This document shows, piece after piece, positions 1 through 64,000 of a stretch of DNA of 64,000 nucleotides. The notes under the pieces are model-generated. The model was not told the DNA's origin and did no database searches. It was given only the letters and a program-made list of their open reading frames with translations. The position numbers were made by a program, and so were the translations under genes. Numbering within the stretch: position 1 is the stretch's first letter; the number at the start of each line of letters is the position of its first letter. The stretch is from Trueperaceae bacterium (GTDB lineage: Bacteria > Deinococcota > Deinococci > Deinococcales > Trueperaceae): NCBI GenBank assembly GCA_965215565.1, contig CBDCDZ010000004.1:2176001-2240000 (forward strand), given 5' to 3'.

Positions 1-22
1 AGTCAGAATAAGCTTTTACTGT

Positions 23-157
23 TAGCAGTTCCACGACACACTGAGATAGTTGAACGCAGGTCTCAGCTCGCAGAGCTAGCGGAATTTCATCCCTTAAAGT
101 GCGTGCTAAACAGCGTTTCATAAAGTGAGAGTGTCTCTGACCAGATGATACCTGCTA
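23..157 (+). mobile_element. MITE-like repeat family B, copy 1 (TAGCAG...CTGCTA termini)
   Basis: Shares ends and internal motifs (gtgcgtgcta, aaagtgagagtgt, tgaccagatgatacctgcta) with 21216-21326, 32267-32398 and 52637-52819; non-coding. Confidence 0.75.
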
Positions 158-165
158 TGTTAAGG

Positions 166-233
166 GAGCCTATCAGCAAGTCAGCATTTCAGCGGGTCAG
201 AAAAACCTCACCTGCTGGCTAGCTGACACGCTC
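166..233. repeat. Intergenic repeat family E (TCAGC.../...GCTGA inverted short-tandem units)
   Basis: tcagcaag-tcagcatt-tcagc ... gctggctagctga; similar blocks at 29270, 33405, 45953. Confidence 0.6.
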
Positions 234-256
234 TCAATCTCTGGTAAACTGGCGGG

Positions 257-1390
257 GTGACGTTCTCTGAAGTCCTGCGCGACTACCACCGCCTCGAGCC
301 CCATCCCCTCCAAAACGGACGCTACGTAACGAAAAAGGGCGTGCGCGGCTACCCTGACGTTCCGGCGGGCGCGACCTTATTAGCGAAGGAAGCGGACCTT
401 TCCGCCGACAAGGTGAGCGACTTGACGGGCAGCGCGGGGTTCGTAGCGTTGGCGGCGCTCAGGCAAGGGGCGAGGGAGGTGCGCGTGGTGGAAAGCTCGA
501 GAGCTGCCCTGCGCTGCGCTAAGGAGACGTTCTCGGACAAACCTGTGACGCTCGTCGCGGGCGCACCTTGGGACGTTCCCGCTGAATCCACCGACCTCGT
601 ATGCCTCGCACCTCAAACGGACAAGGGAACGGCGAGGGTTCTCGCCGAGTTCGCGGGGGCGCACGCCGCCCTAAAGCAGGGCGGCGTCGCCTACTTCGTG
701 ATGCACAAAGACGGGGGCGCGAAGCGTTACGAAAAGCGGGCGGCAGCGCTTTTTGGCAGCAGCAAGGTCATCGCAAAAGAGGGTGGGTGGCGGCTTTCTC
801 GAGCCATTAAACAAGAGGTCACTGACCGAGAGGATAGAGAAGAGGTGCAGCCCTTAGCCTTCGAGGTTGCAGGGCTGAATGTAGAGGCGTTTCCAGGGAT
901 TTACGCAGCGGGCAAGCTCGACCCTGGCACGGCGTTTTTGCTCGAAACCTCAAACCTCTCTCCCCTATCGGGAAAGCGCGTCCTAGACCTCGGCTGCGGC
1001 TACGGGCTTCTAGCCCTCAAAGCCTCGCTCGAGGGCGCGTCGGTAACGGCATTAGACGACGATTTGCTCGCCGTGCGCAGCGCCTACCGAAACGCTGAGC
1101 GCTACGGCTTGGACGTGCGCGCGTTGCACTCCGATGTCGATTCGAAAATTCAGGACGAAATGTTCGACACCGTGCTGATGAACCCCCCTTTTCACATCGG
1201 TAAGCAAGTCGTGATGGATGTGCCGCGCGCCTTTTTAGCCGCTGCTCACGCGCACTTGCGCCCCGGCGGAACCCTTACGCTCGTCGCAAACAAGGCGCTC
1301 CCTTACGAACGGGACTTGGCACGGTGGGCGTCATTCGAAACATTGGCGGTGAACGGACAATTTAAGGTGTTAAAGGCAGTGAAAAGTTAA
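257..1390 (+). CDS. rsmC: Class I SAM-dependent methyltransferase, RsmC-like (16S rRNA m2G methyltransferase family)
   Basis: Two-domain MTase; PGIY..GKLDPGT, VLDLGCGYG and NPPFH motifs; TAAACT 6 nt before the GTG. Confidence 0.75.
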   Translation: MTFSEVLRDYHRLEPHPLQNGRYVTKKGVRGYPDVPAGATLLAKEADLSADKVSDLTGSAGFVALAALRQGAREVRVVESSRAALRCAKETFSDKPVTLVAGAPWDVPAESTDLVCLAPQTDKGTARVLAEFAGAHAALKQGGVAYFVMHKDGGAKRYEKRAAALFGSSKVIAKEGGWRLSRAIKQEVTDREDREEVQPLAFEVAGLNVEAFPGIYAAGKLDPGTAFLLETSNLSPLSGKRVLDLGCGYGLLALKASLEGASVTALDDDLLAVRSAYRNAERYGLDVRALHSDVDSKIQDEMFDTVLMNPPFHIGKQVVMDVPRAFLAAAHAHLRPGGTLTLVANKALPYERDLARWASFETLAVNGQFKVLKAVKS

Positions 1391-1500
1391 AAGCAATCCA
1401 GTCGAGCTGGTGTACGTTAGTTTTTGCGAAGCAAACGGTACGGTGAGCAATGAGTGAAAAGCTTTAGACTCATTGCTTTCAACTCATTGCTCATTGCTCA
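1384..1500. repeat. Intergenic repeat family A (GAGCAAT/ATTGCTC heptamer inverted array) with nested GAA-hairpin micro-element
   Basis: gagcaatgagtgaaaa...ctcattgctttcaactcattgctcattgctc; related copies at 19765, 27686, 34692, 48331. Confidence 0.75.
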
Positions 1501-2398
1501 GAACGTAGCCTCCACTCGGCTCGAGCCCCAACACCTGCCCCCCGTTCACAAAGGCTTGCATCTCACGCCTGACCTCTCGCGTCACCTCGCCCAAGCTGAT
1601 CGCCGCGAGCGTCGGTCCTGCACCCGAAAGGAAGGCGGCGCTTGCGCCTACCTCTAAGAGGCGCTGTCGACACTCGGCTAAACCCGGAATGAGCGGTTCG
1701 CGGTAGGGCTCGTGGAGCACGTCTTGCGCGGCGACGCGCAGCAGTTCGGGCTTGTTGAGGGCGACGGCAGCGGTCCAGAGGGCGGTGCGGCTCGCGCTAT
1801 AGATAGCGTCCGCGCGGGCGTAACTCGCGGGCAAGGCGGCTCTCGCCTCGCTCGTCAAGAGTTCGAAGTCGGGCACGGCGAAGCTGAAGCGCCAGTCGCT
1901 CGGCAGAGGTAAAGTTTGGCAGAGATAGCCCCCCTCCGCCCGCGCGCTCACCGTGAAGCCGCCGTAGACCGCCGGGGCGACGTTGTCGGGGTGCCCTTCG
2001 ATGTCGGCGGTAAGCTGAAACACGCCGTCTCGCCCCAGCCGCTCGCCCGTCCTCTCGCTTATCATTGTGTCCGCTAAAGCCGCGCCCGCGACGAGCGCGG
2101 CTGACGAGGAGCCTAGCCCTCTCGCCAGTGGAATGGGATTGTGAGCCTCCAACTGCACGCAGGGCGCACGTTCCCCTGATGCCGCGTAGACCGCCCGAAA
2201 GCCTCTGTGGATGAGGTTGTCGGGTGTGTCGGACACGCTACCCTCACCCTGGTAGATGAGGTGGTTTTCGGACGATAAGGTGGCGCTGACCTCGAGGTAG
2301 AGCCCCACCGCAATCCCTAAACAGTCGAAGCCCGGTCCCAAATTCGCACTCGTTGCGGGCACGCGAACCGTGATGCGCTCCGTCATAGCATCCGTCAC
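1484..2398 (-). CDS. thrB: Homoserine kinase
   Basis: VPATSANLGPGFD, IPLARGLGSSSAA, EGHPDN and LSGAGPT motifs. Confidence 0.97.
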   Translation of the reverse strand: MTDAMTERITVRVPATSANLGPGFDCLGIAVGLYLEVSATLSSENHLIYQGEGSVSDTPDNLIHRGFRAVYAASGERAPCVQLEAHNPIPLARGLGSSSAALVAGAALADTMISERTGERLGRDGVFQLTADIEGHPDNVAPAVYGGFTVSARAEGGYLCQTLPLPSDWRFSFAVPDFELLTSEARAALPASYARADAIYSASRTALWTAAVALNKPELLRVAAQDVLHEPYREPLIPGLAECRQRLLEVGASAAFLSGAGPTLAAISLGEVTREVRREMQAFVNGGQVLGLEPSGGYVLSNEQ

Positions 2399-3921
2399 GG
2401 CAGGTCAGACTTGATGCGCTTCAAATCCTGCCAAACGTCCGCGAAGTGCGTGATGAGGTCCGTCGCGATGAGCCCGTCGCCCCACCCCTGCGCGGCGCGC
2501 TCGCCCGCTACGCCGTGCGCGAACGCCGCCGCGCACGTCCGCCCGAAGAGGTCTTCTAACGTCTCAGCGCCCGCGCACCACGCGCCCAAAAGCCCGGAGA
2601 GCACGTCCCCCGAGCCGCCCGTCGCCATCCCCGGATGACCGTGCGTTGTGACGGCGGCGCGTCCGCCTGGTAGCGCGACCACCGTGGAGGCACCCTTGAG
2701 GAGGGCGACGGCGCGGCTCTTTTCAGCGAGCGCTTGCGCCGCCTGGACGGGGTCCCCCAGAATCTCCGAGGCGGAGCGCTCCAGGAGCCTCGAGGCTTCT
2801 CCCACGTGCGGCGTCAACACACAGCGCCCGTGCTCACGAACCGCCCCAAACCACGCCTCTCCGCCGGTCAACGCGCTCGCGTCGAGCACGGTGGGCACGT
2901 CGCTCTGCGCGATGAGTTCGCTCAGGTGAGGCGCGGCGCGTTCGTCCAAACCGGGACCGATGACGCGCACCTGGGCGCGTTTGTTTGAGAAGTCGGCGAG
3001 TTGCGCCAAGGGCTCCTCGTCCCACTTGAGGGGCTGAAAGATAATCTCCGCCCACGTGTTCGTGAAGCGCGCTTCGCCCGCCACCGTCACGAGCCCCGCG
3101 CCCGCCCGGAGCGCCGCGCGGCACGCCATCTCCGCCGCACCTAAGTACTGCTCGGAGCCCGCGATAACGAGAACCGTACCAACCTTGTACTTATGTGTAT
3201 CGTTTGAGCGCATCGGCAGGTGCTCGCTCACGTGTTCGGGCGTGAGCAGCGTGAGGCTCGAGTGCGCCGCCAGCACCTCTTGCGGGATGCCGATGTCAAC
3301 AACTTCAACCTCACCAAACGCGCCCCTCGCCGGATAGAAGGCGCTCGCGCGTTTAGGTCCGGCGAGTTGCACCGTCTTCGCCGCGCGGACGTACGGTCCG
3401 GTGAAGTTCACCTCATCCGCGTTTACGCCGCTCGGGATGTCGATGCTGAGGACGGGGGTGGGACTCGAGTTAAGCACCCCCACCACCTGCTCGAGTTCGC
3501 CCTCTAAAGGGCGGGACAAGCCGCTGCCGAAGAGGGCGTCAACCACGAGCGCGCAGGAGGTCAAGGTACGTTCTACAGAAGCCAAGTCCAGCGTCTCGGC
3601 TGCGCCCCCTACCGCTTTGAACGCGCCGCGCATCACGGCAGGGTCACCCGCAAGCTCGGCGGAGAGTTCGGCAACCCGCACGCTGTAGCCTGATAAAAGC
3701 AGATGTCGCGCCACGACGTAGCCGTCTCCGCCGTTGTTGCCTTTGCCGCAGAGGATGAGAACCGTACCTGGGTTGAACGGATAGTCTGTGCTCGAAAGAC
3801 GCTCGAGAACCGCGTCCGCCACCTTGCGCCCCGCTGTTTCCATCAGGATGAGAGAGGGGATGCCCGCGTTTATCGCCGCCTCGTCAACCGCGCGCATCTC
3901 CTTAGAGGTAAAGAGCTTCAT
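2395..3921 (-). CDS. nnr: Bifunctional NAD(P)H-hydrate epimerase/dehydratase
   Basis: YjeF-N (GKGNNGGDG, DIPSG) fused to YjeF-C (TPHVGE, ATGGSGDVL). Confidence 0.95.
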   Translation of the reverse strand: MKLFTSKEMRAVDEAAINAGIPSLILMETAGRKVADAVLERLSSTDYPFNPGTVLILCGKGNNGGDGYVVARHLLLSGYSVRVAELSAELAGDPAVMRGAFKAVGGAAETLDLASVERTLTSCALVVDALFGSGLSRPLEGELEQVVGVLNSSPTPVLSIDIPSGVNADEVNFTGPYVRAAKTVQLAGPKRASAFYPARGAFGEVEVVDIGIPQEVLAAHSSLTLLTPEHVSEHLPMRSNDTHKYKVGTVLVIAGSEQYLGAAEMACRAALRAGAGLVTVAGEARFTNTWAEIIFQPLKWDEEPLAQLADFSNKRAQVRVIGPGLDERAAPHLSELIAQSDVPTVLDASALTGGEAWFGAVREHGRCVLTPHVGEASRLLERSASEILGDPVQAAQALAEKSRAVALLKGASTVVALPGGRAAVTTHGHPGMATGGSGDVLSGLLGAWCAGAETLEDLFGRTCAAAFAHGVAGERAAQGWGDGLIATDLITHFADVWQDLKRIKSDLP

Positions 3922-3984
3922 GGGATTAGTTTACGCGATTGGGGTGAGGTTGGGCGGGGCTCGCTAGCGTTGAGGTACCTTTTG

Positions 3985-4101
3985 GATAGTAGCTTTAATC
4001 TGAAATAAAGCTGATGTCAAAGCGAGGGGTTTCAACCCCTTGTTCACCACATAGAGATGGCAGAGGGAGCACATAGCAGCGTTCGACTCAGAACCACTAT
4101 C
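3985..4101 (+). mobile_element. MITE-like repeat family D, copy 1
   Basis: gatagtagctt...aaccactatc imperfect TIRs, internal aggggtttcaacccctt hairpin; copies at 21806-21922 and 56359-56487. Confidence 0.8.
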
Positions 4102-4425
4102 ATCTTTTGCAGACTGAGGCAACACTCGGGGTGTACATTAAGCCGCCCCAACTCAAGCTCGAGTATCCTCTTTCGCCTTCACCCTACTGGGCAAGTACGC
4201 CTCGAAATAGAGGTACAATGTTGACTTAGCCCGCGCTTACCCCTCGAGGCTCGCGTTTGGTTCTGACCTTTTGCACTTTGACTCTATCATTCCTGTGCGG
4301 CGGTTCGTGAGGCGTTGCAGCGAGACGCCCGGCGGCTCGGTAGGGGTGTAGACTGGGTTTTCATAAAGCAGCCCGTATGATTCCATCGTGACGTTCCCTC
4401 CCCACCCTCCACCCTGGAGACTCTC

Positions 4426-6660
4426 ATGTTCGCCTTCCTAGCCACGTTTATCAGCCGCCGTCCCCGCACCGTCCTCTTCACGTGGCTCCTGCTCACACTT
4501 CTCGCGCTACCCTTTGCCGGGCGCGTCGGCGAGGTGCTCTCCGCAGAGGCGAGTGTCGTGCCGGGCAGCGCCTCCGCGCAGGTCGAGCGTTTACTAAGCG
4601 ACGAATTCAGCGGTCAAGACCAGAGCCTCTTGGTGTTGGTGGTCAGAGCGGAAGACGCCAAAGTCGGCGAGCCCGCCTTCAACAACGCCTTCGAGTCGCT
4701 CGCCGCTAATTTGCGGGCGCTACCAGGCGTAGAGAACGTGCAGGACTACAGGAACGCGGGCGACCTGTCGCTCGTCGCGCCCGATAAAAGCTACGCGCTC
4801 TCGCTGCTCACGCTCAACCAGGCGGCGGAGGCGCGGCGCACGTTGGCGGCGGTGGACGCGGTCTTAGCCGAATCCGAGACCTTTACCTTCAACCTCTCAG
4901 GGAGTCAGGCGGTCAAGCGTGAGCTAGAAGAGATCAGCGGGCGCGACGCGCGTCGTGCGGAGCTGTTCGGCTTGCCGCTCAGCCTCCTCGTGTTGGCGGT
5001 GGCGTTCGGGGCGCTCGTGGCGGCGGGGCTTCCCTTACTCGTAGCGGCGGTCTCCGTAACGCTCTCCTACGCGCTGCTCTTCGCACTCGGTCAGTTCGTT
5101 CCCTTCGCGGTCTTTGCCCAGACGATCGTCACCATGCTTGGGCTCGCGACGGGCATCGACTACGCGCTCCTCATCGTGAACCGCTTCCGCGAGGAGTTAG
5201 CGCGCGCGGCGAACCCCCGCGCCGCCGCCGCCGCGACGGTCATGACGGCGGGCAAGGCGGTGACGTTCAGCGGCTTCACGGTGATGATCGCGCTCGGGGC
5301 GCTGCTCGTGCCTCCGCTGGACTTCATCCGCTCGATCGGTCTAGGCGCGATGGTGGTCCTGCTCATGAGCGTGTCCGTCTCGGTCACCGCGCTGCCCGCG
5401 CTCCTAGCGCTGCTCGGCGAGCGCGTCAACGCGGGCAGATTGACGCGGCGCGTCCCTGGGCAGCGCTCCCGCGCGTTCTGGCGCAAGCGCGCGCGCCAAG
5501 TACAGCGCCACCCGCTGCGCTGGGCGCTAGGCGGCACGCTCTTCTTGCTCCTACTCAGTCTGCCCGCCGCGCGCATCGTCCTAGCGGACCCAGGGAGCGA
5601 AGGGCTGAGCCCGGCGACAGACGCGCGGCAGGTTCAAAATGCGCTGGACGAGACTGGCTTGGCGGGCGTACTCGACTCGTTCGCGGCGGTTTTGGACTTT
5701 GGACAAGCGGGCTTTTTCGAGCCGGAGAGCGTGCGGACCGCCTCGAAGTTCTCGCGCGAAGCCGTCGACATCTCTGGGCTCGAGCAGGCGTACTCACCGA
5801 CGACGGCGGGCGGCTTGCCGCCGCTGCTCCTTTCCGGCTATTACGCAACGAGAGAAACCGCCTTAGAGAGTCCCCTCGCCGAGCTGGTCAGGACCACTGT
5901 CAGCGAGAGTGGGCGCTACGCCCTCGTGCGGCTCTTCCCGGCGGGTGACCTCACCCTCACCGAGGTGCGGCGCGTTGAGGGTGAACTGAGGGCGCTCGGC
6001 CGAGACTTAGGCGCTGAGGTCATTGTCGGCGGCAGCTTGGTGAACGAGCGCGAGTGGACGCGCACGCTCTACAGCAACTTCCCGCTCGCCGCCGCGCTCG
6101 TCTACCTCGCTACGTTCATCCTCTTGGGGCTCGCCTTCCGCTCGCTGCTCATCCCCATCAAGTCAATCCTCCTTAACAGCTTAACGGTCAGCGCGGCCTT
6201 CGGGGTGATCACCCTTATCTTCCAGTACGGTGCGGGCATCTCGCTACTGGGGCTACCTGAGGCGCTCGGCTACGTGGACAGCAGCACGCCCATCTTCGTC
6301 TTCGCCATCGTGTTCGGGCTCAGCATGGATTACGAGGTGTTTCTCGTCGCCCGCGTTTTTGAGGCGCACGAGCGCGGGCTCTCCGACGCGGACGCCGTCG
6401 CCGAAGCGATGGGCGCAACGGGCGGTGTCATCAGCAGCGCGGGGCTCATCATGATCGTGGTGTTCGCGGTCTTTATCTCGAGCCAAATCGTCCTCATCAA
6501 AACGCTCGCGTTGGGTCTTACCATTGCGATCTTTTTAGACATTACCCTCGTGCGCTTAGCGCTCGTGCCTGCGGTCATGTCCTTGGCAGGTACCTGGAAC
6601 TGGTGGCTGCCGCGCCCCCTCAAGCGCTTGGCGGAACGGGTCAATATGCAGCATGATTGA
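4426..6660 (+). CDS. MMPL (RND superfamily) transporter
   Basis: Two repeats with GIDYALLIVNRFREE and GLSMDYEVFLVARV; C-terminal NWWLP. Confidence 0.93.
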   Translation: MFAFLATFISRRPRTVLFTWLLLTLLALPFAGRVGEVLSAEASVVPGSASAQVERLLSDEFSGQDQSLLVLVVRAEDAKVGEPAFNNAFESLAANLRALPGVENVQDYRNAGDLSLVAPDKSYALSLLTLNQAAEARRTLAAVDAVLAESETFTFNLSGSQAVKRELEEISGRDARRAELFGLPLSLLVLAVAFGALVAAGLPLLVAAVSVTLSYALLFALGQFVPFAVFAQTIVTMLGLATGIDYALLIVNRFREELARAANPRAAAAATVMTAGKAVTFSGFTVMIALGALLVPPLDFIRSIGLGAMVVLLMSVSVSVTALPALLALLGERVNAGRLTRRVPGQRSRAFWRKRARQVQRHPLRWALGGTLFLLLLSLPAARIVLADPGSEGLSPATDARQVQNALDETGLAGVLDSFAAVLDFGQAGFFEPESVRTASKFSREAVDISGLEQAYSPTTAGGLPPLLLSGYYATRETALESPLAELVRTTVSESGRYALVRLFPAGDLTLTEVRRVEGELRALGRDLGAEVIVGGSLVNEREWTRTLYSNFPLAAALVYLATFILLGLAFRSLLIPIKSILLNSLTVSAAFGVITLIFQYGAGISLLGLPEALGYVDSSTPIFVFAIVFGLSMDYEVFLVARVFEAHERGLSDADAVAEAMGATGGVISSAGLIMIVVFAVFISSQIVLIKTLALGLTIAIFLDITLVRLALVPAVMSLAGTWNWWLPRPLKRLAERVNMQHD

Positions 6661-7135
6661 CACCATTTCCAGGTCGTTCCTGCGAGGATGACCTGGAAAC
6701 GCTAAGAGGTTGACTCAACCGACTTTCGGTGCGTCTCTTGCGCTGTCCACCTTGGACGGTAGCGTTATGCTAAAATGTGCAAGGGTAATCTGCTCGCGAG
6801 CGCACCAGACGGCGGCTCACCGCGTCAGGCAGCCGTCATTTTACTCATCTCACTATGGAACATTATTGGGTCAGGTATATAGCGTGGAGACTGTTTCTTC
6901 ATCATTCCTTAAAGAATTTCCCCCAGTTCGTTAGGAATGTGACGTGTTCGCGCTTTCGCGCTATGTCTTACTTATAAGGTGAGGGGGTATGGCAAGCAGA
7001 ACGCGCTGAGAAACGACGACATGATTACAGCTATCCCTACTTCTCCCGCAACGAGGGTCCCGGTGTCTACTAAGCGCACTAGGCAATGCTCACTTACGGC
7101 AACGTACACCGGCGCATCTCGTCGGAATCGACAGC

Positions 7136-9100
7136 GTGCATCTTTACAAATCGCACAAATTACCACTACGTCAGGATGGGGGCAAGGTGCAATCTAACCT
7201 TAAACAAACCAGTACCCGCTCAATCGGAGAGCAATTTATCAAACTCGATATTCGCCGCCGCAAGCTCGCAAAGTTCGCCATCGACCTAGCCATTTGGTCC
7301 GTCGCCCCGGCGCTCGCTTTCTTTATCCGTTACGACTGGTCCGTGCCCGCGGAAGGTTACATCGGCATCGTTACCGCGACGGCGCTGCTCGTCCTCTTGA
7401 AAACGGCGGTGACGGTTCCCTTCGGCTTCTACCGGCGAAGCTGGGTCAGAGTCGCGTTTAGAGACGTCGGAGAGATCGTCAAGGTCACTTTGGGTACCGC
7501 GCTCGCCGCGAGCGTCTTGCTCCTCTGGTTAGGTCCGTCCTTGCAGATACCCAGGTCCATCGCCATACTGGACGGGCTTATCGCGCTCTTCGCGATGAGC
7601 GGCGTGCGGGGCGCATTTCGCTACTGGCGTGAAAGCCGGTTGGACAGAGCCGCCGGGGGTGCGGGGCGCAAACGGGTTCTCGTCGTCGGCGCGGGCGAGG
7701 CGGGTTCACTGATCGTCCGCGAGATGTTGCGTCACCCAGAGACAGGGCTCCAGCCCGTCGGCTTCTTGGACGATGACCGCGAAAAGATAGGCTACCGCAT
7801 CGCAACAGTACCTGTGCTCGGCACCGTTGACGATCTGAGCGCCGTCGCTAAAGACCACAAGGTTGACGAAGTGCTCATCGCGCTCCCCTCAACGGACGGC
7901 AGAACGGTGCGCAATATCGTCGAGCGCATCGAAAGCGCCCATGCGAAGCTCAGATACCGCATCATGCCCGGCGTTTACGAACTTCTAAGTGGCGAAGTCG
8001 ACATCAGCCGCATCCGCGAAGTCGAGATCGAAGACCTCTTGCGCAGACCTCCTATCGCACTCGACACAGACGCGATCAGCAGCTATATTACCGGAAAAAC
8101 GGTGATGGTTACGGGCGCGGGCGGCTCAATCGGTTCCGAGTTGGTGCGGCAAATCTGCCGCTTCGAACCTAAAGAGCTGATCTTATTTGGGCACGGCGAA
8201 AATAGCATTTACAAGCTCGAGCGCGAACTCGACCGCGACTGGCCCAGCATTCCCTATCACAGCGTCATCGCCGCCGTGCAAAACGTGGTGCGCTTAGACT
8301 ACATCTTCCAGCACTACCGCCCGCAAGTCGTCTTCCACACGGCGGCGCATAAGCACGTCCCCTTGATGGAACTCAACCCCGAAGAGGCGATTTTCAACAA
8401 CATCATCGGCAGTAAAAACCTCGTCACGCTAGCGCTCAAGTACAAGGTCTCGCACTTCGTCAACATCTCAACGGACAAGGCGGTCAACCCAACCTCAATT
8501 ATGGGCGCGTCTAAGCGGATGGTTGAACGTGTCGTCCAGGCGGCGGCGCGGCAAGCGGGCGAGGAGCAGGTCTTCGCCTCCGTCCGCTTCGGCAACGTGC
8601 TGGGCAGTCGTGGCAGCGTGATCCCCGTCTTTAAGCAGCAGATTCGCGCGGGCGGTCCCGTCACGGTAACAGACCCCAACATGACCCGCTACTTCATGAC
8701 GATCCCCGAGGCGACGCAGCTCGTGCTCCAGGCTGCAGGACAGGGCAAGAACGGCGAAATCTACATTCTGGATATGGGCGAGCCCGTCAAAATTGTCGAT
8801 CTAGCACGCGACCTCATCAAGCTCTCCGGCTTCGAGCCAGAAACGGACATCCCCATCGTCTTTTCGGGTAAGCGCCCCGGCGAGAAGCTCTACGAAGAGC
8901 TAATGACTCAAGAAGAACGCGGCGCATCGACTGCACACAGGAAAATCTTCGTAGCTAAGCCTTCACCGCTGGATATCGATGAGTTAGAACGCACCGTCAA
9001 AGAGTTGCAAGAAGCCGCGCTCAATTCAGATCACGACAAGATTCGGCGGCAACTTGAAGATTACATCCACGGCTGCAACTTTGAGAGCTTGAAAGCTTAG
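7136..9100 (+). CDS. Membrane-anchored nucleoside-diphosphate-sugar 4,6-dehydratase (CapD/PglF family); true start may be GTG at 7187
   Basis: N-terminal TM segments; VTGAGGSIGSE, AAHKHVP, STDKAV, RFGNVLGSRGSV and RPGEKLYEEL motifs. Confidence 0.92.
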   Translation: MHLYKSHKLPLRQDGGKVQSNLKQTSTRSIGEQFIKLDIRRRKLAKFAIDLAIWSVAPALAFFIRYDWSVPAEGYIGIVTATALLVLLKTAVTVPFGFYRRSWVRVAFRDVGEIVKVTLGTALAASVLLLWLGPSLQIPRSIAILDGLIALFAMSGVRGAFRYWRESRLDRAAGGAGRKRVLVVGAGEAGSLIVREMLRHPETGLQPVGFLDDDREKIGYRIATVPVLGTVDDLSAVAKDHKVDEVLIALPSTDGRTVRNIVERIESAHAKLRYRIMPGVYELLSGEVDISRIREVEIEDLLRRPPIALDTDAISSYITGKTVMVTGAGGSIGSELVRQICRFEPKELILFGHGENSIYKLERELDRDWPSIPYHSVIAAVQNVVRLDYIFQHYRPQVVFHTAAHKHVPLMELNPEEAIFNNIIGSKNLVTLALKYKVSHFVNISTDKAVNPTSIMGASKRMVERVVQAAARQAGEEQVFASVRFGNVLGSRGSVIPVFKQQIRAGGPVTVTDPNMTRYFMTIPEATQLVLQAAGQGKNGEIYILDMGEPVKIVDLARDLIKLSGFEPETDIPIVFSGKRPGEKLYEELMTQEERGASTAHRKIFVAKPSPLDIDELERTVKELQEAALNSDHDKIRRQLEDYIHGCNFESLKA

Positions 9101-9121
9101 GCGCTCATCTAACAGGCCAAG

Positions 9122-9157
9122 CCCCTCAACCTCTTCGTAAGGTTGAGGGGTATTTTG
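9122..9157 (+). terminator. Probable intrinsic terminator
   Basis: cccctcaacct-cttcgta-aggttgagggg followed by tatttt. Confidence 0.7.
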
Positions 9158-9232
9158 TTAGGGGACAATTGTCTATTCAAAGACGGCGCTTTCAGGCCTT
9201 AAACTGGATACTGAGATGATGGGAATGACCTC

Positions 9233-9946
9233 ATGACGCCGACGCTGCCGCTCGCTTTCTTCGCGGGCGTGTTGTCGTTCTTGTCCCCTTGCGTACTGCC
9301 GCTCGTCCCCTCCTATTTAGCGTACGTCGGCGGGAGTTCGGCGGGAGCACGAGCGCCTAGATACCTCCTCGTTCGCAACAGCCTCTTTTTCATCCTCGGC
9401 TTCTCGCTTATCTTCGTGGGGCTCGGCGCGTCCGCCAGCCTCGTCGGAAGCCTTTTACAAGAAAATCGCCGCCTCCTCACACTCGTCGGGGGTATCCTTA
9501 TCGTCTCATTTGGTTTGGTGATGCTCGGCGCTGTCAAGCTGCCTTTCTTGTACCGAGACACCCGCCAGCAGTTCAGCGGCGACAGCAGCACACCCATTGG
9601 TGCGGTGCTCTTGGGCATGGCGTTCGCCGCAGGATGGACACCCTGTATCGGTCCGGTTTTGGGCGGTGTGCTGACGCTCGCAGGCGCGTCGGGGACGCTT
9701 CTATTCGGCGTCGCCCTCTTAGCGAGTTACGCGCTCGGGCTTGCGGTGCCTTTTCTGCTTTCAGCCTTGGCGATAGGCTCGTTTACGCGGTTCTCGAGCC
9801 GTTTCCGCCGCTACCTCCCCTGGGTCGAGCGCGTTTCGGGCGGTATCCTCGTTGTTGCCGGGGTCATGCTCCTTACAGGGACCTACACCGAACTCAACGC
9901 TTACCTCATCCGCTTCACGCCCGAGTGGTTGTGGAGCCGCCTATGA
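9233..9946 (+). CDS. ccdA: Cytochrome c biogenesis protein CcdA
   Basis: SFLSPCVLPLVP and GWTPCIGP motifs. Confidence 0.95.
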   Translation: MTPTLPLAFFAGVLSFLSPCVLPLVPSYLAYVGGSSAGARAPRYLLVRNSLFFILGFSLIFVGLGASASLVGSLLQENRRLLTLVGGILIVSFGLVMLGAVKLPFLYRDTRQQFSGDSSTPIGAVLLGMAFAAGWTPCIGPVLGGVLTLAGASGTLLFGVALLASYALGLAVPFLLSALAIGSFTRFSSRFRRYLPWVERVSGGILVVAGVMLLTGTYTELNAYLIRFTPEWLWSRL

Positions 9947-10674
9947 CGGTGAAAGCGGTCGAGTTGCACAACCTCTCGAGGCGTTACGGCGCGGTCTACG
10001 TATTGCGGGACATCAACCTCACAGTCTCGGCAGGTAAAACGGTTGTGCTACGCGGCGGCAACGGCGCGGGCAAGACGACCTTTTTGCGCGTGCTCTCGAG
10101 CAAGCTCCGCCCGAGTCGGGGCGGCGGCAAAGTTTTCGGGCATGACCTCATCAAAGAAGCCGCTCAGGTGAGAAAGCAGATCGCCTACTTAACCGTTCTA
10201 GGTGGCAGTTACGCGACGCTTTCGGCACTGGAGAATTTGGAATTCGCGGCGAAGCTGTACGGCAAGAGGTTGGGTGGGCAAGAGCTAGAGAGGATGCTCG
10301 GGCGTGTCGGACTCACTGGGGCGAAAGATAAACTGACGAGGACGTTCTCGAGCGGCATGAAAAAGCGCTTAGGCGTCGCGAGGCTCCTCTTGTCGGGCGC
10401 GAACCTCTGGCTTTTAGATGAACCTTACGCCGCGCTCGATGAGGGCGGTAAGACGCTCATTGACGACCTCTTAGTTCAAGCGAAGGCCGAAGGTAAGACC
10501 GTCATGATGGCGTCGCACGATCTAGCGCGAAGTGCGCGGTTCGCGGACAGCGTGTTGGAACTCCGGCAGGGTCAGCTCTTTGCGGCTTCGGCTCCAGTGG
10601 AAGAGGTGGCGCGGACGAACTCTGACGTGCCTGCGGATACGCCGAAGGTCAAGCTCGAGGCTGCCCGTGTCTGA
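9943..10674 (+). CDS. ccmA: Heme ABC exporter ATP-binding subunit
   Basis: Walker A GGNGAGKTT, FSSGMKKR, LLDEP; ATG overlaps the ccdA stop (the ORF-track 5' extension is spurious). Confidence 0.92.
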   Translation: MTVKAVELHNLSRRYGAVYVLRDINLTVSAGKTVVLRGGNGAGKTTFLRVLSSKLRPSRGGGKVFGHDLIKEAAQVRKQIAYLTVLGGSYATLSALENLEFAAKLYGKRLGGQELERMLGRVGLTGAKDKLTRTFSSGMKKRLGVARLLLSGANLWLLDEPYAALDEGGKTLIDDLLVQAKAEGKTVMMASHDLARSARFADSVLELRQGQLFAASAPVEEVARTNSDVPADTPKVKLEAARV

Positions 10675-11344
10675 CCTCGTGACCACCCTTGCACTAGCGC
10701 GAAAAGACCTCTTGCAAGAGGTTCGCAGCAAAGCTGTTACGGTAGCGACGCTCTTTTTCTCCGGCTTGGTGCTCGTCATCCTCGCTTTCGCCATCGGTCC
10801 GAGTGACGCCGCTCTAGCCAACGCCGCGCCCGGCGTGCTCTGGGTGGCGCTCGCCTTTGCCGGGGTCATCTCGGCGGCGCAGAGTTATCAGACGGAGCTT
10901 GAAGAGGGAGCCCTGGAGCAACTCCTGCTCTACCCCGTGCCGCGAGCAGTCATCTTCCTGGGCAAACTCGCCGCGAACTGGCTCTTCATGAGCCTCTTGG
11001 GGTTCATTCTCCTACCGCTCAGTACGACGCTTTTCGGCGCGTCTCTAACGGAGAACTGGGCGTGGCTCCTCCTCACGATTCTGCTCGGCACGTTAGGCTT
11101 TTCGCTCATCGCTACGTTTTACGCGGCGCTGACCGCGAACCTTAGAGCGAGGGAGTCCCTACTGCCCGTTCTGATGTTTCCCGTCGTCGTCCCGGTGCTG
11201 CTCGCGGCGGTGCGTTCCACAGGTGAAATCATGCGTTCAGGCAACCTGCAAATCGCGCAGGACTGGTTACAATTATTAGCAGGATTCGACCTCATCTATC
11301 TGGTGGTCTGCACAGCTATTTTCCCTTTTGTTGTTGAAGAGTAG
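10667..11344 (+). CDS. ccmB: Heme exporter permease CcmB
   Basis: ARKDL..E.RS, APGVLWV, E.EEGALEQL and LLPVLMFP motifs; GTG overlaps the ccmA end. Confidence 0.92.
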   Translation: MSDLVTTLALARKDLLQEVRSKAVTVATLFFSGLVLVILAFAIGPSDAALANAAPGVLWVALAFAGVISAAQSYQTELEEGALEQLLLYPVPRAVIFLGKLAANWLFMSLLGFILLPLSTTLFGASLTENWAWLLLTILLGTLGFSLIATFYAALTANLRARESLLPVLMFPVVVPVLLAAVRSTGEIMRSGNLQIAQDWLQLLAGFDLIYLVVCTAIFPFVVEE

Positions 11345-11422
11345 CGTGAACGTGAAATATTTCTATAGATGGTTATCTCGCTTGGTACACGCACCGACAA
11401 CTATGAAGTCAGAGGAGTACGA

Positions 11423-12166
11423 ATGACATCACAAACCATGAAACAAGAACGTCCGCAAAGGCGTCCCATGTGGCTCAACCTCTTCGGGCTCTTCGTCCTC
11501 GCCCTTCTCGGCGTCGGGATGTTCATGGCGCTCGTCACCTCGCCCGCAGACGTAAACCAGGGCAATTTGATTCGCATCATGTACGCGCACGTTTCCGTTG
11601 CGTGGATTAGCTTCGTCGCGATTGTCGCCACGGCGATTTTCGGCTCGCTCTTCTTGTGGCGCAGCAAAAAGATGGATGACATTTTGGCAGTCGCAAGCGC
11701 GGAGATGGCGGTGCTTTACGCAGGGCTTACGCTTATCGGCGGCATGACCTACAGCAAACCGACTTTGAACACATGGTGGACGTGGGACGCGAAGCTGACC
11801 TTGACGGCACTCATGTTCGCACTACTAGTCGGCTACTTTATCGTGCGCGGTTTGATTGATGACCCTGAGCGGCGTGGGCGAGTCAGCGCGGTGGTGAGCA
11901 TCATCACAGCGGTGAGCTTACCTTTTAACTATTTGGCGTCAGAATGGTTCCGCACGCTGCACCCAGCGAAGAGTGTCAACTTGGACGGCAGCGGCGTGAC
12001 GATGGAACCGGCGATGCTGCAAACGCTTCTTTTCAACGTCGCGGTGGCGGGGCTCATCTATGTGTACTTTATGTTTGAGCGCGTGCGCATCGGGCGGCTC
12101 GAGGCGAAGCTCAGCGAAGCGGAGGAACGCGAGAGCGCGCCACGTGGGGAGGTCGTTCATGTTTGA
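11423..12166 (+). CDS. ccmC: Heme chaperone/exporter CcmC
   Basis: IMYAHV, WWD-type motif KPTLNTWWTWDAKLT, RTLHP; AGGAG RBS before ATG 11423. Confidence 0.93.
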   Translation: MTSQTMKQERPQRRPMWLNLFGLFVLALLGVGMFMALVTSPADVNQGNLIRIMYAHVSVAWISFVAIVATAIFGSLFLWRSKKMDDILAVASAEMAVLYAGLTLIGGMTYSKPTLNTWWTWDAKLTLTALMFALLVGYFIVRGLIDDPERRGRVSAVVSIITAVSLPFNYLASEWFRTLHPAKSVNLDGSGVTMEPAMLQTLLFNVAVAGLIYVYFMFERVRIGRLEAKLSEAEERESAPRGEVVHV

Positions 12167-12296
12167 ATCTCTGAGCGCATGGGGCTGGGTCGCGTTCGCG
12201 TGGGCGCAGCTTTTTATCGCGTACGGTGGCTATTTGGGGTATCTACGTTGGCGTGAACAGCGACTATTACGGGAGGACGAGCAATTAAACGATTAG
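12159..12296 (+). CDS. ccmD: Probable CcmD (45 aa, one TM helix plus charged tail)
   Basis: MFESLSAWGWVAFAWAQLFIAYGGYLGYLRWREQRLL...; lies between ccmC and ccmE; GGAGG RBS. Confidence 0.75.
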   Translation: MFESLSAWGWVAFAWAQLFIAYGGYLGYLRWREQRLLREDEQLND

Positions 12297-12709
12297 TGTA
12301 CAGCGTAGCGGGCGTGGCAATTTTGGGCGTGGCGAGCTTCTTTATTTATCAGGCACTCTCCTCGAGCCTCGTCTACTTCATCTTGCCGAGCGAATACGCC
12401 GCGAGTCCGAGCGAATACGATGGGCAGCTCATCCGTTTGGGCGGTATGGTCGCCGAGGACAGCGTCAATTACGACAGCGACAACGTGACGCTCACCTTTC
12501 ATGTGACGGACAGCATCGAGGCGTACCCAGTGAGCTACCCCGCCTCACCGCCTGAGTTATTCAAGGAAAATACAGGCGTCGTGATTGAGGGCAGTTTCGA
12601 CGGGGACACCTTCATGGGTGATAACCTCTTGATCAAGCACAGCGAGAATTACCAAGCCATAGAGGGCGAAGAGGTTGACTTAGAACTCTTAAAGGACAGT
12701 TTGCAGTGA
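12284..12709 (+). CDS. ccmE: Heme chaperone CcmE (start ATT 12284 or GTG 12296)
   Basis: IRLGGMV, PELFKE.TGVVIEG, KHSENY (HxxxY) motifs. Confidence 0.93.
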   Translation: MKRLVYSVAGVAILGVASFFIYQALSSSLVYFILPSEYAASPSEYDGQLIRLGGMVAEDSVNYDSDNVTLTFHVTDSIEAYPVSYPASPPELFKENTGVVIEGSFDGDTFMGDNLLIKHSENYQAIEGEEVDLELLKDSLQ

Positions 12710-14700
12710 CAGATTTTTTTACACTTAGTTTGGGACAGTTGGGCGGCTCGAGCGTCCTCTTAGCCGTTGGCGTCATTATTTACGCGATTGTCGTGGGTGT
12801 TTTGGGCGCAGTTCGTCAAGATGCGCGGCTCCAGACTTCGGCTCGCTTCGCCGCCGTTGCCGCCTTTCTCGCGACGACGACTGCCGTGCTCGTCATGGAA
12901 GCCGCACTTTTAACGGATGACTTCAGCGTGAAATATGTGGCGGAGCACTCGAGCAGCCTCTCCCCGCTCTGGGTCAAAATTGTGACGCTCTGGGCGGCGC
13001 TAGAAGGCTCGGTGCTCCTCTGGGCGTGGCTGCTGACCGCGTACACCGCCGTTCTCGCCATGACCGCGCCGAATAACGCTCTGCGCCCCTGGGCGCTCGT
13101 CACCATGCAGATCGTGCAACTCTTCTTCGTCGGCATCGTCGCGACGATTGCGAACCCGTTTATCGTCCTCGCGAATCCGCCGCTGGATGGACCCGGACCA
13201 AATCCTCTATTACAGAATCACTGGATGATGGCGGTGCACCCCTTCTTAATGTATTTAGGCTTTGTTGGCTTGACGGTCCCCTTCGCCTTTGCGATGTCCG
13301 CGCTCATCACCAAGCGCCCCGGCTCGGAGTGGATGAGCCAGACGCGGACGTGGACCTTGACAGGTTGGGGCTTCTTGAGCGCCGCGATTATTGCAGGCGG
13401 CTGGTGGAGCTACGAGATTTTGGGCTGGGGCGGCTACTGGGCGTGGGACCCGGTGGAGAACGTCTCGTTCTTGCCGTGGCTCACAGCAACCGCGTTCATC
13501 CACAGTGTCCAGGTGCAAGAGCGGCGGCGGATGCTTAAAGCGTGGAATATCCTCCTCATCACACTGACCTTCGCCCTCACGATTTTAGGAACGTTCCTGA
13601 CGCGCTCGGGCGTCGTTTCGTCGGTTCACGCCTTCGGGGATGGACCCGTCGGACCTGCGTTTTTCGTCTTTTTCATCCTCACTGTGCTGATTTCATTCGG
13701 GCTTTTGGCACTTCGCTGGGACCAGGTGCAAGACCGGGCGGAACTCGACTCGCCGGTCTCGAGGGAGGGCAGCTTCCTCTTCGGCAACGTGCTCTTCTTA
13801 GCAATGGCGTTCACCATTCTTTTAGGCACGCTCTTTCCGCTCTTAGTCGAAGCGACGACGGGCAACAAGGTTACGGTAGGTGCGCCCTTCTTCGATCAGG
13901 TGAGCATCCCGATTTGGCTCGTCGTGTTCGCGCTGATGGGCGTCGGACCGCTCTTACCCTGGCGCAAGGCGGACAACCAATCTCTCTTGGTCAACCTCGG
14001 CTGGCTCGTCGGGGGGGGCGTCATCACTGGGCTCGTCGTGTACCTTTTGGGCGTACAGAAGCTTTATCCGCTACTGACAGTCGCGCTCGCGGGTTACAAC
14101 TTGGTTAGCGTCGGGCTCTTACTAAGTGGAGCGATTCGTCCGCGAGTCCGCGCGACTAAGCGGAGCGTTGCGTCGGTTTTCGGACAATACGCTTTGGAAA
14201 ACCGCCGCCGCTTCGGGTCCATCATCACGCACTTGGGCGTCATCGTCATTGCGCTCGGTATCGCAGGCAGCGGCGGCTACCGCGTGGACGAGCAGGTGCG
14301 CATCAACATCGGCGAGAGCGCAATGTTTAAGGGCTACGAACTCTTCGCGCAAGATATCTTCATGGAGCAGACGCCGGGACGCATCAGCTCGGGCGGCGTG
14401 GTGGAGGTGCGGCGCGGCGGCGAACTTGTGACGACAATGCGTCCGCAAAACAACCTCTTCGCGGGCTCGCAACAACTCGTGCCCACGCCCGACGTGTACT
14501 ACACGCCCCTTCACGACCTCTACCTCAATGTGAGCACGGTGCGTCCCGGACAGGACCACCTCATCTTGCGCGTGGTGCAGAGTCCCTTAGTCACCTGGAT
14601 TTGGGTGGGCGGCTTTATCTTGGCGTTCGGCACGGTCTACAGCCTCATTCCGCAACGTGAACGCAAGCCGCGCACAGAGAGTAGGGCGGTGACGGCGTGA
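12706..14700 (+). CDS. ccmF: Cytochrome c heme lyase CcmF
   Basis: NPLLQ, HPFLMY, WSYEILGWGGYWAWDPVEN, SVHAF motifs. Confidence 0.97.
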   Translation: MTDFFTLSLGQLGGSSVLLAVGVIIYAIVVGVLGAVRQDARLQTSARFAAVAAFLATTTAVLVMEAALLTDDFSVKYVAEHSSSLSPLWVKIVTLWAALEGSVLLWAWLLTAYTAVLAMTAPNNALRPWALVTMQIVQLFFVGIVATIANPFIVLANPPLDGPGPNPLLQNHWMMAVHPFLMYLGFVGLTVPFAFAMSALITKRPGSEWMSQTRTWTLTGWGFLSAAIIAGGWWSYEILGWGGYWAWDPVENVSFLPWLTATAFIHSVQVQERRRMLKAWNILLITLTFALTILGTFLTRSGVVSSVHAFGDGPVGPAFFVFFILTVLISFGLLALRWDQVQDRAELDSPVSREGSFLFGNVLFLAMAFTILLGTLFPLLVEATTGNKVTVGAPFFDQVSIPIWLVVFALMGVGPLLPWRKADNQSLLVNLGWLVGGGVITGLVVYLLGVQKLYPLLTVALAGYNLVSVGLLLSGAIRPRVRATKRSVASVFGQYALENRRRFGSIITHLGVIVIALGIAGSGGYRVDEQVRINIGESAMFKGYELFAQDIFMEQTPGRISSGGVVEVRRGGELVTTMRPQNNLFAGSQQLVPTPDVYYTPLHDLYLNVSTVRPGQDHLILRVVQSPLVTWIWVGGFILAFGTVYSLIPQRERKPRTESRAVTA

Positions 14701-15311
14701 GTGACCAGACCGACAAGGGTATGAGTAGCACTACAGTAGATAGCTCGAGCGCGGTGAACGCAAACGGCTTAAAACGCCTTCTCATCGTCGTCATCGTCGT
14801 GTCGCTGCTCGGTGCACTCTTCGCTTACGGGCTCCTGACCGATCAAAGGGACCGCTCCGACATCGGCTCGCCGCTTGTGGGTAAAGAATTGCCCGCCTTC
14901 ACCATGCCTCTTTTCAGCCGCTACGCGCCCGAGTACGGTGAGACCTTCGTCTACGCCGAGCACGCCGGGCAGCAGCCGATGGTGGTCAACTTCTGGGCGT
15001 CGTGGTGTGCGCCCTGCTTCGCCGAAGCGCCCGAGTTACAAGCGGCAGCGGAAGAATATGGCGGCGAGGTGCTCTTCGTCGGCATCAACACGCAAGACGG
15101 CAACCAAGAGAACGCTCGAGATTTCCTCAACCGCTTCAACCTTACCTTCCCGAATGGACGCGACGAGAACAGCCGCGTGAGCGTGGAGTACGGCATCTTC
15201 GGACTCCCTGAGACCTTCTTCATCAACGCGGACGGAACGCTCAACTACAAACACGCGGGACCGCTCACGCCCGGAATTCTCGCGGAGCAAACGCAAGCTC
15301 TGATTCAATGA
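14697..15311 (+). CDS. ccmG: TlpA/CcmG thiol-disulfide oxidoreductase
   Basis: N-terminal TM; VNFWASWCAPC and GLPETF motifs. Confidence 0.9.
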   Translation: MSDQTDKGMSSTTVDSSSAVNANGLKRLLIVVIVVSLLGALFAYGLLTDQRDRSDIGSPLVGKELPAFTMPLFSRYAPEYGETFVYAEHAGQQPMVVNFWASWCAPCFAEAPELQAAAEEYGGEVLFVGINTQDGNQENARDFLNRFNLTFPNGRDENSRVSVEYGIFGLPETFFINADGTLNYKHAGPLTPGILAEQTQALIQ

Positions 15312-15772
15312 AAGCTGTGATGATTAGATTTTTGACCCTTCTACTTCTCTTTGTCGCTTTCGCGGGGGCACAAGAGGTCCAACTCGAGGCGCAAGTCTTC
15401 GACATCGCCCGCGAACTGCGCTGCCCCGTCTGTCAAGCCGAATCCGTCGCCGATTCGAACTCGCAGACGAGCATCGAGATGCGCAACATCATCAACGAAC
15501 GCTTGCAAGCGGGCGACAGCCGCGCAGAGGTACTCGACTACTTCAGGGCACGATACGGCGACTGGATTCTCCTCTCGCCGCCCAAACGCGGCGTCCACCT
15601 CTTCGTGTGGGTGGTGCCTATCCTAGCTGGGCTCTTGCTCGTCGCCGGGCTCGTCTACTACCTGCGCCGCTGGACGCGCAACGCGGAGAAACCTATCGAG
15701 GCGGACGAGGCAGAGTTAGAGCGGGTAAGGCTCGAGCTAAACCGCCAAAGCCAAAGAGGGAGTGAGGCGTAA
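15308..15772 (+). CDS. ccmH: Cytochrome c biogenesis protein CcmH
   Basis: LRCPVCQ, RYGDWILLSPP motifs. Confidence 0.93.
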   Translation: MKAVMIRFLTLLLLFVAFAGAQEVQLEAQVFDIARELRCPVCQAESVADSNSQTSIEMRNIINERLQAGDSRAEVLDYFRARYGDWILLSPPKRGVHLFVWVVPILAGLLLVAGLVYYLRRWTRNAEKPIEADEAELERVRLELNRQSQRGSEA

Positions 15773-17052
15773 TGGGCATCGTCGTCATCGTCCTCCTGGC
15801 TGGACTCATCTTCGCCTACCTCGCCGTCCCGCTGCTCGTGCCGAGCCAAGCGGACCCGCTGCCGAACTTGCGCGACCCCATCACCCAAGACTTGGAAGAG
15901 GAGCGCGACGCCCTCTTCCGGGCGATTCGCGAACTCGATGCCCGTGAAGACCTTCCCGAAACGCGCCGCGCCGAACTCCACGCCCGCTATGAGGCGAAAG
16001 CGGCAAAGGTTTTAAGGGCACTGGACGAGCGTCAAGCAGAACTAAGGGGACAGCCCACCGTTAAGCGTCCTACCACCCCACGCCGTATTCCTTATGCGGT
16101 ACTGAGCTTGCTCGGCATCATGGTGGTGAGCGCGTCACTTTTAGGGGGCAACCTCGCCGCGAGAGTCGGCGAAGACGCCACCGTGACGACCTCGGATGAA
16201 GGGCAGCTCGAGGCAGGACGCGAACTTCTGGAGTTACAAAACGCCGTCCGCCGCGACCCCACCGAAGAGACGCTCCTCTCGCTCGCGGACGCCTACTGGC
16301 GCTTAAACGACGCCGACCAAGCCGAAGCGACGTATCAGCGCATCATCGCGGAGGTAGACCCGACACCCGCCGTCGCCTATCGCCGCTTAGGATTTCTGAC
16401 CTTGCAAGAGGACACGCAAGCCGCGCTAGGCTACCTGGAGCGGGCGAGAACCGCCGATCCGCAAGACTTGGAAACGCTCTTCGCGCTGGGTGAACTCTAC
16501 TTCGCGATGGGCAACGTTCAAGCAGCGGAGGAAACGTGGGAGAGCTACTTAGCTGCGCCTGGTGGAGCCGAAGATGGAGAGGTGCAAGCGAGGCTACAGA
16601 CGGTACGCGAACTCGCGCCGCTCGTCCAAGCTGCGACGGACAACCCGTCTGAGGCCAACCTCATCGCCCTCGCGGACGCCTACTGGCAGCGCGAAGAGCG
16701 CGAGAGCGCCTCGAGCGTCTACCTCCGCGTTTTATCGGAAGTCAACCCGAACAATGCCCAAGCCATGAGCCGCATCGGGCAGATGCTCTTTTTTAGCGGA
16801 CGCAACGAGGACGCGGTTGCAGCACTCGAGCGGGCGCGAACCGCGAATCCTGAAAACCTGCAAACGCTCCTCTTTTTGGGCAACGCGCACTTCAGCTTAG
16901 GGCAGTTTCAAGCCGCGATTGACGTGTGGGAGTCGTACGTCGAGGTGGCGGGCGGACCCGAGCGGGCGGGGCGCGTGCCGGGTTTGATTCAGGACGCGCG
17001 GGACAGGCTGAGCAACGCGCCACAAAATAGCCAAGAGGACGGGGCCTCTTAG
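15772..17052 (+). CDS. ccmI: TPR-containing cytochrome c biogenesis protein (CcmI/CycH-like)
   Basis: Two TM segments, coiled linker, duplicated TPR blocks (LADAYW twice); position in the operon. Confidence 0.75.
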   Translation: MGIVVIVLLAGLIFAYLAVPLLVPSQADPLPNLRDPITQDLEEERDALFRAIRELDAREDLPETRRAELHARYEAKAAKVLRALDERQAELRGQPTVKRPTTPRRIPYAVLSLLGIMVVSASLLGGNLAARVGEDATVTTSDEGQLEAGRELLELQNAVRRDPTEETLLSLADAYWRLNDADQAEATYQRIIAEVDPTPAVAYRRLGFLTLQEDTQAALGYLERARTADPQDLETLFALGELYFAMGNVQAAEETWESYLAAPGGAEDGEVQARLQTVRELAPLVQAATDNPSEANLIALADAYWQREERESASSVYLRVLSEVNPNNAQAMSRIGQMLFFSGRNEDAVAALERARTANPENLQTLLFLGNAHFSLGQFQAAIDVWESYVEVAGGPERAGRVPGLIQDARDRLSNAPQNSQEDGAS

Positions 17053-17061
17053 CCTCTGAGT

Positions 17062-17652
17062 ATGTCAGACACGCCATCCGATAAAGGGAAAAGAGCCTCC
17101 TCCGAGCCTCCAATGAGTGAAGAGCGCCGTACCGTTATCAAATGGCTCTGGCGCGTGCCGGTTCTAGCGACGCTCGCCGCAGCCGGCTGGGGCGTTAAAG
17201 AGGCGTACGACGTTCACTTCAACAAGGCGCGTCCAGATGAAAACCCGACTTTCACTCCGAAGGTTCCTCAGCGCGTCGCCGCTCTGTCTAATTTCGAAAA
17301 GGTCTGGAGCGCGGTTCCCTTCGTTTTAGAGGGAACGCCCGCGCTCGCTCTGCGCTTACCCGAGCCGATGGCGGGGGGGCTCGAGGCGAACGGCAATCAC
17401 TACGCCGCCTTTAGCCAGGTCTGCACGCACCTGGGCTGCTTGGTCAACCTGAACGACAACCTCGAAGCCATCAACTTCGCCTTTAACTACCGCACCGAGC
17501 ACCCCGCGCTAGTCTGCCCTTGTCACCTGAGCGTATTTGCGCCCTTAGAGTCAGGCAGAGCAGTGAGCGGTCCAGCGGTGGAGCCGCTTTCGAGGGTGCA
17601 GCTTAGGATGGAAGGAGATGCGCTCTTTGCGGTAGGACTGGAAGAGGTCTAG
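17062..17652 (+). CDS. Rieske [2Fe-2S] protein
   Basis: CTHLGC and CPCHLS motifs; RR followed by a hydrophobic N-terminal stretch; GPA.EPL. Confidence 0.92.
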   Translation: MSDTPSDKGKRASSEPPMSEERRTVIKWLWRVPVLATLAAAGWGVKEAYDVHFNKARPDENPTFTPKVPQRVAALSNFEKVWSAVPFVLEGTPALALRLPEPMAGGLEANGNHYAAFSQVCTHLGCLVNLNDNLEAINFAFNYRTEHPALVCPCHLSVFAPLESGRAVSGPAVEPLSRVQLRMEGDALFAVGLEEV

Positions 17653-17673
17653 GGGAGATTCTCGAGGAGATAT

Positions 17674-17886
17674 TCAGCGCTCGCCGAGTTTAACAATTTC
17701 AAAAACTCTTTGAAGCCCTTCGGTAGTCGGATCGTAGCCATAGTTTACCTGACGCATAAGCTCGGCGGCTTCCAAACGTTCTTCTGGCGTGCGGCTCAGC
17801 CAGTACGCTTTATCGTCACTCTCCTTGTGTAAAGACGCAACCGAAAAGGCTGTCTTATCGAGGCGGATAGAGGGAACGTCGCTCAT
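17674..17886 (-). CDS. Small protein of a family usually paired with a nucleotidyltransferase (putative antitoxin-like)
   Basis: DDKAYWLSRTPEERLEAAELMRQ.NYGYD pattern; TATGAT 7 nt before ATG. Confidence 0.65.
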   Translation of the reverse strand: MSDVPSIRLDKTAFSVASLHKESDDKAYWLSRTPEERLEAAELMRQVNYGYDPTTEGLQRVFEIVKLGER

Positions 17887-18003
17887 TCGCTACATCATAC
17901 CTTTTGCTCATAGAGGACACAGGGTCTATTCACAAGGTTGGAGCGATAGACTTATCTTCGTGTCACATCAACAGTTCAAATCAAGGTGATGCTCGGGGAG
18001 ACT

Positions 18004-18984
18004 ATGCATACTAAAGGTAACCTTAGACTGAGCGCTCTACTCGCCCTCTTAGCACTTCTTCTAGCGGCATGTGAGGAAGACGCTGTTACGCCTCAACCTG
18101 AAGTGGAGAGGCTCGAGACCCAAGCCTGCACGCGCACATGGCCGCTTATAGAGCGCGGTGACAGCAACCAGGCGGTGACGACGGCGCAGTACCTCTTGAG
18201 GGCGAATGGACAAAGTTTGAACGTAGACGGAGCCTTCGGTCCCGGCACTGAGAGCGCTGTTCAGCGCTTTCAAGCGGCGCGAGGACTCGCCCAGGACAGC
18301 AAGCTCGGTAAAAATACCTGGGAGGCGCTCGTCGTGACGGTGCAGAGCGGCAGCCGGGGCTACGCGGTGAGAGCGGCGCAGTATAAGCTCGGCATTTCGG
18401 TGGACGGGATTTTCGGCTCAGGTACGCAGAGTGCCGTCATCAACTTTCAAAAGGACAAGGGCTTGAGCGCGGACGGCGGCGTCGGTCCCGACACGTGGGC
18501 GGCGCTCGTTGGCAGCGTGAACTGCGCGAGCGGCACGCGGGCACAGTTGGCGCAGCAAATCTTAGATAGCAGCCGCATCACGCTCGGGACGAGCAGCAGC
18601 ACGCCTGGCGGCAGCCCACGCCAGAACATCCTCGATACGGCTATGGGTAAGCCGGTGAAGTCGGGCTGCTTCGACTTTTCGCGTTGCGATTCCACGGTTT
18701 ATCTCAGCACGAAACTGCTCCAAGCGATGCTCCAGATGGCGCAGAGCAATTCCTACTACGTGACCTCACTCGGGGGCGGGCGGCACAGCGCAGGCTCAGA
18801 CCACTACAGAGGGCGCGGGCTCGACTTAGGCATCTGGAACGCTCAGACGCTTAGCTACCCGAACAGTGCCCACACCTCCGCTCGCAACGCTTGCATAAGC
18901 GCGGGCTCCTATCCGGGACAAACCTTCAATGCTTACAACGAGCCACGGGGACACAGCAACCACGTTCACTGCGCGTTTTACTGA
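18004..18984 (+). CDS. Lipoprotein with tandem PG_binding_1 domains and a C-terminal LAS/M15-like metallopeptidase domain
   Basis: Lipobox LAAC; VDG.FG..T..AV..FQ...GL..DG repeats; SDHYRGRGLD...NHVH. Confidence 0.85.
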   Translation: MHTKGNLRLSALLALLALLLAACEEDAVTPQPEVERLETQACTRTWPLIERGDSNQAVTTAQYLLRANGQSLNVDGAFGPGTESAVQRFQAARGLAQDSKLGKNTWEALVVTVQSGSRGYAVRAAQYKLGISVDGIFGSGTQSAVINFQKDKGLSADGGVGPDTWAALVGSVNCASGTRAQLAQQILDSSRITLGTSSSTPGGSPRQNILDTAMGKPVKSGCFDFSRCDSTVYLSTKLLQAMLQMAQSNSYYVTSLGGGRHSAGSDHYRGRGLDLGIWNAQTLSYPNSAHTSARNACISAGSYPGQTFNAYNEPRGHSNHVHCAFY

Positions 18985-19039
18985 AGTTGTGCGCGGAGCC
19001 ACTACCCAATTGATTTAACTGCTCACGTAATACGAGGTT

Positions 19040-19070
19040 GCACGACTTAGTTTTGCAAACTAAGTCGTGC
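19040..19070. repeat. Perfect 14-bp stem hairpin (terminator or REP-like)
   Basis: gcacgacttagttt-tgc-aaactaagtcgtgc. Confidence 0.6.
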
Positions 19071-19191
19071 CCATCTGTGATGGTAAGCTCAGACGCCCTC
19101 AGTAAGGATAAGTAAACCGTGCAATTCCGTATAACCTCTCTTCCAAGCGGAGTGTCCACAAACGGAGCCCCGCCACCTGCTACACTGTCCC

Positions 19192-19758
19192 ATGACTCAG
19201 GTTGCACCCACCGAGCCCGGTACATTAACCGTCCGCCCTGCCACCGCGAGTGACGTTCCCGACATCTTCAACCTCATCGGTACGTGGGCGGCGCAGGGCA
19301 AGATGCTGGTACGCCCTATGACCAATATCTTCGAGAACCTGCGCGACTTCTACGTGGCGGAGATTCAGAGGGAGAGCGGCGCGGAGTTCGCAGGTAGCGC
19401 GGCGCTGCACATCCTCTGGGGCGACATCGCCGAGGTGCGCGGGCTCGCCGTTAAACCCGAAATCACGGGCGGCGGCATCGGCAAGAAGCTCGTCGCCGCG
19501 TGCGAGAGCGAAGCGCGGCGCATCGGTATCCCGACGCTCTTCGCCTGGACGTACTCAGTCGAGTTTTTCGAGCGGTGCGGCTTTCACCTCATCGACAAAA
19601 GCAGAGACCTCCACCCGAGGGTGTGGTCCGAATGTCTGCGCTGCCCCTTTTTTGTCGGCTGCAACGAGAACGGGATGCTCAAGAGGTTGGAGGGCGTGCC
19701 GATGCCTAAAGATTTGCCTACGCCGCCACCTACGCAGGTGCCGCCGGGAATTAAGTAG
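19192..19758 (+). CDS. GNAT acetyltransferase, short-type N-acetylglutamate synthase (ArgA-like)
   Basis: IFENLRDF, ALHILWGDIAEVRGLAV, VWSECLRCP...CNE; argB is also in the window. Confidence 0.75.
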   Translation: MTQVAPTEPGTLTVRPATASDVPDIFNLIGTWAAQGKMLVRPMTNIFENLRDFYVAEIQRESGAEFAGSAALHILWGDIAEVRGLAVKPEITGGGIGKKLVAACESEARRIGIPTLFAWTYSVEFFERCGFHLIDKSRDLHPRVWSECLRCPFFVGCNENGMLKRLEGVPMPKDLPTPPPTQVPPGIK

Positions 19759-19764
19759 TTTCTC

Positions 19765-19831
19765 GAGCAATAAGCAATGAGTCCCGAGCAATGAGCAATG
19801 AGTGAAAATCTTTAGCCTCGTTGCTTTCAAC
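19765..19831. repeat. Repeat family A copy
   Basis: gagcaataagcaatgag...gagcaatgagcaatgagtgaaaa...ctcgttgctttcaac. Confidence 0.7.
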
Positions 19832-19875
19832 GTTACAGAACAGTCTTTACCGCGCCCTCTGCGGTAGCCTACTTT

Positions 19876-20478
19876 ATGATCGACATTACCGGAAGTATCT
19901 ACGTCTGCTATCACCGCGACGATCAGGAACACGCGGACACGTTCTTGCAGGACTTCGACCACCTCTACGGGCTCGCCGTGCGGCGTGAGGAGGATGAACT
20001 CCCCGAGGACATCCTGCGCGATAACGACAAGCACAACGTGATCCATAAGATTCGCGAGCGTTATTTGGCTGACTCCGTCATCACCGTTGTGCTCATAGGA
20101 CCTTGCACTTATACGCGCCGTGCGGTGGACCTAGAACTCATGGCGTCGCTCCATCACGGCGGCGACGATATGGCAGATCCGGATGAGGCGGAGAGGCTGC
20201 CGAACGGTCTTCTAGGCATCATGCTCCCTAACTACAACAACGCGGGCTTTCCCGACAGGTTAAACGAGAACTTGCAGGTGCCTGAGGGGGGCACCAGGTC
20301 CTACGCCGACGTTATCCCCTATCCGCAGAGCAAAGACGAACTCGCCGAGGCGCTCTCCGAGGTAGCGCGTGCCCGCACCGAACGTCGTGACCTGGTCAAT
20401 AATTCGCCCCACATGTTCAGCGAGAACAGGGCGTGCATTCCGCCCGAGCCAGGTGAGCAGTTCGCGACGAAGGAGTAG
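19876..20478 (+). CDS. TIR-like domain protein (DUF1863/ThsB-like)
   Basis: IYVCYH..D, IRERYLADSVITVVLIGPCT..RR.VD.E..ASL, PNGLLGI, P.RL..N. Confidence 0.85.
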   Translation: MIDITGSIYVCYHRDDQEHADTFLQDFDHLYGLAVRREEDELPEDILRDNDKHNVIHKIRERYLADSVITVVLIGPCTYTRRAVDLELMASLHHGGDDMADPDEAERLPNGLLGIMLPNYNNAGFPDRLNENLQVPEGGTRSYADVIPYPQSKDELAEALSEVARARTERRDLVNNSPHMFSENRACIPPEPGEQFATKE

Positions 20479-20497
20479 CGGAGCTACAGAACATCAA

Positions 20498-20538
20498 AAG
20501 AGGCTCGAGTCTCTCTTCTGAGAACGCTCGAGCCTCTT
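20498..20538. terminator. Bidirectional terminator-like hairpin built on two CTCGAG sites
   Basis: aagaggctcgag...ctcgagcctctt between convergent genes. Confidence 0.65.
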
Positions 20539-21152
20539 CACTTTTGCACCGCCACCTCCCAAACCACCTTTTCACGCCTATAGCGAAACGTCGTCCGCTC
20601 TGCCATGTCTAGAACGGTCCAGCCTGAGAGAAGTTCCGCCACGTCCTCCTCGTTGAAAAAGCGTCGGGGCAGTCCATCTACAAGGTAGTAGTTCTCCTCC
20701 AACCTCTTCCCGACCTCTCGACTCCCTAAACCTCTTACCGAGTTGAAGCGGGCTAAAAAAAGACCGTCCGGCTGCAAACAGCGGCGCACCTCTTGTGAAA
20801 TCTCGAGCGTCACGTTCCACGGAAAGTAGTGAAGCGAAAGCCCTGCTATAGCAATGCTAAAAGAGGTCTCGGCAAAGGGGAAGGGCTCTAAGAGGTCAAG
20901 AGGTTGGACGGTAGCTTTAGGCGCGGTTTGCTTCGTCAAGCGTAGCGCCTCTTCTGAAAAGTCGGTAGCGAGAACGCGGAAGCCGCGCTCCGTCAGAAAA
21001 CGAGCGTCTTGCCCCGCGCCGCAGCCAAGCTCGAGCACAGTTCCCTCACGCCTCGCTTCTAAAAGGTCTAAGTAACGCGCCAACCAAGGGTCAGTTTGGG
21101 TTGTATCCGTTTTGGCTCGAGCGTAAACTTCATTCCACCGTTGCACCTTCAC
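20538..21152 (-). CDS. Class I SAM-dependent methyltransferase
   Basis: VLELGCGAGQD, DFSEEAL, LSLHYF motifs. Confidence 0.88.
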   Translation of the reverse strand: MKVQRWNEVYARAKTDTTQTDPWLARYLDLLEARREGTVLELGCGAGQDARFLTERGFRVLATDFSEEALRLTKQTAPKATVQPLDLLEPFPFAETSFSIAIAGLSLHYFPWNVTLEISQEVRRCLQPDGLFLARFNSVRGLGSREVGKRLEENYYLVDGLPRRFFNEEDVAELLSGWTVLDMAERTTFRYRREKVVWEVAVQK

Positions 21153-21215
21153 CCCTTTACAACGTGAGCATAGCCCCCTTACTTTCGACTACAATAACTG
21201 AACATTCCGTTTAGG

Positions 21216-21326
21216 TAGCAGTTCTAAAACATACTGAGACGGATGAGCGCAGATATCATCCCCGAACGTGCGTGATGGGCATTACTTCACAAAGTGAGAG
21301 TGTAGCTGACCAGATGATACCTGCTA
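21216..21326 (+). mobile_element. MITE-like repeat family B, copy 2 (shortest, 111 bp)
   Basis: tagcagttc...ctgaccagatgatacctgcta. Confidence 0.75.
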
Positions 21327-21351
21327 AGGGCAGCGCGAAAAGGAGACGCAT

Positions 21352-21783
21352 ATGATTTCGGTCAGGCAACTCTTGGACAAAAAGGGCTACGACGTCCTCT
21401 CGGTTCTCCCGAGCAATACCGTTTTTGAAACCATCACCAAGATGGCGGAGCGCGGCGTCGGCGCACTGCTCGTCATCCGCGAAGAAAAGCTCGTCGGCAT
21501 CGTCTCCGAGCGCGACTACGCCCGTAAGGTCATCTTGCAGGGACGGCGTTCACAAGAGACCACCGTTGAGGAGATTATGACGCCAGAGCCCTTCACCGTG
21601 ACACCTTCGCAGACCGTCACCGAGTGCATGGAACTTATGACGGAGAAGCGCATTCGCCATTTGCCCGTCGTCTCTGAGGGCAAGGTGATAGGCATTATCT
21701 CGATCGGTGACGTGGTGAAGTCGGTGATTTCAAACCAAGCGGCGATGATTGAGCAGTTGGAGACGTATATTACAAGAGGTTAA
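21352..21783 (+). CDS. CBS domain pair protein
   Basis: VGALLV...GIVSERDYARKV, RIRHLPV...SIGDVVK. Confidence 0.93.
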   Translation: MISVRQLLDKKGYDVLSVLPSNTVFETITKMAERGVGALLVIREEKLVGIVSERDYARKVILQGRRSQETTVEEIMTPEPFTVTPSQTVTECMELMTEKRIRHLPVVSEGKVIGIISIGDVVKSVISNQAAMIEQLETYITRG

Positions 21784-21805
21784 AAAGCGACTAAATTCAG
21801 TTTCT

Positions 21806-21922
21806 GGTAGTGGCTTTACCTGGAATGACATCGATGTCAGAACAAGGGGTTTCAACCCCTTGTTCACCATGTAGAGATAGCAGCAGGGAGCACATGGCAG
21901 CATTCGACTTAGAACTACCACC
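21806..21922 (+). mobile_element. MITE-like repeat family D, copy 2
   Basis: ggtagtggctt...aggggtttcaaccccttgttcacc...agaactaccacc. Confidence 0.8.
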
Positions 21923-21952
21923 CAGTTTCTTATCGGGGAGGCTCGAGTAAAC

Positions 21953-22014
21953 AGTAGTCAGGTATCAGAATTCAGCATAGAGGAAGCTACTGAGTTCTGA
22001 CCACTGACTACTTG
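21953..22014. repeat. Intergenic inverted short-tandem repeat (family F)
   Basis: agtagtcaggtatcagaattcag...ctgagttctgaccactgactact; similar at 58664-58727. Confidence 0.5.
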
Positions 22015-22065
22015 CTACCTGCAACAGTCAATCATCCCTCATTCACAAAAGCTGTACCATACCCT

Positions 22066-22386
22066 ATGGAATACACTCACCTCACCTTAGCGCGGCGCTT
22101 TTCGGACGAGAAGATGCAAAAAGTTCCGGTCTTCGAGACACCTAAGATGTTTTATGACCAGTATTGCCTCTTGCCGGGGCAGTCGCAAAAGGTGCACAGC
22201 CATGAGGGTGAGGACAAAGTGTATCTCGTGCTGGAGGGTGAGGCGGTGTTCGATATCGGCGGCGAGCAGGAGATGTTGACCGAAGGGACCGCCGTCATTG
22301 CCCGCGCGGGCGTGCCGCACGGAGTCCGTAACGACTCGGGCACGAAGCTCGTGTTGCTCGTGACGATGGCTCCCAAACCTCAGTAG
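22066..22386 (+). CDS. Cupin domain protein
   Basis: PGQSQKVHSH..EDKVY.VLEG, G..HGVRN. Confidence 0.9.
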   Translation: MEYTHLTLARRFSDEKMQKVPVFETPKMFYDQYCLLPGQSQKVHSHEGEDKVYLVLEGEAVFDIGGEQEMLTEGTAVIARAGVPHGVRNDSGTKLVLLVTMAPKPQ

Positions 22387-23195
22387 TGGTGCACAAACCG
22401 GAATTGCGCGGTTTGCCGATTGACCACCTGGGCATTGCTGTGAAAGATTTAGAAGCGGCGAGTCTTCCGTACCAGTTGCTCGGACTTCCTACCGAGGGCG
22501 AAGACGAAACTATCGAGTCACAAGGGGTCAAGGTGCGGGCGCTCATAGCGCAGGGAAGTTTGCTGGAGTTGCTCGAGCCCACCTCACCAGACAGCCCCAT
22601 CGCCAAATTCATAGAAAGACGCGGCGAAGGGCTTCACCACGTTGCGTTTAGGGTGGATGACTTGGAAGAAGAGGTGGCGCGTCTTACCAAAGAAGACGCA
22701 CGCTTCATCATCACAGAACCGAGGGCAGGCAGGGCAAATACTCGAGTGGTTTTCTTACACCCTAAGTGGGCGAACGGCGTACTGATCGAACTGGTTGAGC
22801 ACTTGCAAGATAAGCGAGTGACCCGCTCTTCTCTGACCTCTTATCTTCGCTATATTCCCGCTATCTTCTGGATGGGGTTGACGTTTTGGCTCTCAGACTC
22901 CCCCGACATCCAGGGCGCGTCAGGCTGGATTGACCTGCGCCCACCGCTTGACAAGGTTGCGCACGCGGTGAGTTTTGGAATACTTGCGCTTCTTTTCTAC
23001 TTGGCAACCGGACGCGCCTTACTCTCCGTCCTCTTAGCCTCGCTCTACGGCGTTACAGATGAATTCCACCAGAGCCTCGTGCCGGGGCGCGACGCGGACC
23101 TCTTCGATTGGATAGCGGATACAGTAGGGGCGGCGGTGGCGGTGAGCACCGTTCTTTCTCTGACTCGCTGGCGTCCACAGTGGACTAAAAGGTGA
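22386..23195 (+). CDS. mce: Methylmalonyl-CoA epimerase in frame with a VanZ-family membrane domain
   Basis: IDHLGIAV...GEGLHHVAF...FLHPK..NGVLIELVE, then DKVAH...YG.TDEFHQ..VPGR.....D..AD..G. Confidence 0.85.
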   Translation: MVHKPELRGLPIDHLGIAVKDLEAASLPYQLLGLPTEGEDETIESQGVKVRALIAQGSLLELLEPTSPDSPIAKFIERRGEGLHHVAFRVDDLEEEVARLTKEDARFIITEPRAGRANTRVVFLHPKWANGVLIELVEHLQDKRVTRSSLTSYLRYIPAIFWMGLTFWLSDSPDIQGASGWIDLRPPLDKVAHAVSFGILALLFYLATGRALLSVLLASLYGVTDEFHQSLVPGRDADLFDWIADTVGAAVAVSTVLSLTRWRPQWTKR

Positions 23196-23272
23196 ACCGA
23201 AGGGTGAACGAACAAGCTACAATAGCGCGTGACCTTTTTTTACTTTGACCACGTATCAACTTGGAAATGCTT

Positions 23273-24055
23273 ATGAAGTTGGCGATTGTCGGCGCAGGAA
23301 AAATGGGTGGTGCAGTGCTCACGGGAGCGCTTAGAGCGGGGGTGCTCGAGCGAAACGACGTCGGCATCTACCACCCTAATGAGGCGCGGCGCGAAGCCCT
23401 AGCACAAAGCTACGACGTTTCACCGCTCAGCGACGATGAGGTCCACCAAGCCGAACGTATCCTCGTCGCCGTCAAACCGCAATCCTTTGATGAGGTTGCC
23501 CCTCTCATCGCGAGGCGGAGCGCCTCGTACATCTCGCTGATGGCGGGCGTTTCAGCGGAAACCATCGCCAAGCGCGTCGGCAGCAGCCGCGTAGTGCGCT
23601 CAATGCCGAATATGGGTGCGAGAGTCGGCCTCAGCGCCACCGCGCTCGCCGCGCTGCCCCAAGCGACATCAGAAGATATTGAGATGGCGGAGAGACTTTT
23701 CAGCGCCGTCGGTACGGTCTATCAAATTCCAGAGCGGCTCTTTGACGCCTTTACAGGTTTGGCAGGTTCGGGACCCGCCTTTGCCGCTGTCTTTGCAGAG
23801 GCGTTAGCCGATGGCGGTGTTCGCGTTGGCTTTGGGCGGGATGTGGCGAGAGATTTAGCACGTCAGGTGATCTTAGCAACAGCTAAACTCTTAGAAGAAG
23901 CCCCTCCAGCGAACCTCAAGGATGAGGTCTCGAGCCCCGGAGGAACCGCCATCACGGGCGTTACCGCTTTAGAAGAGCACGGGCTACGCTACGCCGCCAT
24001 TCGCGCAGTGCAGGAGGCGAGCGCCAGAGCCCGCGAACTTAGCCAGGAAGATTGA
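23273..24055 (+). CDS. proC: Pyrroline-5-carboxylate reductase
   Basis: GAGKMG, AVKPQ, RSMPN, GSGPAF, VSSPGGT motifs. Confidence 0.96.
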   Translation: MKLAIVGAGKMGGAVLTGALRAGVLERNDVGIYHPNEARREALAQSYDVSPLSDDEVHQAERILVAVKPQSFDEVAPLIARRSASYISLMAGVSAETIAKRVGSSRVVRSMPNMGARVGLSATALAALPQATSEDIEMAERLFSAVGTVYQIPERLFDAFTGLAGSGPAFAAVFAEALADGGVRVGFGRDVARDLARQVILATAKLLEEAPPANLKDEVSSPGGTAITGVTALEEHGLRYAAIRAVQEASARARELSQED

Positions 24056-24098
24056 GGCGTTACCTCGAGGGGGGCGACGCCCCCCTTGGGAGGACCCA

Positions 24099-24653
24099 AT
24101 GTTCAAACACCTATTCGTACTTGCCCTACTTCTCGCTAGCACCGCTTTTGCCCAAGACTACTTCCCCCACCGCGACGGCCTCTCGTGGACGTATAGCAAC
24201 GGGGAGACGCAGACGCTCAACGGTCCTACTGAAATCGCGGGCGAAGAGGTCATGGTCTTGACGCACTTCTTGGATGGCAATGTCATCTCCAAGGATTATC
24301 TCGCCTACGACGCCATCGGCGTGTTCTCTTACGGCACCGAAGCGGGCGGGCAAACGCTCCTCTACAACCCACCGCTCACCCTCTACGCGGGCGACAACTT
24401 GCAGGTCGGACAGAGTTGGCAGAGCGCCACGAGCGTGGCGGGTTTCGACATCACGCTCGCCGCTGAAGTGATGGGGATGCGCGGCGTGCGCACCGATGCG
24501 GGGCGCTTTAACGCCTTGCAGGTGCGTCAGAGAACATTCACCAATACGGGAGCGCAGACGACGCTCGACCTCTTTGTTGTGCCAGGTGTGGGTGTGGTGC
24601 GCTTTGTGACGCAAGACGGTACGGTTGTTGATTTAGTTGAAAAGAACTTCTGA
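24099..24653 (+). CDS. Secreted beta-rich hypothetical protein
   Basis: Signal peptide ending AFA-Q; YFP...G.SWTY; GGGAGG RBS. Confidence 0.8.
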   Translation: MFKHLFVLALLLASTAFAQDYFPHRDGLSWTYSNGETQTLNGPTEIAGEEVMVLTHFLDGNVISKDYLAYDAIGVFSYGTEAGGQTLLYNPPLTLYAGDNLQVGQSWQSATSVAGFDITLAAEVMGMRGVRTDAGRFNALQVRQRTFTNTGAQTTLDLFVVPGVGVVRFVTQDGTVVDLVEKNF

Positions 24654-24672
24654 CCTTTTGATTTTTAGACGT

Positions 24673-24706
24673 AGAAAGGGCTCGAGCCAAAGCTCGAGCC
24701 CTTTCT
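24673..24706. terminator. Bidirectional terminator with CTCGAG in both arms
   Basis: agaaagggctcgagc-caaa-gctcgagccctttct. Confidence 0.75.
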
Positions 24707-24707
24707 C

Positions 24708-24932
24708 TTAGAAAATCCCGCCCCCAATTGCCAAGCGAAGCACCGCTAAGACCAACGCAAAAATGCTCACATTGCGCCCGTTGGTGCGGTCACTGAGCAG
24801 CCCGAAAACCACACCGATAACCGCGATTCCTCCACCGATCCAGGCGAACACCGCGCCTACGATGGGGATGATGGCGGTTAAGACGATAAGGATAATAGCG
24901 AGGATTCCAAAGATAATTGCGACAACGTTCAT
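24708..24932 (-). CDS. Small membrane protein (74 aa, three hydrophobic segments)
   Basis: Hydrophobic sequence; -10-like TAAAACT directly before ATG. Confidence 0.75.
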   Translation of the reverse strand: MNVVAIIFGILAIILIVLTAIIPIVGAVFAWIGGGIAVIGVVFGLLSDRTNGRNVSIFALVLAVLRLAIGGGIF

Positions 24933-24982
24933 ACCTAGTTTTACCGCATTGGGATGAACTTTTGGGTTATAAAGGAAGCAAT

Positions 24983-25165
24983 ACGAGCGCTTGCCGTAAC
25001 TTTAGAGACGTTATCACCAAACGTCTTAGAGAAAATCCCGGAGAGATGAAGGCCTACTTGCAGCTTGCACTCGAGGAGTTTGCAGAAGATGATGATACCG
25101 AGGCGCTTATGCTTGCCTTGCACACAGTAGCCGAAGCGAAAGGGGAACGACGTGGAAATGTATAA
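24983..25165 (+). pseudogene. Truncated addiction-module antidote (HI1420-like) lacking its HTH, with ACG in place of ATG
   Basis: LRENP.E..AYL..ALEE...D...LMLAL.TVAEAKG ends before the expected HTH; AAGGA RBS precedes ACG. Confidence 0.65.
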
Positions 25166-25445
25166 TCCTCCCCACCCCGGCGAAGTGTTGCAAGGACTTT
25201 ATTTGGAGCCGCTCGAGCTAACCGTCACCGCTACCGCGCAAGCTCTCGGCGTAAGCCGCAAAACGCTCTCCGCCATCATCAACGGACGCGCCAGCGTAAC
25301 GCCCAATATGGCGTTACGTTTCGCTAAAGCATTTGGTGGTAGTCCCGGCAAGTGGCTGACGATGCAACAAAAGTACGACCTGTGGCAAGCAAGGCAACGC
25401 GCTGACTTGACTGGGGTCAAAGTGCTTTATGAAGTGGCAGCGTGA
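25152..25445 (+). CDS. higA: HigA-family antitoxin (HTH)
   Basis: [38 protein letters not shown]. Confidence 0.92.
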
Positions 25446-25460
25446 AGTAAGCCCGAGCGT

Positions 25461-25653
25461 ATGAAAGTGCTCGGGCCCATTACGCTACTCACCCAAATAT
25501 GGTCTCATTCGTGGGCAAGTCGGGACGGTTGTTGAAGTGCTTGCGCCGGATGTGTTTCTGGTTGAATTTAGTGATGATGGAGGGCGGACGATTGGGTTGG
25601 TAGTGCTCGAGGTAAAGGAGGTTTTGGGGCTCGAGGACACTCGATCTACTTGA
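25461..25653 (+). pseudogene. Frameshifted DUF4926-like small gene
   Basis: MKVLGPITLL then shifts frame to PKYGLIRGQVGTVVEVLAPDVFLVEFSDDGGRT...stop 25653. Confidence 0.7.
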
Positions 25654-25657
25654 ATCC

Positions 25658-26374
25658 TCACTCCACGACTTTCTCCTCTTGAGCTTCAGTATCGTTGAGA
25701 GATAAAAGCCTATCGCTGACTTCTTTTGCCCTCACCTCAAAAACGTAAACATACTCCAAAACATGTTCAACGAGCTGAAGCATTGCCTCTGCCATTTCCT
25801 TATCTGTTTCTTTTTCTAGGTCAAAATGTGCGCCGAGATTTCTTCCCCCTACTATAGCTTTGGTCAAATTGAGAAAAGGTTGAGTCAGGTCTTTGTGCTT
25901 CGGCAATTTCTGGAGTTGTTGTCCGAGCATCCCCTTCCGCTCCTCTTCTGGAAGCATCATCTTAGTCACACCCTCGAGTGCTTTCCCACACATCGTTGCA
26001 GTTGCGTCCCAAATACCTGCATTGAAAGAGCGGTTTGCATCTTGGTAAGCTCTAAGAATTCTTTCAGGAATAGGGTACTCATCAAATTTCTTATCACGAG
26101 ATTCACGGGCTTCGGGAAAGGAGAATATGGCTTCACACGTATTGTCTCTAGTTTTGGGTTTGATGATCCAGAACAGCATGTTACCATCACAACGAGTGCA
26201 ACGAGTCTTTACTTGCGCTGTCTGAGTGTTTCCATCATAATTGCTGCTGTATATTACGACGTGGTTAGTAAGTTGTTTGCAGTGAGCACATTCCGTATCG
26301 AAACTTGCTGGATATTGGTAGCTGCTAACTGGATTCCACTTCTTAACAGCATTTAAGGGTATTTTTCCCATCAC
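25658..26374 (-). CDS. DUF4145-domain protein with N-terminal Zn-ribbon; lower GC than its neighbours
   Basis: CAHC/CTRC; Y..A..S...G...A...MC.KALE; RNLGAH (HEPN-like RxxxxH). Confidence 0.8.
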   Translation of the reverse strand: MMGKIPLNAVKKWNPVSSYQYPASFDTECAHCKQLTNHVVIYSSNYDGNTQTAQVKTRCTRCDGNMLFWIIKPKTRDNTCEAIFSFPEARESRDKKFDEYPIPERILRAYQDANRSFNAGIWDATATMCGKALEGVTKMMLPEEERKGMLGQQLQKLPKHKDLTQPFLNLTKAIVGGRNLGAHFDLEKETDKEMAEAMLQLVEHVLEYVYVFEVRAKEVSDRLLSLNDTEAQEEKVVE

Positions 26375-26380
26375 TAAAGT

Positions 26381-27652
<1,272 letters not shown>

Positions 27653-27685
27653 TCATAACGCCGAGCGTAGTCAAATCGCGTTTTA

Positions 27686-27756
27686 GTAACAATGAGTTAA
27701 AAGCAATGAGCAACGAGTGAAAAAAGCATCGAACTCGTTGCTCATTGCTTTCAACT
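27686..27756. repeat. Repeat family A copy
   Basis: aatgagttaaaagcaatgagcaacgag...ctcgttgctcattgctttcaact. Confidence 0.7.
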
Positions 27757-27770
27757 TCTCTAAAGAGGTG

Positions 27771-28442
27771 TTACTCCGCTATAAATGGTTCCTCGAGCCG
27801 CTCGTTATTCACCACCACCGTCGCGTGCTCTTTCGGACTGCACTCCCGCAGATACAGCCGCTGCCCCTCCACGTAGCGGCGATTTTCGGACGCGTGCGGG
27901 TCAGGTGAGCCTTCGCCTCTTTGCGCACCTCTCGGGATAGAAATCGTGAAATCCACCTCTAAAAATATAGAGAAGTCCCAGTAATCCCTCAGCTCAGGGC
28001 GGTGCAAGAAGATACCCTCTAAAATTAGGATAGAACCAGGTGCGGCTTGCTCCTCTGGCATCGCCACGGGTGCATCTTCGCAGTGGTCAAAAACGGCGGT
28101 GCGGTAACGGCCTGTTCCGCCGGGGCTGAGCGGGTCTAAAAGCGCGGCTTTGAGCGCGGTGTAATTATAGGAATCGCGGAAGAAACCCTCGGGTGACCTC
28201 TCGCCTAAGCGGTACCTCACCACTCGAGGGTTATGAAAGCCGTCCACCGAGGCGGTGATAAGAGGTCTACCGGACGCGCTCAAAATCTGCGCCAGCTCTG
28301 CGCTAAAGGTCGTCTTCCCTGCACCGTCTACGCCGTCGATACCGACTCTGATAACGCGGCCTGCAGGCAACGCCAAAATTCTGGCGGCGAGACTCCGAAG
28401 AAGGTCCGAGCGCGCTTTGGTGGAGTTGACTCGAGCGTCCAT
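27771..28442 (-). CDS. Uridine-kinase-like P-loop protein
   Basis: VGIDGVDGAGKTT, SVDGFH, LEGIFL.RPEL...WD, RYVEGQRLY. Confidence 0.85.
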   Translation of the reverse strand: MDARVNSTKARSDLLRSLAARILALPAGRVIRVGIDGVDGAGKTTFSAELAQILSASGRPLITASVDGFHNPRVVRYRLGERSPEGFFRDSYNYTALKAALLDPLSPGGTGRYRTAVFDHCEDAPVAMPEEQAAPGSILILEGIFLHRPELRDYWDFSIFLEVDFTISIPRGAQRGEGSPDPHASENRRYVEGQRLYLRECSPKEHATVVVNNERLEEPFIAE

Positions 28443-28539
28443 CGTTCTCAAGTCTATCAGCACTTTCAAACTTGGCAAAACTGTTCCTCGGCACTTGGTC
28501 CGGGCGGCGAGACGTGCTATTTTCGAGGTGGAGGCTAAC

Positions 28540-29187
28540 GTGACTTTGCGTACGATTCTGAGGTGCGTCGCGCTCGGTACGATCATCGGGGCGGGCGTGA
28601 CCGCCTTTCAACCCGCCAAAGAAGTGAATGTTGTGCCAAAAGCGACGGTTAAGGTGAAACGCTTCGTCAAGCTTCACCTGTCTCCACGAACAAAAATTCT
28701 CAGCGAGCCGCGCAGCCACGACTTCGAGCGGCACGGACCCCCCGCTAAGCCGAACTTCGTGCTGCGGGCGACGGGGTACAACTCTCTCGAGTCGCAAACG
28801 GACGACACGCCTTTCATCACCGCTATAGGCTCACAAACGCGCCCCGGCATCGTCGCCATCAGCCGCGACCTCTTAAAAGGTAGCATTCCGTACGGCTCGC
28901 TCGTGCGGCTCAAAGACTTGGGCGGCTATCGCGGCGGCGGCTACGGCAAGTTTCAAGACAAGCTGGACGCGCAAGGGCTCTTTATCGTTGAGGACACCCT
29001 CCATCGGCGCAAGACGCAGCAGGTGGACGTGTGGTTCGAGTCGTATTATGAGGCGTTGCAGTGGGGCGTACGTAAGGTAGAAGTCGAACTCGTGCGGCAC
29101 GGCTGGAACGGCGCAACGCTCGACCACCCCGAGGTGGCGGAGATTGCGGTTGTTCCGGTGTTGAAGAGCAACTCGGCACTTCAGTAA
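28540..29187 (+). CDS. 3D (Asp-Asp-Asp) domain protein, MltA-like
   Basis: ATGYNS..SQTD.TP.ITA, VAISRD, PYGS, VEDT, VDVW; GGAGG RBS before GTG 28540. Confidence 0.88.
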   Translation: MTLRTILRCVALGTIIGAGVTAFQPAKEVNVVPKATVKVKRFVKLHLSPRTKILSEPRSHDFERHGPPAKPNFVLRATGYNSLESQTDDTPFITAIGSQTRPGIVAISRDLLKGSIPYGSLVRLKDLGGYRGGGYGKFQDKLDAQGLFIVEDTLHRRKTQQVDVWFESYYEALQWGVRKVEVELVRHGWNGATLDHPEVAEIAVVPVLKSNSALQ

Positions 29188-29269
29188 CAGGTTACGGTTG
29201 AAAACCGGTTACGAAGTTTCCTGTCGCTTCGCGCTTCTACGGAGCCGGGAACGCTTTCAGCGTTCACCT

Positions 29270-29332
29270 GTGTCAGCATCTCAGGTTTTTAGCCTTTCCT
29301 GACGAGCTGAAATGCTGACTAGCTGACCAGCT
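29270..29332. repeat. Repeat family E copy
   Basis: gtcagcatctcagg...gctgaaatgctgactagctgacc. Confidence 0.6.
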
Positions 29333-29361
29333 ATAAAAAACGCGCACGATAGACTAACCCC

Positions 29362-30537
29362 ATGCGCCGCTTTGTCCTCTTTTTAGCCTACCGCCACATC
29401 CGCCGCCGCCCTCTTCAGAGTCTCCTCACAGTGCTCGGTGTGGCGGTTGGCGTGATGGTTCTTGTTACGGCGCTTTCCCTCACAAACGGTTTTATCGACG
29501 AACTCATCCGCAGCACGCTCAAAGCGACGCCGCATGTGACGCTCAGGGGCTATGACGGCGAGCGTTTGCCCGACGACCCCGCAGTGTTAGAAGCGATTGG
29601 CGAATTCGGTAACGTGGAGGCGGTCAGCCCCTTTCTCTCCACACAGGCTTTAATCGCACGGCGAGCGAACGCACAGCTCGGCGTGAGCGGGCGGAGTAGC
29701 TACACGCAGATTTTAGGAATTGACCCGGTACTGGAGCAAGAGGTCTTGGATTTAGAATCATTAGAGCAACAGGCTGACACCCTTAGGGGTGACGGCATCG
29801 TCTTGGGCGAGAGCTTAGCGCGTCAGTTGGGCGTCTTTGCGGGTGATGAGGTGCAGATTGTCAACATCGACAGGAGCCGTCAAGCCTTTGATGTAGCGAG
29901 CACCTTTCGCGTCAACAACGAACTCATCGACAGCGTAACCTCGTTCGCTTCGATTCCGAATCTGCAAGACTACCTGCGAGCTGAGGGTGAAATTACGGGT
30001 TATCACGTGCGCGTCTCTGACCCCGAAGCCGCTACGGAAATAGGTCAAGCCCTGAGCCGCGAATTTGACCTTCTCGCGACGCCCTGGCAGAACCTCTTCG
30101 GCGGGCTGATTGATCAGCTCAACTTACAAAAGGCGCTCATCGGCGTCGTTGTATTCCTCATCGTCATTGTCGCGGCGATGGGAATCGCGAACATCCTCAT
30201 TTTGACAGTTTCAGAAAAGACCGAAGAGATTGCGATTTTGCGGGCATTGGGCGCGTCGCAGCGGCAAATCGTCTCGGTGTTTACCTTGGAGGGCTTTCTC
30301 TTGGGCGGCGGCGGCACACTCCTCGGAGCGCTTTTAGGTCTAGGCTTGTCGCTCTACTTCAAGTTTCAGCCCTACCCGCTGCCCGGCGACCTCTACTTCA
30401 TCACGCAGCTTCCCGTGGAGCTTCAAGCCTGGGACTTCATCTGGGTCTGTGCACTTTCCATTATCACCAGCGTGGTGGCGGGGGTGATTCCGGCGCGGCG
30501 GGCGAGTGGGTTGGACCCGGCGGAAGTGTTGCGGTGA
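29362..30537 (+). CDS. LolC/E-type (FtsX family) ABC permease
   Basis: GVAVGV.VLV..LSLTNGF, EKTEEIAILRALGA, PARRAS.LDPAEVLR. Confidence 0.92.
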   Translation: MRRFVLFLAYRHIRRRPLQSLLTVLGVAVGVMVLVTALSLTNGFIDELIRSTLKATPHVTLRGYDGERLPDDPAVLEAIGEFGNVEAVSPFLSTQALIARRANAQLGVSGRSSYTQILGIDPVLEQEVLDLESLEQQADTLRGDGIVLGESLARQLGVFAGDEVQIVNIDRSRQAFDVASTFRVNNELIDSVTSFASIPNLQDYLRAEGEITGYHVRVSDPEAATEIGQALSREFDLLATPWQNLFGGLIDQLNLQKALIGVVVFLIVIVAAMGIANILILTVSEKTEEIAILRALGASQRQIVSVFTLEGFLLGGGGTLLGALLGLGLSLYFKFQPYPLPGDLYFITQLPVELQAWDFIWVCALSIITSVVAGVIPARRASGLDPAEVLR

Positions 30538-30634
30538 ATTCCCCGGCCCTTTGAAAGGGAGAATCGCAGTGCGGACGTTGCAAGGAGACTCAGGGATTGC
30601 ATCTCTGTAAGTTCAGGAGGTGGGGGCCTCGAGC

Positions 30635-30823
30635 CTAATCCTCTTCATCCTCTAGGATGTCTTCGGCGGGAATCCACACGGCTTTTCCGCCCCGCCATAC
30701 GACGATAGGGTTGCCTGCTTGTTTGTGCTTGCGCCTCGCATCCCTAGCGGCTTTGGCGAGGGCTTCGCTAATAATCTCTGGGTTTTCAAACGCCTTTTCG
30801 ATTCTATCCTTGTCACTATCCAT
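30635..30823 (-). CDS. Small protein partnering the zeta-like ATPase (putative antitoxin)
   Basis: A..A...HK.AGNPIVVWR.GK.V.I pattern; ATG overlaps the upstream gene end. Confidence 0.7.
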   Translation of the reverse strand: MDSDKDRIEKAFENPEIISEALAKAARDARRKHKQAGNPIVVWRGGKAVWIPAEDILEDEED

Positions 30824-31394
30824 AGCGCTTCTTGACCTCTTCCCAAAGTTTCGAATCACCGATCTGCCTGTCTGTTCTACCCGTTCCTGATGCTACCAGT
30901 CTGGGCGTCCTTGTGCCGGTGTTGTCGTAAAAAGTCCAGCGGTTAGCGAGAGGTTGGTACAGCTCGAAAAAGTTGCGCAAACCTGCCTTATAGCGCCTTC
31001 TCACCGTTTCAATCGGCACGAAATGACCGCCGAATCTGACCCGTTCTTTCACTCGTTGAATAGCAAACTCGGCAGAAGGAAGCCATAAGAAAACCAGATG
31101 GACGCGGTAGCCGCGCTCCTGCTGACGCCGCAGCCAGGGGGCGAACGAGCGGCTCGCCAGCGTCGTTTCGAACGCGAACGTCGCTTTAGCCTCTGCCAAT
31201 TCGTTCAACCTCTTCAACATAATACGCCCCGCTGCAAACGCCGCGCCCTCTGGGTCAAATGCAGATAGTCCTTGCGCAATCGTATCTGCATTGACAAACT
31301 CAGAAACGCCCAGCGTATCTCTCAGCAGAAAAGGTGCGCTTGTGGATTTGCCTGCGCCGTTCGGTCCTGCGATGACGATGATGTAAGGAGGCAC
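30816..31394 (-). CDS. Zeta-toxin-like P-loop ATPase
   Basis: IAGPNGAGKST, FVNAD.IA, FETTL, RV..GGH.VP; likely GTG start at 31394. Confidence 0.88.
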   Translation of the reverse strand: MPPYIIVIAGPNGAGKSTSAPFLLRDTLGVSEFVNADTIAQGLSAFDPEGAAFAAGRIMLKRLNELAEAKATFAFETTLASRSFAPWLRRQQERGYRVHLVFLWLPSAEFAIQRVKERVRFGGHFVPIETVRRRYKAGLRNFFELYQPLANRWTFYDNTGTRTPRLVASGTGRTDRQIGDSKLWEEVKKRYG

Positions 31395-31432
31395 GTGCGC
31401 CAAGTTTAGCACTCATTTTATAAACTGTAGGG

Positions 31433-31777
31433 ATGAACAAGCGCCTACGCAAAAAGCTCCATAAGGGCGAGTTTAAGGAACTCGCCGTTGAATTCATTAT
31501 CATCTTCCGAGGTAACTTATTCACGCCGGAATATAAATCCTGTATGGATGACCTCTTTAGCTTCGCAAAAGCTCTTGGTGTGGAATTGGGCGGGAGCGAG
31601 TACCCACAAGAGAAGCGGGTTGACCTCATAGGAAGTGCGCTCAAGGAGCGTAGTAGCGTCTCCTTAAACCAGCGCGAGAAGATACTGAACTGGCTCGAGA
31701 CTCATGAAGAGGTCATCGAGGCGAGAGGTAGCCAGCTCTTCGATATCTACTATCTGCCTAAGACCATTCCTTATTGA
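31433..31777 (+). CDS. YggL-like (DUF469) protein
   Basis: N-terminal KRLRKKLHKGEF.EL; W...H.EV......L.D.YY. Confidence 0.75.
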   Translation: MNKRLRKKLHKGEFKELAVEFIIIFRGNLFTPEYKSCMDDLFSFAKALGVELGGSEYPQEKRVDLIGSALKERSSVSLNQREKILNWLETHEEVIEARGSQLFDIYYLPKTIPY

Positions 31778-31790
31778 AGTGCTTGCACGC

Positions 31791-32225
31791 CTATAGTTCA
31801 ATATCTCCTGGTGGGACTTTCTTTATTTTTTCCTGCCACAGTCTAGCTTGCTCTAAGCGCCGCCTCTCTTCTTCGTGATCAAACTTCATGTAGACAGCGC
31901 CATTCTCAAACCGTTGAAACACAAGAATGTCACCCTCCTCGGTTTCGTTGAGAAGCAGGGCGCGAGGAAAGTCGATGATGGCTAACGGTCCGGTATTCAC
32001 CTCGAGGATCGCCCAGCCATTATCTTCGAAGTGATCAACCACGAACATCACTTCCGATACAGGCGCTGAGTATCGGTCTGCAAAAGTAGTAGCGACAAAG
32101 TATGTCAACGCATTGAGCACTACCATGAGAACGACAACTTTGAAAACGGAGCGTTTCAACCAACTTAGCTGTAATTTGAGAATGCTCTGCGCCGTCCGCT
32201 GAGTTGGGCTTTGCTGAAAAACCAT
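31791..32225 (-). CDS. DUF3006-like protein with N-terminal TM
   Basis: VDHFED..WAILE...PR.LL.....EGDIL pattern. Confidence 0.65.
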   Translation of the reverse strand: MVFQQSPTQRTAQSILKLQLSWLKRSVFKVVVLMVVLNALTYFVATTFADRYSAPVSEVMFVVDHFEDNGWAILEVNTGPLAIIDFPRALLLNETEEGDILVFQRFENGAVYMKFDHEEERRRLEQARLWQEKIKKVPPGDIEL

Positions 32226-32266
32226 CCGTTTGAAACCTCCGTAAAGCAGCTTTTGCTGAAACTACA

Positions 32267-32398
32267 TAGCAGGTATCATCTGGTCTGAGTGTACGAAGTT
32301 TTGCGAAGCAACACCCTCACTGTAGAAAACACTGTTTAGCACGCACGTTGTGAGGTGATACCTGCGGCACTCCGTCTCAATATGTTTTGGAAGTGCTA
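32267..32398 (-). mobile_element. MITE-like repeat family B, copy 3 (carries a nested micro-element)
   Basis: tagcaggtatcatctggtc...tagcacgcac...ggaagtgcta. Confidence 0.75.
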
Positions 32399-32442
32399 TA
32401 CACACGCCTAGTAAGCAAAGTCTCGAGCCCGAACAACACCGC

Positions 32443-32468
32443 TTGACCTCGAGCGTTTACGGTATGCT
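32443..32468 (+). promoter_or_regulatory. Promoter of a leaderless meaB transcript
   Basis: TATGCT 6 nt before GTG 32475; TTGACC upstream at non-canonical spacing. Confidence 0.5.
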
Positions 32469-32474
32469 TTTTAG

Positions 32475-33404
32475 GTGAGTGTCGAAACCTTGAAAGAACG
32501 CTTCCTCGAGCATAATGAACGCGCCCTAGCCAGAGCAATCAGCCTGCTCGAGCGCGGTCAACCCGAGGGACAAACCCTCCTTAAAGCGGTGCGTTCAAGA
32601 GGTGGCAAAGCGCGCATCGTCGGGCTGACGGGCTCACCGGGGAGCGGCAAGAGCACCTTGGCGGACCGCCTTATCGGAGAGGTGCGGGGGCGCTCCCAAG
32701 AGGTCGCCGTCGTCGCAGTGGACCCTACGAGCCCCTACAGCGGCGGCGCGATTTTGGGCGACAGAATCCGCATGATGCGCCATCACAAAGACCCCGGCGT
32801 CTATATTCGCTCGATGGCAACGAGAGGTCATCTGGGCGGCTTAGCAGCGGCAACTTTGCAGGTTATCGCCCTTTTAGACGCCTACGGCTTCGACTATATC
32901 TTTGTGGAAACCGTCGGCGTCGGTCAGTCGGAGGTGGATATCGTGCAAGTGGCGGACTCCACCGTGCTCGTCCTCAACCCAGGCCAGGGCGACGGCGTGC
33001 AGGCGTTCAAAGCGGGCATCATGGAAATCGCGGACATCTTTGCTATCAATAAAGCGGACCATGACGGCACCGGACGCTTAAAACGCGAGATTGGGGCGGC
33101 GTTGGACCTCGGCACGTGGGAAGAGGGCGCGTGGCGTCCGCCGCTGCAAGAAACTGTGGCCTCAGAAGGTAAGGGCAGCGAAGACCTCTTGGCGCACCTC
33201 GCTGAGCACTACGAATACCTAAAAGCGACGGGCGGACTAGAGGAGCGTAGGCGCAGCCGGGCTCGCTTTGAAATCTCCGCGGTGGTCACTGCGCAGGTGC
33301 AACGGCGCGTCCTAGCGGACGAGGCGCGTTACGTCGAGGCGGTGCTCAGGGGCGAACTCTCGCCTTCTGAGGTGGTGGAGGATTTGCTGGGCTCGAGGGT
33401 ATAA
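32475..33404 (+). CDS. meaB: Methylmalonyl-CoA mutase-associated GTPase MeaB
   Basis: TGSPGSGKST, DPTSP.SGGAILGDRIRM, ETVGVGQSE, NKAD motifs. Confidence 0.95.
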   Translation: MSVETLKERFLEHNERALARAISLLERGQPEGQTLLKAVRSRGGKARIVGLTGSPGSGKSTLADRLIGEVRGRSQEVAVVAVDPTSPYSGGAILGDRIRMMRHHKDPGVYIRSMATRGHLGGLAAATLQVIALLDAYGFDYIFVETVGVGQSEVDIVQVADSTVLVLNPGQGDGVQAFKAGIMEIADIFAINKADHDGTGRLKREIGAALDLGTWEEGAWRPPLQETVASEGKGSEDLLAHLAEHYEYLKATGGLEERRRSRARFEISAVVTAQVQRRVLADEARYVEAVLRGELSPSEVVEDLLGSRV

Positions 33405-33458
33405 GAGCGCGTCAGCACTTCAGGAAAACCTTGACAAGCTGACTGGCTGAGATGCTAA
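33405..33458. repeat. Repeat family E copy
   Basis: gtcagcacttcagg...gctgactggctgagatgct. Confidence 0.55.
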
Positions 33459-33513
33459 TAAGTTTGAATTTGGAATGCCATGATGTAGGTAACGTCTCAA
33501 AAGTGCGGACTAA

Positions 33514-34687
<1,174 letters not shown>

Positions 34688-34691
34688 GGTC

Positions 34692-34754
34692 GAGTAACGA
34701 GCAATGAGCCTGAAGGGTTTCACTTTCAACTCATTGTTTTTAACTCGTCGCTCC
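34692..34754. repeat. Repeat family A copy (degenerate)
   Basis: gagtaacgagcaatgag...tttcaactcattgtttttaactcgtcgctc. Confidence 0.55.
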
Positions 34755-34877
34755 CTTTGTCACTAACCCTACGCCCTTTTTGTCAGCCTGAGCGTATACT
34801 TTTTGTAGTGACTTAGAAACGCATCCACCCAACTGGACAACCCAAAAACAACTTAGCTCAGTTCGAAAGGACACTTT

Positions 34878-35861
34878 ATGTCTTATCTACTTCGCGGTAT
34901 AGCGGCGAATGGGGGCGTTCGCGTGGTTGCCGCTGACGCGACACAACTCGTCGAAGAGGCGCGAGTACGCCACGATACCTCACCGACTGCAACTGCGGCA
35001 CTCGGGCGCACCCTCACGGGCGCACTTCTCCTCGCGCACGTCCTCTTAAAAAATCCACAGGACCGCGTGACCTTGCGCTTGCGCGGCGACGGTCCGATGG
35101 GCGGCACCATCGCAGACGCGGGCTTGGATGGCTCGGTGCGCGGTTACGTGACGAATCCGAACACCTACGTGCCGCTCAGACCGGACGGCAAGCTCAACGT
35201 GGGCGGCGCGCTCGGCAAGGGCGACTTACAAGTGATTCGCGCCCACGCCCCTTACGGCGACCCCTATAGCTCATCGGTTGACCTCGTCACGGGCGAAGTC
35301 GCGGAGGACATCGCGGTCTTCTTAGCGCAGTCCGAGCAGATCAGTTCCGCTGTGCTCGTCGGCGTGTACATGGAACGTAACGGCGTCGTCAAGTCGGGCG
35401 GCGTGATCTTACAGGCCTTACCGGACGCAGACCCCGCCGCTTTAGACCTCTTGGAAGCGAACGTCAAGGCGGTAGGTCAACTCACCGACGCGATGCAGCG
35501 CGTCTCTTTACTAGAGATTGTAGAGGAACTCTGCTGGGGTCTGGATTTCAAGCTCTTGACCCAAGACGCCCTGCCACTTAGGTTCGAGTGCCACTGTAGC
35601 GACGAAAAAGCGCTCGACGCGCTCGCTTACTTTTCACCCGAAGAGCGCGAGCAGATGATCGAAGAGGACGGCGGCGCAGAAGCCGTGTGCCACTGGTGCG
35701 GCGAAAAGCGCTGGATGACACCGGAGCAGATTCGTACCATCTCGAGCGACGAGATTCGCTGCCCCGAGTGCGACACCCTTTGGTACCGCGAAGGGCAAGT
35801 GACGATGGTGCGCGAGTCGGAGCGGTGCGCGTGCGGGGTGCCGGTGCAACTTCCAGCTTAA
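34878..35861 (+). CDS. hslO: Hsp33 redox-regulated chaperone with an extra C-terminal Cys cluster
   Basis: TAALGR.LT, G.GP.G, SEQ..S, CHC...CHWC, then CPEC...CAC. Confidence 0.93.
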   Translation: MSYLLRGIAANGGVRVVAADATQLVEEARVRHDTSPTATAALGRTLTGALLLAHVLLKNPQDRVTLRLRGDGPMGGTIADAGLDGSVRGYVTNPNTYVPLRPDGKLNVGGALGKGDLQVIRAHAPYGDPYSSSVDLVTGEVAEDIAVFLAQSEQISSAVLVGVYMERNGVVKSGGVILQALPDADPAALDLLEANVKAVGQLTDAMQRVSLLEIVEELCWGLDFKLLTQDALPLRFECHCSDEKALDALAYFSPEEREQMIEEDGGAEAVCHWCGEKRWMTPEQIRTISSDEIRCPECDTLWYREGQVTMVRESERCACGVPVQLPA

Positions 35862-35880
35862 ACTTCTGAATTCAGTTTAG

Positions 35881-35920
35881 GGTGGCGCAGCAAGCAACGC
35901 TGCGCCACCTCTTCTTTTTT
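35881..35920 (+). terminator. Intrinsic terminator
   Basis: ggtggcgcagc-loop-gctgcgccacc followed by a T-rich tail. Confidence 0.75.
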
Positions 35921-35997
35921 GGTTTAGCTCGAAAAAAAGTGTTGCCGAAAAGTGAAAATTTACAGCGCAGCAGCCCAAAACCCCTCAAACTAACCCT

Positions 35998-36153
35998 ATG
36001 CCAGACCTCTTCGGCTTCATTCTAAATGCCGTCACGAACTTCTTCGCACCACTTTACAACGCCGACAAACGACCCGAGGCACGAAAGATAACCGTCCAAC
36101 TTTTTTTCGTTATGACGGTCATCTCACTCATCCTCTTTTTACTCTTGCGCTAG
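35998..36153 (+). CDS. Putative 51-aa small membrane protein (below the ORF-track cutoff)
   Basis: [51 protein letters not shown]; stop overlaps the convergent lysX stop. Confidence 0.5.
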
Positions 36154-37046
36154 ACGCTTACTAGTTGACTCGCCGCGTACCGCGCCACCTTTGCGGGAAT
36201 GTCTACTCCCGTCGTCGCAACCGAGTTTCTAAACTCCATTGTATGGTTCACTTCGACGACGAGTAAACCGCGCTCACTCTCGACTAAATCCACCGCGACC
36301 ACGCCGCCGCCCACCGCTTCGGCTGCGCGTAGCGAGATATCTTCAAGCGAGTCATAAAGCGGGCAGTTCGTCGCCGTCGCCCCCCTCGCCGTATTGGTAA
36401 TCCAATGCTCCGAGTTGCGGTAAATAGCCGCGACGACCTCACCGCCGACGACAAAGGCGCGAATGTCCCGCCCCGGCTTCTGCACAAACTCCTGAAAGTA
36501 GAAAACCTTGTGCTGCGGCCCGCCCAGGACCTCTTTGTGCTCCAGAACGGCTTCCACCGCGTCACGGTCATTGAGCTTCGTGACCATACGCCCCCACGAG
36601 CCGACGACGGGCTTCATGACGACGGGGTAGCCGAAGTCTTCGCAAATTTCTAAGGCGGACTCGCAGGTAAATGCAACCGCTGTGCGCGGTGTGGGAACGC
36701 CTGCACGAGCGAGTGCCGCGTTCGTCGCCAGCTTATCTCCACAAGTTTCGATAACGTCAGGTGCATTCAGTACGGTTGCGCCTAACGCAGTGAAAATACG
36801 ACTGATTGCCAAACCTCTCGTCTGCGACATGCAGCGCTCAATTACTACGTCATAGTGGGCGAGGCCCCTAAGGTCCCCAAAATCCGCTTTGATATCGGGC
36901 GCGTAGAGCTTTTCAAAAGGGATGTTCTTGCGCTCCAAAGCGTCAAAGAGCAAACGCTCTTCGGGGCGCAAGCGGTCATAGACGACGGCGAGACGAGGGG
37001 TAGTCTGAACGGTATTTTCTGCGGGACATTCTAAGGTTGAAATCAT
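36150..37046 (-). CDS. lysX: LysW-alpha-aminoadipate ligase (RimK-family ATP-grasp)
   Basis: [37 protein letters not shown] motifs. Confidence 0.95.
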
Positions 37047-37123
37047 AGTAATTTGGGAGTTTAGCTTTTAGCGCCCGAGTACCAACTTCTGTTTAAGAGG
37101 TTTAGCACCCACAGCTAAACGCT

Positions 37124-37279
37124 TTACTCTCCCCAATCCTCCTCTTCTTCGGGGGCAAGCTCGAGCTTGAGCGGACTTACTTTCACCACTTCTAGCTCGC
37201 TGCCGCAGTCGTCACAAACGATGAGTTCGCCTTGCTCTAAGCCTTCGGAATCTATTTCGTTGCCGCATTCTGGACACAT
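37124..37279 (-). CDS. lysW: Amino-group carrier protein LysW (51 aa, not in the ORF track)
   Basis: MCPECGNEI...GELIVCDDCGSELEV...APEEEEDWGE; AAGGAG RBS. Confidence 0.97.
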   Translation of the reverse strand: MCPECGNEIDSEGLEQGELIVCDDCGSELEVVKVSPLKLELAPEEEEDWGE

Positions 37280-37304
37280 CTTCAAATCTCCTTGAATCTC
37301 TTAA

Positions 37305-37826
37305 TTACTGCGTTTCGTTGGGTGCTTCGCCCGCTGTTTCTCCAGGGAAACGCTGATGTTTTCGGTAGAACTCTAAAATCGAACCCGCTTCCAAAGCCTC
37401 GCGTAGGAAGTCGGGCGGCGGCGTAAGACGAAACACTTCATCACCGCGCTGAATTACACCGGAAGCAAGGTCAAAGCTCACCTCGTCGCCGTCTCGCAAG
37501 AGGTCAGGAACCTCTTTAGACTCGAACGCAGGGATACCCAAGTTGAGCAGATTGCGGTAGTGAATCCGCGCAAACGACTCCGCGATAATCGCGCCGACGC
37601 CCAGCTTCTTGAGAGCTTGCGGGGCGTATTCCCTGGACGACCCCAAGCCCCAATTACGCCCGCCGATAAGCAAATCTCCCGGCTGCACTTCCCTAGCAAA
37701 TTCAGGGCGCATGTGCGCGAAAGCGTAGGTCTGAAACTTGTTCTCACCGACCATAAAAGGGGCGTACTTACCGGGGAGGATGTCGTCGGTGTTGATGCTG
37801 TCGCCGAATTTCCAGATTTTAGGCAT
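37305..37826 (-). CDS. lysU: Homoaconitase small subunit
   Basis: FGD.INTDDILPGKY, G.GSSRE.A, SFARI.YRN; lysine operon context. Confidence 0.9.
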   Translation of the reverse strand: MPKIWKFGDSINTDDILPGKYAPFMVGENKFQTYAFAHMRPEFAREVQPGDLLIGGRNWGLGSSREYAPQALKKLGVGAIIAESFARIHYRNLLNLGIPAFESKEVPDLLRDGDEVSFDLASGVIQRGDEVFRLTPPPDFLREALEAGSILEFYRKHQRFPGETAGEAPNETQ

Positions 37827-39064
37827 GAACGACCTCTCGCTCAGGCAAGCTCAGCGTGCCATTTAGCGCCGTCGCCGCTGCCACTGCCGGACTCGCCAAG
37901 AAAATCTTTGCTTCCGGGCTCCCCATGCGTCCCATGAAGTTGCGGTTCGAAGTCGAGACGCAGACCTCGCCAGGGGCTAGGACGCCCATGTGCCGACCCA
38001 TGCAAGGACCGCAGCCGGGAGTGCCAAAGGTTGCGCCCGCCGCAAGAAGTGTGCCGAAGGTTCCATCTGCCGCCGCCTGCTCTAACACTTGCGAGCTTGC
38101 CGGGATGACGAGCAGGCGGGTTCCCTCTGCAACATGCTTGCCGCGTAAGATATTCGCGACTTCGTGCAGGTCATCCAAGCGTCCGTTCGTGCAGGTGCCG
38201 ACGAAGACTTGATCAACAGGTGTGCCGATGAAGTCTTCTACGGGGTAAACATTGTCTACGTAAAAGGGGACAGAAACGACCGGAGAGAGGCTCGAGAGGT
38301 CAATTTCTACCTCTTTGCTGTAAGTTGCTTCAGGGTCTACCTCGAGCCACTCCGGTACGTCGTACTCCTCTAAAATCTCACCACTCGGCGGCACTAAACC
38401 AACTTTCGCACCTGCTTCAACAGCGAGGTTGGCAAGCGTCATTCGCTCGGATTTAGAGAAGCTTTCTGCGCCGTGATATTCAATACTGGCATAGGTCGCA
38501 CCGTCCGCCGTCAGTGTTTTGATGACCGAGAGCGCCACATCCTTCGCGCTTACGCCAGCAGGTCTCGCACCCACTAAGTTCACCCGAACGGTCTCGGGCA
38601 CCTTGAGCCACGTGCGCCCCGACGCTGCCGCTAATGCGATATCGGTTGCGCCCATGCCCGTTCCGAACGCGCAGACCGCCCCGTAAGTCGTCGAGTGCGA
38701 ATCCGAACCCAAGACAATCCAACCTGGACGCGCCAAGCCCTCTTCCATCAAAACCTGGTGGCAGATACCGCGCCCGATGTCGAAGACTTTAATGCCTTTC
38801 TCTTTCGCATACTGGCGCAAATTCTTCTGCGTCGTCGCCACTTCCACGTTCGAGGCGGGCGCGACGTGGTCAACTACGAAACAGACGCGCTCGGGGTGCT
38901 TGACCTCGCCGCCTAAGCTCTCCTCGATGACGCGAATCGCGCTCGGCGCAATTGAGTCCACGACCATGACTTGGTCAACTTCTACGACCGCGAGTTCGCC
39001 CGCTTGCACGCGCTTGCCTGAACGCACGGAGAGGATGCGCTCAGCGAGTGTTAGACCGGAGAGG

Positions 39065-39069
<5 letters not shown>
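37819..39069 (-). CDS. lysT: Homoaconitase large subunit
   Basis: DH, GICHQ, DSHSTT.GA, GTCTNGR, PGCGPC.G, NRNF.GRMG; GTG start at 39069. Confidence 0.92.
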
Positions 39070-40291
<1,222 letters not shown>

Positions 40292-40431
40292 TCACGCCAC
40301 GAATACACTCTTGACTCACGGCGAGCACGATTTGGGACACCTTGGAATTTAGACAGAGAGGAAAGTGCACTTACGAATCTTCAGCGGCTTACCAGCTTAG
40401 AGATTTTCGGCACACGTCTTTCACAAACGTC

Positions 40432-40461
40432 ACTTTAAGGGATGTTGGGCGCGCTTGTCAA
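40432..40461 (-). promoter_or_regulatory. Sigma70-type promoter of the lysine operon
   Basis: TTGACA-18 nt-TAAAGT on the minus strand. Confidence 0.7.
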
Positions 40462-40613
40462 ACCAAAAAAGTGCGTTGTAGACGCGCTTTTCCCTAGTTT
40501 TCAAAGGTTTATACGGAGGCTTACCGATGACTTCAAAGTGATTGACCTAACAGCTTGGAAATGCAAGTAAAAAGGTGAGTTAGACTTAAAAAACGAAAGT
40601 TAGCGTCTTATTC

Positions 40614-41018
40614 TCAACTGTGAAGGTCAACACGCCAGAGACCACTTTCTAACCTCTTCGCGCCGGGTTCAGCTAACCTCGCTTCATCCAGATAGAGATA
40701 CGCCCAGACCTCTTGATTTAGCGGATAGGCGACGGTTTTGATGCGCTCGTATTCGGGTGGGTCCCAGTGGCAGCCCTCGAGTTCGTCCAAAAGCGGCAGT
40801 GCCTGTCCGATATTTTCAAAGGTGAAGACGTTGCCGTGGACTTTTCCCTCACCCCTCGTGATGGCGGGGTAATCTTCGGGCTCGAGATGATAAAGCGTAA
40901 AGCCTTCGATATAGGCGTCTTGAGAGGTGAAGCGCCCACCTCTTTGCGCGACGCTGTGGTAGCGCCCGCCCGGTTTGAGGGTGCCGTAGACGAAGACGTG
41001 GGGGATAAGATCAGTCAA
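40614..41018 (-). CDS. Gamma-glutamylcyclotransferase (AIG2-like)
   Basis: FVYGTLKPG, YPA, LDELEG...Y.R motifs. Confidence 0.9.
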   Translation of the reverse strand: MTDLIPHVFVYGTLKPGGRYHSVAQRGGRFTSQDAYIEGFTLYHLEPEDYPAITRGEGKVHGNVFTFENIGQALPLLDELEGCHWDPPEYERIKTVAYPLNQEVWAYLYLDEARLAEPGAKRLESGLWRVDLHS

Positions 41019-41079
41019 GAGTTAGCATCTGTTTCAAAACTTGATCATTGCACTGCTTACGAAGACGCGCGAACTAAAG

Positions 41080-41604
41080 TTAAGTGTTGTTGCCTAAGTA
41101 CAGGGTTTTGATAGCATTGAGATGATGTCGCTCGTGACCAAGAATAACGTAAAGCAAACCGAGCACGCTTAGATTATCGTTATTTGCTTCGCCGAAAAGA
41201 GCTAACCGTTTGGGCGTCAGGCTTTCAAACATGGCAAGATTTGCTTTTCTCTGAGATAAGAGTTCTGTAGTAACGCTAGCCAAAGTACGTTGGTGGTAGC
41301 GCCCCTTACGAACATAGGTAGTTTTGTCGAAATCGTAGTCCAAGCGATTTTGCGTATCTCCGCGACTAAAGCGAAGCACGCGGAGCGAAAAAATGCGCTC
41401 TACATCAATAACATGCCCCACTACTTCGCGGATGCTCCATTTATCTTCCTCGTAGCGGAGTAAAGATTGCTCCTCACTGATACTGGATAGCAAAGACTCT
41501 GTAACCGCTAATTGACCTCTAAAAGCACTGACAATATCTGTTTCTTGAACATTATCAATGTAGCGTTGATATCTCTCGGGGTACTCTCCAGGACTAGGTG
41601 TCAT
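41080..41604 (-). CDS. DinB family protein
   Basis: Y...KWSIREVVGH..D.ERIF; GHERHH. Confidence 0.9.
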   Translation of the reverse strand: MTPSPGEYPERYQRYIDNVQETDIVSAFRGQLAVTESLLSSISEEQSLLRYEEDKWSIREVVGHVIDVERIFSLRVLRFSRGDTQNRLDYDFDKTTYVRKGRYHQRTLASVTTELLSQRKANLAMFESLTPKRLALFGEANNDNLSVLGLLYVILGHERHHLNAIKTLYLGNNT

Positions 41605-41658
41605 CCTCGTATTTTACGACTAAGGTTTAAGTGCCAGTCTTGTGAAGCTTTGTAGCTT

Positions 41659-41700
41659 TGTGAAAGAGGACCTCGAGGCGTGCGCCATATTCAAGGATCA
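41659..41700 (+). pseudogene. Relic of a DUF433 antitoxin C-terminus
   Basis: Translates FVKEDLEACAIFK; similar to 43608-43646 and to the intact LTKEDFKACIAF at ~44600. Confidence 0.5.
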
Positions 41701-42164
41701 GCTAAATCTGTATCAGGCTCGCCAGGGTGAGGATGTCCTATAGCACGCGCCATCGCTAGAGCCTGCCCCTTGTGATGAAATTCGTGGGTTATAGGATGAA
41801 GGATGAGCCAGCGCCTAGATAACGCAATGTCTTCTCCGGAGGAGGCTGTCCAGATAAGAGGTGCATCCAAGTCGGTAAAGCTGTCCAGCGCTTTTGAAAC
41901 GGCGGCATCTACTTCAGCAAATACGGTGCGTAAAGCCTGAACATCGTCCACTTCAACTGTAGACTCGTCTGCACCGAGACCCACCGTACCGACCCACCAC
42001 AAGTAGGTTTCTGCCACATGAGCCTGAATTGCGTTCAAACTACCGTAAGCAAAGCTGTCATCTTGCATGGTGAACACGTCGGGCGGCAGCGTCTCAAGCC
42101 AATCAAGCACTTTTGCTCTAGTGCGCTTTGTGAGGTCATAAAAGGTTCGTAAGTCCTGATTCAT
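41691..42164 (-). CDS. DinB family protein
   Basis: HVAETY..W; H.ITHEFHHKGQ. Confidence 0.9.
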   Translation of the reverse strand: MNQDLRTFYDLTKRTRAKVLDWLETLPPDVFTMQDDSFAYGSLNAIQAHVAETYLWWVGTVGLGADESTVEVDDVQALRTVFAEVDAAVSKALDSFTDLDAPLIWTASSGEDIALSRRWLILHPITHEFHHKGQALAMARAIGHPHPGEPDTDLADP

Positions 42165-42221
42165 ACTTCAGGGTAAACCTTTTGAGCGCGGATAGTTGCA
42201 GATTCAGCTTGGAGTATGCTT

Positions 42222-42686
42222 TTACATCTCTACACCAATAACAACAGACATAAGCTCATAACGGTCTCTAGCAACGAAGCCTAAGGTTGCGTAAAAGCGC
42301 CGCGCCTGTTCGTTTGTCTTAGCCACTTCCAAATGAAGGGCGACGACTTTGTGCTGAGCAAGTTCGGACTTAACTCGAGCAATCACCTTTGAGCCCACCC
42401 CCAAACCTCTGTTCGGCTCGCTGATAAAAAACTCATCAAGATAGGCGTCTCGCCCTCCTAACTCGATACTGTAGCCAAAGGTAATCACGATGTAGCCGAT
42501 TACTTTTTCTTGAATGCGAACAAGCCAGATACGACCTAAAGCGGCGTCTGTAAGCAAGGGACTCACCGCGTTGCGCCTCTCTACATCAGACATACTGATT
42601 TCCTCAAAGTCGTGGTAAGCACGCATGAGAGGTAGCAGGTCTTCTAAGTTTTGAGAAGTAGCGGTTTTGATGTCAAAGTCGGTCAT
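42222..42686 (-). CDS. GNAT acetyltransferase
   Basis: YLDEFF.....RG.G.G, LEV...N..A..FY...GF. Confidence 0.9.
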   Translation of the reverse strand: MTDFDIKTATSQNLEDLLPLMRAYHDFEEISMSDVERRNAVSPLLTDAALGRIWLVRIQEKVIGYIVITFGYSIELGGRDAYLDEFFISEPNRGLGVGSKVIARVKSELAQHKVVALHLEVAKTNEQARRFYATLGFVARDRYELMSVVIGVEM

Positions 42687-42753
42687 GGGGTTGTGGTGTG
42701 GCTTGGTTTAGGTTCTCGAGCCGCTATGCAAAGAGGTCTTTCGTAAACGCCTT

Positions 42754-43482
42754 CTACTTTAGAGAAACCTTATTATAGATGACGGGCATCTGCCCCTGCC
42801 ATCTTTGCCACGTCATCTCATCCGTGACGAGGTCAGCCATGAAGTGTGCCACGTTGACGCGGCTCGTTTGACCCGGATCAAAGATAGCGCTTCTCGTCGG
42901 TGAGGCGTGCAGTTCGTAGGCGCTCACGCTAGCTTCGTTCGTTAAACCGTCGGGACGAACGGCAGCCCACTCGGTTGCTTTATCATTTTGACCCACCTCA
43001 GTTCGCAGGTAGTCGGCAGCTTCTTCGTTATCTGCGTGGGGCGGTAAGAGGCGGCGGAGCAGCGCAACGACGACTTTTTGACCCTGGGAAATGGGCTCAT
43101 CAAGGTCACGGTTGCTGTTGCCAGCGGTGTTCATCAGAACGAACTTAACGGGCTTAGCAGGCGTGTTCGTTTTGATGGCGTGGCACAGTCGCCGGGTTGC
43201 CTCGGTGACGAGCCTGCGCGGATGACCGTAAAGACCTTTCAAGGTCATGTTATGCCCTAAACACGAAGCAACGGCGTCACAACCTTTTACGTGCTGAGCC
43301 AACTCAGCGTCGCTAAGCTCTAAAAGGCTCGCTCGGATGGTAGAGAGGTTTTCATGCTGCCTGAGTTCTGCGGGTAGTTTGTTAGGACGCACGATAACCT
43401 TGACGTTCTGCCCGCGCTCCAGTAGTTGCGCCACGAGCAACCGCCCCGTCGCGCCGCTTGCGCCGACGACAAGGGTTTTCAT
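42754..43482 (-). CDS. NAD(P)H-binding atypical SDR (flavin-reductase-like)
   Basis: GASGATG, W..VRP..L, SRVNVA.FM. Confidence 0.88.
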   Translation of the reverse strand: MKTLVVGASGATGRLLVAQLLERGQNVKVIVRPNKLPAELRQHENLSTIRASLLELSDAELAQHVKGCDAVASCLGHNMTLKGLYGHPRRLVTEATRRLCHAIKTNTPAKPVKFVLMNTAGNSNRDLDEPISQGQKVVVALLRRLLPPHADNEEAADYLRTEVGQNDKATEWAAVRPDGLTNEASVSAYELHASPTRSAIFDPGQTSRVNVAHFMADLVTDEMTWQRWQGQMPVIYNKVSLK

Positions 43483-43574
43483 TTTTTACTCTGTTTGCTT
43501 GTGTAACTACTCATATGGGTTAAGGTCATCATGCTTACAATCTACTAAAAATTATGTCGGGATGAATCCTTCAA

Positions 43575-43650
43575 AAGGAGGAAGAGGTTGTAGAGACCTT
43601 TCTCGACTTTACGAAAGGGGACCTCGAGGCGTGCACCACGTTCGAATGAT
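43575..43650 (+). pseudogene. Relic of a DUF433 antitoxin C-terminus
   Basis: Translates KEEEVVETFLDFTKGDLEACTTFE*, versus the intact EEEILEDFPDLTKEDFKACIAF. Confidence 0.6.
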
Positions 43651-43659
43651 CATTAACCC

Positions 43660-44268
43660 TTACCAAATCTCGCCCAGCTCGAGCACAAACCCCTCTAAAA
43701 CCCCAGTTCCTCTAATCTCTTGGGGGTGCTCTTGTTCTTCCACGCCTTCAGAAGTATAGATGTAAATGCGCCTCTCTTGTGGGTCGATGAGCCAACCTAG
43801 CTCCGAACCGTTCTCCAAATACTCCTGCATCTTGTCCTTGACGACTTCTAAACGGTCCGTAGGCGAGCGAAGCTCTAGGACAAATTCAGGGCATACGGGT
43901 GGATGTTTATCCATCTGCGCGGGGGTGAGTTCAGCTAATTTATCTCTGCTCACCCAAGACACATCAGGGGAACGAACTGCGCCGCTAGGCAAGCGGAAGC
44001 CTGTTGAGGAATCGAAAATTTTACCGCGCTTATCTTGACGGTTCCAAGCGACAAACTGGTAGGTGAGTTCTGCGTTGCGGTTTCCTGTACGTCCTCCGGC
44101 GGGTGGCATGACGATAAGTTCTACTCGAGCACTAAGTTCCATGCGGAGGTCTCGGTTAGCCTGAGCAACGTCGAAAAACGTGTCAGCGTTTAAGTCAAAT
44201 GGGGGACTAAGACGCATGACGAGTGGGTGCCAATTGATGGAGCGTTCTTTGAGCGTATCCACAAACAC
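43660..44268 (-). CDS. Uma2-family PD-(D/E)XK endonuclease
   Basis: FDSSTGF.LP.GA.RSPDVSW, P.FV.EL.SP.D, KMQEY..NG..LGWLIDP. Confidence 0.92.
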   Translation of the reverse strand: MFVDTLKERSINWHPLVMRLSPPFDLNADTFFDVAQANRDLRMELSARVELIVMPPAGGRTGNRNAELTYQFVAWNRQDKRGKIFDSSTGFRLPSGAVRSPDVSWVSRDKLAELTPAQMDKHPPVCPEFVLELRSPTDRLEVVKDKMQEYLENGSELGWLIDPQERRIYIYTSEGVEEQEHPQEIRGTGVLEGFVLELGEIW

Positions 44269-44329
44269 CTCCTTTTCTTTTAGGCGTGCTACATCCTATT
44301 TTAGCCTACTGAAAACCATCTGAGCACTG

Positions 44330-44396
44330 CTACGTTCCTAGCGTCACCACGCAAAGAGGGATTTCATGAGCCCCATCGACTTGCAGGAGCCTCGAG
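44330..44396 (-). pseudogene. Displaced copy of the last 21 codons plus stop of the SagB-like gene
   Basis: Encodes SRLLQVDGAHEIPLCVVTLGT*, identical in amino acids to 45055-45121; 10 of 67 nt differ, all synonymous. Confidence 0.93.
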
Positions 44397-44450
44397 CAGA
44401 CTGAAGAGTAAAAACTTGCTATCTATTAAAGGTCATCTTACACTTTCTCT

Positions 44451-44681
44451 ATGAACTATCAGGATTACATCACTATTGACCCCAATAAACGAGGGGGCAA
44501 ACCTTGCGTTCGGGGACTCCGAATCACCGTTTACGAGGTGCTCGATTATTTAGCTTCGGACATGACCGAAGAGGAGATTTTAGAGGACTTCCCCGACCTT
44601 ACGAAAGAAGACTTCAAGGCGTGTATTGCATTTGCGGCTGAGCGCGAACGCCGTTTTTTGACCGTTCCACCTGCGGCGTGA
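44451..44681 (+). CDS. DUF433 antitoxin (VapB45-like)
   Basis: I..DP..RGGKPC.RG.RITV..VL.....T.EEIL.DFP.L..ED..AC..F; TACACT 6 nt before ATG. Confidence 0.93.
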   Translation: MNYQDYITIDPNKRGGKPCVRGLRITVYEVLDYLASDMTEEEILEDFPDLTKEDFKACIAFAAERERRFLTVPPAA

Positions 44682-45013
44682 AGCTGCTGTTTGACCAAAA
44701 CCTTTCACACCAACTGACTCATTTGCTCAGCGACCTCTTCCCCAACTCACTGCACGTCAGAGATGTGGGGCTCAAAGCTGCCGATGACCCCACCGTGTGG
44801 AACTACGCAAAAGAGCACGGCTTCGTCATCGTCTCGAAAGATTCCGACTTTCATCAGCGGAGCCTCGTACTTGGCTATCCGCCAAAAGTCATCTGGATAC
44901 GGCTAGGGAATTGCTCAACTGCAGAGATCAAACAACTTCTTAGGCAGTATGAGGACGCAATCAAATCATTTGAAGGCGACTCTGAAGCTACGTTCCTCAG
45001 TCTTGCATGGTAA
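44678..45013 (+). CDS. DUF5615 PIN-like toxin (VapC45-like)
   Basis: MKLLFDQNLS, HV...GL....D..VW.YA, SKDSDF, PPKVIW.RLGN; GTGA overlap with the antitoxin. Confidence 0.93.
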   Translation: MKLLFDQNLSHQLTHLLSDLFPNSLHVRDVGLKAADDPTVWNYAKEHGFVIVSKDSDFHQRSLVLGYPPKVIWIRLGNCSTAEIKQLLRQYEDAIKSFEGDSEATFLSLAW

Positions 45014-45054
45014 CGAGAGTAAATTCGCTGCTTTTGCTAACAGCTAATCGCTTC

Positions 45055-45762
45055 TTATGTTCCTAGCGTCACCACACAAAGGGGTATTTCGTGAGCGCCG
45101 TCTACTTGCAAGAGCCTCGAGAGTTCATCGTCATAAAACTCCGCCCTGATCGTCGAGGCAAGCTCCAGAGAGACCGCCGCTAAGACCGCACACTGCGCCG
45201 CAGCCCCTGCTTCCAAGTACAAGTAGCGGTACGCCCGACTCTTCGAGCCGTCGTCGATGCGGCTGGGGATGCCGGTATAGGCAATGACAGCCGCGCACGC
45301 GCTGATGTCGGTGTCACCTAGAAGGGCGTCGGCGAGGTCTAGGCTGGGCTCGGTCTGGACGAGGTGCTCTAGGGCGTGTTCACGCGGGTTGTAGTGATAA
45401 ACGCCCGAAAAGACATCCTCAATGCGCCGCACAATGAGGTAGCACTCCAAGCCCGCGAGCGGAACCGCTGTGGCGTGCGTGCGCTGTCCGCCGTAGGTAA
45501 AGCCCGCTGTGGCCCACAAAATCTGCGAGATGTCGTGCTGGCGCAAGCGTCCACCCTCGGGGATGTTCTCACGTGTCGTCGAGAGAGTCTTCCAGAGTCC
45601 ACGACCGTTTTTGAGGTCAGGCACGGGCAACGAGGCGACCTCCAAGGGATTGGCATAGACCTTGTACGCGGAAATGTTCTTACCCGTTCTATTCGGCAAG
45701 GAGCCTCGGCGGTACTTGGTCTGCGATTGGAAGCTTTCGCCTATCGTCTTGTCTTTCTGCAC
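45055..45762 (-). CDS. SagB/nitroreductase-family protein
   Basis: SQILWA, GVYHYNP.EH.L, RAYRY.YLEAG..AQ, FYDDE...LL. Confidence 0.85.
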   Translation of the reverse strand: MQKDKTIGESFQSQTKYRRGSLPNRTGKNISAYKVYANPLEVASLPVPDLKNGRGLWKTLSTTRENIPEGGRLRQHDISQILWATAGFTYGGQRTHATAVPLAGLECYLIVRRIEDVFSGVYHYNPREHALEHLVQTEPSLDLADALLGDTDISACAAVIAYTGIPSRIDDGSKSRAYRYLYLEAGAAAQCAVLAAVSLELASTIRAEFYDDELSRLLQVDGAHEIPLCVVTLGT

Positions 45763-45952
45763 GCTCTTCTCCTAAGCAGGTGTTTTTTCGGTCTGTGTTC
45801 TCGCAAGTCTGTGTTCTTATAAGGTAGAGAGGGTCACTCACAAGGTCACAACCACGTCACAAACCTCTTGGTTACAAAAAGCTCTTAGGAACTTCTAACC
45901 TCTTTGCTGAACCTCTTCGCCGCTGCCGTAAGTCTACTGGAGTGTACCAGGA

Positions 45953-46003
45953 AGCTAGTCAGCTTGTCAGGACAAACCTGAGGTGCTGACTAGCTGAGAT
46001 GCT
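45953..46003. repeat. Repeat family E copy
   Basis: ctagtcagcttgtcagg...cctgaggtgctgactagctgagatgct. Confidence 0.55.
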
Positions 46004-46024
46004 TTGTAGTGATACAACTGAGTT

Positions 46025-46996
46025 GTGACTCCCTCTCTGCTCGAGTGGTTCCACCAACATAAACGCGGTCTCCCGTGGCGGCGCGACAAGACCCCCTACC
46101 GCGTGTGGGTCTCCGAGGTGATGCTGCAACAGACGCAGGTAAAGGCGGTCATTCCTTATTTTGAACGGTGGGTGGAGCGTTTTCCTGATGTGAAAACGCT
46201 TGCGGATGCACCTTTGGATGAGGTGCTCAAAATGTGGGAAGGCTTAGGGTATTACCGCCGCGCCAGATTGCTACACGCTGGGGCGAAAGAGGTTGTGGAA
46301 ACGCATGAAGGACAGTTGCCAGAGACTTATGAAAGATTGCTCGAGCTACCCGGCATCGGCACCTACACCGCCGCCGCTATCACCTCATTAGTTTTCAACG
46401 AAGACGTTTTAGCCGTAGATGGTAACGTCAAGAGAGTCACGGCGCGGGTCTTTGCACTTTCAGGTGTTATTACAGAAAAAGAGGTAAAAGAGAAGCTACT
46501 CCCGCATCTTCCGAGAGGTCAAGCGGGCGCGTTCAATGAAGCGTTAATGGAACTCGGCGCGACGGTCTGCACGCCGAAATTACCGCTTTGCCCTGTCTGC
46601 CCGATTTCAAGGGATTGTACAGCGTTTCAAAGAGGTGAGGTCTCGAGCTTCCCCGAGCCGAAGAAGAGGAAGAAAGTCCCTCACCTGAAGAGGTACGCGC
46701 TCGTTTATCAAAGAGATGCGTCGCTTTACTTGCGGCAAAGAGGTGAAAACGAGATGTTGGGCGGGCTGTGGGGCTTTCCTCTGGTTGAGGATGCACCTAT
46801 GGGCAAGAGGTTAGAAGAGGTTCAGCACGCTTACACGCACTTCAAAATTACAGTGACGCCCGTGCTGGTTCACGAAAAGCCGGAAGAGAGTAAATCTGTG
46901 CTGCTAACCTCTATTCCAGATTTCGCACTGTCCAAACTCGACCACAAGATTTTGGAAAGGTTGCCTCGAAGAGCAGACCTCATCGCTGAGGTTTAG
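46025..46996 (+). CDS. mutY: A/G-specific adenine glycosylase
   Basis: LPWR, VSEVMLQQT, GLGYY.RAR, LPGIG.YTA, C..K.P.C..CP....C. Confidence 0.97.
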   Translation: MTPSLLEWFHQHKRGLPWRRDKTPYRVWVSEVMLQQTQVKAVIPYFERWVERFPDVKTLADAPLDEVLKMWEGLGYYRRARLLHAGAKEVVETHEGQLPETYERLLELPGIGTYTAAAITSLVFNEDVLAVDGNVKRVTARVFALSGVITEKEVKEKLLPHLPRGQAGAFNEALMELGATVCTPKLPLCPVCPISRDCTAFQRGEVSSFPEPKKRKKVPHLKRYALVYQRDASLYLRQRGENEMLGGLWGFPLVEDAPMGKRLEEVQHAYTHFKITVTPVLVHEKPEESKSVLLTSIPDFALSKLDHKILERLPRRADLIAEV

Positions 46997-47059
46997 TGCG
47001 TGTAGCGCGAAACTTAGCTGCCCTCATACACCACGTTAGTTCACGCTATAGAGTGCGCT

Positions 47060-47962
47060 GTGCTCAGTGTTCTTTTTATCCTTCTAGGTATCGCTTTGCT
47101 ATGGCGACGGTGAACTGCTGGTGAGGTTCGCCCTACGCTTTAAGCTCAGCCCCTTGGTCATCGGCTTGACGGTAGTTGCGTTTGGGACGAGTGCCCCTGA
47201 GTTGGCAGCGACGCTCACCGCGTCCTTAAACGGTGCAGAGGCGATTGCGGTAGGTAACGTCGTCGGCTCGAACATCGCCAACGTCGGGCTCATCTTGGGA
47301 CTCGCCGCGCTTTTACTCCCCATCGCGATTCAGGAGAGCGTACTCCGGCGGGAGATGCCCGTCGTGATCGGGGCTAGCGTGCTGCCGCTCCTTTTGTTTG
47401 CGGACGGGGCGGGGGTGTGGGGCGGCTCGAGGGGGGCGTGCTCTTCGCGCTGCTCCTCGCGTATCTCGTGTGGATGCTCCGCACTCCGAACGAAGACGAA
47501 GCGTTAGACCCCGACCTCTACCCGCTCTGGCTCACGCTCGCAGGCATCGTCGGCGGGCTCGTGCTGCTCGTTTTAGGCGCACAGGTGCTCATCGAAGGAG
47601 CGACCTCTTTGGCCCTCTCCTTCGGCGTGCCGGAGCGCATCATCGGCTTGACCCTCGTGGCGGTAGGGACGAGTTTACCCGAACTGGCGAGTTCACTCGT
47701 GGCAGTTTTGAAACGTGAAACCGACCTCGTGCTCGGCAACATCATCGGCTCGAACATCTTTAATGTCCTATGCATTTTAGGCGTCACGAGCATGGTCACG
47801 CCCCTAACGCTCCCCTTCGCTGCGCTCCGCCTCGACCTCTTGGTGATGCTCGCGTTCGCCGCGCTCACCTTTGTCTTTTTGCTGACGCAGCGCAGGCTCG
47901 AGCGTTGGGAGGGCGGCGTGCTCGTGTTGGCGTACGGGGTCTATGTGGCGTGGCTGTTTTAG
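47060..47962 (+). pseudogene. Ca2+/Na+ antiporter (YrbG-like) with two frameshifts (~47100 and ~47410)
   Basis: GTS.PEL and GN..GSNI.N alpha-repeats fall in different frames; the N-terminal TM is in a third segment. Confidence 0.8.
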
Positions 47963-48027
47963 GCTTGCGAGCGCAGTCCAGTATCTCACAAAGCGTCTCT
48001 GTCACCCCGAATTGTTACCCTTAAACG

Positions 48028-48327
48028 ATGAGCGAACGACGCAAAACCCTAGAGCGCACCTTGACGCGCACCCTCTCTGAACTCATCCCCGAACTCCAAG
48101 ACCCACGTATCCCTATCATTGTTACTGTGGAACGCGCCCGCTTCAACGCGGACCTCTCACAAGCGAAGGTCTTGGTGAGCGCTTTGGGCGACGAGCGTGA
48201 ATTGGAACACATGGAGACCGCCTTAAATAGAGCGAGCGGCTATCTTCAACGTGAACTCGCCCGTGAGATGCGCTCGCGCAACACGCCTAAGCTGACCTTT
48301 ACGACGGACCCGTCACAGGTGTTATGA
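48028..48327 (+). CDS. rbfA: Ribosome-binding factor A
   Basis: DPR...VTV.....ADL..AKV.VS, L..A.GYL, R.TPKL.F..D. Confidence 0.9.
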   Translation: MSERRKTLERTLTRTLSELIPELQDPRIPIIVTVERARFNADLSQAKVLVSALGDERELEHMETALNRASGYLQRELAREMRSRNTPKLTFTTDPSQVL

Positions 48328-48330
48328 GAC

Positions 48331-48473
48331 AGTTGAAAGCAATGAGTAATCCCCTTTCGGGGTTACGCAGTTTTCCGAAGGAAACGATTACGAAGTTTTC
48401 GCGGAGGCGAAACGGTGAGCAACGAGTAAGAAGCCTTTCCACTTATTGCTCATTGCTCGGAACTCATTGCTAC
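48331..48473. repeat. Repeat family A copy with two nested GAA-hairpin micro-elements
   Basis: agttgaaagcaatgag...tacgcagttttccgaaggaaacg...tacgaagttttcgcggaggcgaaacg...attgctcattgctcggaactcattgct. Confidence 0.75.
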
Positions 48474-48907
48474 TACAAGCAACTTCAGTTCCTCTCAGGC
48501 AACGCGCTGTGAGACTCCGAGTAAGATTTGCCGAAACCGACCAAATGGGTATCGCCCACCACAGCAGTTATGTCTTGTGGATGGAAGCGGCGCGGGTCGA
48601 GTGGCTGCGCGAAAGAGGGATTAGCTACGTCGAGATGGAACGTTCGGGCGTCTCGTTAGCCGTGAGCGGCGTGACTATCAACTACCGGGCAGCGGCACAC
48701 TTTGACGATGAGGTTGAGGTGGAGACCAAACTTGTGGAGGGGAAGAGTCGGCGTTTTCGCTACGCTTACAGATTGACGAGAGCTACTGACAGCACCCTCT
48801 TAGCCACCGCCGAAACAGCGCACACACCTGTTGACCGTTCGGGTAGGGCGATCAGACTTTCCAAGGACTGGTTGGGGAAGCTCGAGCCTCACCTACAGAC
48901 TATCTGA
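48467..48907 (+). CDS. Acyl-CoA thioesterase (4HBT/YbgC family); start codon uncertain
   Basis: RVRFAETDQMGIAHH..Y..W.E.AR. Confidence 0.85.
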   Translation: MLLQATSVPLRQRAVRLRVRFAETDQMGIAHHSSYVLWMEAARVEWLRERGISYVEMERSGVSLAVSGVTINYRAAAHFDDEVEVETKLVEGKSRRFRYAYRLTRATDSTLLATAETAHTPVDRSGRAIRLSKDWLGKLEPHLQTI

Positions 48908-48944
48908 GCGAGAGCGCTATAATTATTCCCACTCGGGCGGGTAG

Positions 48945-50525
<1,581 letters not shown>

Positions 50526-50624
50526 CGTATGCGTTACTCCGCACCCTATATAAGCGGAGTCCGCGTCTCGCCTTGCGTTTTGCGTACGCGCAGCAAAAGC
50601 CTCCCATGTTAGCTTAGACCCACG

Positions 50625-52460
50625 ATGCAAACCCTCAAATCCCAACTCAAACACGCCCTCGCCGACGCCCTCCAGAAGATGCCCATAGATATGGAGGCGG
50701 AGGCTCCCGACATCGCGGTTCAAGAGGTCCCAGAAGGTAAGGCGGGCGACTACGGCAGCCCCGTCGCTTTTGGACTTGCTAAAACGCTCCGCAAAAACCC
50801 GGCGGCGATTGCGCAAGAGATTATCGGAGGCTTAGACCTGCCCCCCGGCGTCCGAGAAGCCAAAGCGGTTGGACCCTACATCAACTTTTTCGTGGAGCCT
50901 GCAACCTTCGTTCAGAGCGCTGCGATAGTTGACGTGCCTTTGCCCGCTCAGAGTAAGAAGGCGATTGTCGAGCACACCAGCGTCAACCCGAACAAAGAGG
51001 CGCACGTAGGGCACTTGCGCAACATCGTCTTAGGAGACGCTTGCGCCCGCATCCTCCATGCGGCTGGTTTCGAAGTCGAGATTCAGAACTACATCGACGA
51101 CACGGGGCGGCAAGCGGCGGAGTCCATCTTTGCGACGACGTATTTTAAGGCGCAGTACGACGGGTCGAAGAAGTATGACCACTGGTTAGGCGAGCTTTAC
51201 GTGAAACTTGGCGAGGCGAAGGAGACGGACGGCGAGGCGATTGAGCGAGGTGTCTCGGAGGTGATGCACCGGCTCGAGCGCGGCGAACTCCGCACGAAGG
51301 TGGAGGACGTACTCCGGTCACAGTTGGAGACCTACTACGCGCTAGGTGTCGAATACGACCTCTTGGTGTGGGAGTCCGACATCGTGCGGAGCGGCTTCTT
51401 GGCGCAGGCGTTGGACGTTCTCAAAAGCAGCGAATACGTCTTCGAACCCGGTGAGGGTAAGTTCGCGGGCGCACTCGTCATGGACGTGTCCTCTTTTATT
51501 CCTGGTTTAGAAGAACCTTATGTCGTTTTGGTACGCAGCGACGGCAACGCGGTGTACGTCGCTAAGGATATCGGCACGCAGTTTTGGAAGGTCGGGCTTT
51601 TCGAGGGGCTGAAGTTCACGAAATTTGATACGCAACCTTTAGGCAGGACGCTCTATACCAGCAATCCTGACGGCGAAGAACACCCAGACGGGCACACCTT
51701 TGCGAAAGCGGATGAGGTCATCAACGTCATCGACGTGCGGCAGTCGCACCCGCAGACGATTGTAAAAACAGCGCTGGCGCTGACCGACGCGGCGCAAGGG
51801 TTCGAGGCTTCGCATCATTTGGCATATGAGGTGGTGACACTCGAGGGTCAAGCCATGAGCGGGCGCAAAGGGATTACCTTATCCATCGATGAGGTGATTG
51901 AGGAGGCGACGAAACGCGCAAGAGGTGTTGTCGAGGAGAAGAATCCTGATCTAATCACGATTGATGAGGTGGCGCGTCAAGTGGGCATCGGCGCACTGCG
52001 CTTTGGAATGCTCAAGAGCGAGGCGAAGCGCATCATCGACTTTCGCTGGGAGCAGGCGCTCTCGCTCCAAGGGGACTCTGCGCCCTACATCCAATATGCG
52101 CACGCGCGGGCGTGCAGCATTCTCCGGGCGGGAGAAGGGTTGGATGAGAAGGATGCAGATTGGAACAAGGTAGGCGCGTTAGAGGTCAAGCTGGCGCAAG
52201 AAATCGCGCGGCTACCCGAAGTCACGCTAAATGCAGCCAAGAGCTACGCGCCGCATCTGGTGGCGCAGTATGGGCTCGAGCTAGCTACGGGTTGGAACAG
52301 CTACTACAACCATAAAGATGAGCAGGGGAAGCCGGACACGCAGGTGCTCAAAGCGGAGCCCGGACTCCGCGAGGCGCGTTTAGCCTTGGTAAGGCGCGTC
52401 AAGGAGACGTTAGCGCAGAGTTTGGACCTGTTGGGTATCGCTGCGCCCGAAGAGATGTGA
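50625..52460 (+). CDS. argS: Arginine--tRNA ligase
   Basis: EHTSVNPNK..HVGH.RN, MSGRKG, G.SAPYIQYAHAR. Confidence 0.97.
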   Translation: MQTLKSQLKHALADALQKMPIDMEAEAPDIAVQEVPEGKAGDYGSPVAFGLAKTLRKNPAAIAQEIIGGLDLPPGVREAKAVGPYINFFVEPATFVQSAAIVDVPLPAQSKKAIVEHTSVNPNKEAHVGHLRNIVLGDACARILHAAGFEVEIQNYIDDTGRQAAESIFATTYFKAQYDGSKKYDHWLGELYVKLGEAKETDGEAIERGVSEVMHRLERGELRTKVEDVLRSQLETYYALGVEYDLLVWESDIVRSGFLAQALDVLKSSEYVFEPGEGKFAGALVMDVSSFIPGLEEPYVVLVRSDGNAVYVAKDIGTQFWKVGLFEGLKFTKFDTQPLGRTLYTSNPDGEEHPDGHTFAKADEVINVIDVRQSHPQTIVKTALALTDAAQGFEASHHLAYEVVTLEGQAMSGRKGITLSIDEVIEEATKRARGVVEEKNPDLITIDEVARQVGIGALRFGMLKSEAKRIIDFRWEQALSLQGDSAPYIQYAHARACSILRAGEGLDEKDADWNKVGALEVKLAQEIARLPEVTLNAAKSYAPHLVAQYGLELATGWNSYYNHKDEQGKPDTQVLKAEPGLREARLALVRRVKETLAQSLDLLGIAAPEEM

Positions 52461-52636
52461 TTGACGGCGTAAGGGCGAGCTTGAAACTAGTGCGACTTTC
52501 CGCCGTTGTCTAAACAGTATTAAAAAAAAGCCTCCTCGGAGGCTCTCGACAAAATAGGGACGGAGTTCGCATTGCGCTGCATGTTGTCCGTCTCAAAGTT
52601 GGGGTAAGGAAAACCCTATTACGAATTTCTTACAAA

Positions 52637-52819
52637 TAGCAGGTACCATCTGGTCAGCTACACCCTTACTATAGAGAACATCGTTTCCTTCGGAAAACTT
52701 CGTCTGCTCGCTCACGCGGAGCAGCTTTCAGAAATGTAGCACGCACTTTAGGTGATGATATCTGCGAAGAAGTGTTGCTTCGCATAACTACGTTCAAGCA
52801 ACGATAGGTGGAACTGCTA
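52637..52819 (-). mobile_element. MITE-like repeat family B, copy 4 (183 bp, expanded by nested micro-elements)
   Basis: tagcaggtaccatctggtcagctacac...tagcacgcac...ggaactgcta. Confidence 0.75.
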
Positions 52820-52823
52820 AAAT

Positions 52824-53528
52824 TTATCTGTCGTCAAACACCTCAGCGTCGGGCGGGATGAAGCGCAGCTCCTCGGGGTCTAAACCGCCGTCGATGGTGT
52901 AGTTCTCAAACGTGAGGTTGGCTAAGACGCTGCCGTCCGGCTGGACGAACTCGAGGCTGTACGGCAACCACTCCCCGTCGACAACCACGGCGTTCACATG
53001 GTCTACCGGACCTTCATTGACACCGTCGAAGCGGAGCCTGTAGGCGTTCCCGGCAGGGCTCTCGCCGTAACTTTCGACAGTCGCCTCCCACCCGTTAAAA
53101 AGCCTATTGATGTTGGGCGTCGCGTTGAAGCTGCCTTCTACTTCTTCTTCGACTTCCGGGAAGAGCGAGCCGAGCGCGTCGGGGTCACTGGTGCTTAAAA
53201 TCGTGACCTGGTTGGTGACGTAGAGGTAGTTGTAGACCGAGTCACCGTCCACCACGACGAAGTTGTCGGCTAGGGCGTCGGGCTGATAGAACTCGGCGCG
53301 GGTGAGTTGCTCGTCGGCGATAAACTGCACGTCTACCTCTAAATTGATCTCCGTACCGTCGGCGTCGTAGAGGCTGCCCCTGACGAGCGCGGCGGCGTCT
53401 TGGGTGGCTTCGGCTTTCTGCTCGAGCCGCTCCAAAATTTCATCCGCGTTCAAGTCTTGCGCTGCAACCGTGGCGAATGCGAAAAGGGTGAAGAGGGTCA
53501 GGATGGTTTTAGAGTTTAGGTTTTTCAT
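52824..53528 (-). CDS. LolA-like outer-membrane lipoprotein carrier
   Basis: Signal peptide; R.EF..PD.LADN.VV.DG...YNY...TNQV; C-terminal P.DAEV. Confidence 0.8.
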   Translation of the reverse strand: MKNLNSKTILTLFTLFAFATVAAQDLNADEILERLEQKAEATQDAAALVRGSLYDADGTEINLEVDVQFIADEQLTRAEFYQPDALADNFVVVDGDSVYNYLYVTNQVTILSTSDPDALGSLFPEVEEEVEGSFNATPNINRLFNGWEATVESYGESPAGNAYRLRFDGVNEGPVDHVNAVVVDGEWLPYSLEFVQPDGSVLANLTFENYTIDGGLDPEELRFIPPDAEVFDDR

Positions 53529-53814
53529 ATTCCTCCGTAAGTGGGGTCTTCAAAGCGTAACGCCCAGTTTACCCCGCGTTTTGTTCTTTAGCTGAGCGGC
53601 GTCTAACAGAATCGTGACGGCGCTACAGAAGAATTATGGCGGGCGCGGTTGAAGGTGCCGTGAGAAGAGCGCGGCGTGAGGTTGGGATTTCGTTCATCTT
53701 GATCCGTAAGGCGAGAAAAATCACACGCTGCGAGTGTCTGTGAAGGGGTCTTTAGAACCTCCACATCCTTATGAGAGTGGCTGTGCTACGCTCCAAAATA
53801 GAAAGGAGCAGGTC

Positions 53815-55065
53815 ATGAAATCCTTTATAAAATTGCTGCTTAGCATTCCCTTACTCTCACTTTTAGCCCTCGGCTTCGCGCAAGAAGACGGCGCGGTCAT
53901 CTCGCCGCAGTCCATCATCGTCAACCCCACACCCTCTTTTGAGGTGGAGACCTTTGTCGATAAAGATGACTCGGGGCGGAGCGTGCCGAGCTATGACATC
54001 GGCGAAAGTATCCGCATCGGCGTGCGCACGAGCGAGGACGCCTATATCTACCTCTTCAGCGTCAAGAGCGACGGGGAGATTCAGCAGATTCTCCCCAATG
54101 AGGTGGACAGCTACGGGCGCGACAACTTCGTGCGGGCGGAGCAAACCAAGTACTTTCCGCCCCAGGATGCCCGCTACAGCTTCGAGGTAGGCGGACCGCG
54201 CGGTTTGGACAAGGTGCTCGCGGTGGCGAGCTTGGAGCCCTTGAATACATCGGACCTCATAGAGTTCGAGTCGGAGGGGAATTTCAGAACCTCGAGCGCG
54301 GGCGAAGGTGAATTCGCCGAGTCGCTCTCGGTTGTCGTGCGCCCCCTGCCGCAGGACGATTGGGTGACGGACACAGCACTTTTCTATGTCGGCGGACGCC
54401 CCACGACTCAGCGCTACGGCACGCTCAACATCACCTCGTCGCCCGAAGGCGCACGCGCTTACGTGGACGGACGCTTCGTCGGGTACACGCCGGTGCGCTA
54501 CGGCACTACCTCGGGTACACGCGAGGTGCGCGTCGAGAGCGACGATTACGACAGCTTTGAGACGACGGTGAACTTGCGCGGTGGTGAGACCAGGGAAGTC
54601 GATGCCGGGCTCAGGCGCGTACGCCGCACGGGTACGGTGAGCTTCACTTCACAGCCCGAAGGCGCGGACGTCTACGTGGACGGTCAGTTCGTCGGTACGA
54701 CGCCCACGGGCTCGGTCACGCTGAACGCAGGCGAGTACACGGCGAGCTTTCGTCAGTCGGATTATGAAAATACAACGGTGAATTTCACCGTGGGTAGAGG
54801 CGACAGTCGGCAGATCAGTGCGGAGCTTCGCTCGAGCACCGGCACCCTGCGCGTCCAAGCGAACGTCGGCGGCGCGAGGGTGTTCATCAACGGACAGGAT
54901 TACGGCTCGGTCCCTAACGGTAGCGGGCGACTCACGATTTCTGACTTGCCAGTAGGGACGCACCAACTCACCGTGACCGCGCCGGGCTTCACGACGCATA
55001 TCCGCGAGTTCGACATTCAGCCAGGGCGCACAACGAACGTGCGGGTGTCGCAAACGCGCAGATAA
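53815..55065 (+). CDS. Secreted DUF4384 + PEGA repeat (S-layer-like) protein
   Basis: Signal peptide, ISPQSIIVNP, three S.P.GA.VYVDG...G.TP-type repeats; AAGGAG RBS. Confidence 0.9.
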   Translation: MKSFIKLLLSIPLLSLLALGFAQEDGAVISPQSIIVNPTPSFEVETFVDKDDSGRSVPSYDIGESIRIGVRTSEDAYIYLFSVKSDGEIQQILPNEVDSYGRDNFVRAEQTKYFPPQDARYSFEVGGPRGLDKVLAVASLEPLNTSDLIEFESEGNFRTSSAGEGEFAESLSVVVRPLPQDDWVTDTALFYVGGRPTTQRYGTLNITSSPEGARAYVDGRFVGYTPVRYGTTSGTREVRVESDDYDSFETTVNLRGGETREVDAGLRRVRRTGTVSFTSQPEGADVYVDGQFVGTTPTGSVTLNAGEYTASFRQSDYENTTVNFTVGRGDSRQISAELRSSTGTLRVQANVGGARVFINGQDYGSVPNGSGRLTISDLPVGTHQLTVTAPGFTTHIREFDIQPGRTTNVRVSQTRR

Positions 55066-55096
55066 ATTCATTCCTTAATTTCCAGGTAACGCTGGC

Positions 55097-55124
55097 GTAG
55101 GGGCGATTCATGAATCGCCCCTAC
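55097..55124. repeat. REP-like perfect 28-bp palindrome with GTAG termini
   Basis: gtaggggcgattcatgaatcgcccctac between convergent genes. Confidence 0.85.
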
Positions 55125-55130
55125 TTTTCG

Positions 55131-56387
55131 TTATGTGAGCGCCTTAGCTAGCAGCCCTCCATGCCCGAACGCCGTGCGCGTCAGCGGAAAGCGCACCGCG
55201 CCCGGCGCGCGCGCAAAAAGCCGCGCCATCGTCTCGGCTTGCTCCTTTACGTTGAGCGTCCCCGAGAGGTAGCCCTGCCAGAGCGGGGCGGGGAGTTCGA
55301 AAAAGGCTGCTAAGAAACTTCTAAGCTGCGCTCCGTCCAGCTTGAGCTGCGCCTCTAAGCCGAAGAGGTAGAGCGAGCGTTGACGCACTTTAGGAGCGGA
55401 CCACAAGGTGTTCCAGGCGAGGTTGGAGACGCCCACTACGTCCCCCCTTCCCAACGCTTGCGCGACGGTTTTCGCAAGCTTCGGCGCTGTGTTCAAAACC
55501 GACGCCATCATGTACCCCGACGCCGGGTGCACCATGCTCGCCGCGCCGCCGAAACCCACCACGCGCTGAGAAAGGTCGGGCAGGGGTAAACCCATCGGAA
55601 AGAGGCAGCGCTCGACTTCGGTAGTCTCTTTAACGGTGACGCCGCGATGCGCCAAGCGGCGGTAGAGGCGTTCTCGTAGCACGTCTAAAGACATACCAGG
55701 ACGGCGCACTAGCGAGGTCTCCTCCACGAAGTAAAGCCCGCCGCCCAAGTCCATCGCGTAGAGGAAGGTGGGCTCTTTGCGCTCCGCGTGACTTAGGTGC
55801 GCGTCGCGGAAGTCCATCAGCACCATCTGACCTACGGGAGTGGGTGGGCTCGAGAAGTACCCCGTGACCCCGTACGCCGCTTGGAAGGCGATGGGTTGGG
55901 CTTTCGGACGCTTGATGAGAGCGGGGAAGTGTCCGCTCGTGTCTACGACGAGCCGAGCGCGGTGGTAGGAGCCGTCCTCACATCGAACCTCGGAATAGGT
56001 TGAGGCGTGCGTTACATCAGCAGCGTGACCTCTAAGAAGCCGCATGGTGCCGCGTTCACAGCGCTCCAGCGTCAGCGCTTGAAGCTTAGCGTTGTCGAGG
56101 CGTCCGTAGATGCGCCCTAGTCCAACCTCTTGCTCGCCCTCAGGTCCGACGTAGACGAGAGGCGCAGACCAGCGTTGGGTGAAGAGGTCCGAGGGGAGGT
56201 CCAACGGGGCAACCTCATCGGTCCAAACGCCGTACGAGTTAGGCCAAGGGATGATACCTTCGGGCGCTAAACAGGCGACGCTCAAGCCTAAGTCGCAAAG
56301 CTCCGCCGCGAGCAGCAAGCCCGACGGACCTGCGCCTACAATGAGTACATCGTGTATTGGTAGTGGTTCTGAGTCGAATCCTGCCAT
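55131..56387 (-). CDS. crtY: Lycopene cyclase (CrtY/CrtL family)
   Basis: D..IVGAGPSG, N.YGVW.DE, FQAAYG, FLYAM, EETSL, VHPASGY. Confidence 0.9.
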   Translation of the reverse strand: MAGFDSEPLPIHDVLIVGAGPSGLLLAAELCDLGLSVACLAPEGIIPWPNSYGVWTDEVAPLDLPSDLFTQRWSAPLVYVGPEGEQEVGLGRIYGRLDNAKLQALTLERCERGTMRLLRGHAADVTHASTYSEVRCEDGSYHRARLVVDTSGHFPALIKRPKAQPIAFQAAYGVTGYFSSPPTPVGQMVLMDFRDAHLSHAERKEPTFLYAMDLGGGLYFVEETSLVRRPGMSLDVLRERLYRRLAHRGVTVKETTEVERCLFPMGLPLPDLSQRVVGFGGAASMVHPASGYMMASVLNTAPKLAKTVAQALGRGDVVGVSNLAWNTLWSAPKVRQRSLYLFGLEAQLKLDGAQLRSFLAAFFELPAPLWQGYLSGTLNVKEQAETMARLFARAPGAVRFPLTRTAFGHGGLLAKALT

Positions 56388-56487
56388 ATGCTCCTTCTAC
56401 TATCTCTACACAGTAAATAAAAGGGGTGAACAAGGGGTTGAAACTCCTCGCTTCAACATCAGTGTCATCTCGGATAAAGCTACTATC
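56359..56487 (-). mobile_element. MITE-like repeat family D, copy 3, overlapping the crtY start
   Basis: Reverse complement matches 3985-4101 and 21806-21922. Confidence 0.8.
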
Positions 56488-56508
56488 CTCGTATCTTCTG
56501 GTCAGCGT

Positions 56509-57681
56509 TCAATAGCGCTCATCCACCACTAAGTCGCCCTCTACCTCGTCCTCCACGTGAATCTCGTTCATGCCGACGCCCAACGCGCTGCGGATGCGCT
56601 CCGCGAGTTCGAACGTGTTGGTGTTCGGGTCGCCCTCTATGTGCAGCGAGGCGATGTCCGTCCCCTCGGGACCGCGCTTCACGCGCAGTTGGTACTTGCG
56701 GAAGTTGAGCCCTTCGGTGGCGGCGAGCAAGAACAGCAACTCGCGCGGGTAGACCTTGACTCCTTTGAGCTTGACCATCGTGTCGGTGCGCCCGAAAACG
56801 CCTCTAGGCAACCTGTTGTCCGCGCCCTTGAGCGTGAGGTCACCCGTCATAAAGCGCAGCATGGGCATACCCTCGCGGGTCAAGCTCGTTACCACGACTT
56901 CGCCCTTTTCGCCCTCTGAGACGGGCATCAAGGTCTGCGGGTCCAACACCTCGACGATCGCCGCCTCGGGGACTAAGTGCATTCCGTCTCGAGCCGACGT
57001 TTCCGCCGCGATGACGCCCGTCTCACTGAGCCCGTAGGCGTCATACGCCGTGCAGCCCAAGCTCGCCTCCACCTCTTCGCGCAGACCCGGCACGGCGCTG
57101 AAGGGCTCACCCGCTGCCAAGAGCGTCTCGAAACGCCCGCCCACCGCGCCAATTTTACGCGCGAAACTCGGGTTCGAGACGAGCACGCCGAAGCCATACG
57201 TCCGCGCGATGTCCACGACGTTGTCGGCGTCGCTAGGTCCAAGCGCGAGGACGGTCGCGCCCAAAGAAGTCAGCCCCTCGTGGAAGAGCCAGCCGCCCGC
57301 GAGCATATGATAGCTGAAGACGACCAAGCAGCGGTCTTTGGGCGTGAGACCGCACCGCTCGAGTTGCTTTTGCACAGCGTCGGCTTGCCACCTGATGTCC
57401 TGCGCGGTGAGGTACTCGGGCATCTTGCCGCGCAACGCCGGAATGGGCGCGGGCGTGAGGTGCATCTGGACGATGTCATCTGCTAAGAAGCCACCATGCG
57501 GGTCGTCGTGTGGCGCGTGCGCCTCGAAGTGCTCCGTGAGGTTGTCTCTCGTGACGAAGGGCAGCGCGCTCACGTCGTCGGCGCTCAGCGCGTCCGGGTC
57601 CACGTCGCGCAGCCGCTCCGCGTAGAAGGGGAGCGTTTTGGCTCGAGAGACGATGTGGCGAAGCCGGGCGGTTCTGTCCAT
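56509..57681 (-). CDS. Phenylacetate-CoA ligase-like adenylate-forming enzyme
   Basis: YGLSE.G, GE.GEVVVTSL.RE.MP.LRF.TGD, GRTD.MVK.KGV.VYP. Confidence 0.85.
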   Translation of the reverse strand: MDRTARLRHIVSRAKTLPFYAERLRDVDPDALSADDVSALPFVTRDNLTEHFEAHAPHDDPHGGFLADDIVQMHLTPAPIPALRGKMPEYLTAQDIRWQADAVQKQLERCGLTPKDRCLVVFSYHMLAGGWLFHEGLTSLGATVLALGPSDADNVVDIARTYGFGVLVSNPSFARKIGAVGGRFETLLAAGEPFSAVPGLREEVEASLGCTAYDAYGLSETGVIAAETSARDGMHLVPEAAIVEVLDPQTLMPVSEGEKGEVVVTSLTREGMPMLRFMTGDLTLKGADNRLPRGVFGRTDTMVKLKGVKVYPRELLFLLAATEGLNFRKYQLRVKRGPEGTDIASLHIEGDPNTNTFELAERIRSALGVGMNEIHVEDEVEGDLVVDERY

Positions 57682-57836
57682 GAAACTCCTTGTTATTGTT
57701 TAGCGGTGTACCACGTTTTGTGTATAGAGCTACGCGCAGTCCTTGAGAGGGATTACTTGCGCGTTCACTGGCGCACAAAACGGGATACCTTGTTTTCCTT
57801 CCTGCAAGTCATGTCGGTTTTACTATACCTCTCCTG

Positions 57837-58616
57837 CTAAGCCACAACTCGAGTCCCCGCCTCGCCCGCTAGCGCGCGCCCTAACGTCCCCGGCACCCGT
57901 CCATCCGCAATCACCGCGAAGCTCGCACCTTGCTCCAGCGCCTCTAGCGCCGCCTCGACTTTGGGAATCATGCCGCCCGTGATGCGCCCATCCACGATGC
58001 GCGCTCGGACCTCTCGCCTGGAGAGTTCGCTGAGGAGGCTCTCAGGGTTTTCGGGCTGGTCCAGAACGCCGGGAATGTTGCTCAGGAAAACCACCGGAGC
58101 CCCGAACGCGCCCGCCACCGCGCCCGCCACGCTGTCAGCGTTGACGTTGAGACTATCCGGGAGTACATTCGCATCTTTTGTCCGAGCGATACAAGCAACC
58201 ACGGGCGTGAGCGGCAAATCGAGGAGTTGACGCAATACCTCTTGATTCACTCTGACCACCTTGCCGACGTGACCCAGTGCGGCGTCCAGAGGTTCGGCGA
58301 TCAGGAGTTCGGCGTCTCTTCCCGTCAGCCCTACCGCGCCGCCTATCTCCTGCGCCAAGACCTTGCCGAGTTGAGTCAAGACGCTCTCGATAACGGGGAG
58401 GCTCAGGTCATCCGTCACCCTCAGCCCGCGCACGAACGCACTGGCGATCTTCGCCTCAGCGAGCGCCTCACCGATAAAAGGACCGCCGCCGTGTACGACG
58501 ATAGGCGCGCGGGTCTCTCGCAACTTCGCAATGTCCGCCGCAACGCGCCTACGCAGAAGAGGTTCGGTCATGGCGTTGCCGCCGTATTTGATAACGATGG
58601 GAGAGAGGGTAGGCAT
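57837..58616 (-). CDS. argB: Acetylglutamate kinase
   Basis: VIKYGGNAM, VHGGGP, GLRVT, NVNAD..A, GGMIPK. Confidence 0.93.
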   Translation of the reverse strand: MPTLSPIVIKYGGNAMTEPLLRRRVAADIAKLRETRAPIVVHGGGPFIGEALAEAKIASAFVRGLRVTDDLSLPVIESVLTQLGKVLAQEIGGAVGLTGRDAELLIAEPLDAALGHVGKVVRVNQEVLRQLLDLPLTPVVACIARTKDANVLPDSLNVNADSVAGAVAGAFGAPVVFLSNIPGVLDQPENPESLLSELSRREVRARIVDGRITGGMIPKVEAALEALEQGASFAVIADGRVPGTLGRALAGEAGTRVVA

Positions 58617-58790
58617 GAAGTCATTTTATCTGTGTTGGGAGAGGAAGCCATATTCACGAAGGAAGTAGATAGTAATCAGGTATCAGTGGTCAGCGCAAAA
58701 GCTCCCTGATTAATGAACTACTGACCCCTATTTTTTCCCTTTTCGCCGCGCCGCACTCTGCTATGCTAGCGAGGATTTTGGGAGGCATTT

Positions 58791-60236
58791 GTGGAAGACA
58801 CGCATGAAGACACGTACACAGACAAACTCACCTTCGGCACGGACGGCTGGCGCGACATTATCGGCGATATTTTTACCTTTAAGAACGTCTCGAGAGTCGC
58901 CCAAGCGTACGCCGAACACCTCTTGGAGAAGGGCACCCCGAGCGTCGTCATCGGCTACGACACGCGCTTTAACGGTGCACGTTTTGCCAACCTCGTCGCG
59001 GAGACGATGGCGGCGAACGGCGTCGCGGTTAAGATTGCCGCTGCGCCCTTGCCGACGCCCGCGCTCTCGCTCGCGGCGGTGCACTTCGGCGCGGGTGGCG
59101 GCGTGATGCTGACCGCCTCGCACAACCCGCCCGCTTACAACGGCTTCAAGATCAAGGGACCTTATGGTGGCACGGCGACGCCCGACATCTACGAGGACGT
59201 CGCCTCGAGAACGAGCCGCATCACCAGGGGTGACGTAAAGGCGTTCGACGCGAAAACGCACAGCTTTGAAACGTTCGATATCAGGGACGCTTATTTCGAC
59301 AAGCTCGCCGAACTCGTGGACGTTGACGTTCTTAAAAACGCCTCGGGCAGCCTCGTTCATGACGCGATGGGCGGCGCGGCGGCGGGCTGGCTAAAGGGAT
59401 TTTTAGAGCGCGCAGGCTCACCGCTCGAGGTGGAAGAGGTCCGCAGCGAGCCCACGCCGATGTTCTACGGTGTCAACCCCGAACCGATGCCGCAGAACTT
59501 AGAGACCACGGTGGCGCACATGCAACGCTCGGACGCCCACTTCGCCGCCGTGACCGATGGCGACGGGGACCGTTTAGGGCTCGTCTTGCCGGGCGGCGAC
59601 TATTTCAACGCGCACCAAATCTTCGCTGTGCTTCTCAGTCTCATGAACGAAAAGGGCTACTCGGGGCGCGTCATCAAGACCTTTAACGTTTCGCGCCTCG
59701 TCGAGCGGCTCGCGGCTAAGCGGGACATCCCGGTTTCAGAAACGCCCATCGGCTTCAAGTACATCGTCGCGGCGATGTTGGAAGGGGACGTGCTCATCGG
59801 CGGCGAGGAGTCGGGCGGCATCGGCGTGACGGGCTACTTGCCCGAGCGCGACGGGGTGGCGAACAGCCTCTTGATGTTGGAGGCCGTTCTCAAGTCGGGC
59901 AAGAGCGTCGCAGACCTCTTCGCCGCGTTGGAGGACGAGACCGACTGGCAGCACGCCTATGACCGCCTGGACGTTCATCTGAGCGGCGGTGAGTTGAAAG
60001 ACGCGGTGATGCGTTCGCTGGACAACCCGCCGGGTGAATTCGCGGAGCGAGAGGTTGAATCTGTCGAAACCTTGGACGGCGTCAAGCTCAACCTGAGCGG
60101 TAACGCCTGGATTCTCTTTCGCCCGAGCGGGACCGAGCCCGTGTTGCGCGTCTACTGCGAAGCGCCGAGCGCGGAAGAGGTCGAGATGATTTTAGACGCG
60201 GCCCAGGGGTGGGTGTCGGCGCAGGAGTCTAGCTGA
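58791..60236 (+). CDS. Phosphoglucomutase/phosphomannomutase
   Basis: FGTDGWR, TASHNP, DGDGDR, GEESGG, RPSGTEP. Confidence 0.95.
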   Translation: MEDTHEDTYTDKLTFGTDGWRDIIGDIFTFKNVSRVAQAYAEHLLEKGTPSVVIGYDTRFNGARFANLVAETMAANGVAVKIAAAPLPTPALSLAAVHFGAGGGVMLTASHNPPAYNGFKIKGPYGGTATPDIYEDVASRTSRITRGDVKAFDAKTHSFETFDIRDAYFDKLAELVDVDVLKNASGSLVHDAMGGAAAGWLKGFLERAGSPLEVEEVRSEPTPMFYGVNPEPMPQNLETTVAHMQRSDAHFAAVTDGDGDRLGLVLPGGDYFNAHQIFAVLLSLMNEKGYSGRVIKTFNVSRLVERLAAKRDIPVSETPIGFKYIVAAMLEGDVLIGGEESGGIGVTGYLPERDGVANSLLMLEAVLKSGKSVADLFAALEDETDWQHAYDRLDVHLSGGELKDAVMRSLDNPPGEFAEREVESVETLDGVKLNLSGNAWILFRPSGTEPVLRVYCEAPSAEEVEMILDAAQGWVSAQESS

Positions 60237-60421
60237 GCCGGGTCGGTCACGCTCCTACGCGCTCAGGTGGCGTCGCTCTTCATCAACCCTTCACACCTCT
60301 TCTTCAACCCTTTATCCTCTCTTCCTCGACCCTTCACGCACGCCGAGCACACTGCCGACATAGGTAGCGAGCACTGCTGAACGCACGCACTAGAGCAGCG
60401 CTGCCGAGAGAGGAAGGTGCC

Positions 60422-60805
60422 ATGAAACGTCCATTCGTACTTCTCACAGGGTTGATGCTCATAGCTGGTCTGGTAGGGGCGCAAGAGGCGAGCACGGAGG
60501 CGGAGAGCGAGGCAAGCAGCACCTACAACGTCGCCTTTTACGATGGTGACCCGGCAGGTAACGGCGAGAAAATCATGACCGAAGAGGTGTCGGCACATTC
60601 GGTAGCGGCGCGCAACGAGGATTTGGAGGATGCCGAATACGTCACTATCAGTCATGGCGCTCAGAGCTACACCTTCGAGGTTGCTAGTGCAGGCGCGAGC
60701 CGCAACTCGGTCTTTTTGGACCTCTCGGGCGATGACCTCTCGGTGAACGAACTGCTCGCTAAGCAAAGCAGTAATCTGAATGCGCTGGAGCGTTACAGTA
60801 ATTGA
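60422..60805 (+). CDS. Secreted acidic hypothetical protein
   Basis: Signal peptide MKRPFVLL...VGA-Q; AGGAAGG RBS. Confidence 0.75.
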   Translation: MKRPFVLLTGLMLIAGLVGAQEASTEAESEASSTYNVAFYDGDPAGNGEKIMTEEVSAHSVAARNEDLEDAEYVTISHGAQSYTFEVASAGASRNSVFLDLSGDDLSVNELLAKQSSNLNALERYSN

Positions 60806-60931
60806 AGGAGGAGTTCTCGACTTATTGCCCTTAGCTCGCCCGGGGAAGCGCTGGCTGAGTAGGTAGGGAAATTTGTAGGTTTCTCGAGCGTGCTCAACCG
60901 ACACTGAACACAACGCACTAAAATACTGTTG

Positions 60932-60959
60932 AAAGACCTCTTCATGGAGGTCTTTTTTT
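60932..60959 (+). terminator. Intrinsic terminator
   Basis: aaagacctc-ttcatg-gaggtcttttttt. Confidence 0.75.
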
Positions 60960-61138
60960 AGGACTCAAATCCGGTTGTGAGGACCTTCACAAACCTCACC
61001 GCTGCATACGTTCTCGCGGGCTAAGGCGCGGTATTCTTTGGTACGCAGCAAAGATTGAGTCGCTGCGTCCTGCTCAAACAGCTACGCCAAAATAGAGATA
61101 AAAAGCGTGGAATTGCGCACTCGGTTCCGTGCACAGAT

Positions 61139-61156
61139 TGTTAAACTTCTTTAACA
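61139..61156. promoter_or_regulatory. Candidate MarR operator
   Basis: TGTTAAA-CTTC-TTTAACA palindrome upstream of marR. Confidence 0.45.
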
Positions 61157-61230
61157 GTTAAGGCTTTGCAGAATCTTAACAAAAGGTAAACATGTTCTTT
61201 GCAGCATCCCTCGATACTTAACGCTATGAA

Positions 61231-61752
61231 ATGGACCCTTATGAAACGGACCCTGGTGACATGGACATGCCGATGACGGCGATGAACGACTATTTAAGCA
61301 AACCTATAGAGAATGTGGAGCGCGCGGACGAAGGGCTCGAAGAGCTATTCGAGCGCGTCCAGCAGAACTCGTTCGCGCTGATGTGGACCTTTAAGCGTCA
61401 CATGGACGAGACGTTTCGCGCGCTCGAGCTTAAACCCTTCGAGGTCTTAGCGCTCGAGCTGCTCACGAAGGACGCGCGCTATCCTAAAGACTTGGCGGAG
61501 GCTTTGGACGCCGCGCCACCTGTCATCTCAGCGCTCCTGCGAGGTCTGGAGGCGCGGGGGCTGCTCGAGCGTCACCTTGACCCAGCGGACCACCGCCGCG
61601 TCTTCTTAGTCTTGACGGATGCGGGGCGAGACGTGCACGCGCAAGCGAAGCGCACCTGGCGCGCTTCGCAGCGTGAGCGCTTAGCGCGGCTCAGCCTCGA
61701 GCAGTTGCGCGCACTGGCGCAGATTCAGCGCGCGCTGTTGGAGGAGCGGTGA
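61231..61752 (+). CDS. MarR-family transcriptional regulator (start uncertain)
   Basis: P.DLAE.L....P.IS..L..LE.RGL.ER..DP.D.RRV.L.LT.AG. Confidence 0.92.
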   Translation: MDPYETDPGDMDMPMTAMNDYLSKPIENVERADEGLEELFERVQQNSFALMWTFKRHMDETFRALELKPFEVLALELLTKDARYPKDLAEALDAAPPVISALLRGLEARGLLERHLDPADHRRVFLVLTDAGRDVHAQAKRTWRASQRERLARLSLEQLRALAQIQRALLEER

Positions 61753-63605
61753 GGTTCCTCCACGTTGCGCTGCTCTCGCTAGTTTTAGGAAGTCTACCAC
61801 TTGGTCACGTTCAGGAGACGCAAGCACCCGAGGAAACACAGGAGCAGGCGAGCCAGACCTCATTAGAGGCGCAACGCGCCGAACTGAGCGCCCGCGAGAA
61901 TGTTCTGGCGGAAGCGCGCGCCGCTTTAGAGCCCCAAAGAGCGGAGGTGAGGCGGCGGCGCGCCCTACTGAATCAGCAGCTCGCCGCGCTAGACGCGCAG
62001 GAGATGGCGCTGCAACTCTTAGAGGAGACCCTAGCCGAGCAGGAGAACGTCTCGGCGGCGCAGCGTGAAGCCGCCGAGTTGCAGCGTCAAGCCCTCGAAG
62101 CACAGCGGGCTGCGTTGGCGAATCAGATCGAAGAGGTCGAAGCGTTGGAGGCGGACCTCGCAGCGCGAGAGGAACAACTCGCGGCGCAAGAAGCTGAGTT
62201 GCAAGGGCTCCGTGACGAGGTGGCGCAAGCGGAAGAGGCGGCGGCGCGGTGGCGCGAAGCGGCGCAGGAGGCGCAGCGCGAACTGCTCGAGTCCCTGCTC
62301 GTCACGTTGGAGAGCAACCCGCGCTACCTCGCTGCGCAAGCCGCAGTCGAGGCGGCTGAGGCGCAGCTAAGCGCAGCGTATAACCCCGCGTCCTTGACGG
62401 TGGAGGGAAGCTATACGAACGTTGACGCCGACGATATTCCCCAAGCTCCCGGCGGGGCGACGCCGCAACTTCAGCAGATGCAACCCGAACCAGAGCCCGG
62501 ACAAGAACAGCCCGGTGGCGGGTCAGCAAGCAACTCGTACGACCTCTCCGCCACTGCGACGTTTCGCCCTTTTCCCTTCGGCGACACCGCCGACTTAGTG
62601 CGTCAGCAGGAGTTGGCGCTGGAGAACGCGGTGCTCGACTTTCGCGAGACGGTAGCGAGCTTGCAAGGGCAAGCGTTGGAGTCCGCCTTGCAGTTCCGGT
62701 TAGCGCGCCAGTCCGTCGATTTAGCGGATAACACTTTGGAGGCGGCGCGTTCGGCTTTGGAGGCGACGCAGACGCGCGCCGAGCGGGGCGCGGCGAACGC
62801 GCGCGAGTTGCGAGACGCTGAGGCGAACTTTCAGGAGTCGGAGAACTTCTTTGAGAACGCGCAGGCGAACTTAGAACTTGCCCGCTTGAGCTTACGCACG
62901 CTCGATTTGGAGAACTTTACGGTGGCGCTCAGCGCCGCCTCGGACGAAGACATCGACGCACTGCTCGCGCTGCCGCGCGTTTCGGAAGGATTACCGCTGT
63001 CGGTCTTACGCTCGAGGGTCTCCTCCGCACAAGCCGCCATCGGCGTAGGGTCAGCGCAGCGCGACCTCATCCCCACCGCGCAAGCCTCGTACAGCTATAA
63101 CTTGGACGACCGAAGCTCCCTAAGCGCCTCCCTCGAGTCGCGCACGCTGCAACCGAGCGTGAGCTACAGCTATCAGGACCCCGAACGTTCGCTGCCCGAA
63201 AGCGCCGTCAACGGCGTGTTCCGTGCCAGTATCTCGGCGAGCATCTCGTTTGGCGTGTTCGACGAAATCAGCGCGGCGCAGGCGCAGCGGCGTTCGGCTG
63301 AGGCGGGCATCGTAGCGGCGCAGGAGAACGCGGAGCTGCAACTCGTCTCGCTCACCAACGCGCTGAACGAGGCGGAGCGCACAGTGGACTTAGAGCGCAT
63401 CCAGTTCCGCAACGCGCAACGCGCCTTTGAAGAGAACCGGCAGCGCCAGGAGCTAGGGCTCATCACGCCTCTAGAGACGCAGCAGGCGTTGGTCGAACTG
63501 CTCCAAGCCGACATCGAACTGCGCCAAGCGCGTTTTAGCGCCCTACAAGCGCTTTTAGACCTTTACGAATTCTACGCCCTGCCCCCCTCGGAGGTGCTGC
63601 TATGA
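61749..63605 (+). CDS. TolC-like outer-membrane efflux protein with a long N-terminal coiled coil
   Basis: Signal peptide, ~150 aa E/Q/A/R heptad region, then OEP-like helical repeats. Confidence 0.75.
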   Translation: MRFLHVALLSLVLGSLPLGHVQETQAPEETQEQASQTSLEAQRAELSARENVLAEARAALEPQRAEVRRRRALLNQQLAALDAQEMALQLLEETLAEQENVSAAQREAAELQRQALEAQRAALANQIEEVEALEADLAAREEQLAAQEAELQGLRDEVAQAEEAAARWREAAQEAQRELLESLLVTLESNPRYLAAQAAVEAAEAQLSAAYNPASLTVEGSYTNVDADDIPQAPGGATPQLQQMQPEPEPGQEQPGGGSASNSYDLSATATFRPFPFGDTADLVRQQELALENAVLDFRETVASLQGQALESALQFRLARQSVDLADNTLEAARSALEATQTRAERGAANARELRDAEANFQESENFFENAQANLELARLSLRTLDLENFTVALSAASDEDIDALLALPRVSEGLPLSVLRSRVSSAQAAIGVGSAQRDLIPTAQASYSYNLDDRSSLSASLESRTLQPSVSYSYQDPERSLPESAVNGVFRASISASISFGVFDEISAAQAQRRSAEAGIVAAQENAELQLVSLTNALNEAERTVDLERIQFRNAQRAFEENRQRQELGLITPLETQQALVELLQADIELRQARFSALQALLDLYEFYALPPSEVLL

Positions 63606-64000
63606 CGGCTACATCTATGATGCGCGCAAGCCTCCTCTTGCTCGCCCTCGGCTTGTCCTTCGCGCAGGCGCTCACTTTGGAGGAGGCGCTCTCTAGCGCC
63701 TCGGAGCGCCCCGCCGTCGCCACCGCCCGCATCGAACTGCGTGACGCGATCATCAACTCAGAGCGGACCCAGGAAGACCCCTTAGCGGTGAGAAGTGACA
63801 CTTTGCAAGCGGAGCAGCGCTTAGAACTCGCTAGAGCGAGCTTCATCCAGACCTACTACACCGCGCTGCAAGAGATCGCTTCGGCGTACACGGGCGTGCT
63901 GCAAGGGCAGAAAAGCGTCGCGGTGGCTCAAAAAGCGGCGGCGGTGAGCGAGAATTCGCTGGAGATTGCCCAAATTCGCGTGAACAACGGTAGCGGCACC
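63602..64000 (+). CDS. Second TolC-like protein (partial, runs off the window)
   Basis: ATG overlaps the previous stop; MTATSMMRASLLLLALGLSFAQALTLEEAL... is open to the window end. Confidence 0.7.
   Translation, partial: MTATSMMRASLLLLALGLSFAQALTLEEALSSASERPAVATARIELRDAIINSERTQEDPLAVRSDTLQAEQRLELARASFIQTYYTALQEIASAYTGVLQGQKSVAVAQKAAAVSENSLEIAQIRVNNGSGT

Follow-up and report, generated by a model that had tools for sequence, protein, structure and literature searches.

To our knowledge, HIP1 of cyanobacteria has gone three decades without a proven reader. Here, we report that the hexamer CTCGAG occurs every few hundred bases in a Trueperaceae genome and in most of its phylum, the Deinococcota, constituting a second, phylum-wide iterated palindrome that tracks one enzyme, AddAB. 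Uptake sequences of Neisseriaceae and Pasteurellaceae lie on both strands, in genes and spacers, and are frequent in terminator stems. Compared with these systems as generally known, CTCGAG likewise lies on both strands, in genes, spacers and terminator stems, in a host that encodes ComEC, but it is shorter, palindromic, not tied to ComEC, and equally dense in a phage, a conjugative plasmid and chromosomes.

As far as the accessible text of the HIP1 reports goes, CTCGAG resembles HIP1 (GCGATCGC) and the alternate HIPs of cyanobacteria in being a dispersed palindrome found in every frame and in spacers, conserved beyond control words, giving way to a variant word in certain lineages, and unproven in function (PMC4390886, PMC5861425, PMC13756078). 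In contrast to HIP1, CTCGAG is a hexamer of another phylum with no observed periodicity, its presence tracks AddAB rather than a methylase, and its excess in this genome is modest (5-fold over base composition), HIP1 scale being reached in family f5 and genome G242 only. The available portions of the Chi literature point to a second likeness, since the Chi words of AddAB and RecBCD are also short over-represented words of AddAB-encoding genomes with lineage-specific variants, and E. coli Chi occurs in phage P1 as CTCGAG does in a resident phage (PMC4614115, 10.1101/2021.07.08.451572). Known Chi words are, however, described there as non-palindromic and, for the most part, co-oriented with replication, and the abundance of E. 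coli Chi as explicable by codon use (10.1101/2021.07.08.451572), whereas CTCGAG is palindromic, not strand-polarised and, in some lineages, in far stronger excess, for which codon use is no explanation. The same hexamer forms a local cluster with an orphan methylase at the Nocardia replication origin, according to the accessible part of that report (PMC4752239); here it is genome-wide, even and without a conserved methylase. A search of largely open-access literature returned no report of a CTCGAG excess or of a Chi sequence in Deinococcota.

CTCGAG is over-represented in every frame and in spacers

The stretch analysed here (the window, 64,000 bases) contains 122 exact, dispersed CTCGAG sites between positions 293 and 63137 (1.9 per kb; genome mean 1.55 per kb), where 19.8 are expected from base composition at 57.6% GC; the initial annotation had counted about 120 against roughly 20. 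The whole genome holds 6,990 sites, evenly spread. By our own gene calls, on which the frame classes rest, 54 window sites lie in frame 0 (CTC GAG), 11 in frame 1, 33 in frame 2 and 24 between genes, in agreement with the earlier statement that several frames and intergenic DNA are occupied.

Genome-wide, the Leu-Glu frame accounts for 3,371 of 5,115 coding sites and exceeds a within-gene synonymous codon shuffle by 1.19-fold; because this frame dominates, the excess over all coding DNA under the same null is a modest 1.6-fold (rank 181 of 3,152 hexamers). Resolved by frame, the excess is 1.2-, 7.6- and 4.7-fold, that is, about 5-8-fold off frame, and it is 1.4-, 10- and 2.6-fold under a second null, which retained each codon's first base and the next base and is not an exact dicodon-preserving one. 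In spacers, CTCGAG is enriched 9-10-fold and ranks first among hexamers in this genome. The excess that the initial annotation proposed to check against shuffled sequences thus survives off frame and in spacers, and is not a matter of Leu-Glu usage alone. This genome is strongly depleted of most other six-base palindromes. The excess reaches 25-30-fold in family f5, at 45-51% GC, where the commonest neighbours of the word are its transition neighbours, as expected of decay products; placement of f5 by RecA found no close named relative.

Density drops with codon-model score, from 2.1 to 0.8 sites per kb. Simple autocorrelation, which is not the published HIP1 method, revealed no periodicity between 1 and 150 kb (150 lags, largest |z| 2.8), and divergent, tandem and convergent spacers all carry 2.0-2.3 sites per kb, showing no preference and no regulatory position. 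In-frame pairs 6-30 bases apart are mildly short (62 vs. 94; z -3.8, one of 238 tests). Two terminator-like hairpins, each with convergent genes on either side, carry CTCGAG in their stems, at 20498..20538 (sites at 20504 and 20527) and at 24673..24706 (sites at 24681 and 24693). Their folding z-scores of -4.7 to -6.8 confirm the earlier description of two terminators with the word in both arms, but a palindrome in one stem arm automatically recurs in the other, so that each hairpin counts as one event. Across spacer stems, 24 of 266 contain CTCGAG against 4.8 expected, and GCGCTC and AAGAGG show the same excess of about 5-fold.

CTCGAG is conserved as an exact hexamer

Comparison with a congener shows that CTCGAG is the most conserved of 733 spacer hexamers (0.79 vs. 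a mean of 0.41), and that its ratio of one-mismatch to identical counterparts, 0.07, is the lowest of 406 words (median 0.61). Losses number 67 at synonymous sites against 443 expected, and about 7 in spacers against 75 expected once the strand double count is removed, which corresponds to 0.09-0.15 of the background rate; the reduction affects all six positions and covers both transitions and transversions, and gain is raised 1.5-2.1-fold. Flanking DNA showed no long-range protection, its divergence being no lower than beside control words. We consider it highly probable that CTCGAG is a dispersed signal, ancestral in Deinococcota and held by selection, or by a selection-like drive, on the exact hexamer.

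No sign that CTCGAG marks gene gain or loss

The initial annotation had placed nine CTCGAG sites at the edges of accessory segments and proposed that the word channels gene gain and loss. All nine positions carry the word, one of them at 41672 rather than 41673, but their association with junctions was not confirmed when edges were defined as alignment ends against the congeners G001 and G002. Three sites fall no more than 20 bases from an edge: 32422..32427 abuts a G001 rearrangement edge (32428) and is the best case in the window, 19762..19767 lies 11 bases from a G001 edge at a small spacer gap through which G002 aligns, and 44391..44396 lies 19 bases from a G002 edge. The site at 43623..43628 is 30 bases from an edge, and two are 75-79 bases away, namely 21942..21947 (75 bases), in a spacer containing a dispersed repeat, and 30628..30633 (79 bases), 1 base past a predicted stop. 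The remaining three are 220-655 bases from an edge: 17661..17666 (220 bases) falls within DNA common to both congeners and marks no junction, 41672..41677 is 566 bases away, and 25630..25635 lies 655 bases within a segment missing from both congeners.

Window edges have CTCGAG within 10 bases in 7 of 72 cases, against 3.5 by circular shift (p 0.09), and 9 of 112 ends of unshared blocks bear it, where 6-7 are expected; none of 56 such blocks has it on both ends. A CTCGAG direct repeat was found at 1 of 46 clean indels; a 2,027-base insertion has such a repeat. Alignment edges with a shared CTCGAG (28 of 783) show no gene-scale excess (5 of 251 gene-scale events, 12 of 229 small gaps). A small excess at alignment edges (43 of 826 vs. 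25.8; p 0.002) is also seen with a control word, and alignments are prone to stop at conserved words. Sequencing runs were left out of these counts, as they provide contigs only, their joints are unreliable at 82% likeness, and the main one may be the source sample. The breakpoint proposal fails on these counts, and CTCGAG shows no sign of marking gene gain or loss.

No tested methylase family accompanies the word

HIP1-type words generally have a cognate orphan methylase; none was found for CTCGAG. One methylase family, which we take to be PaeR7I/XhoI-like, supplies a putative enzyme in 3 of 41 and 11 of 60 genomes; some word-rich genera have it, none of 7 Thermus-like or 6 f2 (Deinococcaceae) genomes does, and it was not found in this 99.99% complete genome, in G001 or in any of 5 f5 genomes. 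Four word-bearing genomes of the Trueperaceae family (G011, G017, G021 and G023) have no match in any of four methylase families, and no tested family is common to word-rich genomes. CTCGAG does not appear to depend on a methylase, and the XhoI-like methyltransferase suggested earlier has no counterpart in this genome. What stands of the initial analogy with HIP1 is the excess in all frames and spacers and the conservation between genomes, without the methylase link or the channelling of gene gain and loss. CTCGAG methylation is reported for a hot-spring host-phage group (10.64898/2026.06.24.734251).

This genome's own methylases were rejected as writers, being scattered, with several adjoining nuclease- or ATPase-like genes or having atypical composition; a 615-aa methylase has relatives (36-39%) at three of the loci compared and at no others. 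Searches of this genome for Vsr and a C5 methylase gave no match, and NucS does not track the word across genomes. Nor, in five genomes, do MutL and ComEC; uptake sequences occur only with competence genes, whereas ComEC is found in two word-poor genomes, G196 and G202, as well as in the D. radiodurans control.

CTCGAG co-occurs with AddAB

Word density and AddB were scored in the same 251 Deinococcota genomes. AddB matches were found in 68 of 69 genomes of the Trueperaceae family (f1), 60 of 61 of f4, 12 of 12 of f3, 4 of 5 of f5 and 4 of 103 of f2. Among the 102 genomes without a match, 100 have at most 0.46 CTCGAG per kb, a ceiling that holds for the 99 f2 genomes without AddB. The sole f1 genome lacking AddB, G004, is one of two in that family below 0.35 per kb, and within genus g52, G242 has AddA and AddB and 7.0 sites per kb, while G196 has neither and 0.3 per kb. 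The four AddB-bearing f2 genomes carry either CTCGAG (G195, at 3.6 per kb, and G242) or CTCTGG (G194, at 4.5 per kb, and G232, at 1.6 per kb, the top two of 67 genomes), the latter enriched in six of six frame and strand classes in G194; their AddB nests among the AddB of CTCGAG genomes. At AddB residue 54, both CTCTGG genomes have N in place of G.

As for a Chi word, a cognate AddAB is encoded in this genome, by adjacent addB and addA outside the window (G000:C4:4294319-4299458). By Atlas features, the partner protein resembles AddB (score 0.97; clusters ADDB_N and PDDEXK_1). Deinococcota AddB is short (786 aa) with a conserved N-terminal domain, and matched no solved structure by sequence. 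Chi words are directional and in most cases co-oriented with replication, whereas the palindrome CTCGAG has no polarity; we found no strand polarity of GGCTCGAG in this genome, where GC skew is nearly flat and replichores are poorly defined, and none of CTCTGG in 60 kb of G194.

Replicons of cultured Allomeiothermus and Oceanithermus carry CTCGAG, as does a Meiothermus phage; the word is weak in Thermus and missing from Deinococcus. Meiothermus phage MMP17 carries 2.6 sites per kb, spread evenly and with no terminal clustering, and an Oceanithermus conjugative plasmid carries 2.7 per kb; plasmid and phage protein searches returned no Deinococcota records. Thermus-like genomes (g26, name inferred) have AddB in 29 of 30 cases, yet 0.6-1.6 CTCGAG per kb, near their GAGCTC control, and no clear over-represented word in 134 kb. 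G202 has AddAB and 0.29 per kb, and G032 (94% complete, 120 contigs) has 5.2 per kb with AddA and no AddB match to two queries. The co-occurrence rests on about three independent losses, two of them in small genomes, of 2.1 and 2.3 Mb. With ComEC and MutL matches missing from G004 as well, general genome reduction could explain the co-loss. According to the available text of two reports, addAB is missing from Deinococcus and the AddAB of Thermus has a strong effect on incoming DNA (PMC11143384, PMC9751324).

Discussion

We tentatively favour the reading that CTCGAG is a selected HIP-like word and possibly a palindromic Chi read by AddAB. AddAB would enter a broken or incoming DNA end and stop degrading at the next CTCGAG, where recombination would begin; from a random break the palindrome would be encountered from either end, so that strand polarity would not be needed. 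Because AddAB destroys incoming DNA in Thermus, CTCGAG-rich DNA may survive uptake better; this could push the word to high density and spread it to resident plasmids and phages. The change to non-palindromic CTCTGG fits a reader of one strand better than it fits a symmetric dimer. Against the Chi reading stand the small number of independent losses, the absence of strand polarity, the AddAB of Thermus-like genomes without a clear excess, genomes G202 and G032, and the f5 excess, which far exceeds the Chi excess described in the accessible part of the literature (10.1101/2021.07.08.451572). In its full form this account is possible though doubtful: CTCGAG would be an unpolarised palindromic Chi of Deinococcota AddAB, HIP1-like in density through DNA rescue, lost with AddAB in Deinococcus and, in one genus, replaced by CTCTGG.

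That an unnamed sequence-specific protein (an uptake receptor, or a nucleoid or chromosome-structure protein) reads CTCGAG, with AddAB merely co-lost, is rather unlikely. Such a protein is suspected for HIP1, fits the conservation data equally, and would accommodate the terminator stems that recall uptake sequences, the mild deficit of close in-frame pairs and the AddAB of Thermus-like genomes without a CTCGAG excess. HIP1 is moreover linked to uptake genes in the available text of PMC13756078. This reading sits poorly with ComEC in word-poor genomes and in the D. radiodurans control, with a phage and a conjugative plasmid as rich as chromosomes, and with the absence of periodicity and of any effect of spacer type; no candidate protein was found. 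Neutral, context-dependent repair or mutation bias that guards and creates CTCGAG without benefit to the cell is improbable: reduced loss with raised gain yields the same pairwise pattern as selection, and the fall in density with codon-model score and the word-bearing phage and plasmids would suit it, but involvement of all six positions and of transitions and transversions is unlike Vsr-type repair, for which this genome has neither Vsr nor a C5 methylase match, the commonest f5 neighbours are those expected of decay, and flank divergence is lowered no more than for control words.

A methyl-directed ratchet, Elhai's model for HIP1, in which a CTCGAG methylase builds sites that focus recombination at accessory junctions, is decidedly improbable. 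The PaeR7I/XhoI-like enzymes of some word-rich genera and their absence from Thermus-like and f2 genomes, the hot-spring methylation, the 2,027-base insertion and the edge excess would fit it; against it stand the genomes that bear the word without such a methylase, this one included, and the negative junction tests. We attach almost no likelihood to CTCGAG being a by-product of Leu-Glu codons and avoidance of nearly all other palindromes. The Leu-Glu share of coding sites and the palindrome depletion agree with it, but as a full explanation it is refuted by the off-frame and spacer excess, by the f5 excess at lower GC and by conservation that is strongest in spacers.

If the Chi reading is correct, CTCGAG would be both a highly iterated palindrome whose reader is identified and a palindromic Chi, of which there is none among the Chi words given in the accessible portions of PMC4614115 and 10.1101/2021.07.08.451572; it would also hint at a reason for the strongly destructive effect of Thermus AddAB on incoming DNA, and placing CTCGAG at DNA ends might make these bacteria easier to transform. 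If CTCGAG is not a Chi, it remains a selected signal whose clean presence-absence pattern can be used to find its reader. Also counting against the Chi reading, a second word, AAGAGGT, is over-represented in the genus, so either another reader exists or AddAB reads two.

Excess of CTCGAG at the DNA level

The excess of CTCGAG tallied in the initial annotation is real (122 sites observed vs. 19.8 expected in the window), and the source genome that carries the window (G000; 4.49 Mb, 58% GC) contains 6,990 sites at 57–97 per 50 kb, with 1.8–2.5 per kb on three small contigs. The IMP dehydrogenase of G000 has its nearest matches, at up to 82%, among Trueperaceae records. Among the 64 six-base palindromes in this genome CTCGAG is the most enriched, while most others are strongly depleted, and in bins of 5, 10, and 20 kb the variance of the site count equals the mean. 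The lowest density (11 sites per 20 kb) falls at G000:C4:1540000-1560000, where a type I restriction system sits together with transposon-like genes (Tn7-like by eye) on an island that is probably recent foreign DNA.

We compared coding sites in our own gene calls (3,331 of 3,930 genes retained) with synonymous shuffles within each gene. Frame 0, which reads Leu-Glu, held 3,371 sites vs. 2,838 shuffled, frame 1 held 367 vs. 48.5, and frame 2 held 1,377 vs. 295; pooled, the word stands 1.6-fold over the shuffle (rank 181 of 3,152). In short spacers CTCGAG is the top hexamer, 8.9-fold over base composition and 5.4-fold over a second-order model (9.8-fold enriched with repeats masked), with a mild preference for 5′ GG. 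The excess therefore persists off-frame under a synonymous shuffle, a null of the codon-preserving kind that the initial annotation had set as a check, and in spacers; it lies at the DNA level, although Leu-Glu accounts for most sites.

Conservation between congeners

Two congeners were aligned with G000: G001, ~85% identical, over ~1.0 Mb (roughly one-fifth of the G001 genome), and G002 over 0.17 Mb. CTCGAG ranks first of 733 spacer hexamers in conservation (0.79 vs. 0.41), and its ratio of one-mismatch to identical sites (0.07) is the lowest of 406 words (next 0.17, median 0.61). With flanks matched, 67 losses were observed at synonymous sites vs. 443 expected, and ~7 vs. 75 in spacers; gains are 1.5–2.1-fold, and the effect is present at all six positions. 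CTCGAG is an exact hexamer under selection or drive, and the loss/gain test, from which Xu et al. argued for selection on HIP1, the highly iterated palindrome of cyanobacteria (PMC5861425), fits biased repair equally.

Junctions and methylases

CTCGAG is tied neither to junctions nor to a conserved methylase. The initial annotation had proposed that the word channels gene gain and loss, which alignment-edge, indel, and unshared-block tests detected to no measurable degree. It lies within 8 bases of 43 of 826 alignment edges vs. 25.8 matched, a small excess, and the control repeat word GAGCAA gave 29 vs. 15.5; shared CTCGAG occurred at 11/303 rearrangement, 5/251 gene-scale, and 12/229 small-gap edges. 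For the 56 unshared blocks of ≥1 kb in the G001 comparison, 9 of 112 ends have the word within 30 bases (6.0–7.1 expected), no block is flanked at both ends, and the word is no scarcer in the blocks than in shared DNA (1.77 vs. 1.46 per kb). Three of the nine sites originally placed at accessory-segment edges do fall within 20 bases of an alignment edge; the rest lie farther away.

A textbook CTCGAG direct repeat flanks one of 46 clean indels (2,027 bases). This sole clear insertion at the word (G000:C4:3080314-3082342, locus L313) carries TCTCGAG direct repeats around two genes, regulator-like and transporter-like by eye, and the empty site in G001 keeps one TCTCGAG copy. Many clean indels between congeners are underlain by dispersed 110–160-base repeats with dozens of copies (in the window at 19023-19135, 21215-21327, 21805-21923, and 32260-32400), many ending in TAGCAGGTATCATCTGG on one side, which look like non-autonomous mobile elements. 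Contig G000:C4 is a heavily shuffled chromosome, with nearly flat GC skew and gene orientation and 158 rearrangement joins in ~1.2 Mb of congener DNA.

The suggested tie to an XhoI-like methylase was likewise not borne out in G000, and no conserved methylase accompanies CTCGAG among four families, which are patchy across 41 genomes (34, 28, 17, and 14 of 41). A solitary methylase that we take to resemble M.PaeR7I/M.XhoI has full-length relatives in 3/41 and 11/60 genomes, with none in G000 or in family f5. CTCGAG thus departs from Elhai's rule that each HIP is accompanied by its methylase (PMC4390886); it is like HIP1 in pattern but lacks this methylase feature.

The solitary methylase gene at L193 (G035:C11:4339-6087) has no evident adjoining nuclease gene, and its relatives occur in word-bearing genera only; methylases of this type may shield abundant CTCGAG sites from restriction. 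Most palindromes are strongly avoided in G000 and in f5 loci L100-L119 (GGCGCC, GCATGC, and GAGCTC at 0.02 of expectation; GGCC at 0.12–0.19), though searches of G000 found no match to a C5 methylase. They gave none to Vsr either.

Range across Deinococcota and co-occurrence with AddAB

We surveyed CTCGAG density in 251 genomes of the phylum, with genus names inferred. Densities per kb are 5.2–6.5 in f5 (25–30-fold over base composition in sampled DNA), 1.3–3.5 in f4 genera g29, g43, and g44, 0.7–2.9 in f3, 0.3–2.6 in Trueperaceae, 0.6–1.6 in Thermus-like g26 (close to the GAGCTC control), and ≤0.46 in Deinococcaceae except G195 (3.6) and G242 (7.0). Named records, sampled at 33–40 kb each, were consistent with the survey, at 2.4 for Allomeiothermus pMESIL01, 2.7 for Oceanithermus pOCEPR01, 2.6 for Meiothermus phage MMP17, 1.1 for Thermus pTT27, and 0.2 for D. 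radiodurans MP1.

The presence of AddA (searched in 72 genomes) and AddB (251 genomes), which form the helicase-nuclease that processes DNA breaks, tracks that of CTCGAG; that of NucS, ComEC, and MutL (the last two compared in 5 genomes each) does not. An AddB match is lacking in 102 of 251 genomes, 99 of them Deinococcaceae, all at ≤0.46 per kb; the others are G004 (0.29), the Thermus-like genome G077 (1.1, no higher or lower than its control), and G032 (5.2; AddA present, assembly in 120 contigs). Within one genus, G242 and G196 differ in AddAB and CTCGAG alike. The two AddAB-bearing Deinococcaceae without CTCGAG, G194 and G232 (genus g50, L326-L331), are instead the richest of 67 genomes in CTCTGG: G194 has 22,865 copies vs. 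2,571 for the control (4.5 per kb) and G232 has 9,548 vs. 3,729 (1.6 per kb). Their addB is intact and nests among those of CTCGAG genomes. In G194, CTCGGG is elevated as well. AddAB is also present without clear CTCGAG excess in 29 Thermus-like genomes and G202, so that it looks necessary but not sufficient, in a correlation carried by about three losses, two in small genomes, among related genomes that are not independent.

A possible Chi-like reading of the word

This co-occurrence makes it possible, and we say so tentatively, that AddAB reads CTCGAG as Chi, the word that stops its degradation and starts recombination. If AddAB does recognize it, a Chi that is palindromic would work from either side of a random break, and incoming DNA with many copies would be able to survive uptake. 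The B. subtilis Chi-scanning domain is described as carried by AddB (PMC4614115), and addAB is reported as absent from Deinococcus; Thermus that has lost addAB is reported to be transformed ~100-fold better by plasmid DNA and 30-fold better by linear DNA (PMC11143384, PMC9751324). Against the Chi reading, a sequence search with AddB gave no match among solved structures.

Known Chi words are described as directional and mostly co-oriented with replication (10.1101/2021.07.08.451572), and we saw no strand polarity in G000 or for CTCTGG in 60 kb of G194, which counts against Chi. So does a second word in the source genus, AAGAGGT/ACCTCTT, with 100 copies in the window, 15-fold enrichment over base composition in masked spacers, and occurrence on both strands without polarity, also in G001 and G002; among the loci compared it is restricted to this genus (1.1–2.0 per kb vs. 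≤0.37 in 15 other family loci). In our estimate recognition by AddAB as Chi is the likeliest account, though at less than even odds, and a reader other than AddAB is somewhat less likely. We do not class CTCGAG as Chi because Chi activity is only predicted and the polarity of known Chi words is absent.

Our literature search found no report of CTCGAG excess or of Chi in Deinococcota. New here are the phylum-wide range, including cultured taxa, the AddAB link with its word switch, the weaker Trueperaceae form, the loss/gain rate estimates, and the negative junction test.

Other features

The window also encodes a stand-alone ThsB/TIR-like gene (19876-20478) common to G001 and G002. On G000:C3, a 23.7-kb contig, the same genes recur at an offset of ~11 kb; the assembly has probably joined two copies of an 11-kb plasmid.

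What the first reader, a model, noticed from the sequence alone, without database searches (positions are those of the whole stretch)
44330..45121. TA module inserted with 3'-end gene replacement, breakpoint exactly at CTCGAG, no integrase
Seen: the last 67 nt of the SagB-like gene (45055-45121) recur at 44330-44396 on the other side of the DUF433-DUF5615 pair. Both copies encode SRLLQVDGAHEIPLCVVTLGT*. All 10 differences are synonymous (including TAA/TAG), and the similarity stops precisely at CTCGAG. Both tails therefore evolved as functional alleles in different lineages and were then joined. Inference: about 725 bp of DNA from a relative entered either by homology on one side plus a CTCGAG joint on the other, or as a circle recombining at CTCGAG. 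This is direct evidence that the iterated palindrome can act as a recombination joint that spreads TA cassettes while keeping the target gene intact.
Basis: partly seen in the sequence, partly recalled or inferred. Interest (0 to 1): 0.85.

Follow-up and report, generated by a model that had tools for sequence, protein, structure and literature searches.

The report
Toxin-antitoxin cassettes joined at CTCGAG palindrome
In a Trueperaceae bacterium a likely toxin-antitoxin pair sits between two copies of a gene's last 67 bases that stop matching exactly at the genome's over-abundant palindrome CTCGAG; the same gene end has likely been reused several times, and CTCGAG is likely a preferred but not required joint for integrase-free capture of small gene cassettes from relatives.

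Summary
Observation confirmed: same peptide, 10 synonymous differences, similarity ends at CTCGAG, and no integrase family in the window. The locus is a stack, not a lone 725-bp insert. A third, decayed tail lies at 42708-42765. Relative G002 has the same pair followed by a decayed tail at the same offset, plus another beyond its GNAT gene. Contigs of other strains show further cargo-to-tail joints at or near the site. The whole SagB gene, not just its tail, is unusually close to G002, which favours a long homologous anchor plus a CTCGAG joint. Other scar-like repeats end at CTCGAG in 5 of 34 loci against 0.7-1.7 expected (P 0.0006-0.03). Against: several cassette scars end elsewhere, clean indels show no enrichment (3 of 19), CTCGAG is conserved and denser at gene ends, and no cognate methylase tracks it. 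Verdict: a new variant of insertion with long target duplication or homology-facilitated illegitimate recombination (HFIR), biased to a HIP-like word; 'direct evidence' is too strong. The scan noted CTCGAG hyper-abundance in Deinococcales and tail scars on other DNA before; the listings I saw did not link them.

The parts
45055..45762 (-). SagB/ThcOx-type nitroreductase gene (235 aa), target of the insertions; 4-fold-site difference to G002 0.25 against a median of 0.377
45055..45121 (-). tail A, the functional last 67 nt, beginning at CTCGAG (45116-45121)
44451..44681 (+). DUF433 gene, putative antitoxin (role recalled, not tested)
44678..45013 (+). DUF5615/PIN-like gene, putative toxin (role recalled, not tested)
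44330..44396 (-). tail B, displaced and undecayed copy of the SagB end, beginning at CTCGAG (44391-44396); no in-frame ATG/GTG/TTG start upstream of it
43660..44268 (-). Uma2 gene, cargo behind tail B
43578..43638 (+). remnant of an older DUF433 gene, with CTCGAG at 43623
42754..43482 (-). NAD(P)-binding gene; its end overlaps tail C; not in the G002 locus
42708..42765 (-). tail C, decayed third copy of the SagB end (score 55; shuffle 99th percentile 37.5); same position next to GNAT as G002's first decayed tail; its start cannot be placed at CTCGAG
42222..42686 (-). GNAT gene, older cargo shared with G002, where a further decayed tail follows it
41662..41687 (+). second DUF433-like remnant around CTCGAG (41672), just after the DinB stop
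41080..42164 (-). two DinB-family genes, further cargo not in the G002 locus
40614..41018 (-). GGACT gene, inferred ancestral neighbour of SagB (a GGACT-like start follows SagB directly in G025 and G030), marking the far end of the roughly 4-kb stack

Best explanation
The duplicated tail is likely the scar of integrase-free uptake of DNA from a relative, likely anchored by homologous recombination on one side and joined on the other at CTCGAG, which likely acts as a preferred but not obligatory joint. SHOWN: the geometry gene-CTCGAG-tailA-cargo-CTCGAG-tailB; three tails in G000 and three in G002; a roughly 4-kb stack of small cargo genes; the block GGACT-GNAT-pair-SagB closer to G002 than the genome median; excess CTCGAG at the ends of other scar-like repeats, with identity running 0-6 nt past the site. 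INFERRED: a donor strand pairs over SagB, its far end is joined to the recipient's CTCGAG inside the gene, and the recipient's tail and earlier cargo are pushed downstream while the gene stays whole. Displaced tails then likely serve as short second homology arms, so cassettes can spread and change order. UNKNOWN: why CTCGAG is favoured. My guess is nicking or end-processing at the word by the unidentified system that keeps it abundant. Two histories fit equally well: (S1) SagB + tail A + pair came from a G002-like donor into a native tail-B locus; (S2) the block was shared first and tailB-Uma2-NAD entered at the far CTCGAG.
For: Tails and stack. 4-fold-site difference to G002: GGACT 0.13, GNAT 0.22, DUF433 0.27, DUF5615 0.15, SagB 0.25; the eight other flanking genes give 0.31-0.52 and the median of 413 genes is 0.377 (binomial P 0.0001-0.01). 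Unanchored repeat scan: CTCGAG at an end in 8 of 37 scar-like and 0 of 32 paralog loci. Shared-hexamer positions: 18 of 816 at ends against 5 of 1779 inside (pairs not independent). After dropping the discovery locus and two confounded arrays: 5 of 34 against 0.66-1.66 expected. A clean second case in G001: MazE-family gene, then MazF and cargo, then a displaced MazE tail starting 4 nt before CTCGAG. G000-G001 alignment ends: CTCGAG 52 against 13.9 expected, rank 1 of 736; the highest ratio is where both sides carry different DNA (13 of 270, 5.6-fold). Strain contigs in X2 join a Uma2 end and a DinB end to a SagB tail at or near the site (one contig each, depth 2-3). SagB orthologues: clear displaced tails in 2 of 5 loci with the site in the tail; of 48 without it, 2 were flagged and I rejected both as gapped GC-rich matches. 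ComEC in 3 of 3 genus genomes. Pure microhomology would pick CTCGAG in only 0.6% of 6-nt matches.
Against: Cassette scars without the site exist in G000: a 70-nt perfect gene-head copy around another DUF433 pair (C4:125020), tails at 230719, 2830687 and 3578760, and a TA array at 1138951; G001 717041 is another. Clean indels between species: 2 of 13 and 1 of 6 near the site, expected 1.2 and 0.6. G002 (0.8 Mb) gave 0 of 9 loci and G060 (0.4 Mb) 0 of 6. CTCGAG is conserved (0.59-0.67 against medians of 0.38-0.43) and denser in the last 60 nt of genes (2.24 against about 1.35 per kb). Plain colinear gaps are also 2.3-2.5-fold enriched, so part of the alignment-end signal is bias. In the array shared by G000 and G001 the site is at the stop-codon side, so it is not the joint. 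The G000 and G002 joints beside the pair are one origin, not two. G001 swapped its cargo behind SagB without leaving a tail. No methylase was found that tracks CTCGAG abundance.
Confidence: 0.55

Rival explanations
1. Ordinary HFIR or insertion with long target duplication. CTCGAG is a passive, abundant, conserved microhomology and has no joint role; the excess comes from ascertainment.
For: About half of the cassette scars I inspected lack the site. Clean indels are not enriched. With both bias corrections P is only 0.027. Such insertions are known in competent species and often span a start or stop (PMC2853133 passages).
Against: Microhomology share is 0.6%. Boundaries lie within 0-6 nt of the site in undecayed repeats. 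CTCGAG is the top end hexamer in two genomes. The site recurs at SagB in other strains.
Confidence: 0.25
2. A small circle formed between two consecutive CTCGAG sites (tail + cargo) integrates by a single RecA crossover in the tail.
For: The 725-nt unit has no internal site. A two-gene unit of about 620 nt between repeat+CTCGAG copies is present in G001, absent at the matching G000 junction and placed elsewhere in the G000 array. Circles that give partial duplications were the main product in an E. coli HFIR assay (PMC3240628 passages).
Against: SagB upstream of the site is G002-like along most of its length, which a circle would not bring. Other units contain internal sites (Uma2/NAD block: 3). 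No circle joint for the pair among the joints listed (contigs only; lists cut).
Confidence: 0.12
3. An XhoI-type restriction enzyme cuts donor and recipient and the cohesive ends are ligated, or an integrase acting in trans uses CTCGAG as its core.
For: XhoI-family genes occur in the family: a broken endonuclease beside a methylase in G025, with close methylase relatives in G002, G027, G030 and G059. Six tyrosine recombinase matches exist elsewhere in G000.
Against: XhoI family not found in G000, G001, G002 or G005. The methylase has no close match in G000 or G001. Restriction normally depletes its site (established knowledge), whereas this one is enriched. Identity runs a variable 0-6 nt past the site, and random-site insertions are not enriched.
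Confidence: 0.06
4. Chimeric assembly of two strains.
For: The source runs hold several related strains with other arrangements, and no single contig spans both joints.
Against: Each joint is bridged by an exact contig of similar depth (5.8 and 6.3). The G000 contig is 4.39 Mb. G002 has the same pair between a gene tail and a decayed tail. A third tail and parallel cases occur elsewhere.
Confidence: 0.02

Closest known systems
Insertion with long target duplication (Furuta, Abe, Kobayashi 2010, PMC2853133, passages seen; Nobusato 2000 seen only as cited there)
   Same: Small insert between direct repeats longer than 30 bp, no mobile-element gene; repeats often span a start or stop and leave the gene intact; mostly in naturally competent species.
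   Different: Described for restriction-modification cargo with near-identical repeats (44-47 of 46-47 bp in the table rows I saw). Here the cargo is TA/Uma2, the repeats are 85% identical alleles, the site is reused serially and the boundary is a genome-wide palindrome.
HFIR-built arrays: V. cholerae T6SS immunity arrays and Rhs orphan tips (Kirchberger 2017, PMC5361080, passages seen)
   Same: A conserved upstream gene acts as anchor; new modules push old ones downstream; integron-like order without integrase; finished arrays spread by homologous recombination.
   Different: There the displaced part is the variable effector/immunity module and no joint motif appeared in the passages seen. 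Here a conserved gene's tail is duplicated and the joint is biased to CTCGAG.
HIP1 (GCGATCGC) of cyanobacteria (PMC4390886, PMC5861425 passages; PMC13756078 part 1 of 6; bioRxiv 2024.09.10.611283 part 1 of 4)
   Same: Over-represented, conserved palindrome in coding and non-coding DNA. Linked in those papers to a deletion between two sites, plasmid recombination, SDR5 insertion and better transformation.
   Different: Other phylum and word, only 2.6-fold over a second-order model in G000; no cognate methylase found. In the text I saw, HIP1 is not reported as the joint of natural gene-cassette insertions.
e14 prophage in E. coli icd, leaving icdC (PMC13626634, passages seen)
   Same: Element supplies a replacement 3' end; the old end stays as a diverged fragment with synonymous differences.
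   Different: e14 is a 15-kb prophage with site-specific excision. Here the cargo is 0.7 kb with no recombinase and the site recurs about 7000 times in the genome.

Membership tests
Insertion with long target duplication | Direct repeats over 30 bp around an insert under 20 kb | tested here: met
   67-nt repeats, 658 nt between them
Insertion with long target duplication | No integrase or other mobile element in the insert | tested here: met
[quoted passage not shown]
   G001 has one tail but other cargo; G002 is filled; none found with tail B on the gene
Insertion with long target duplication | Restriction-modification cargo, as in the original definition | tested here: not met
   cargo is DUF433-DUF5615; it works like the class but is not filed in it
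HFIR | Long homologous anchor on one side | tested here: inconclusive
   SagB is unusually G002-like, but so are GNAT and GGACT on the other side
HFIR | Short microhomology at the other joint | tested here: met
   shared CTCGAG, 0 nt beyond
HFIR | Natural competence and RecA dependence | not testable with these tools
   only the ComEC family was sought; found in 3 of 3 genomes
Integrase-driven 3'-end replacement (e14/icd type) | Element-encoded recombinase beside the att site | tested here: not met
Integron | Adjacent IntI tyrosine recombinase | tested here: not met
   no PF00589 match within 1.7 Mb
Integron | attC hairpins after each cassette | not tested
   no attC model was run; the repeats seen are gene tails
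HIP (HIP1-like word) | Over-represented palindrome in genes and spacers | tested here: met
   top palindromic hexamer; 5596 of 6990 sites in predicted genes
HIP (HIP1-like word) | Conserved between genomes beyond other words | tested here: met
   rank 5 of 1333 and 3 of 2000; no codon-level control was run
HIP (HIP1-like word) | Cognate orphan methyltransferase | tested here: inconclusive
   two candidates tested do not track abundance; families listed; specificity cannot be read from sequence
HIP (HIP1-like word) | Raises transformation efficiency | not testable with these tools
   needs a cultured strain

The most novel reading that the evidence does not exclude
CTCGAG is an actively processed joint in Trueperaceae. 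A host system cuts or captures DNA ends at the iterated palindrome, so any conserved gene with a site near its end becomes a reusable landing pad: an integron-like, reorderable toxin-antitoxin array without an integrase. This would give highly iterated palindromes a concrete role in gene acquisition.
Probability: 0.3. Interest if true: 0.85.

Novelty: new variant of a known kind. Interest (0 to 1): 0.62.

Why it matters
What highly iterated palindromes do has been open for three decades (PMC13756078 introduction), and evidence for a recombination role comes from a few laboratory or single cases in cyanobacteria. Natural scars with joints at a HIP-like word in another phylum turn this into a simple test: tally joints in strain pairs, mutate the word in a one-armed donor, and repeat the tally for HIP1 in cyanobacterial genomes. 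It would also help explain how genomes collect many small TA genes that carry no mobility enzyme (12 DUF433 matches in G000).

Tried and rejected
A gapped gene-tail scan at score 46 was too noisy (163 mostly chance hits) and was dropped. A first ungapped tail scan (58 hits, output limited to shorter repeats) showed only SagB and one Uma2 locus at CTCGAG. A degenerate tail pattern found 0 metagenome matches. The protein scan gave 40 loci, none of this genus (best 84%). A 128-genome family search with tail B gave no new duplicated tail. Cognate methylase: the XhoI-like methylase has close matches in about 7 of 61 genomes and not G000; a Dam-like orphan is in 6 of 61; neither tracks the word. The array at G000 4.18 Mb / G001 185 kb was first counted as support and then removed, because CTCGAG lies at the stop-codon side. 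L019 and L212 were flagged and rejected as gapped GC-rich matches; 5 of 60 loci had no recognisable tail and 2 had too little downstream DNA; some loci repeat the same genome and many hold only 1.5 kb downstream. Run X3 held next to none of the stretch. PMC5378121 (passages) gave nothing usable. Literature searches that found no report of CTCGAG as a HIP or joint, or of HIP-bounded cassette insertion. The library lacks most subscription papers, and no supplements were read. G001 and G002 were sampled only in part (1.2 of 4.7 Mb, 0.8 of 4.3 Mb). Gene calls come from my own simple caller, which misses some small genes.

Full report
Observation. The repeat is as described: 44330-44396 (tail B) and 45055-45121 (tail A) encode the same 21 residues and a stop, differ at 10 of 67 nt, and identity runs 0 nt past CTCGAG. 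The two sites are consecutive. Between them lie DUF433 and DUF5615/PIN_10 genes (their reading as a toxin-antitoxin pair is recalled, not tested). The organism is a Trueperaceae member by named homologues of the SagB-like protein. No recombinase family was found among 68 window proteins scanned; tyrosine recombinases and a resolvase lie 1.7 Mb or more away or on other contigs.

The word. CTCGAG occurs 6990 times, 2.6-fold over a second-order model, and is the top palindromic hexamer while many others are strongly avoided. It is similarly common in G001 and G002, reaches one per about 155-220 bp in family f5 and is rare in f2 (G035 is one unpublished row of 61). It is conserved between species (0.59 and 0.67 against medians 0.38 and 0.43) and is denser in the last 60 nt of genes (2.24 against about 1.35 per kb). 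Both facts bias boundary counts and are corrected for below. No methylase tracking it was found.

The locus is a stack. A GGACT-like gene follows SagB directly in G025 and G030. In G000 about 4 kb lies between them: the pair, tail B, Uma2, a DUF433 remnant, an NAD-binding gene, decayed tail C (42708-42765), GNAT, DinB, a second DUF433-like remnant and DinB_2. G002 has gene-tail, the same pair (90% identical), a decayed tail at offset 657 (tail B is at 658), GNAT and another decayed tail. G001 has other cargo and no displaced tail. In run X2, single low-depth contigs join a Uma2 end to a SagB tail that begins 6 nt before CTCGAG, and a DinB end to a tail that begins with a one-mismatch site; a depth-14 contig shows the G002-like order. 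Among 53 scored SagB loci, clear displaced tails occur in 2 of 5 with the site in the tail; 2 of 48 without it were flagged and rejected on inspection (loci not independent).

Who gave what. Tail A is 4 nt from G002's tail; tail B is 9-10 from all three gene tails and shares 4 states with G001 alone. Genome-wide, G000 is closer to G001 (median 4-fold-site difference 0.31) than to G002 (0.38), yet SagB (0.25), the pair (0.27, 0.15), GNAT (0.22) and GGACT (0.13) are unusually close to G002, while the eight other flanking genes give 0.31-0.52. So more than 725 bp was exchanged, including SagB upstream of the site, which a tail-plus-cargo circle would not bring. Tail B has no amino-acid change, so it was displaced recently compared with G002's decayed copy. 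Either SagB, tail A and the pair entered a native tail-B locus (S1), or the block was shared first and tailB-Uma2-NAD entered at the far site (S2). I cannot separate these. In both, the joint beside the pair is the one G002 also has, so it counts once.

Is CTCGAG a preferred joint? Anchored scan: 10 one-sided repeat pairs at 6 loci, 0.62 per 10,000 pairs; most of 40 control hexamers gave 0-0.31, two overlapping words gave 0.84 and 0.96, and CGCCCG/CGGGCG gave 0.88 and 0.50, mostly from internal repeats. Unanchored scan by locus: G000 5 of 48, G001 (1.2 Mb) 3 of 12, G002 (0.8 Mb) 0 of 9, G060 (0.4 Mb) 0 of 6. All 8 fall among 37 scar-like loci and none among 32 paralog loci. One array, shared by G000 and G001, has the site at the stop-codon side and was removed with the discovery locus. 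That leaves 5 of 34 against 0.66 (raw), 1.02 (conservation) or 1.66 (plus gene-end density): P 0.0006, 0.004, 0.027. The clearest second case is a MazE-family tail in G001. Alignment ends between G000 and G001 hit CTCGAG 52 times against 13.9 (rank 1 of 736), and with G002 25 against 10.0 (rank 4 of 565). Short colinear gaps are also 2.3-2.5-fold enriched, against 3.5-5.6-fold for three structural classes with G001 and 1.1-3.2-fold with G002, so part is bias. Against: clean indels show 3 of 19 near the site, expected 1.8, and at least six cassette scars end elsewhere. Reading: preferred, not required.

Reordering. In the shared array a two-gene unit of about 620 nt lies between two repeat+CTCGAG copies in G001, is missing at the matching G000 junction and sits before the GmrSD gene instead. 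Displaced ends therefore likely serve as reusable short homologies, whatever made the first joint. The names YoeB-, YefM-, BrnT/A-, HicB-, RES- and UreF-like that I used for such genes are recalled; two of these proteins had no Pfam match.

Mechanism. Best (0.55): one-sided homologous anchor plus a joint favoured at CTCGAG during uptake of relatives' DNA; ComEC is present in 3 of 3 genomes; pure microhomology would choose this word 0.6% of the time. The enzyme step is inferred and untested. Rivals: passive microhomology with ascertainment bias (0.25), CTCGAG-bounded circles (0.12), restriction-ligation or a trans integrase (0.06), misassembly (0.02).

Comparison. It works like insertion with long target duplication (PMC2853133, passages) and like HFIR-built arrays (PMC5361080, passages), and resembles icd/icdC (PMC13626634, passages) without the integrase. 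HIP1 has been tied to site-specific and illegitimate recombination and to transformation (PMC4390886 and PMC5861425 passages; PMC13756078 part 1 of 6; bioRxiv 2024.09.10.611283 part 1 of 4; the primary papers of Gupta, Robinson and Akiyama were seen only as cited). Searches showed no report of CTCGAG as a HIP or of HIP-bounded cassette joints; supplements were not read. Earlier notes of this scan describe CTCGAG hyper-abundance in a Deinococcales family and tail scars in other genomes, and nothing on this genome or look-alike stretches.

Verdict. A real feature and a new variant of a known kind; interest 0.62. The boldest reading, an actively processed palindrome that builds integrase-free cassette arrays, has probability about 0.3 and would rate 0.85.

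Noticed in passing
G000:C4:4179400-4183900 and G001:C1:184900-189100 (L084): Orthologous arrays of 4-5 small TA/defence units separated by repeated 30-110-nt gene-tail copies ending in CTCGAG; unit content and order differ between the two species.
   Followed up: partly
G000:C4:4145204-4146964: Three displaced copies of one gene tail, each starting at CTCGAG, between PIN- and Fic-like pairs; no owner gene found in the DNA searched.
   Followed up: partly
G000:C4:1138951-1142346: Array of eight small TA-like genes separated by repeated 30-100-nt terminator/promoter-like elements without CTCGAG.
   Followed up: no
G000:C4:125020-125885: Another DUF433 pair with a perfect 70-nt copy of the next gene's 5' end; boundary not at CTCGAG.
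   Followed up: partly
genome-wide: AGAGGT/ACCTCT is over-represented and the best-conserved hexamer against G002 (0.66), with no strand bias, and tops alignment ends there: a possible second, non-palindromic word.
   Followed up: partly
family f5 (G040, G044, G048, G052, G056, G060): CTCGAG 23,000-28,000 times per genome, GAGCTC 4-24 times.
   Followed up: partly
G025:C1:1093829-1096226 (L120, L115): XhoI-family endonuclease gene broken by stops beside an intact methylase, in a genome with 6713 CTCGAG sites.
   Followed up: partly
window 47121-47962: Sodium/calcium exchanger-family gene appears split by a frameshift into two overlapping ORFs; contigs of another strain show indels near 47436.
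   Followed up: no
G000 versus G002 and G001: Gene order breaks every few kb at about 80% nucleotide identity, and some G000-G001 genes are nearly identical at 4-fold sites (1st percentile 0.07), pointing to ongoing exchange between species.
   Followed up: no
window 19876-20478 and 30816-31412: Isolated ThsB/TIR-like gene and a zeta-toxin/AAA-like gene.
   Followed up: no
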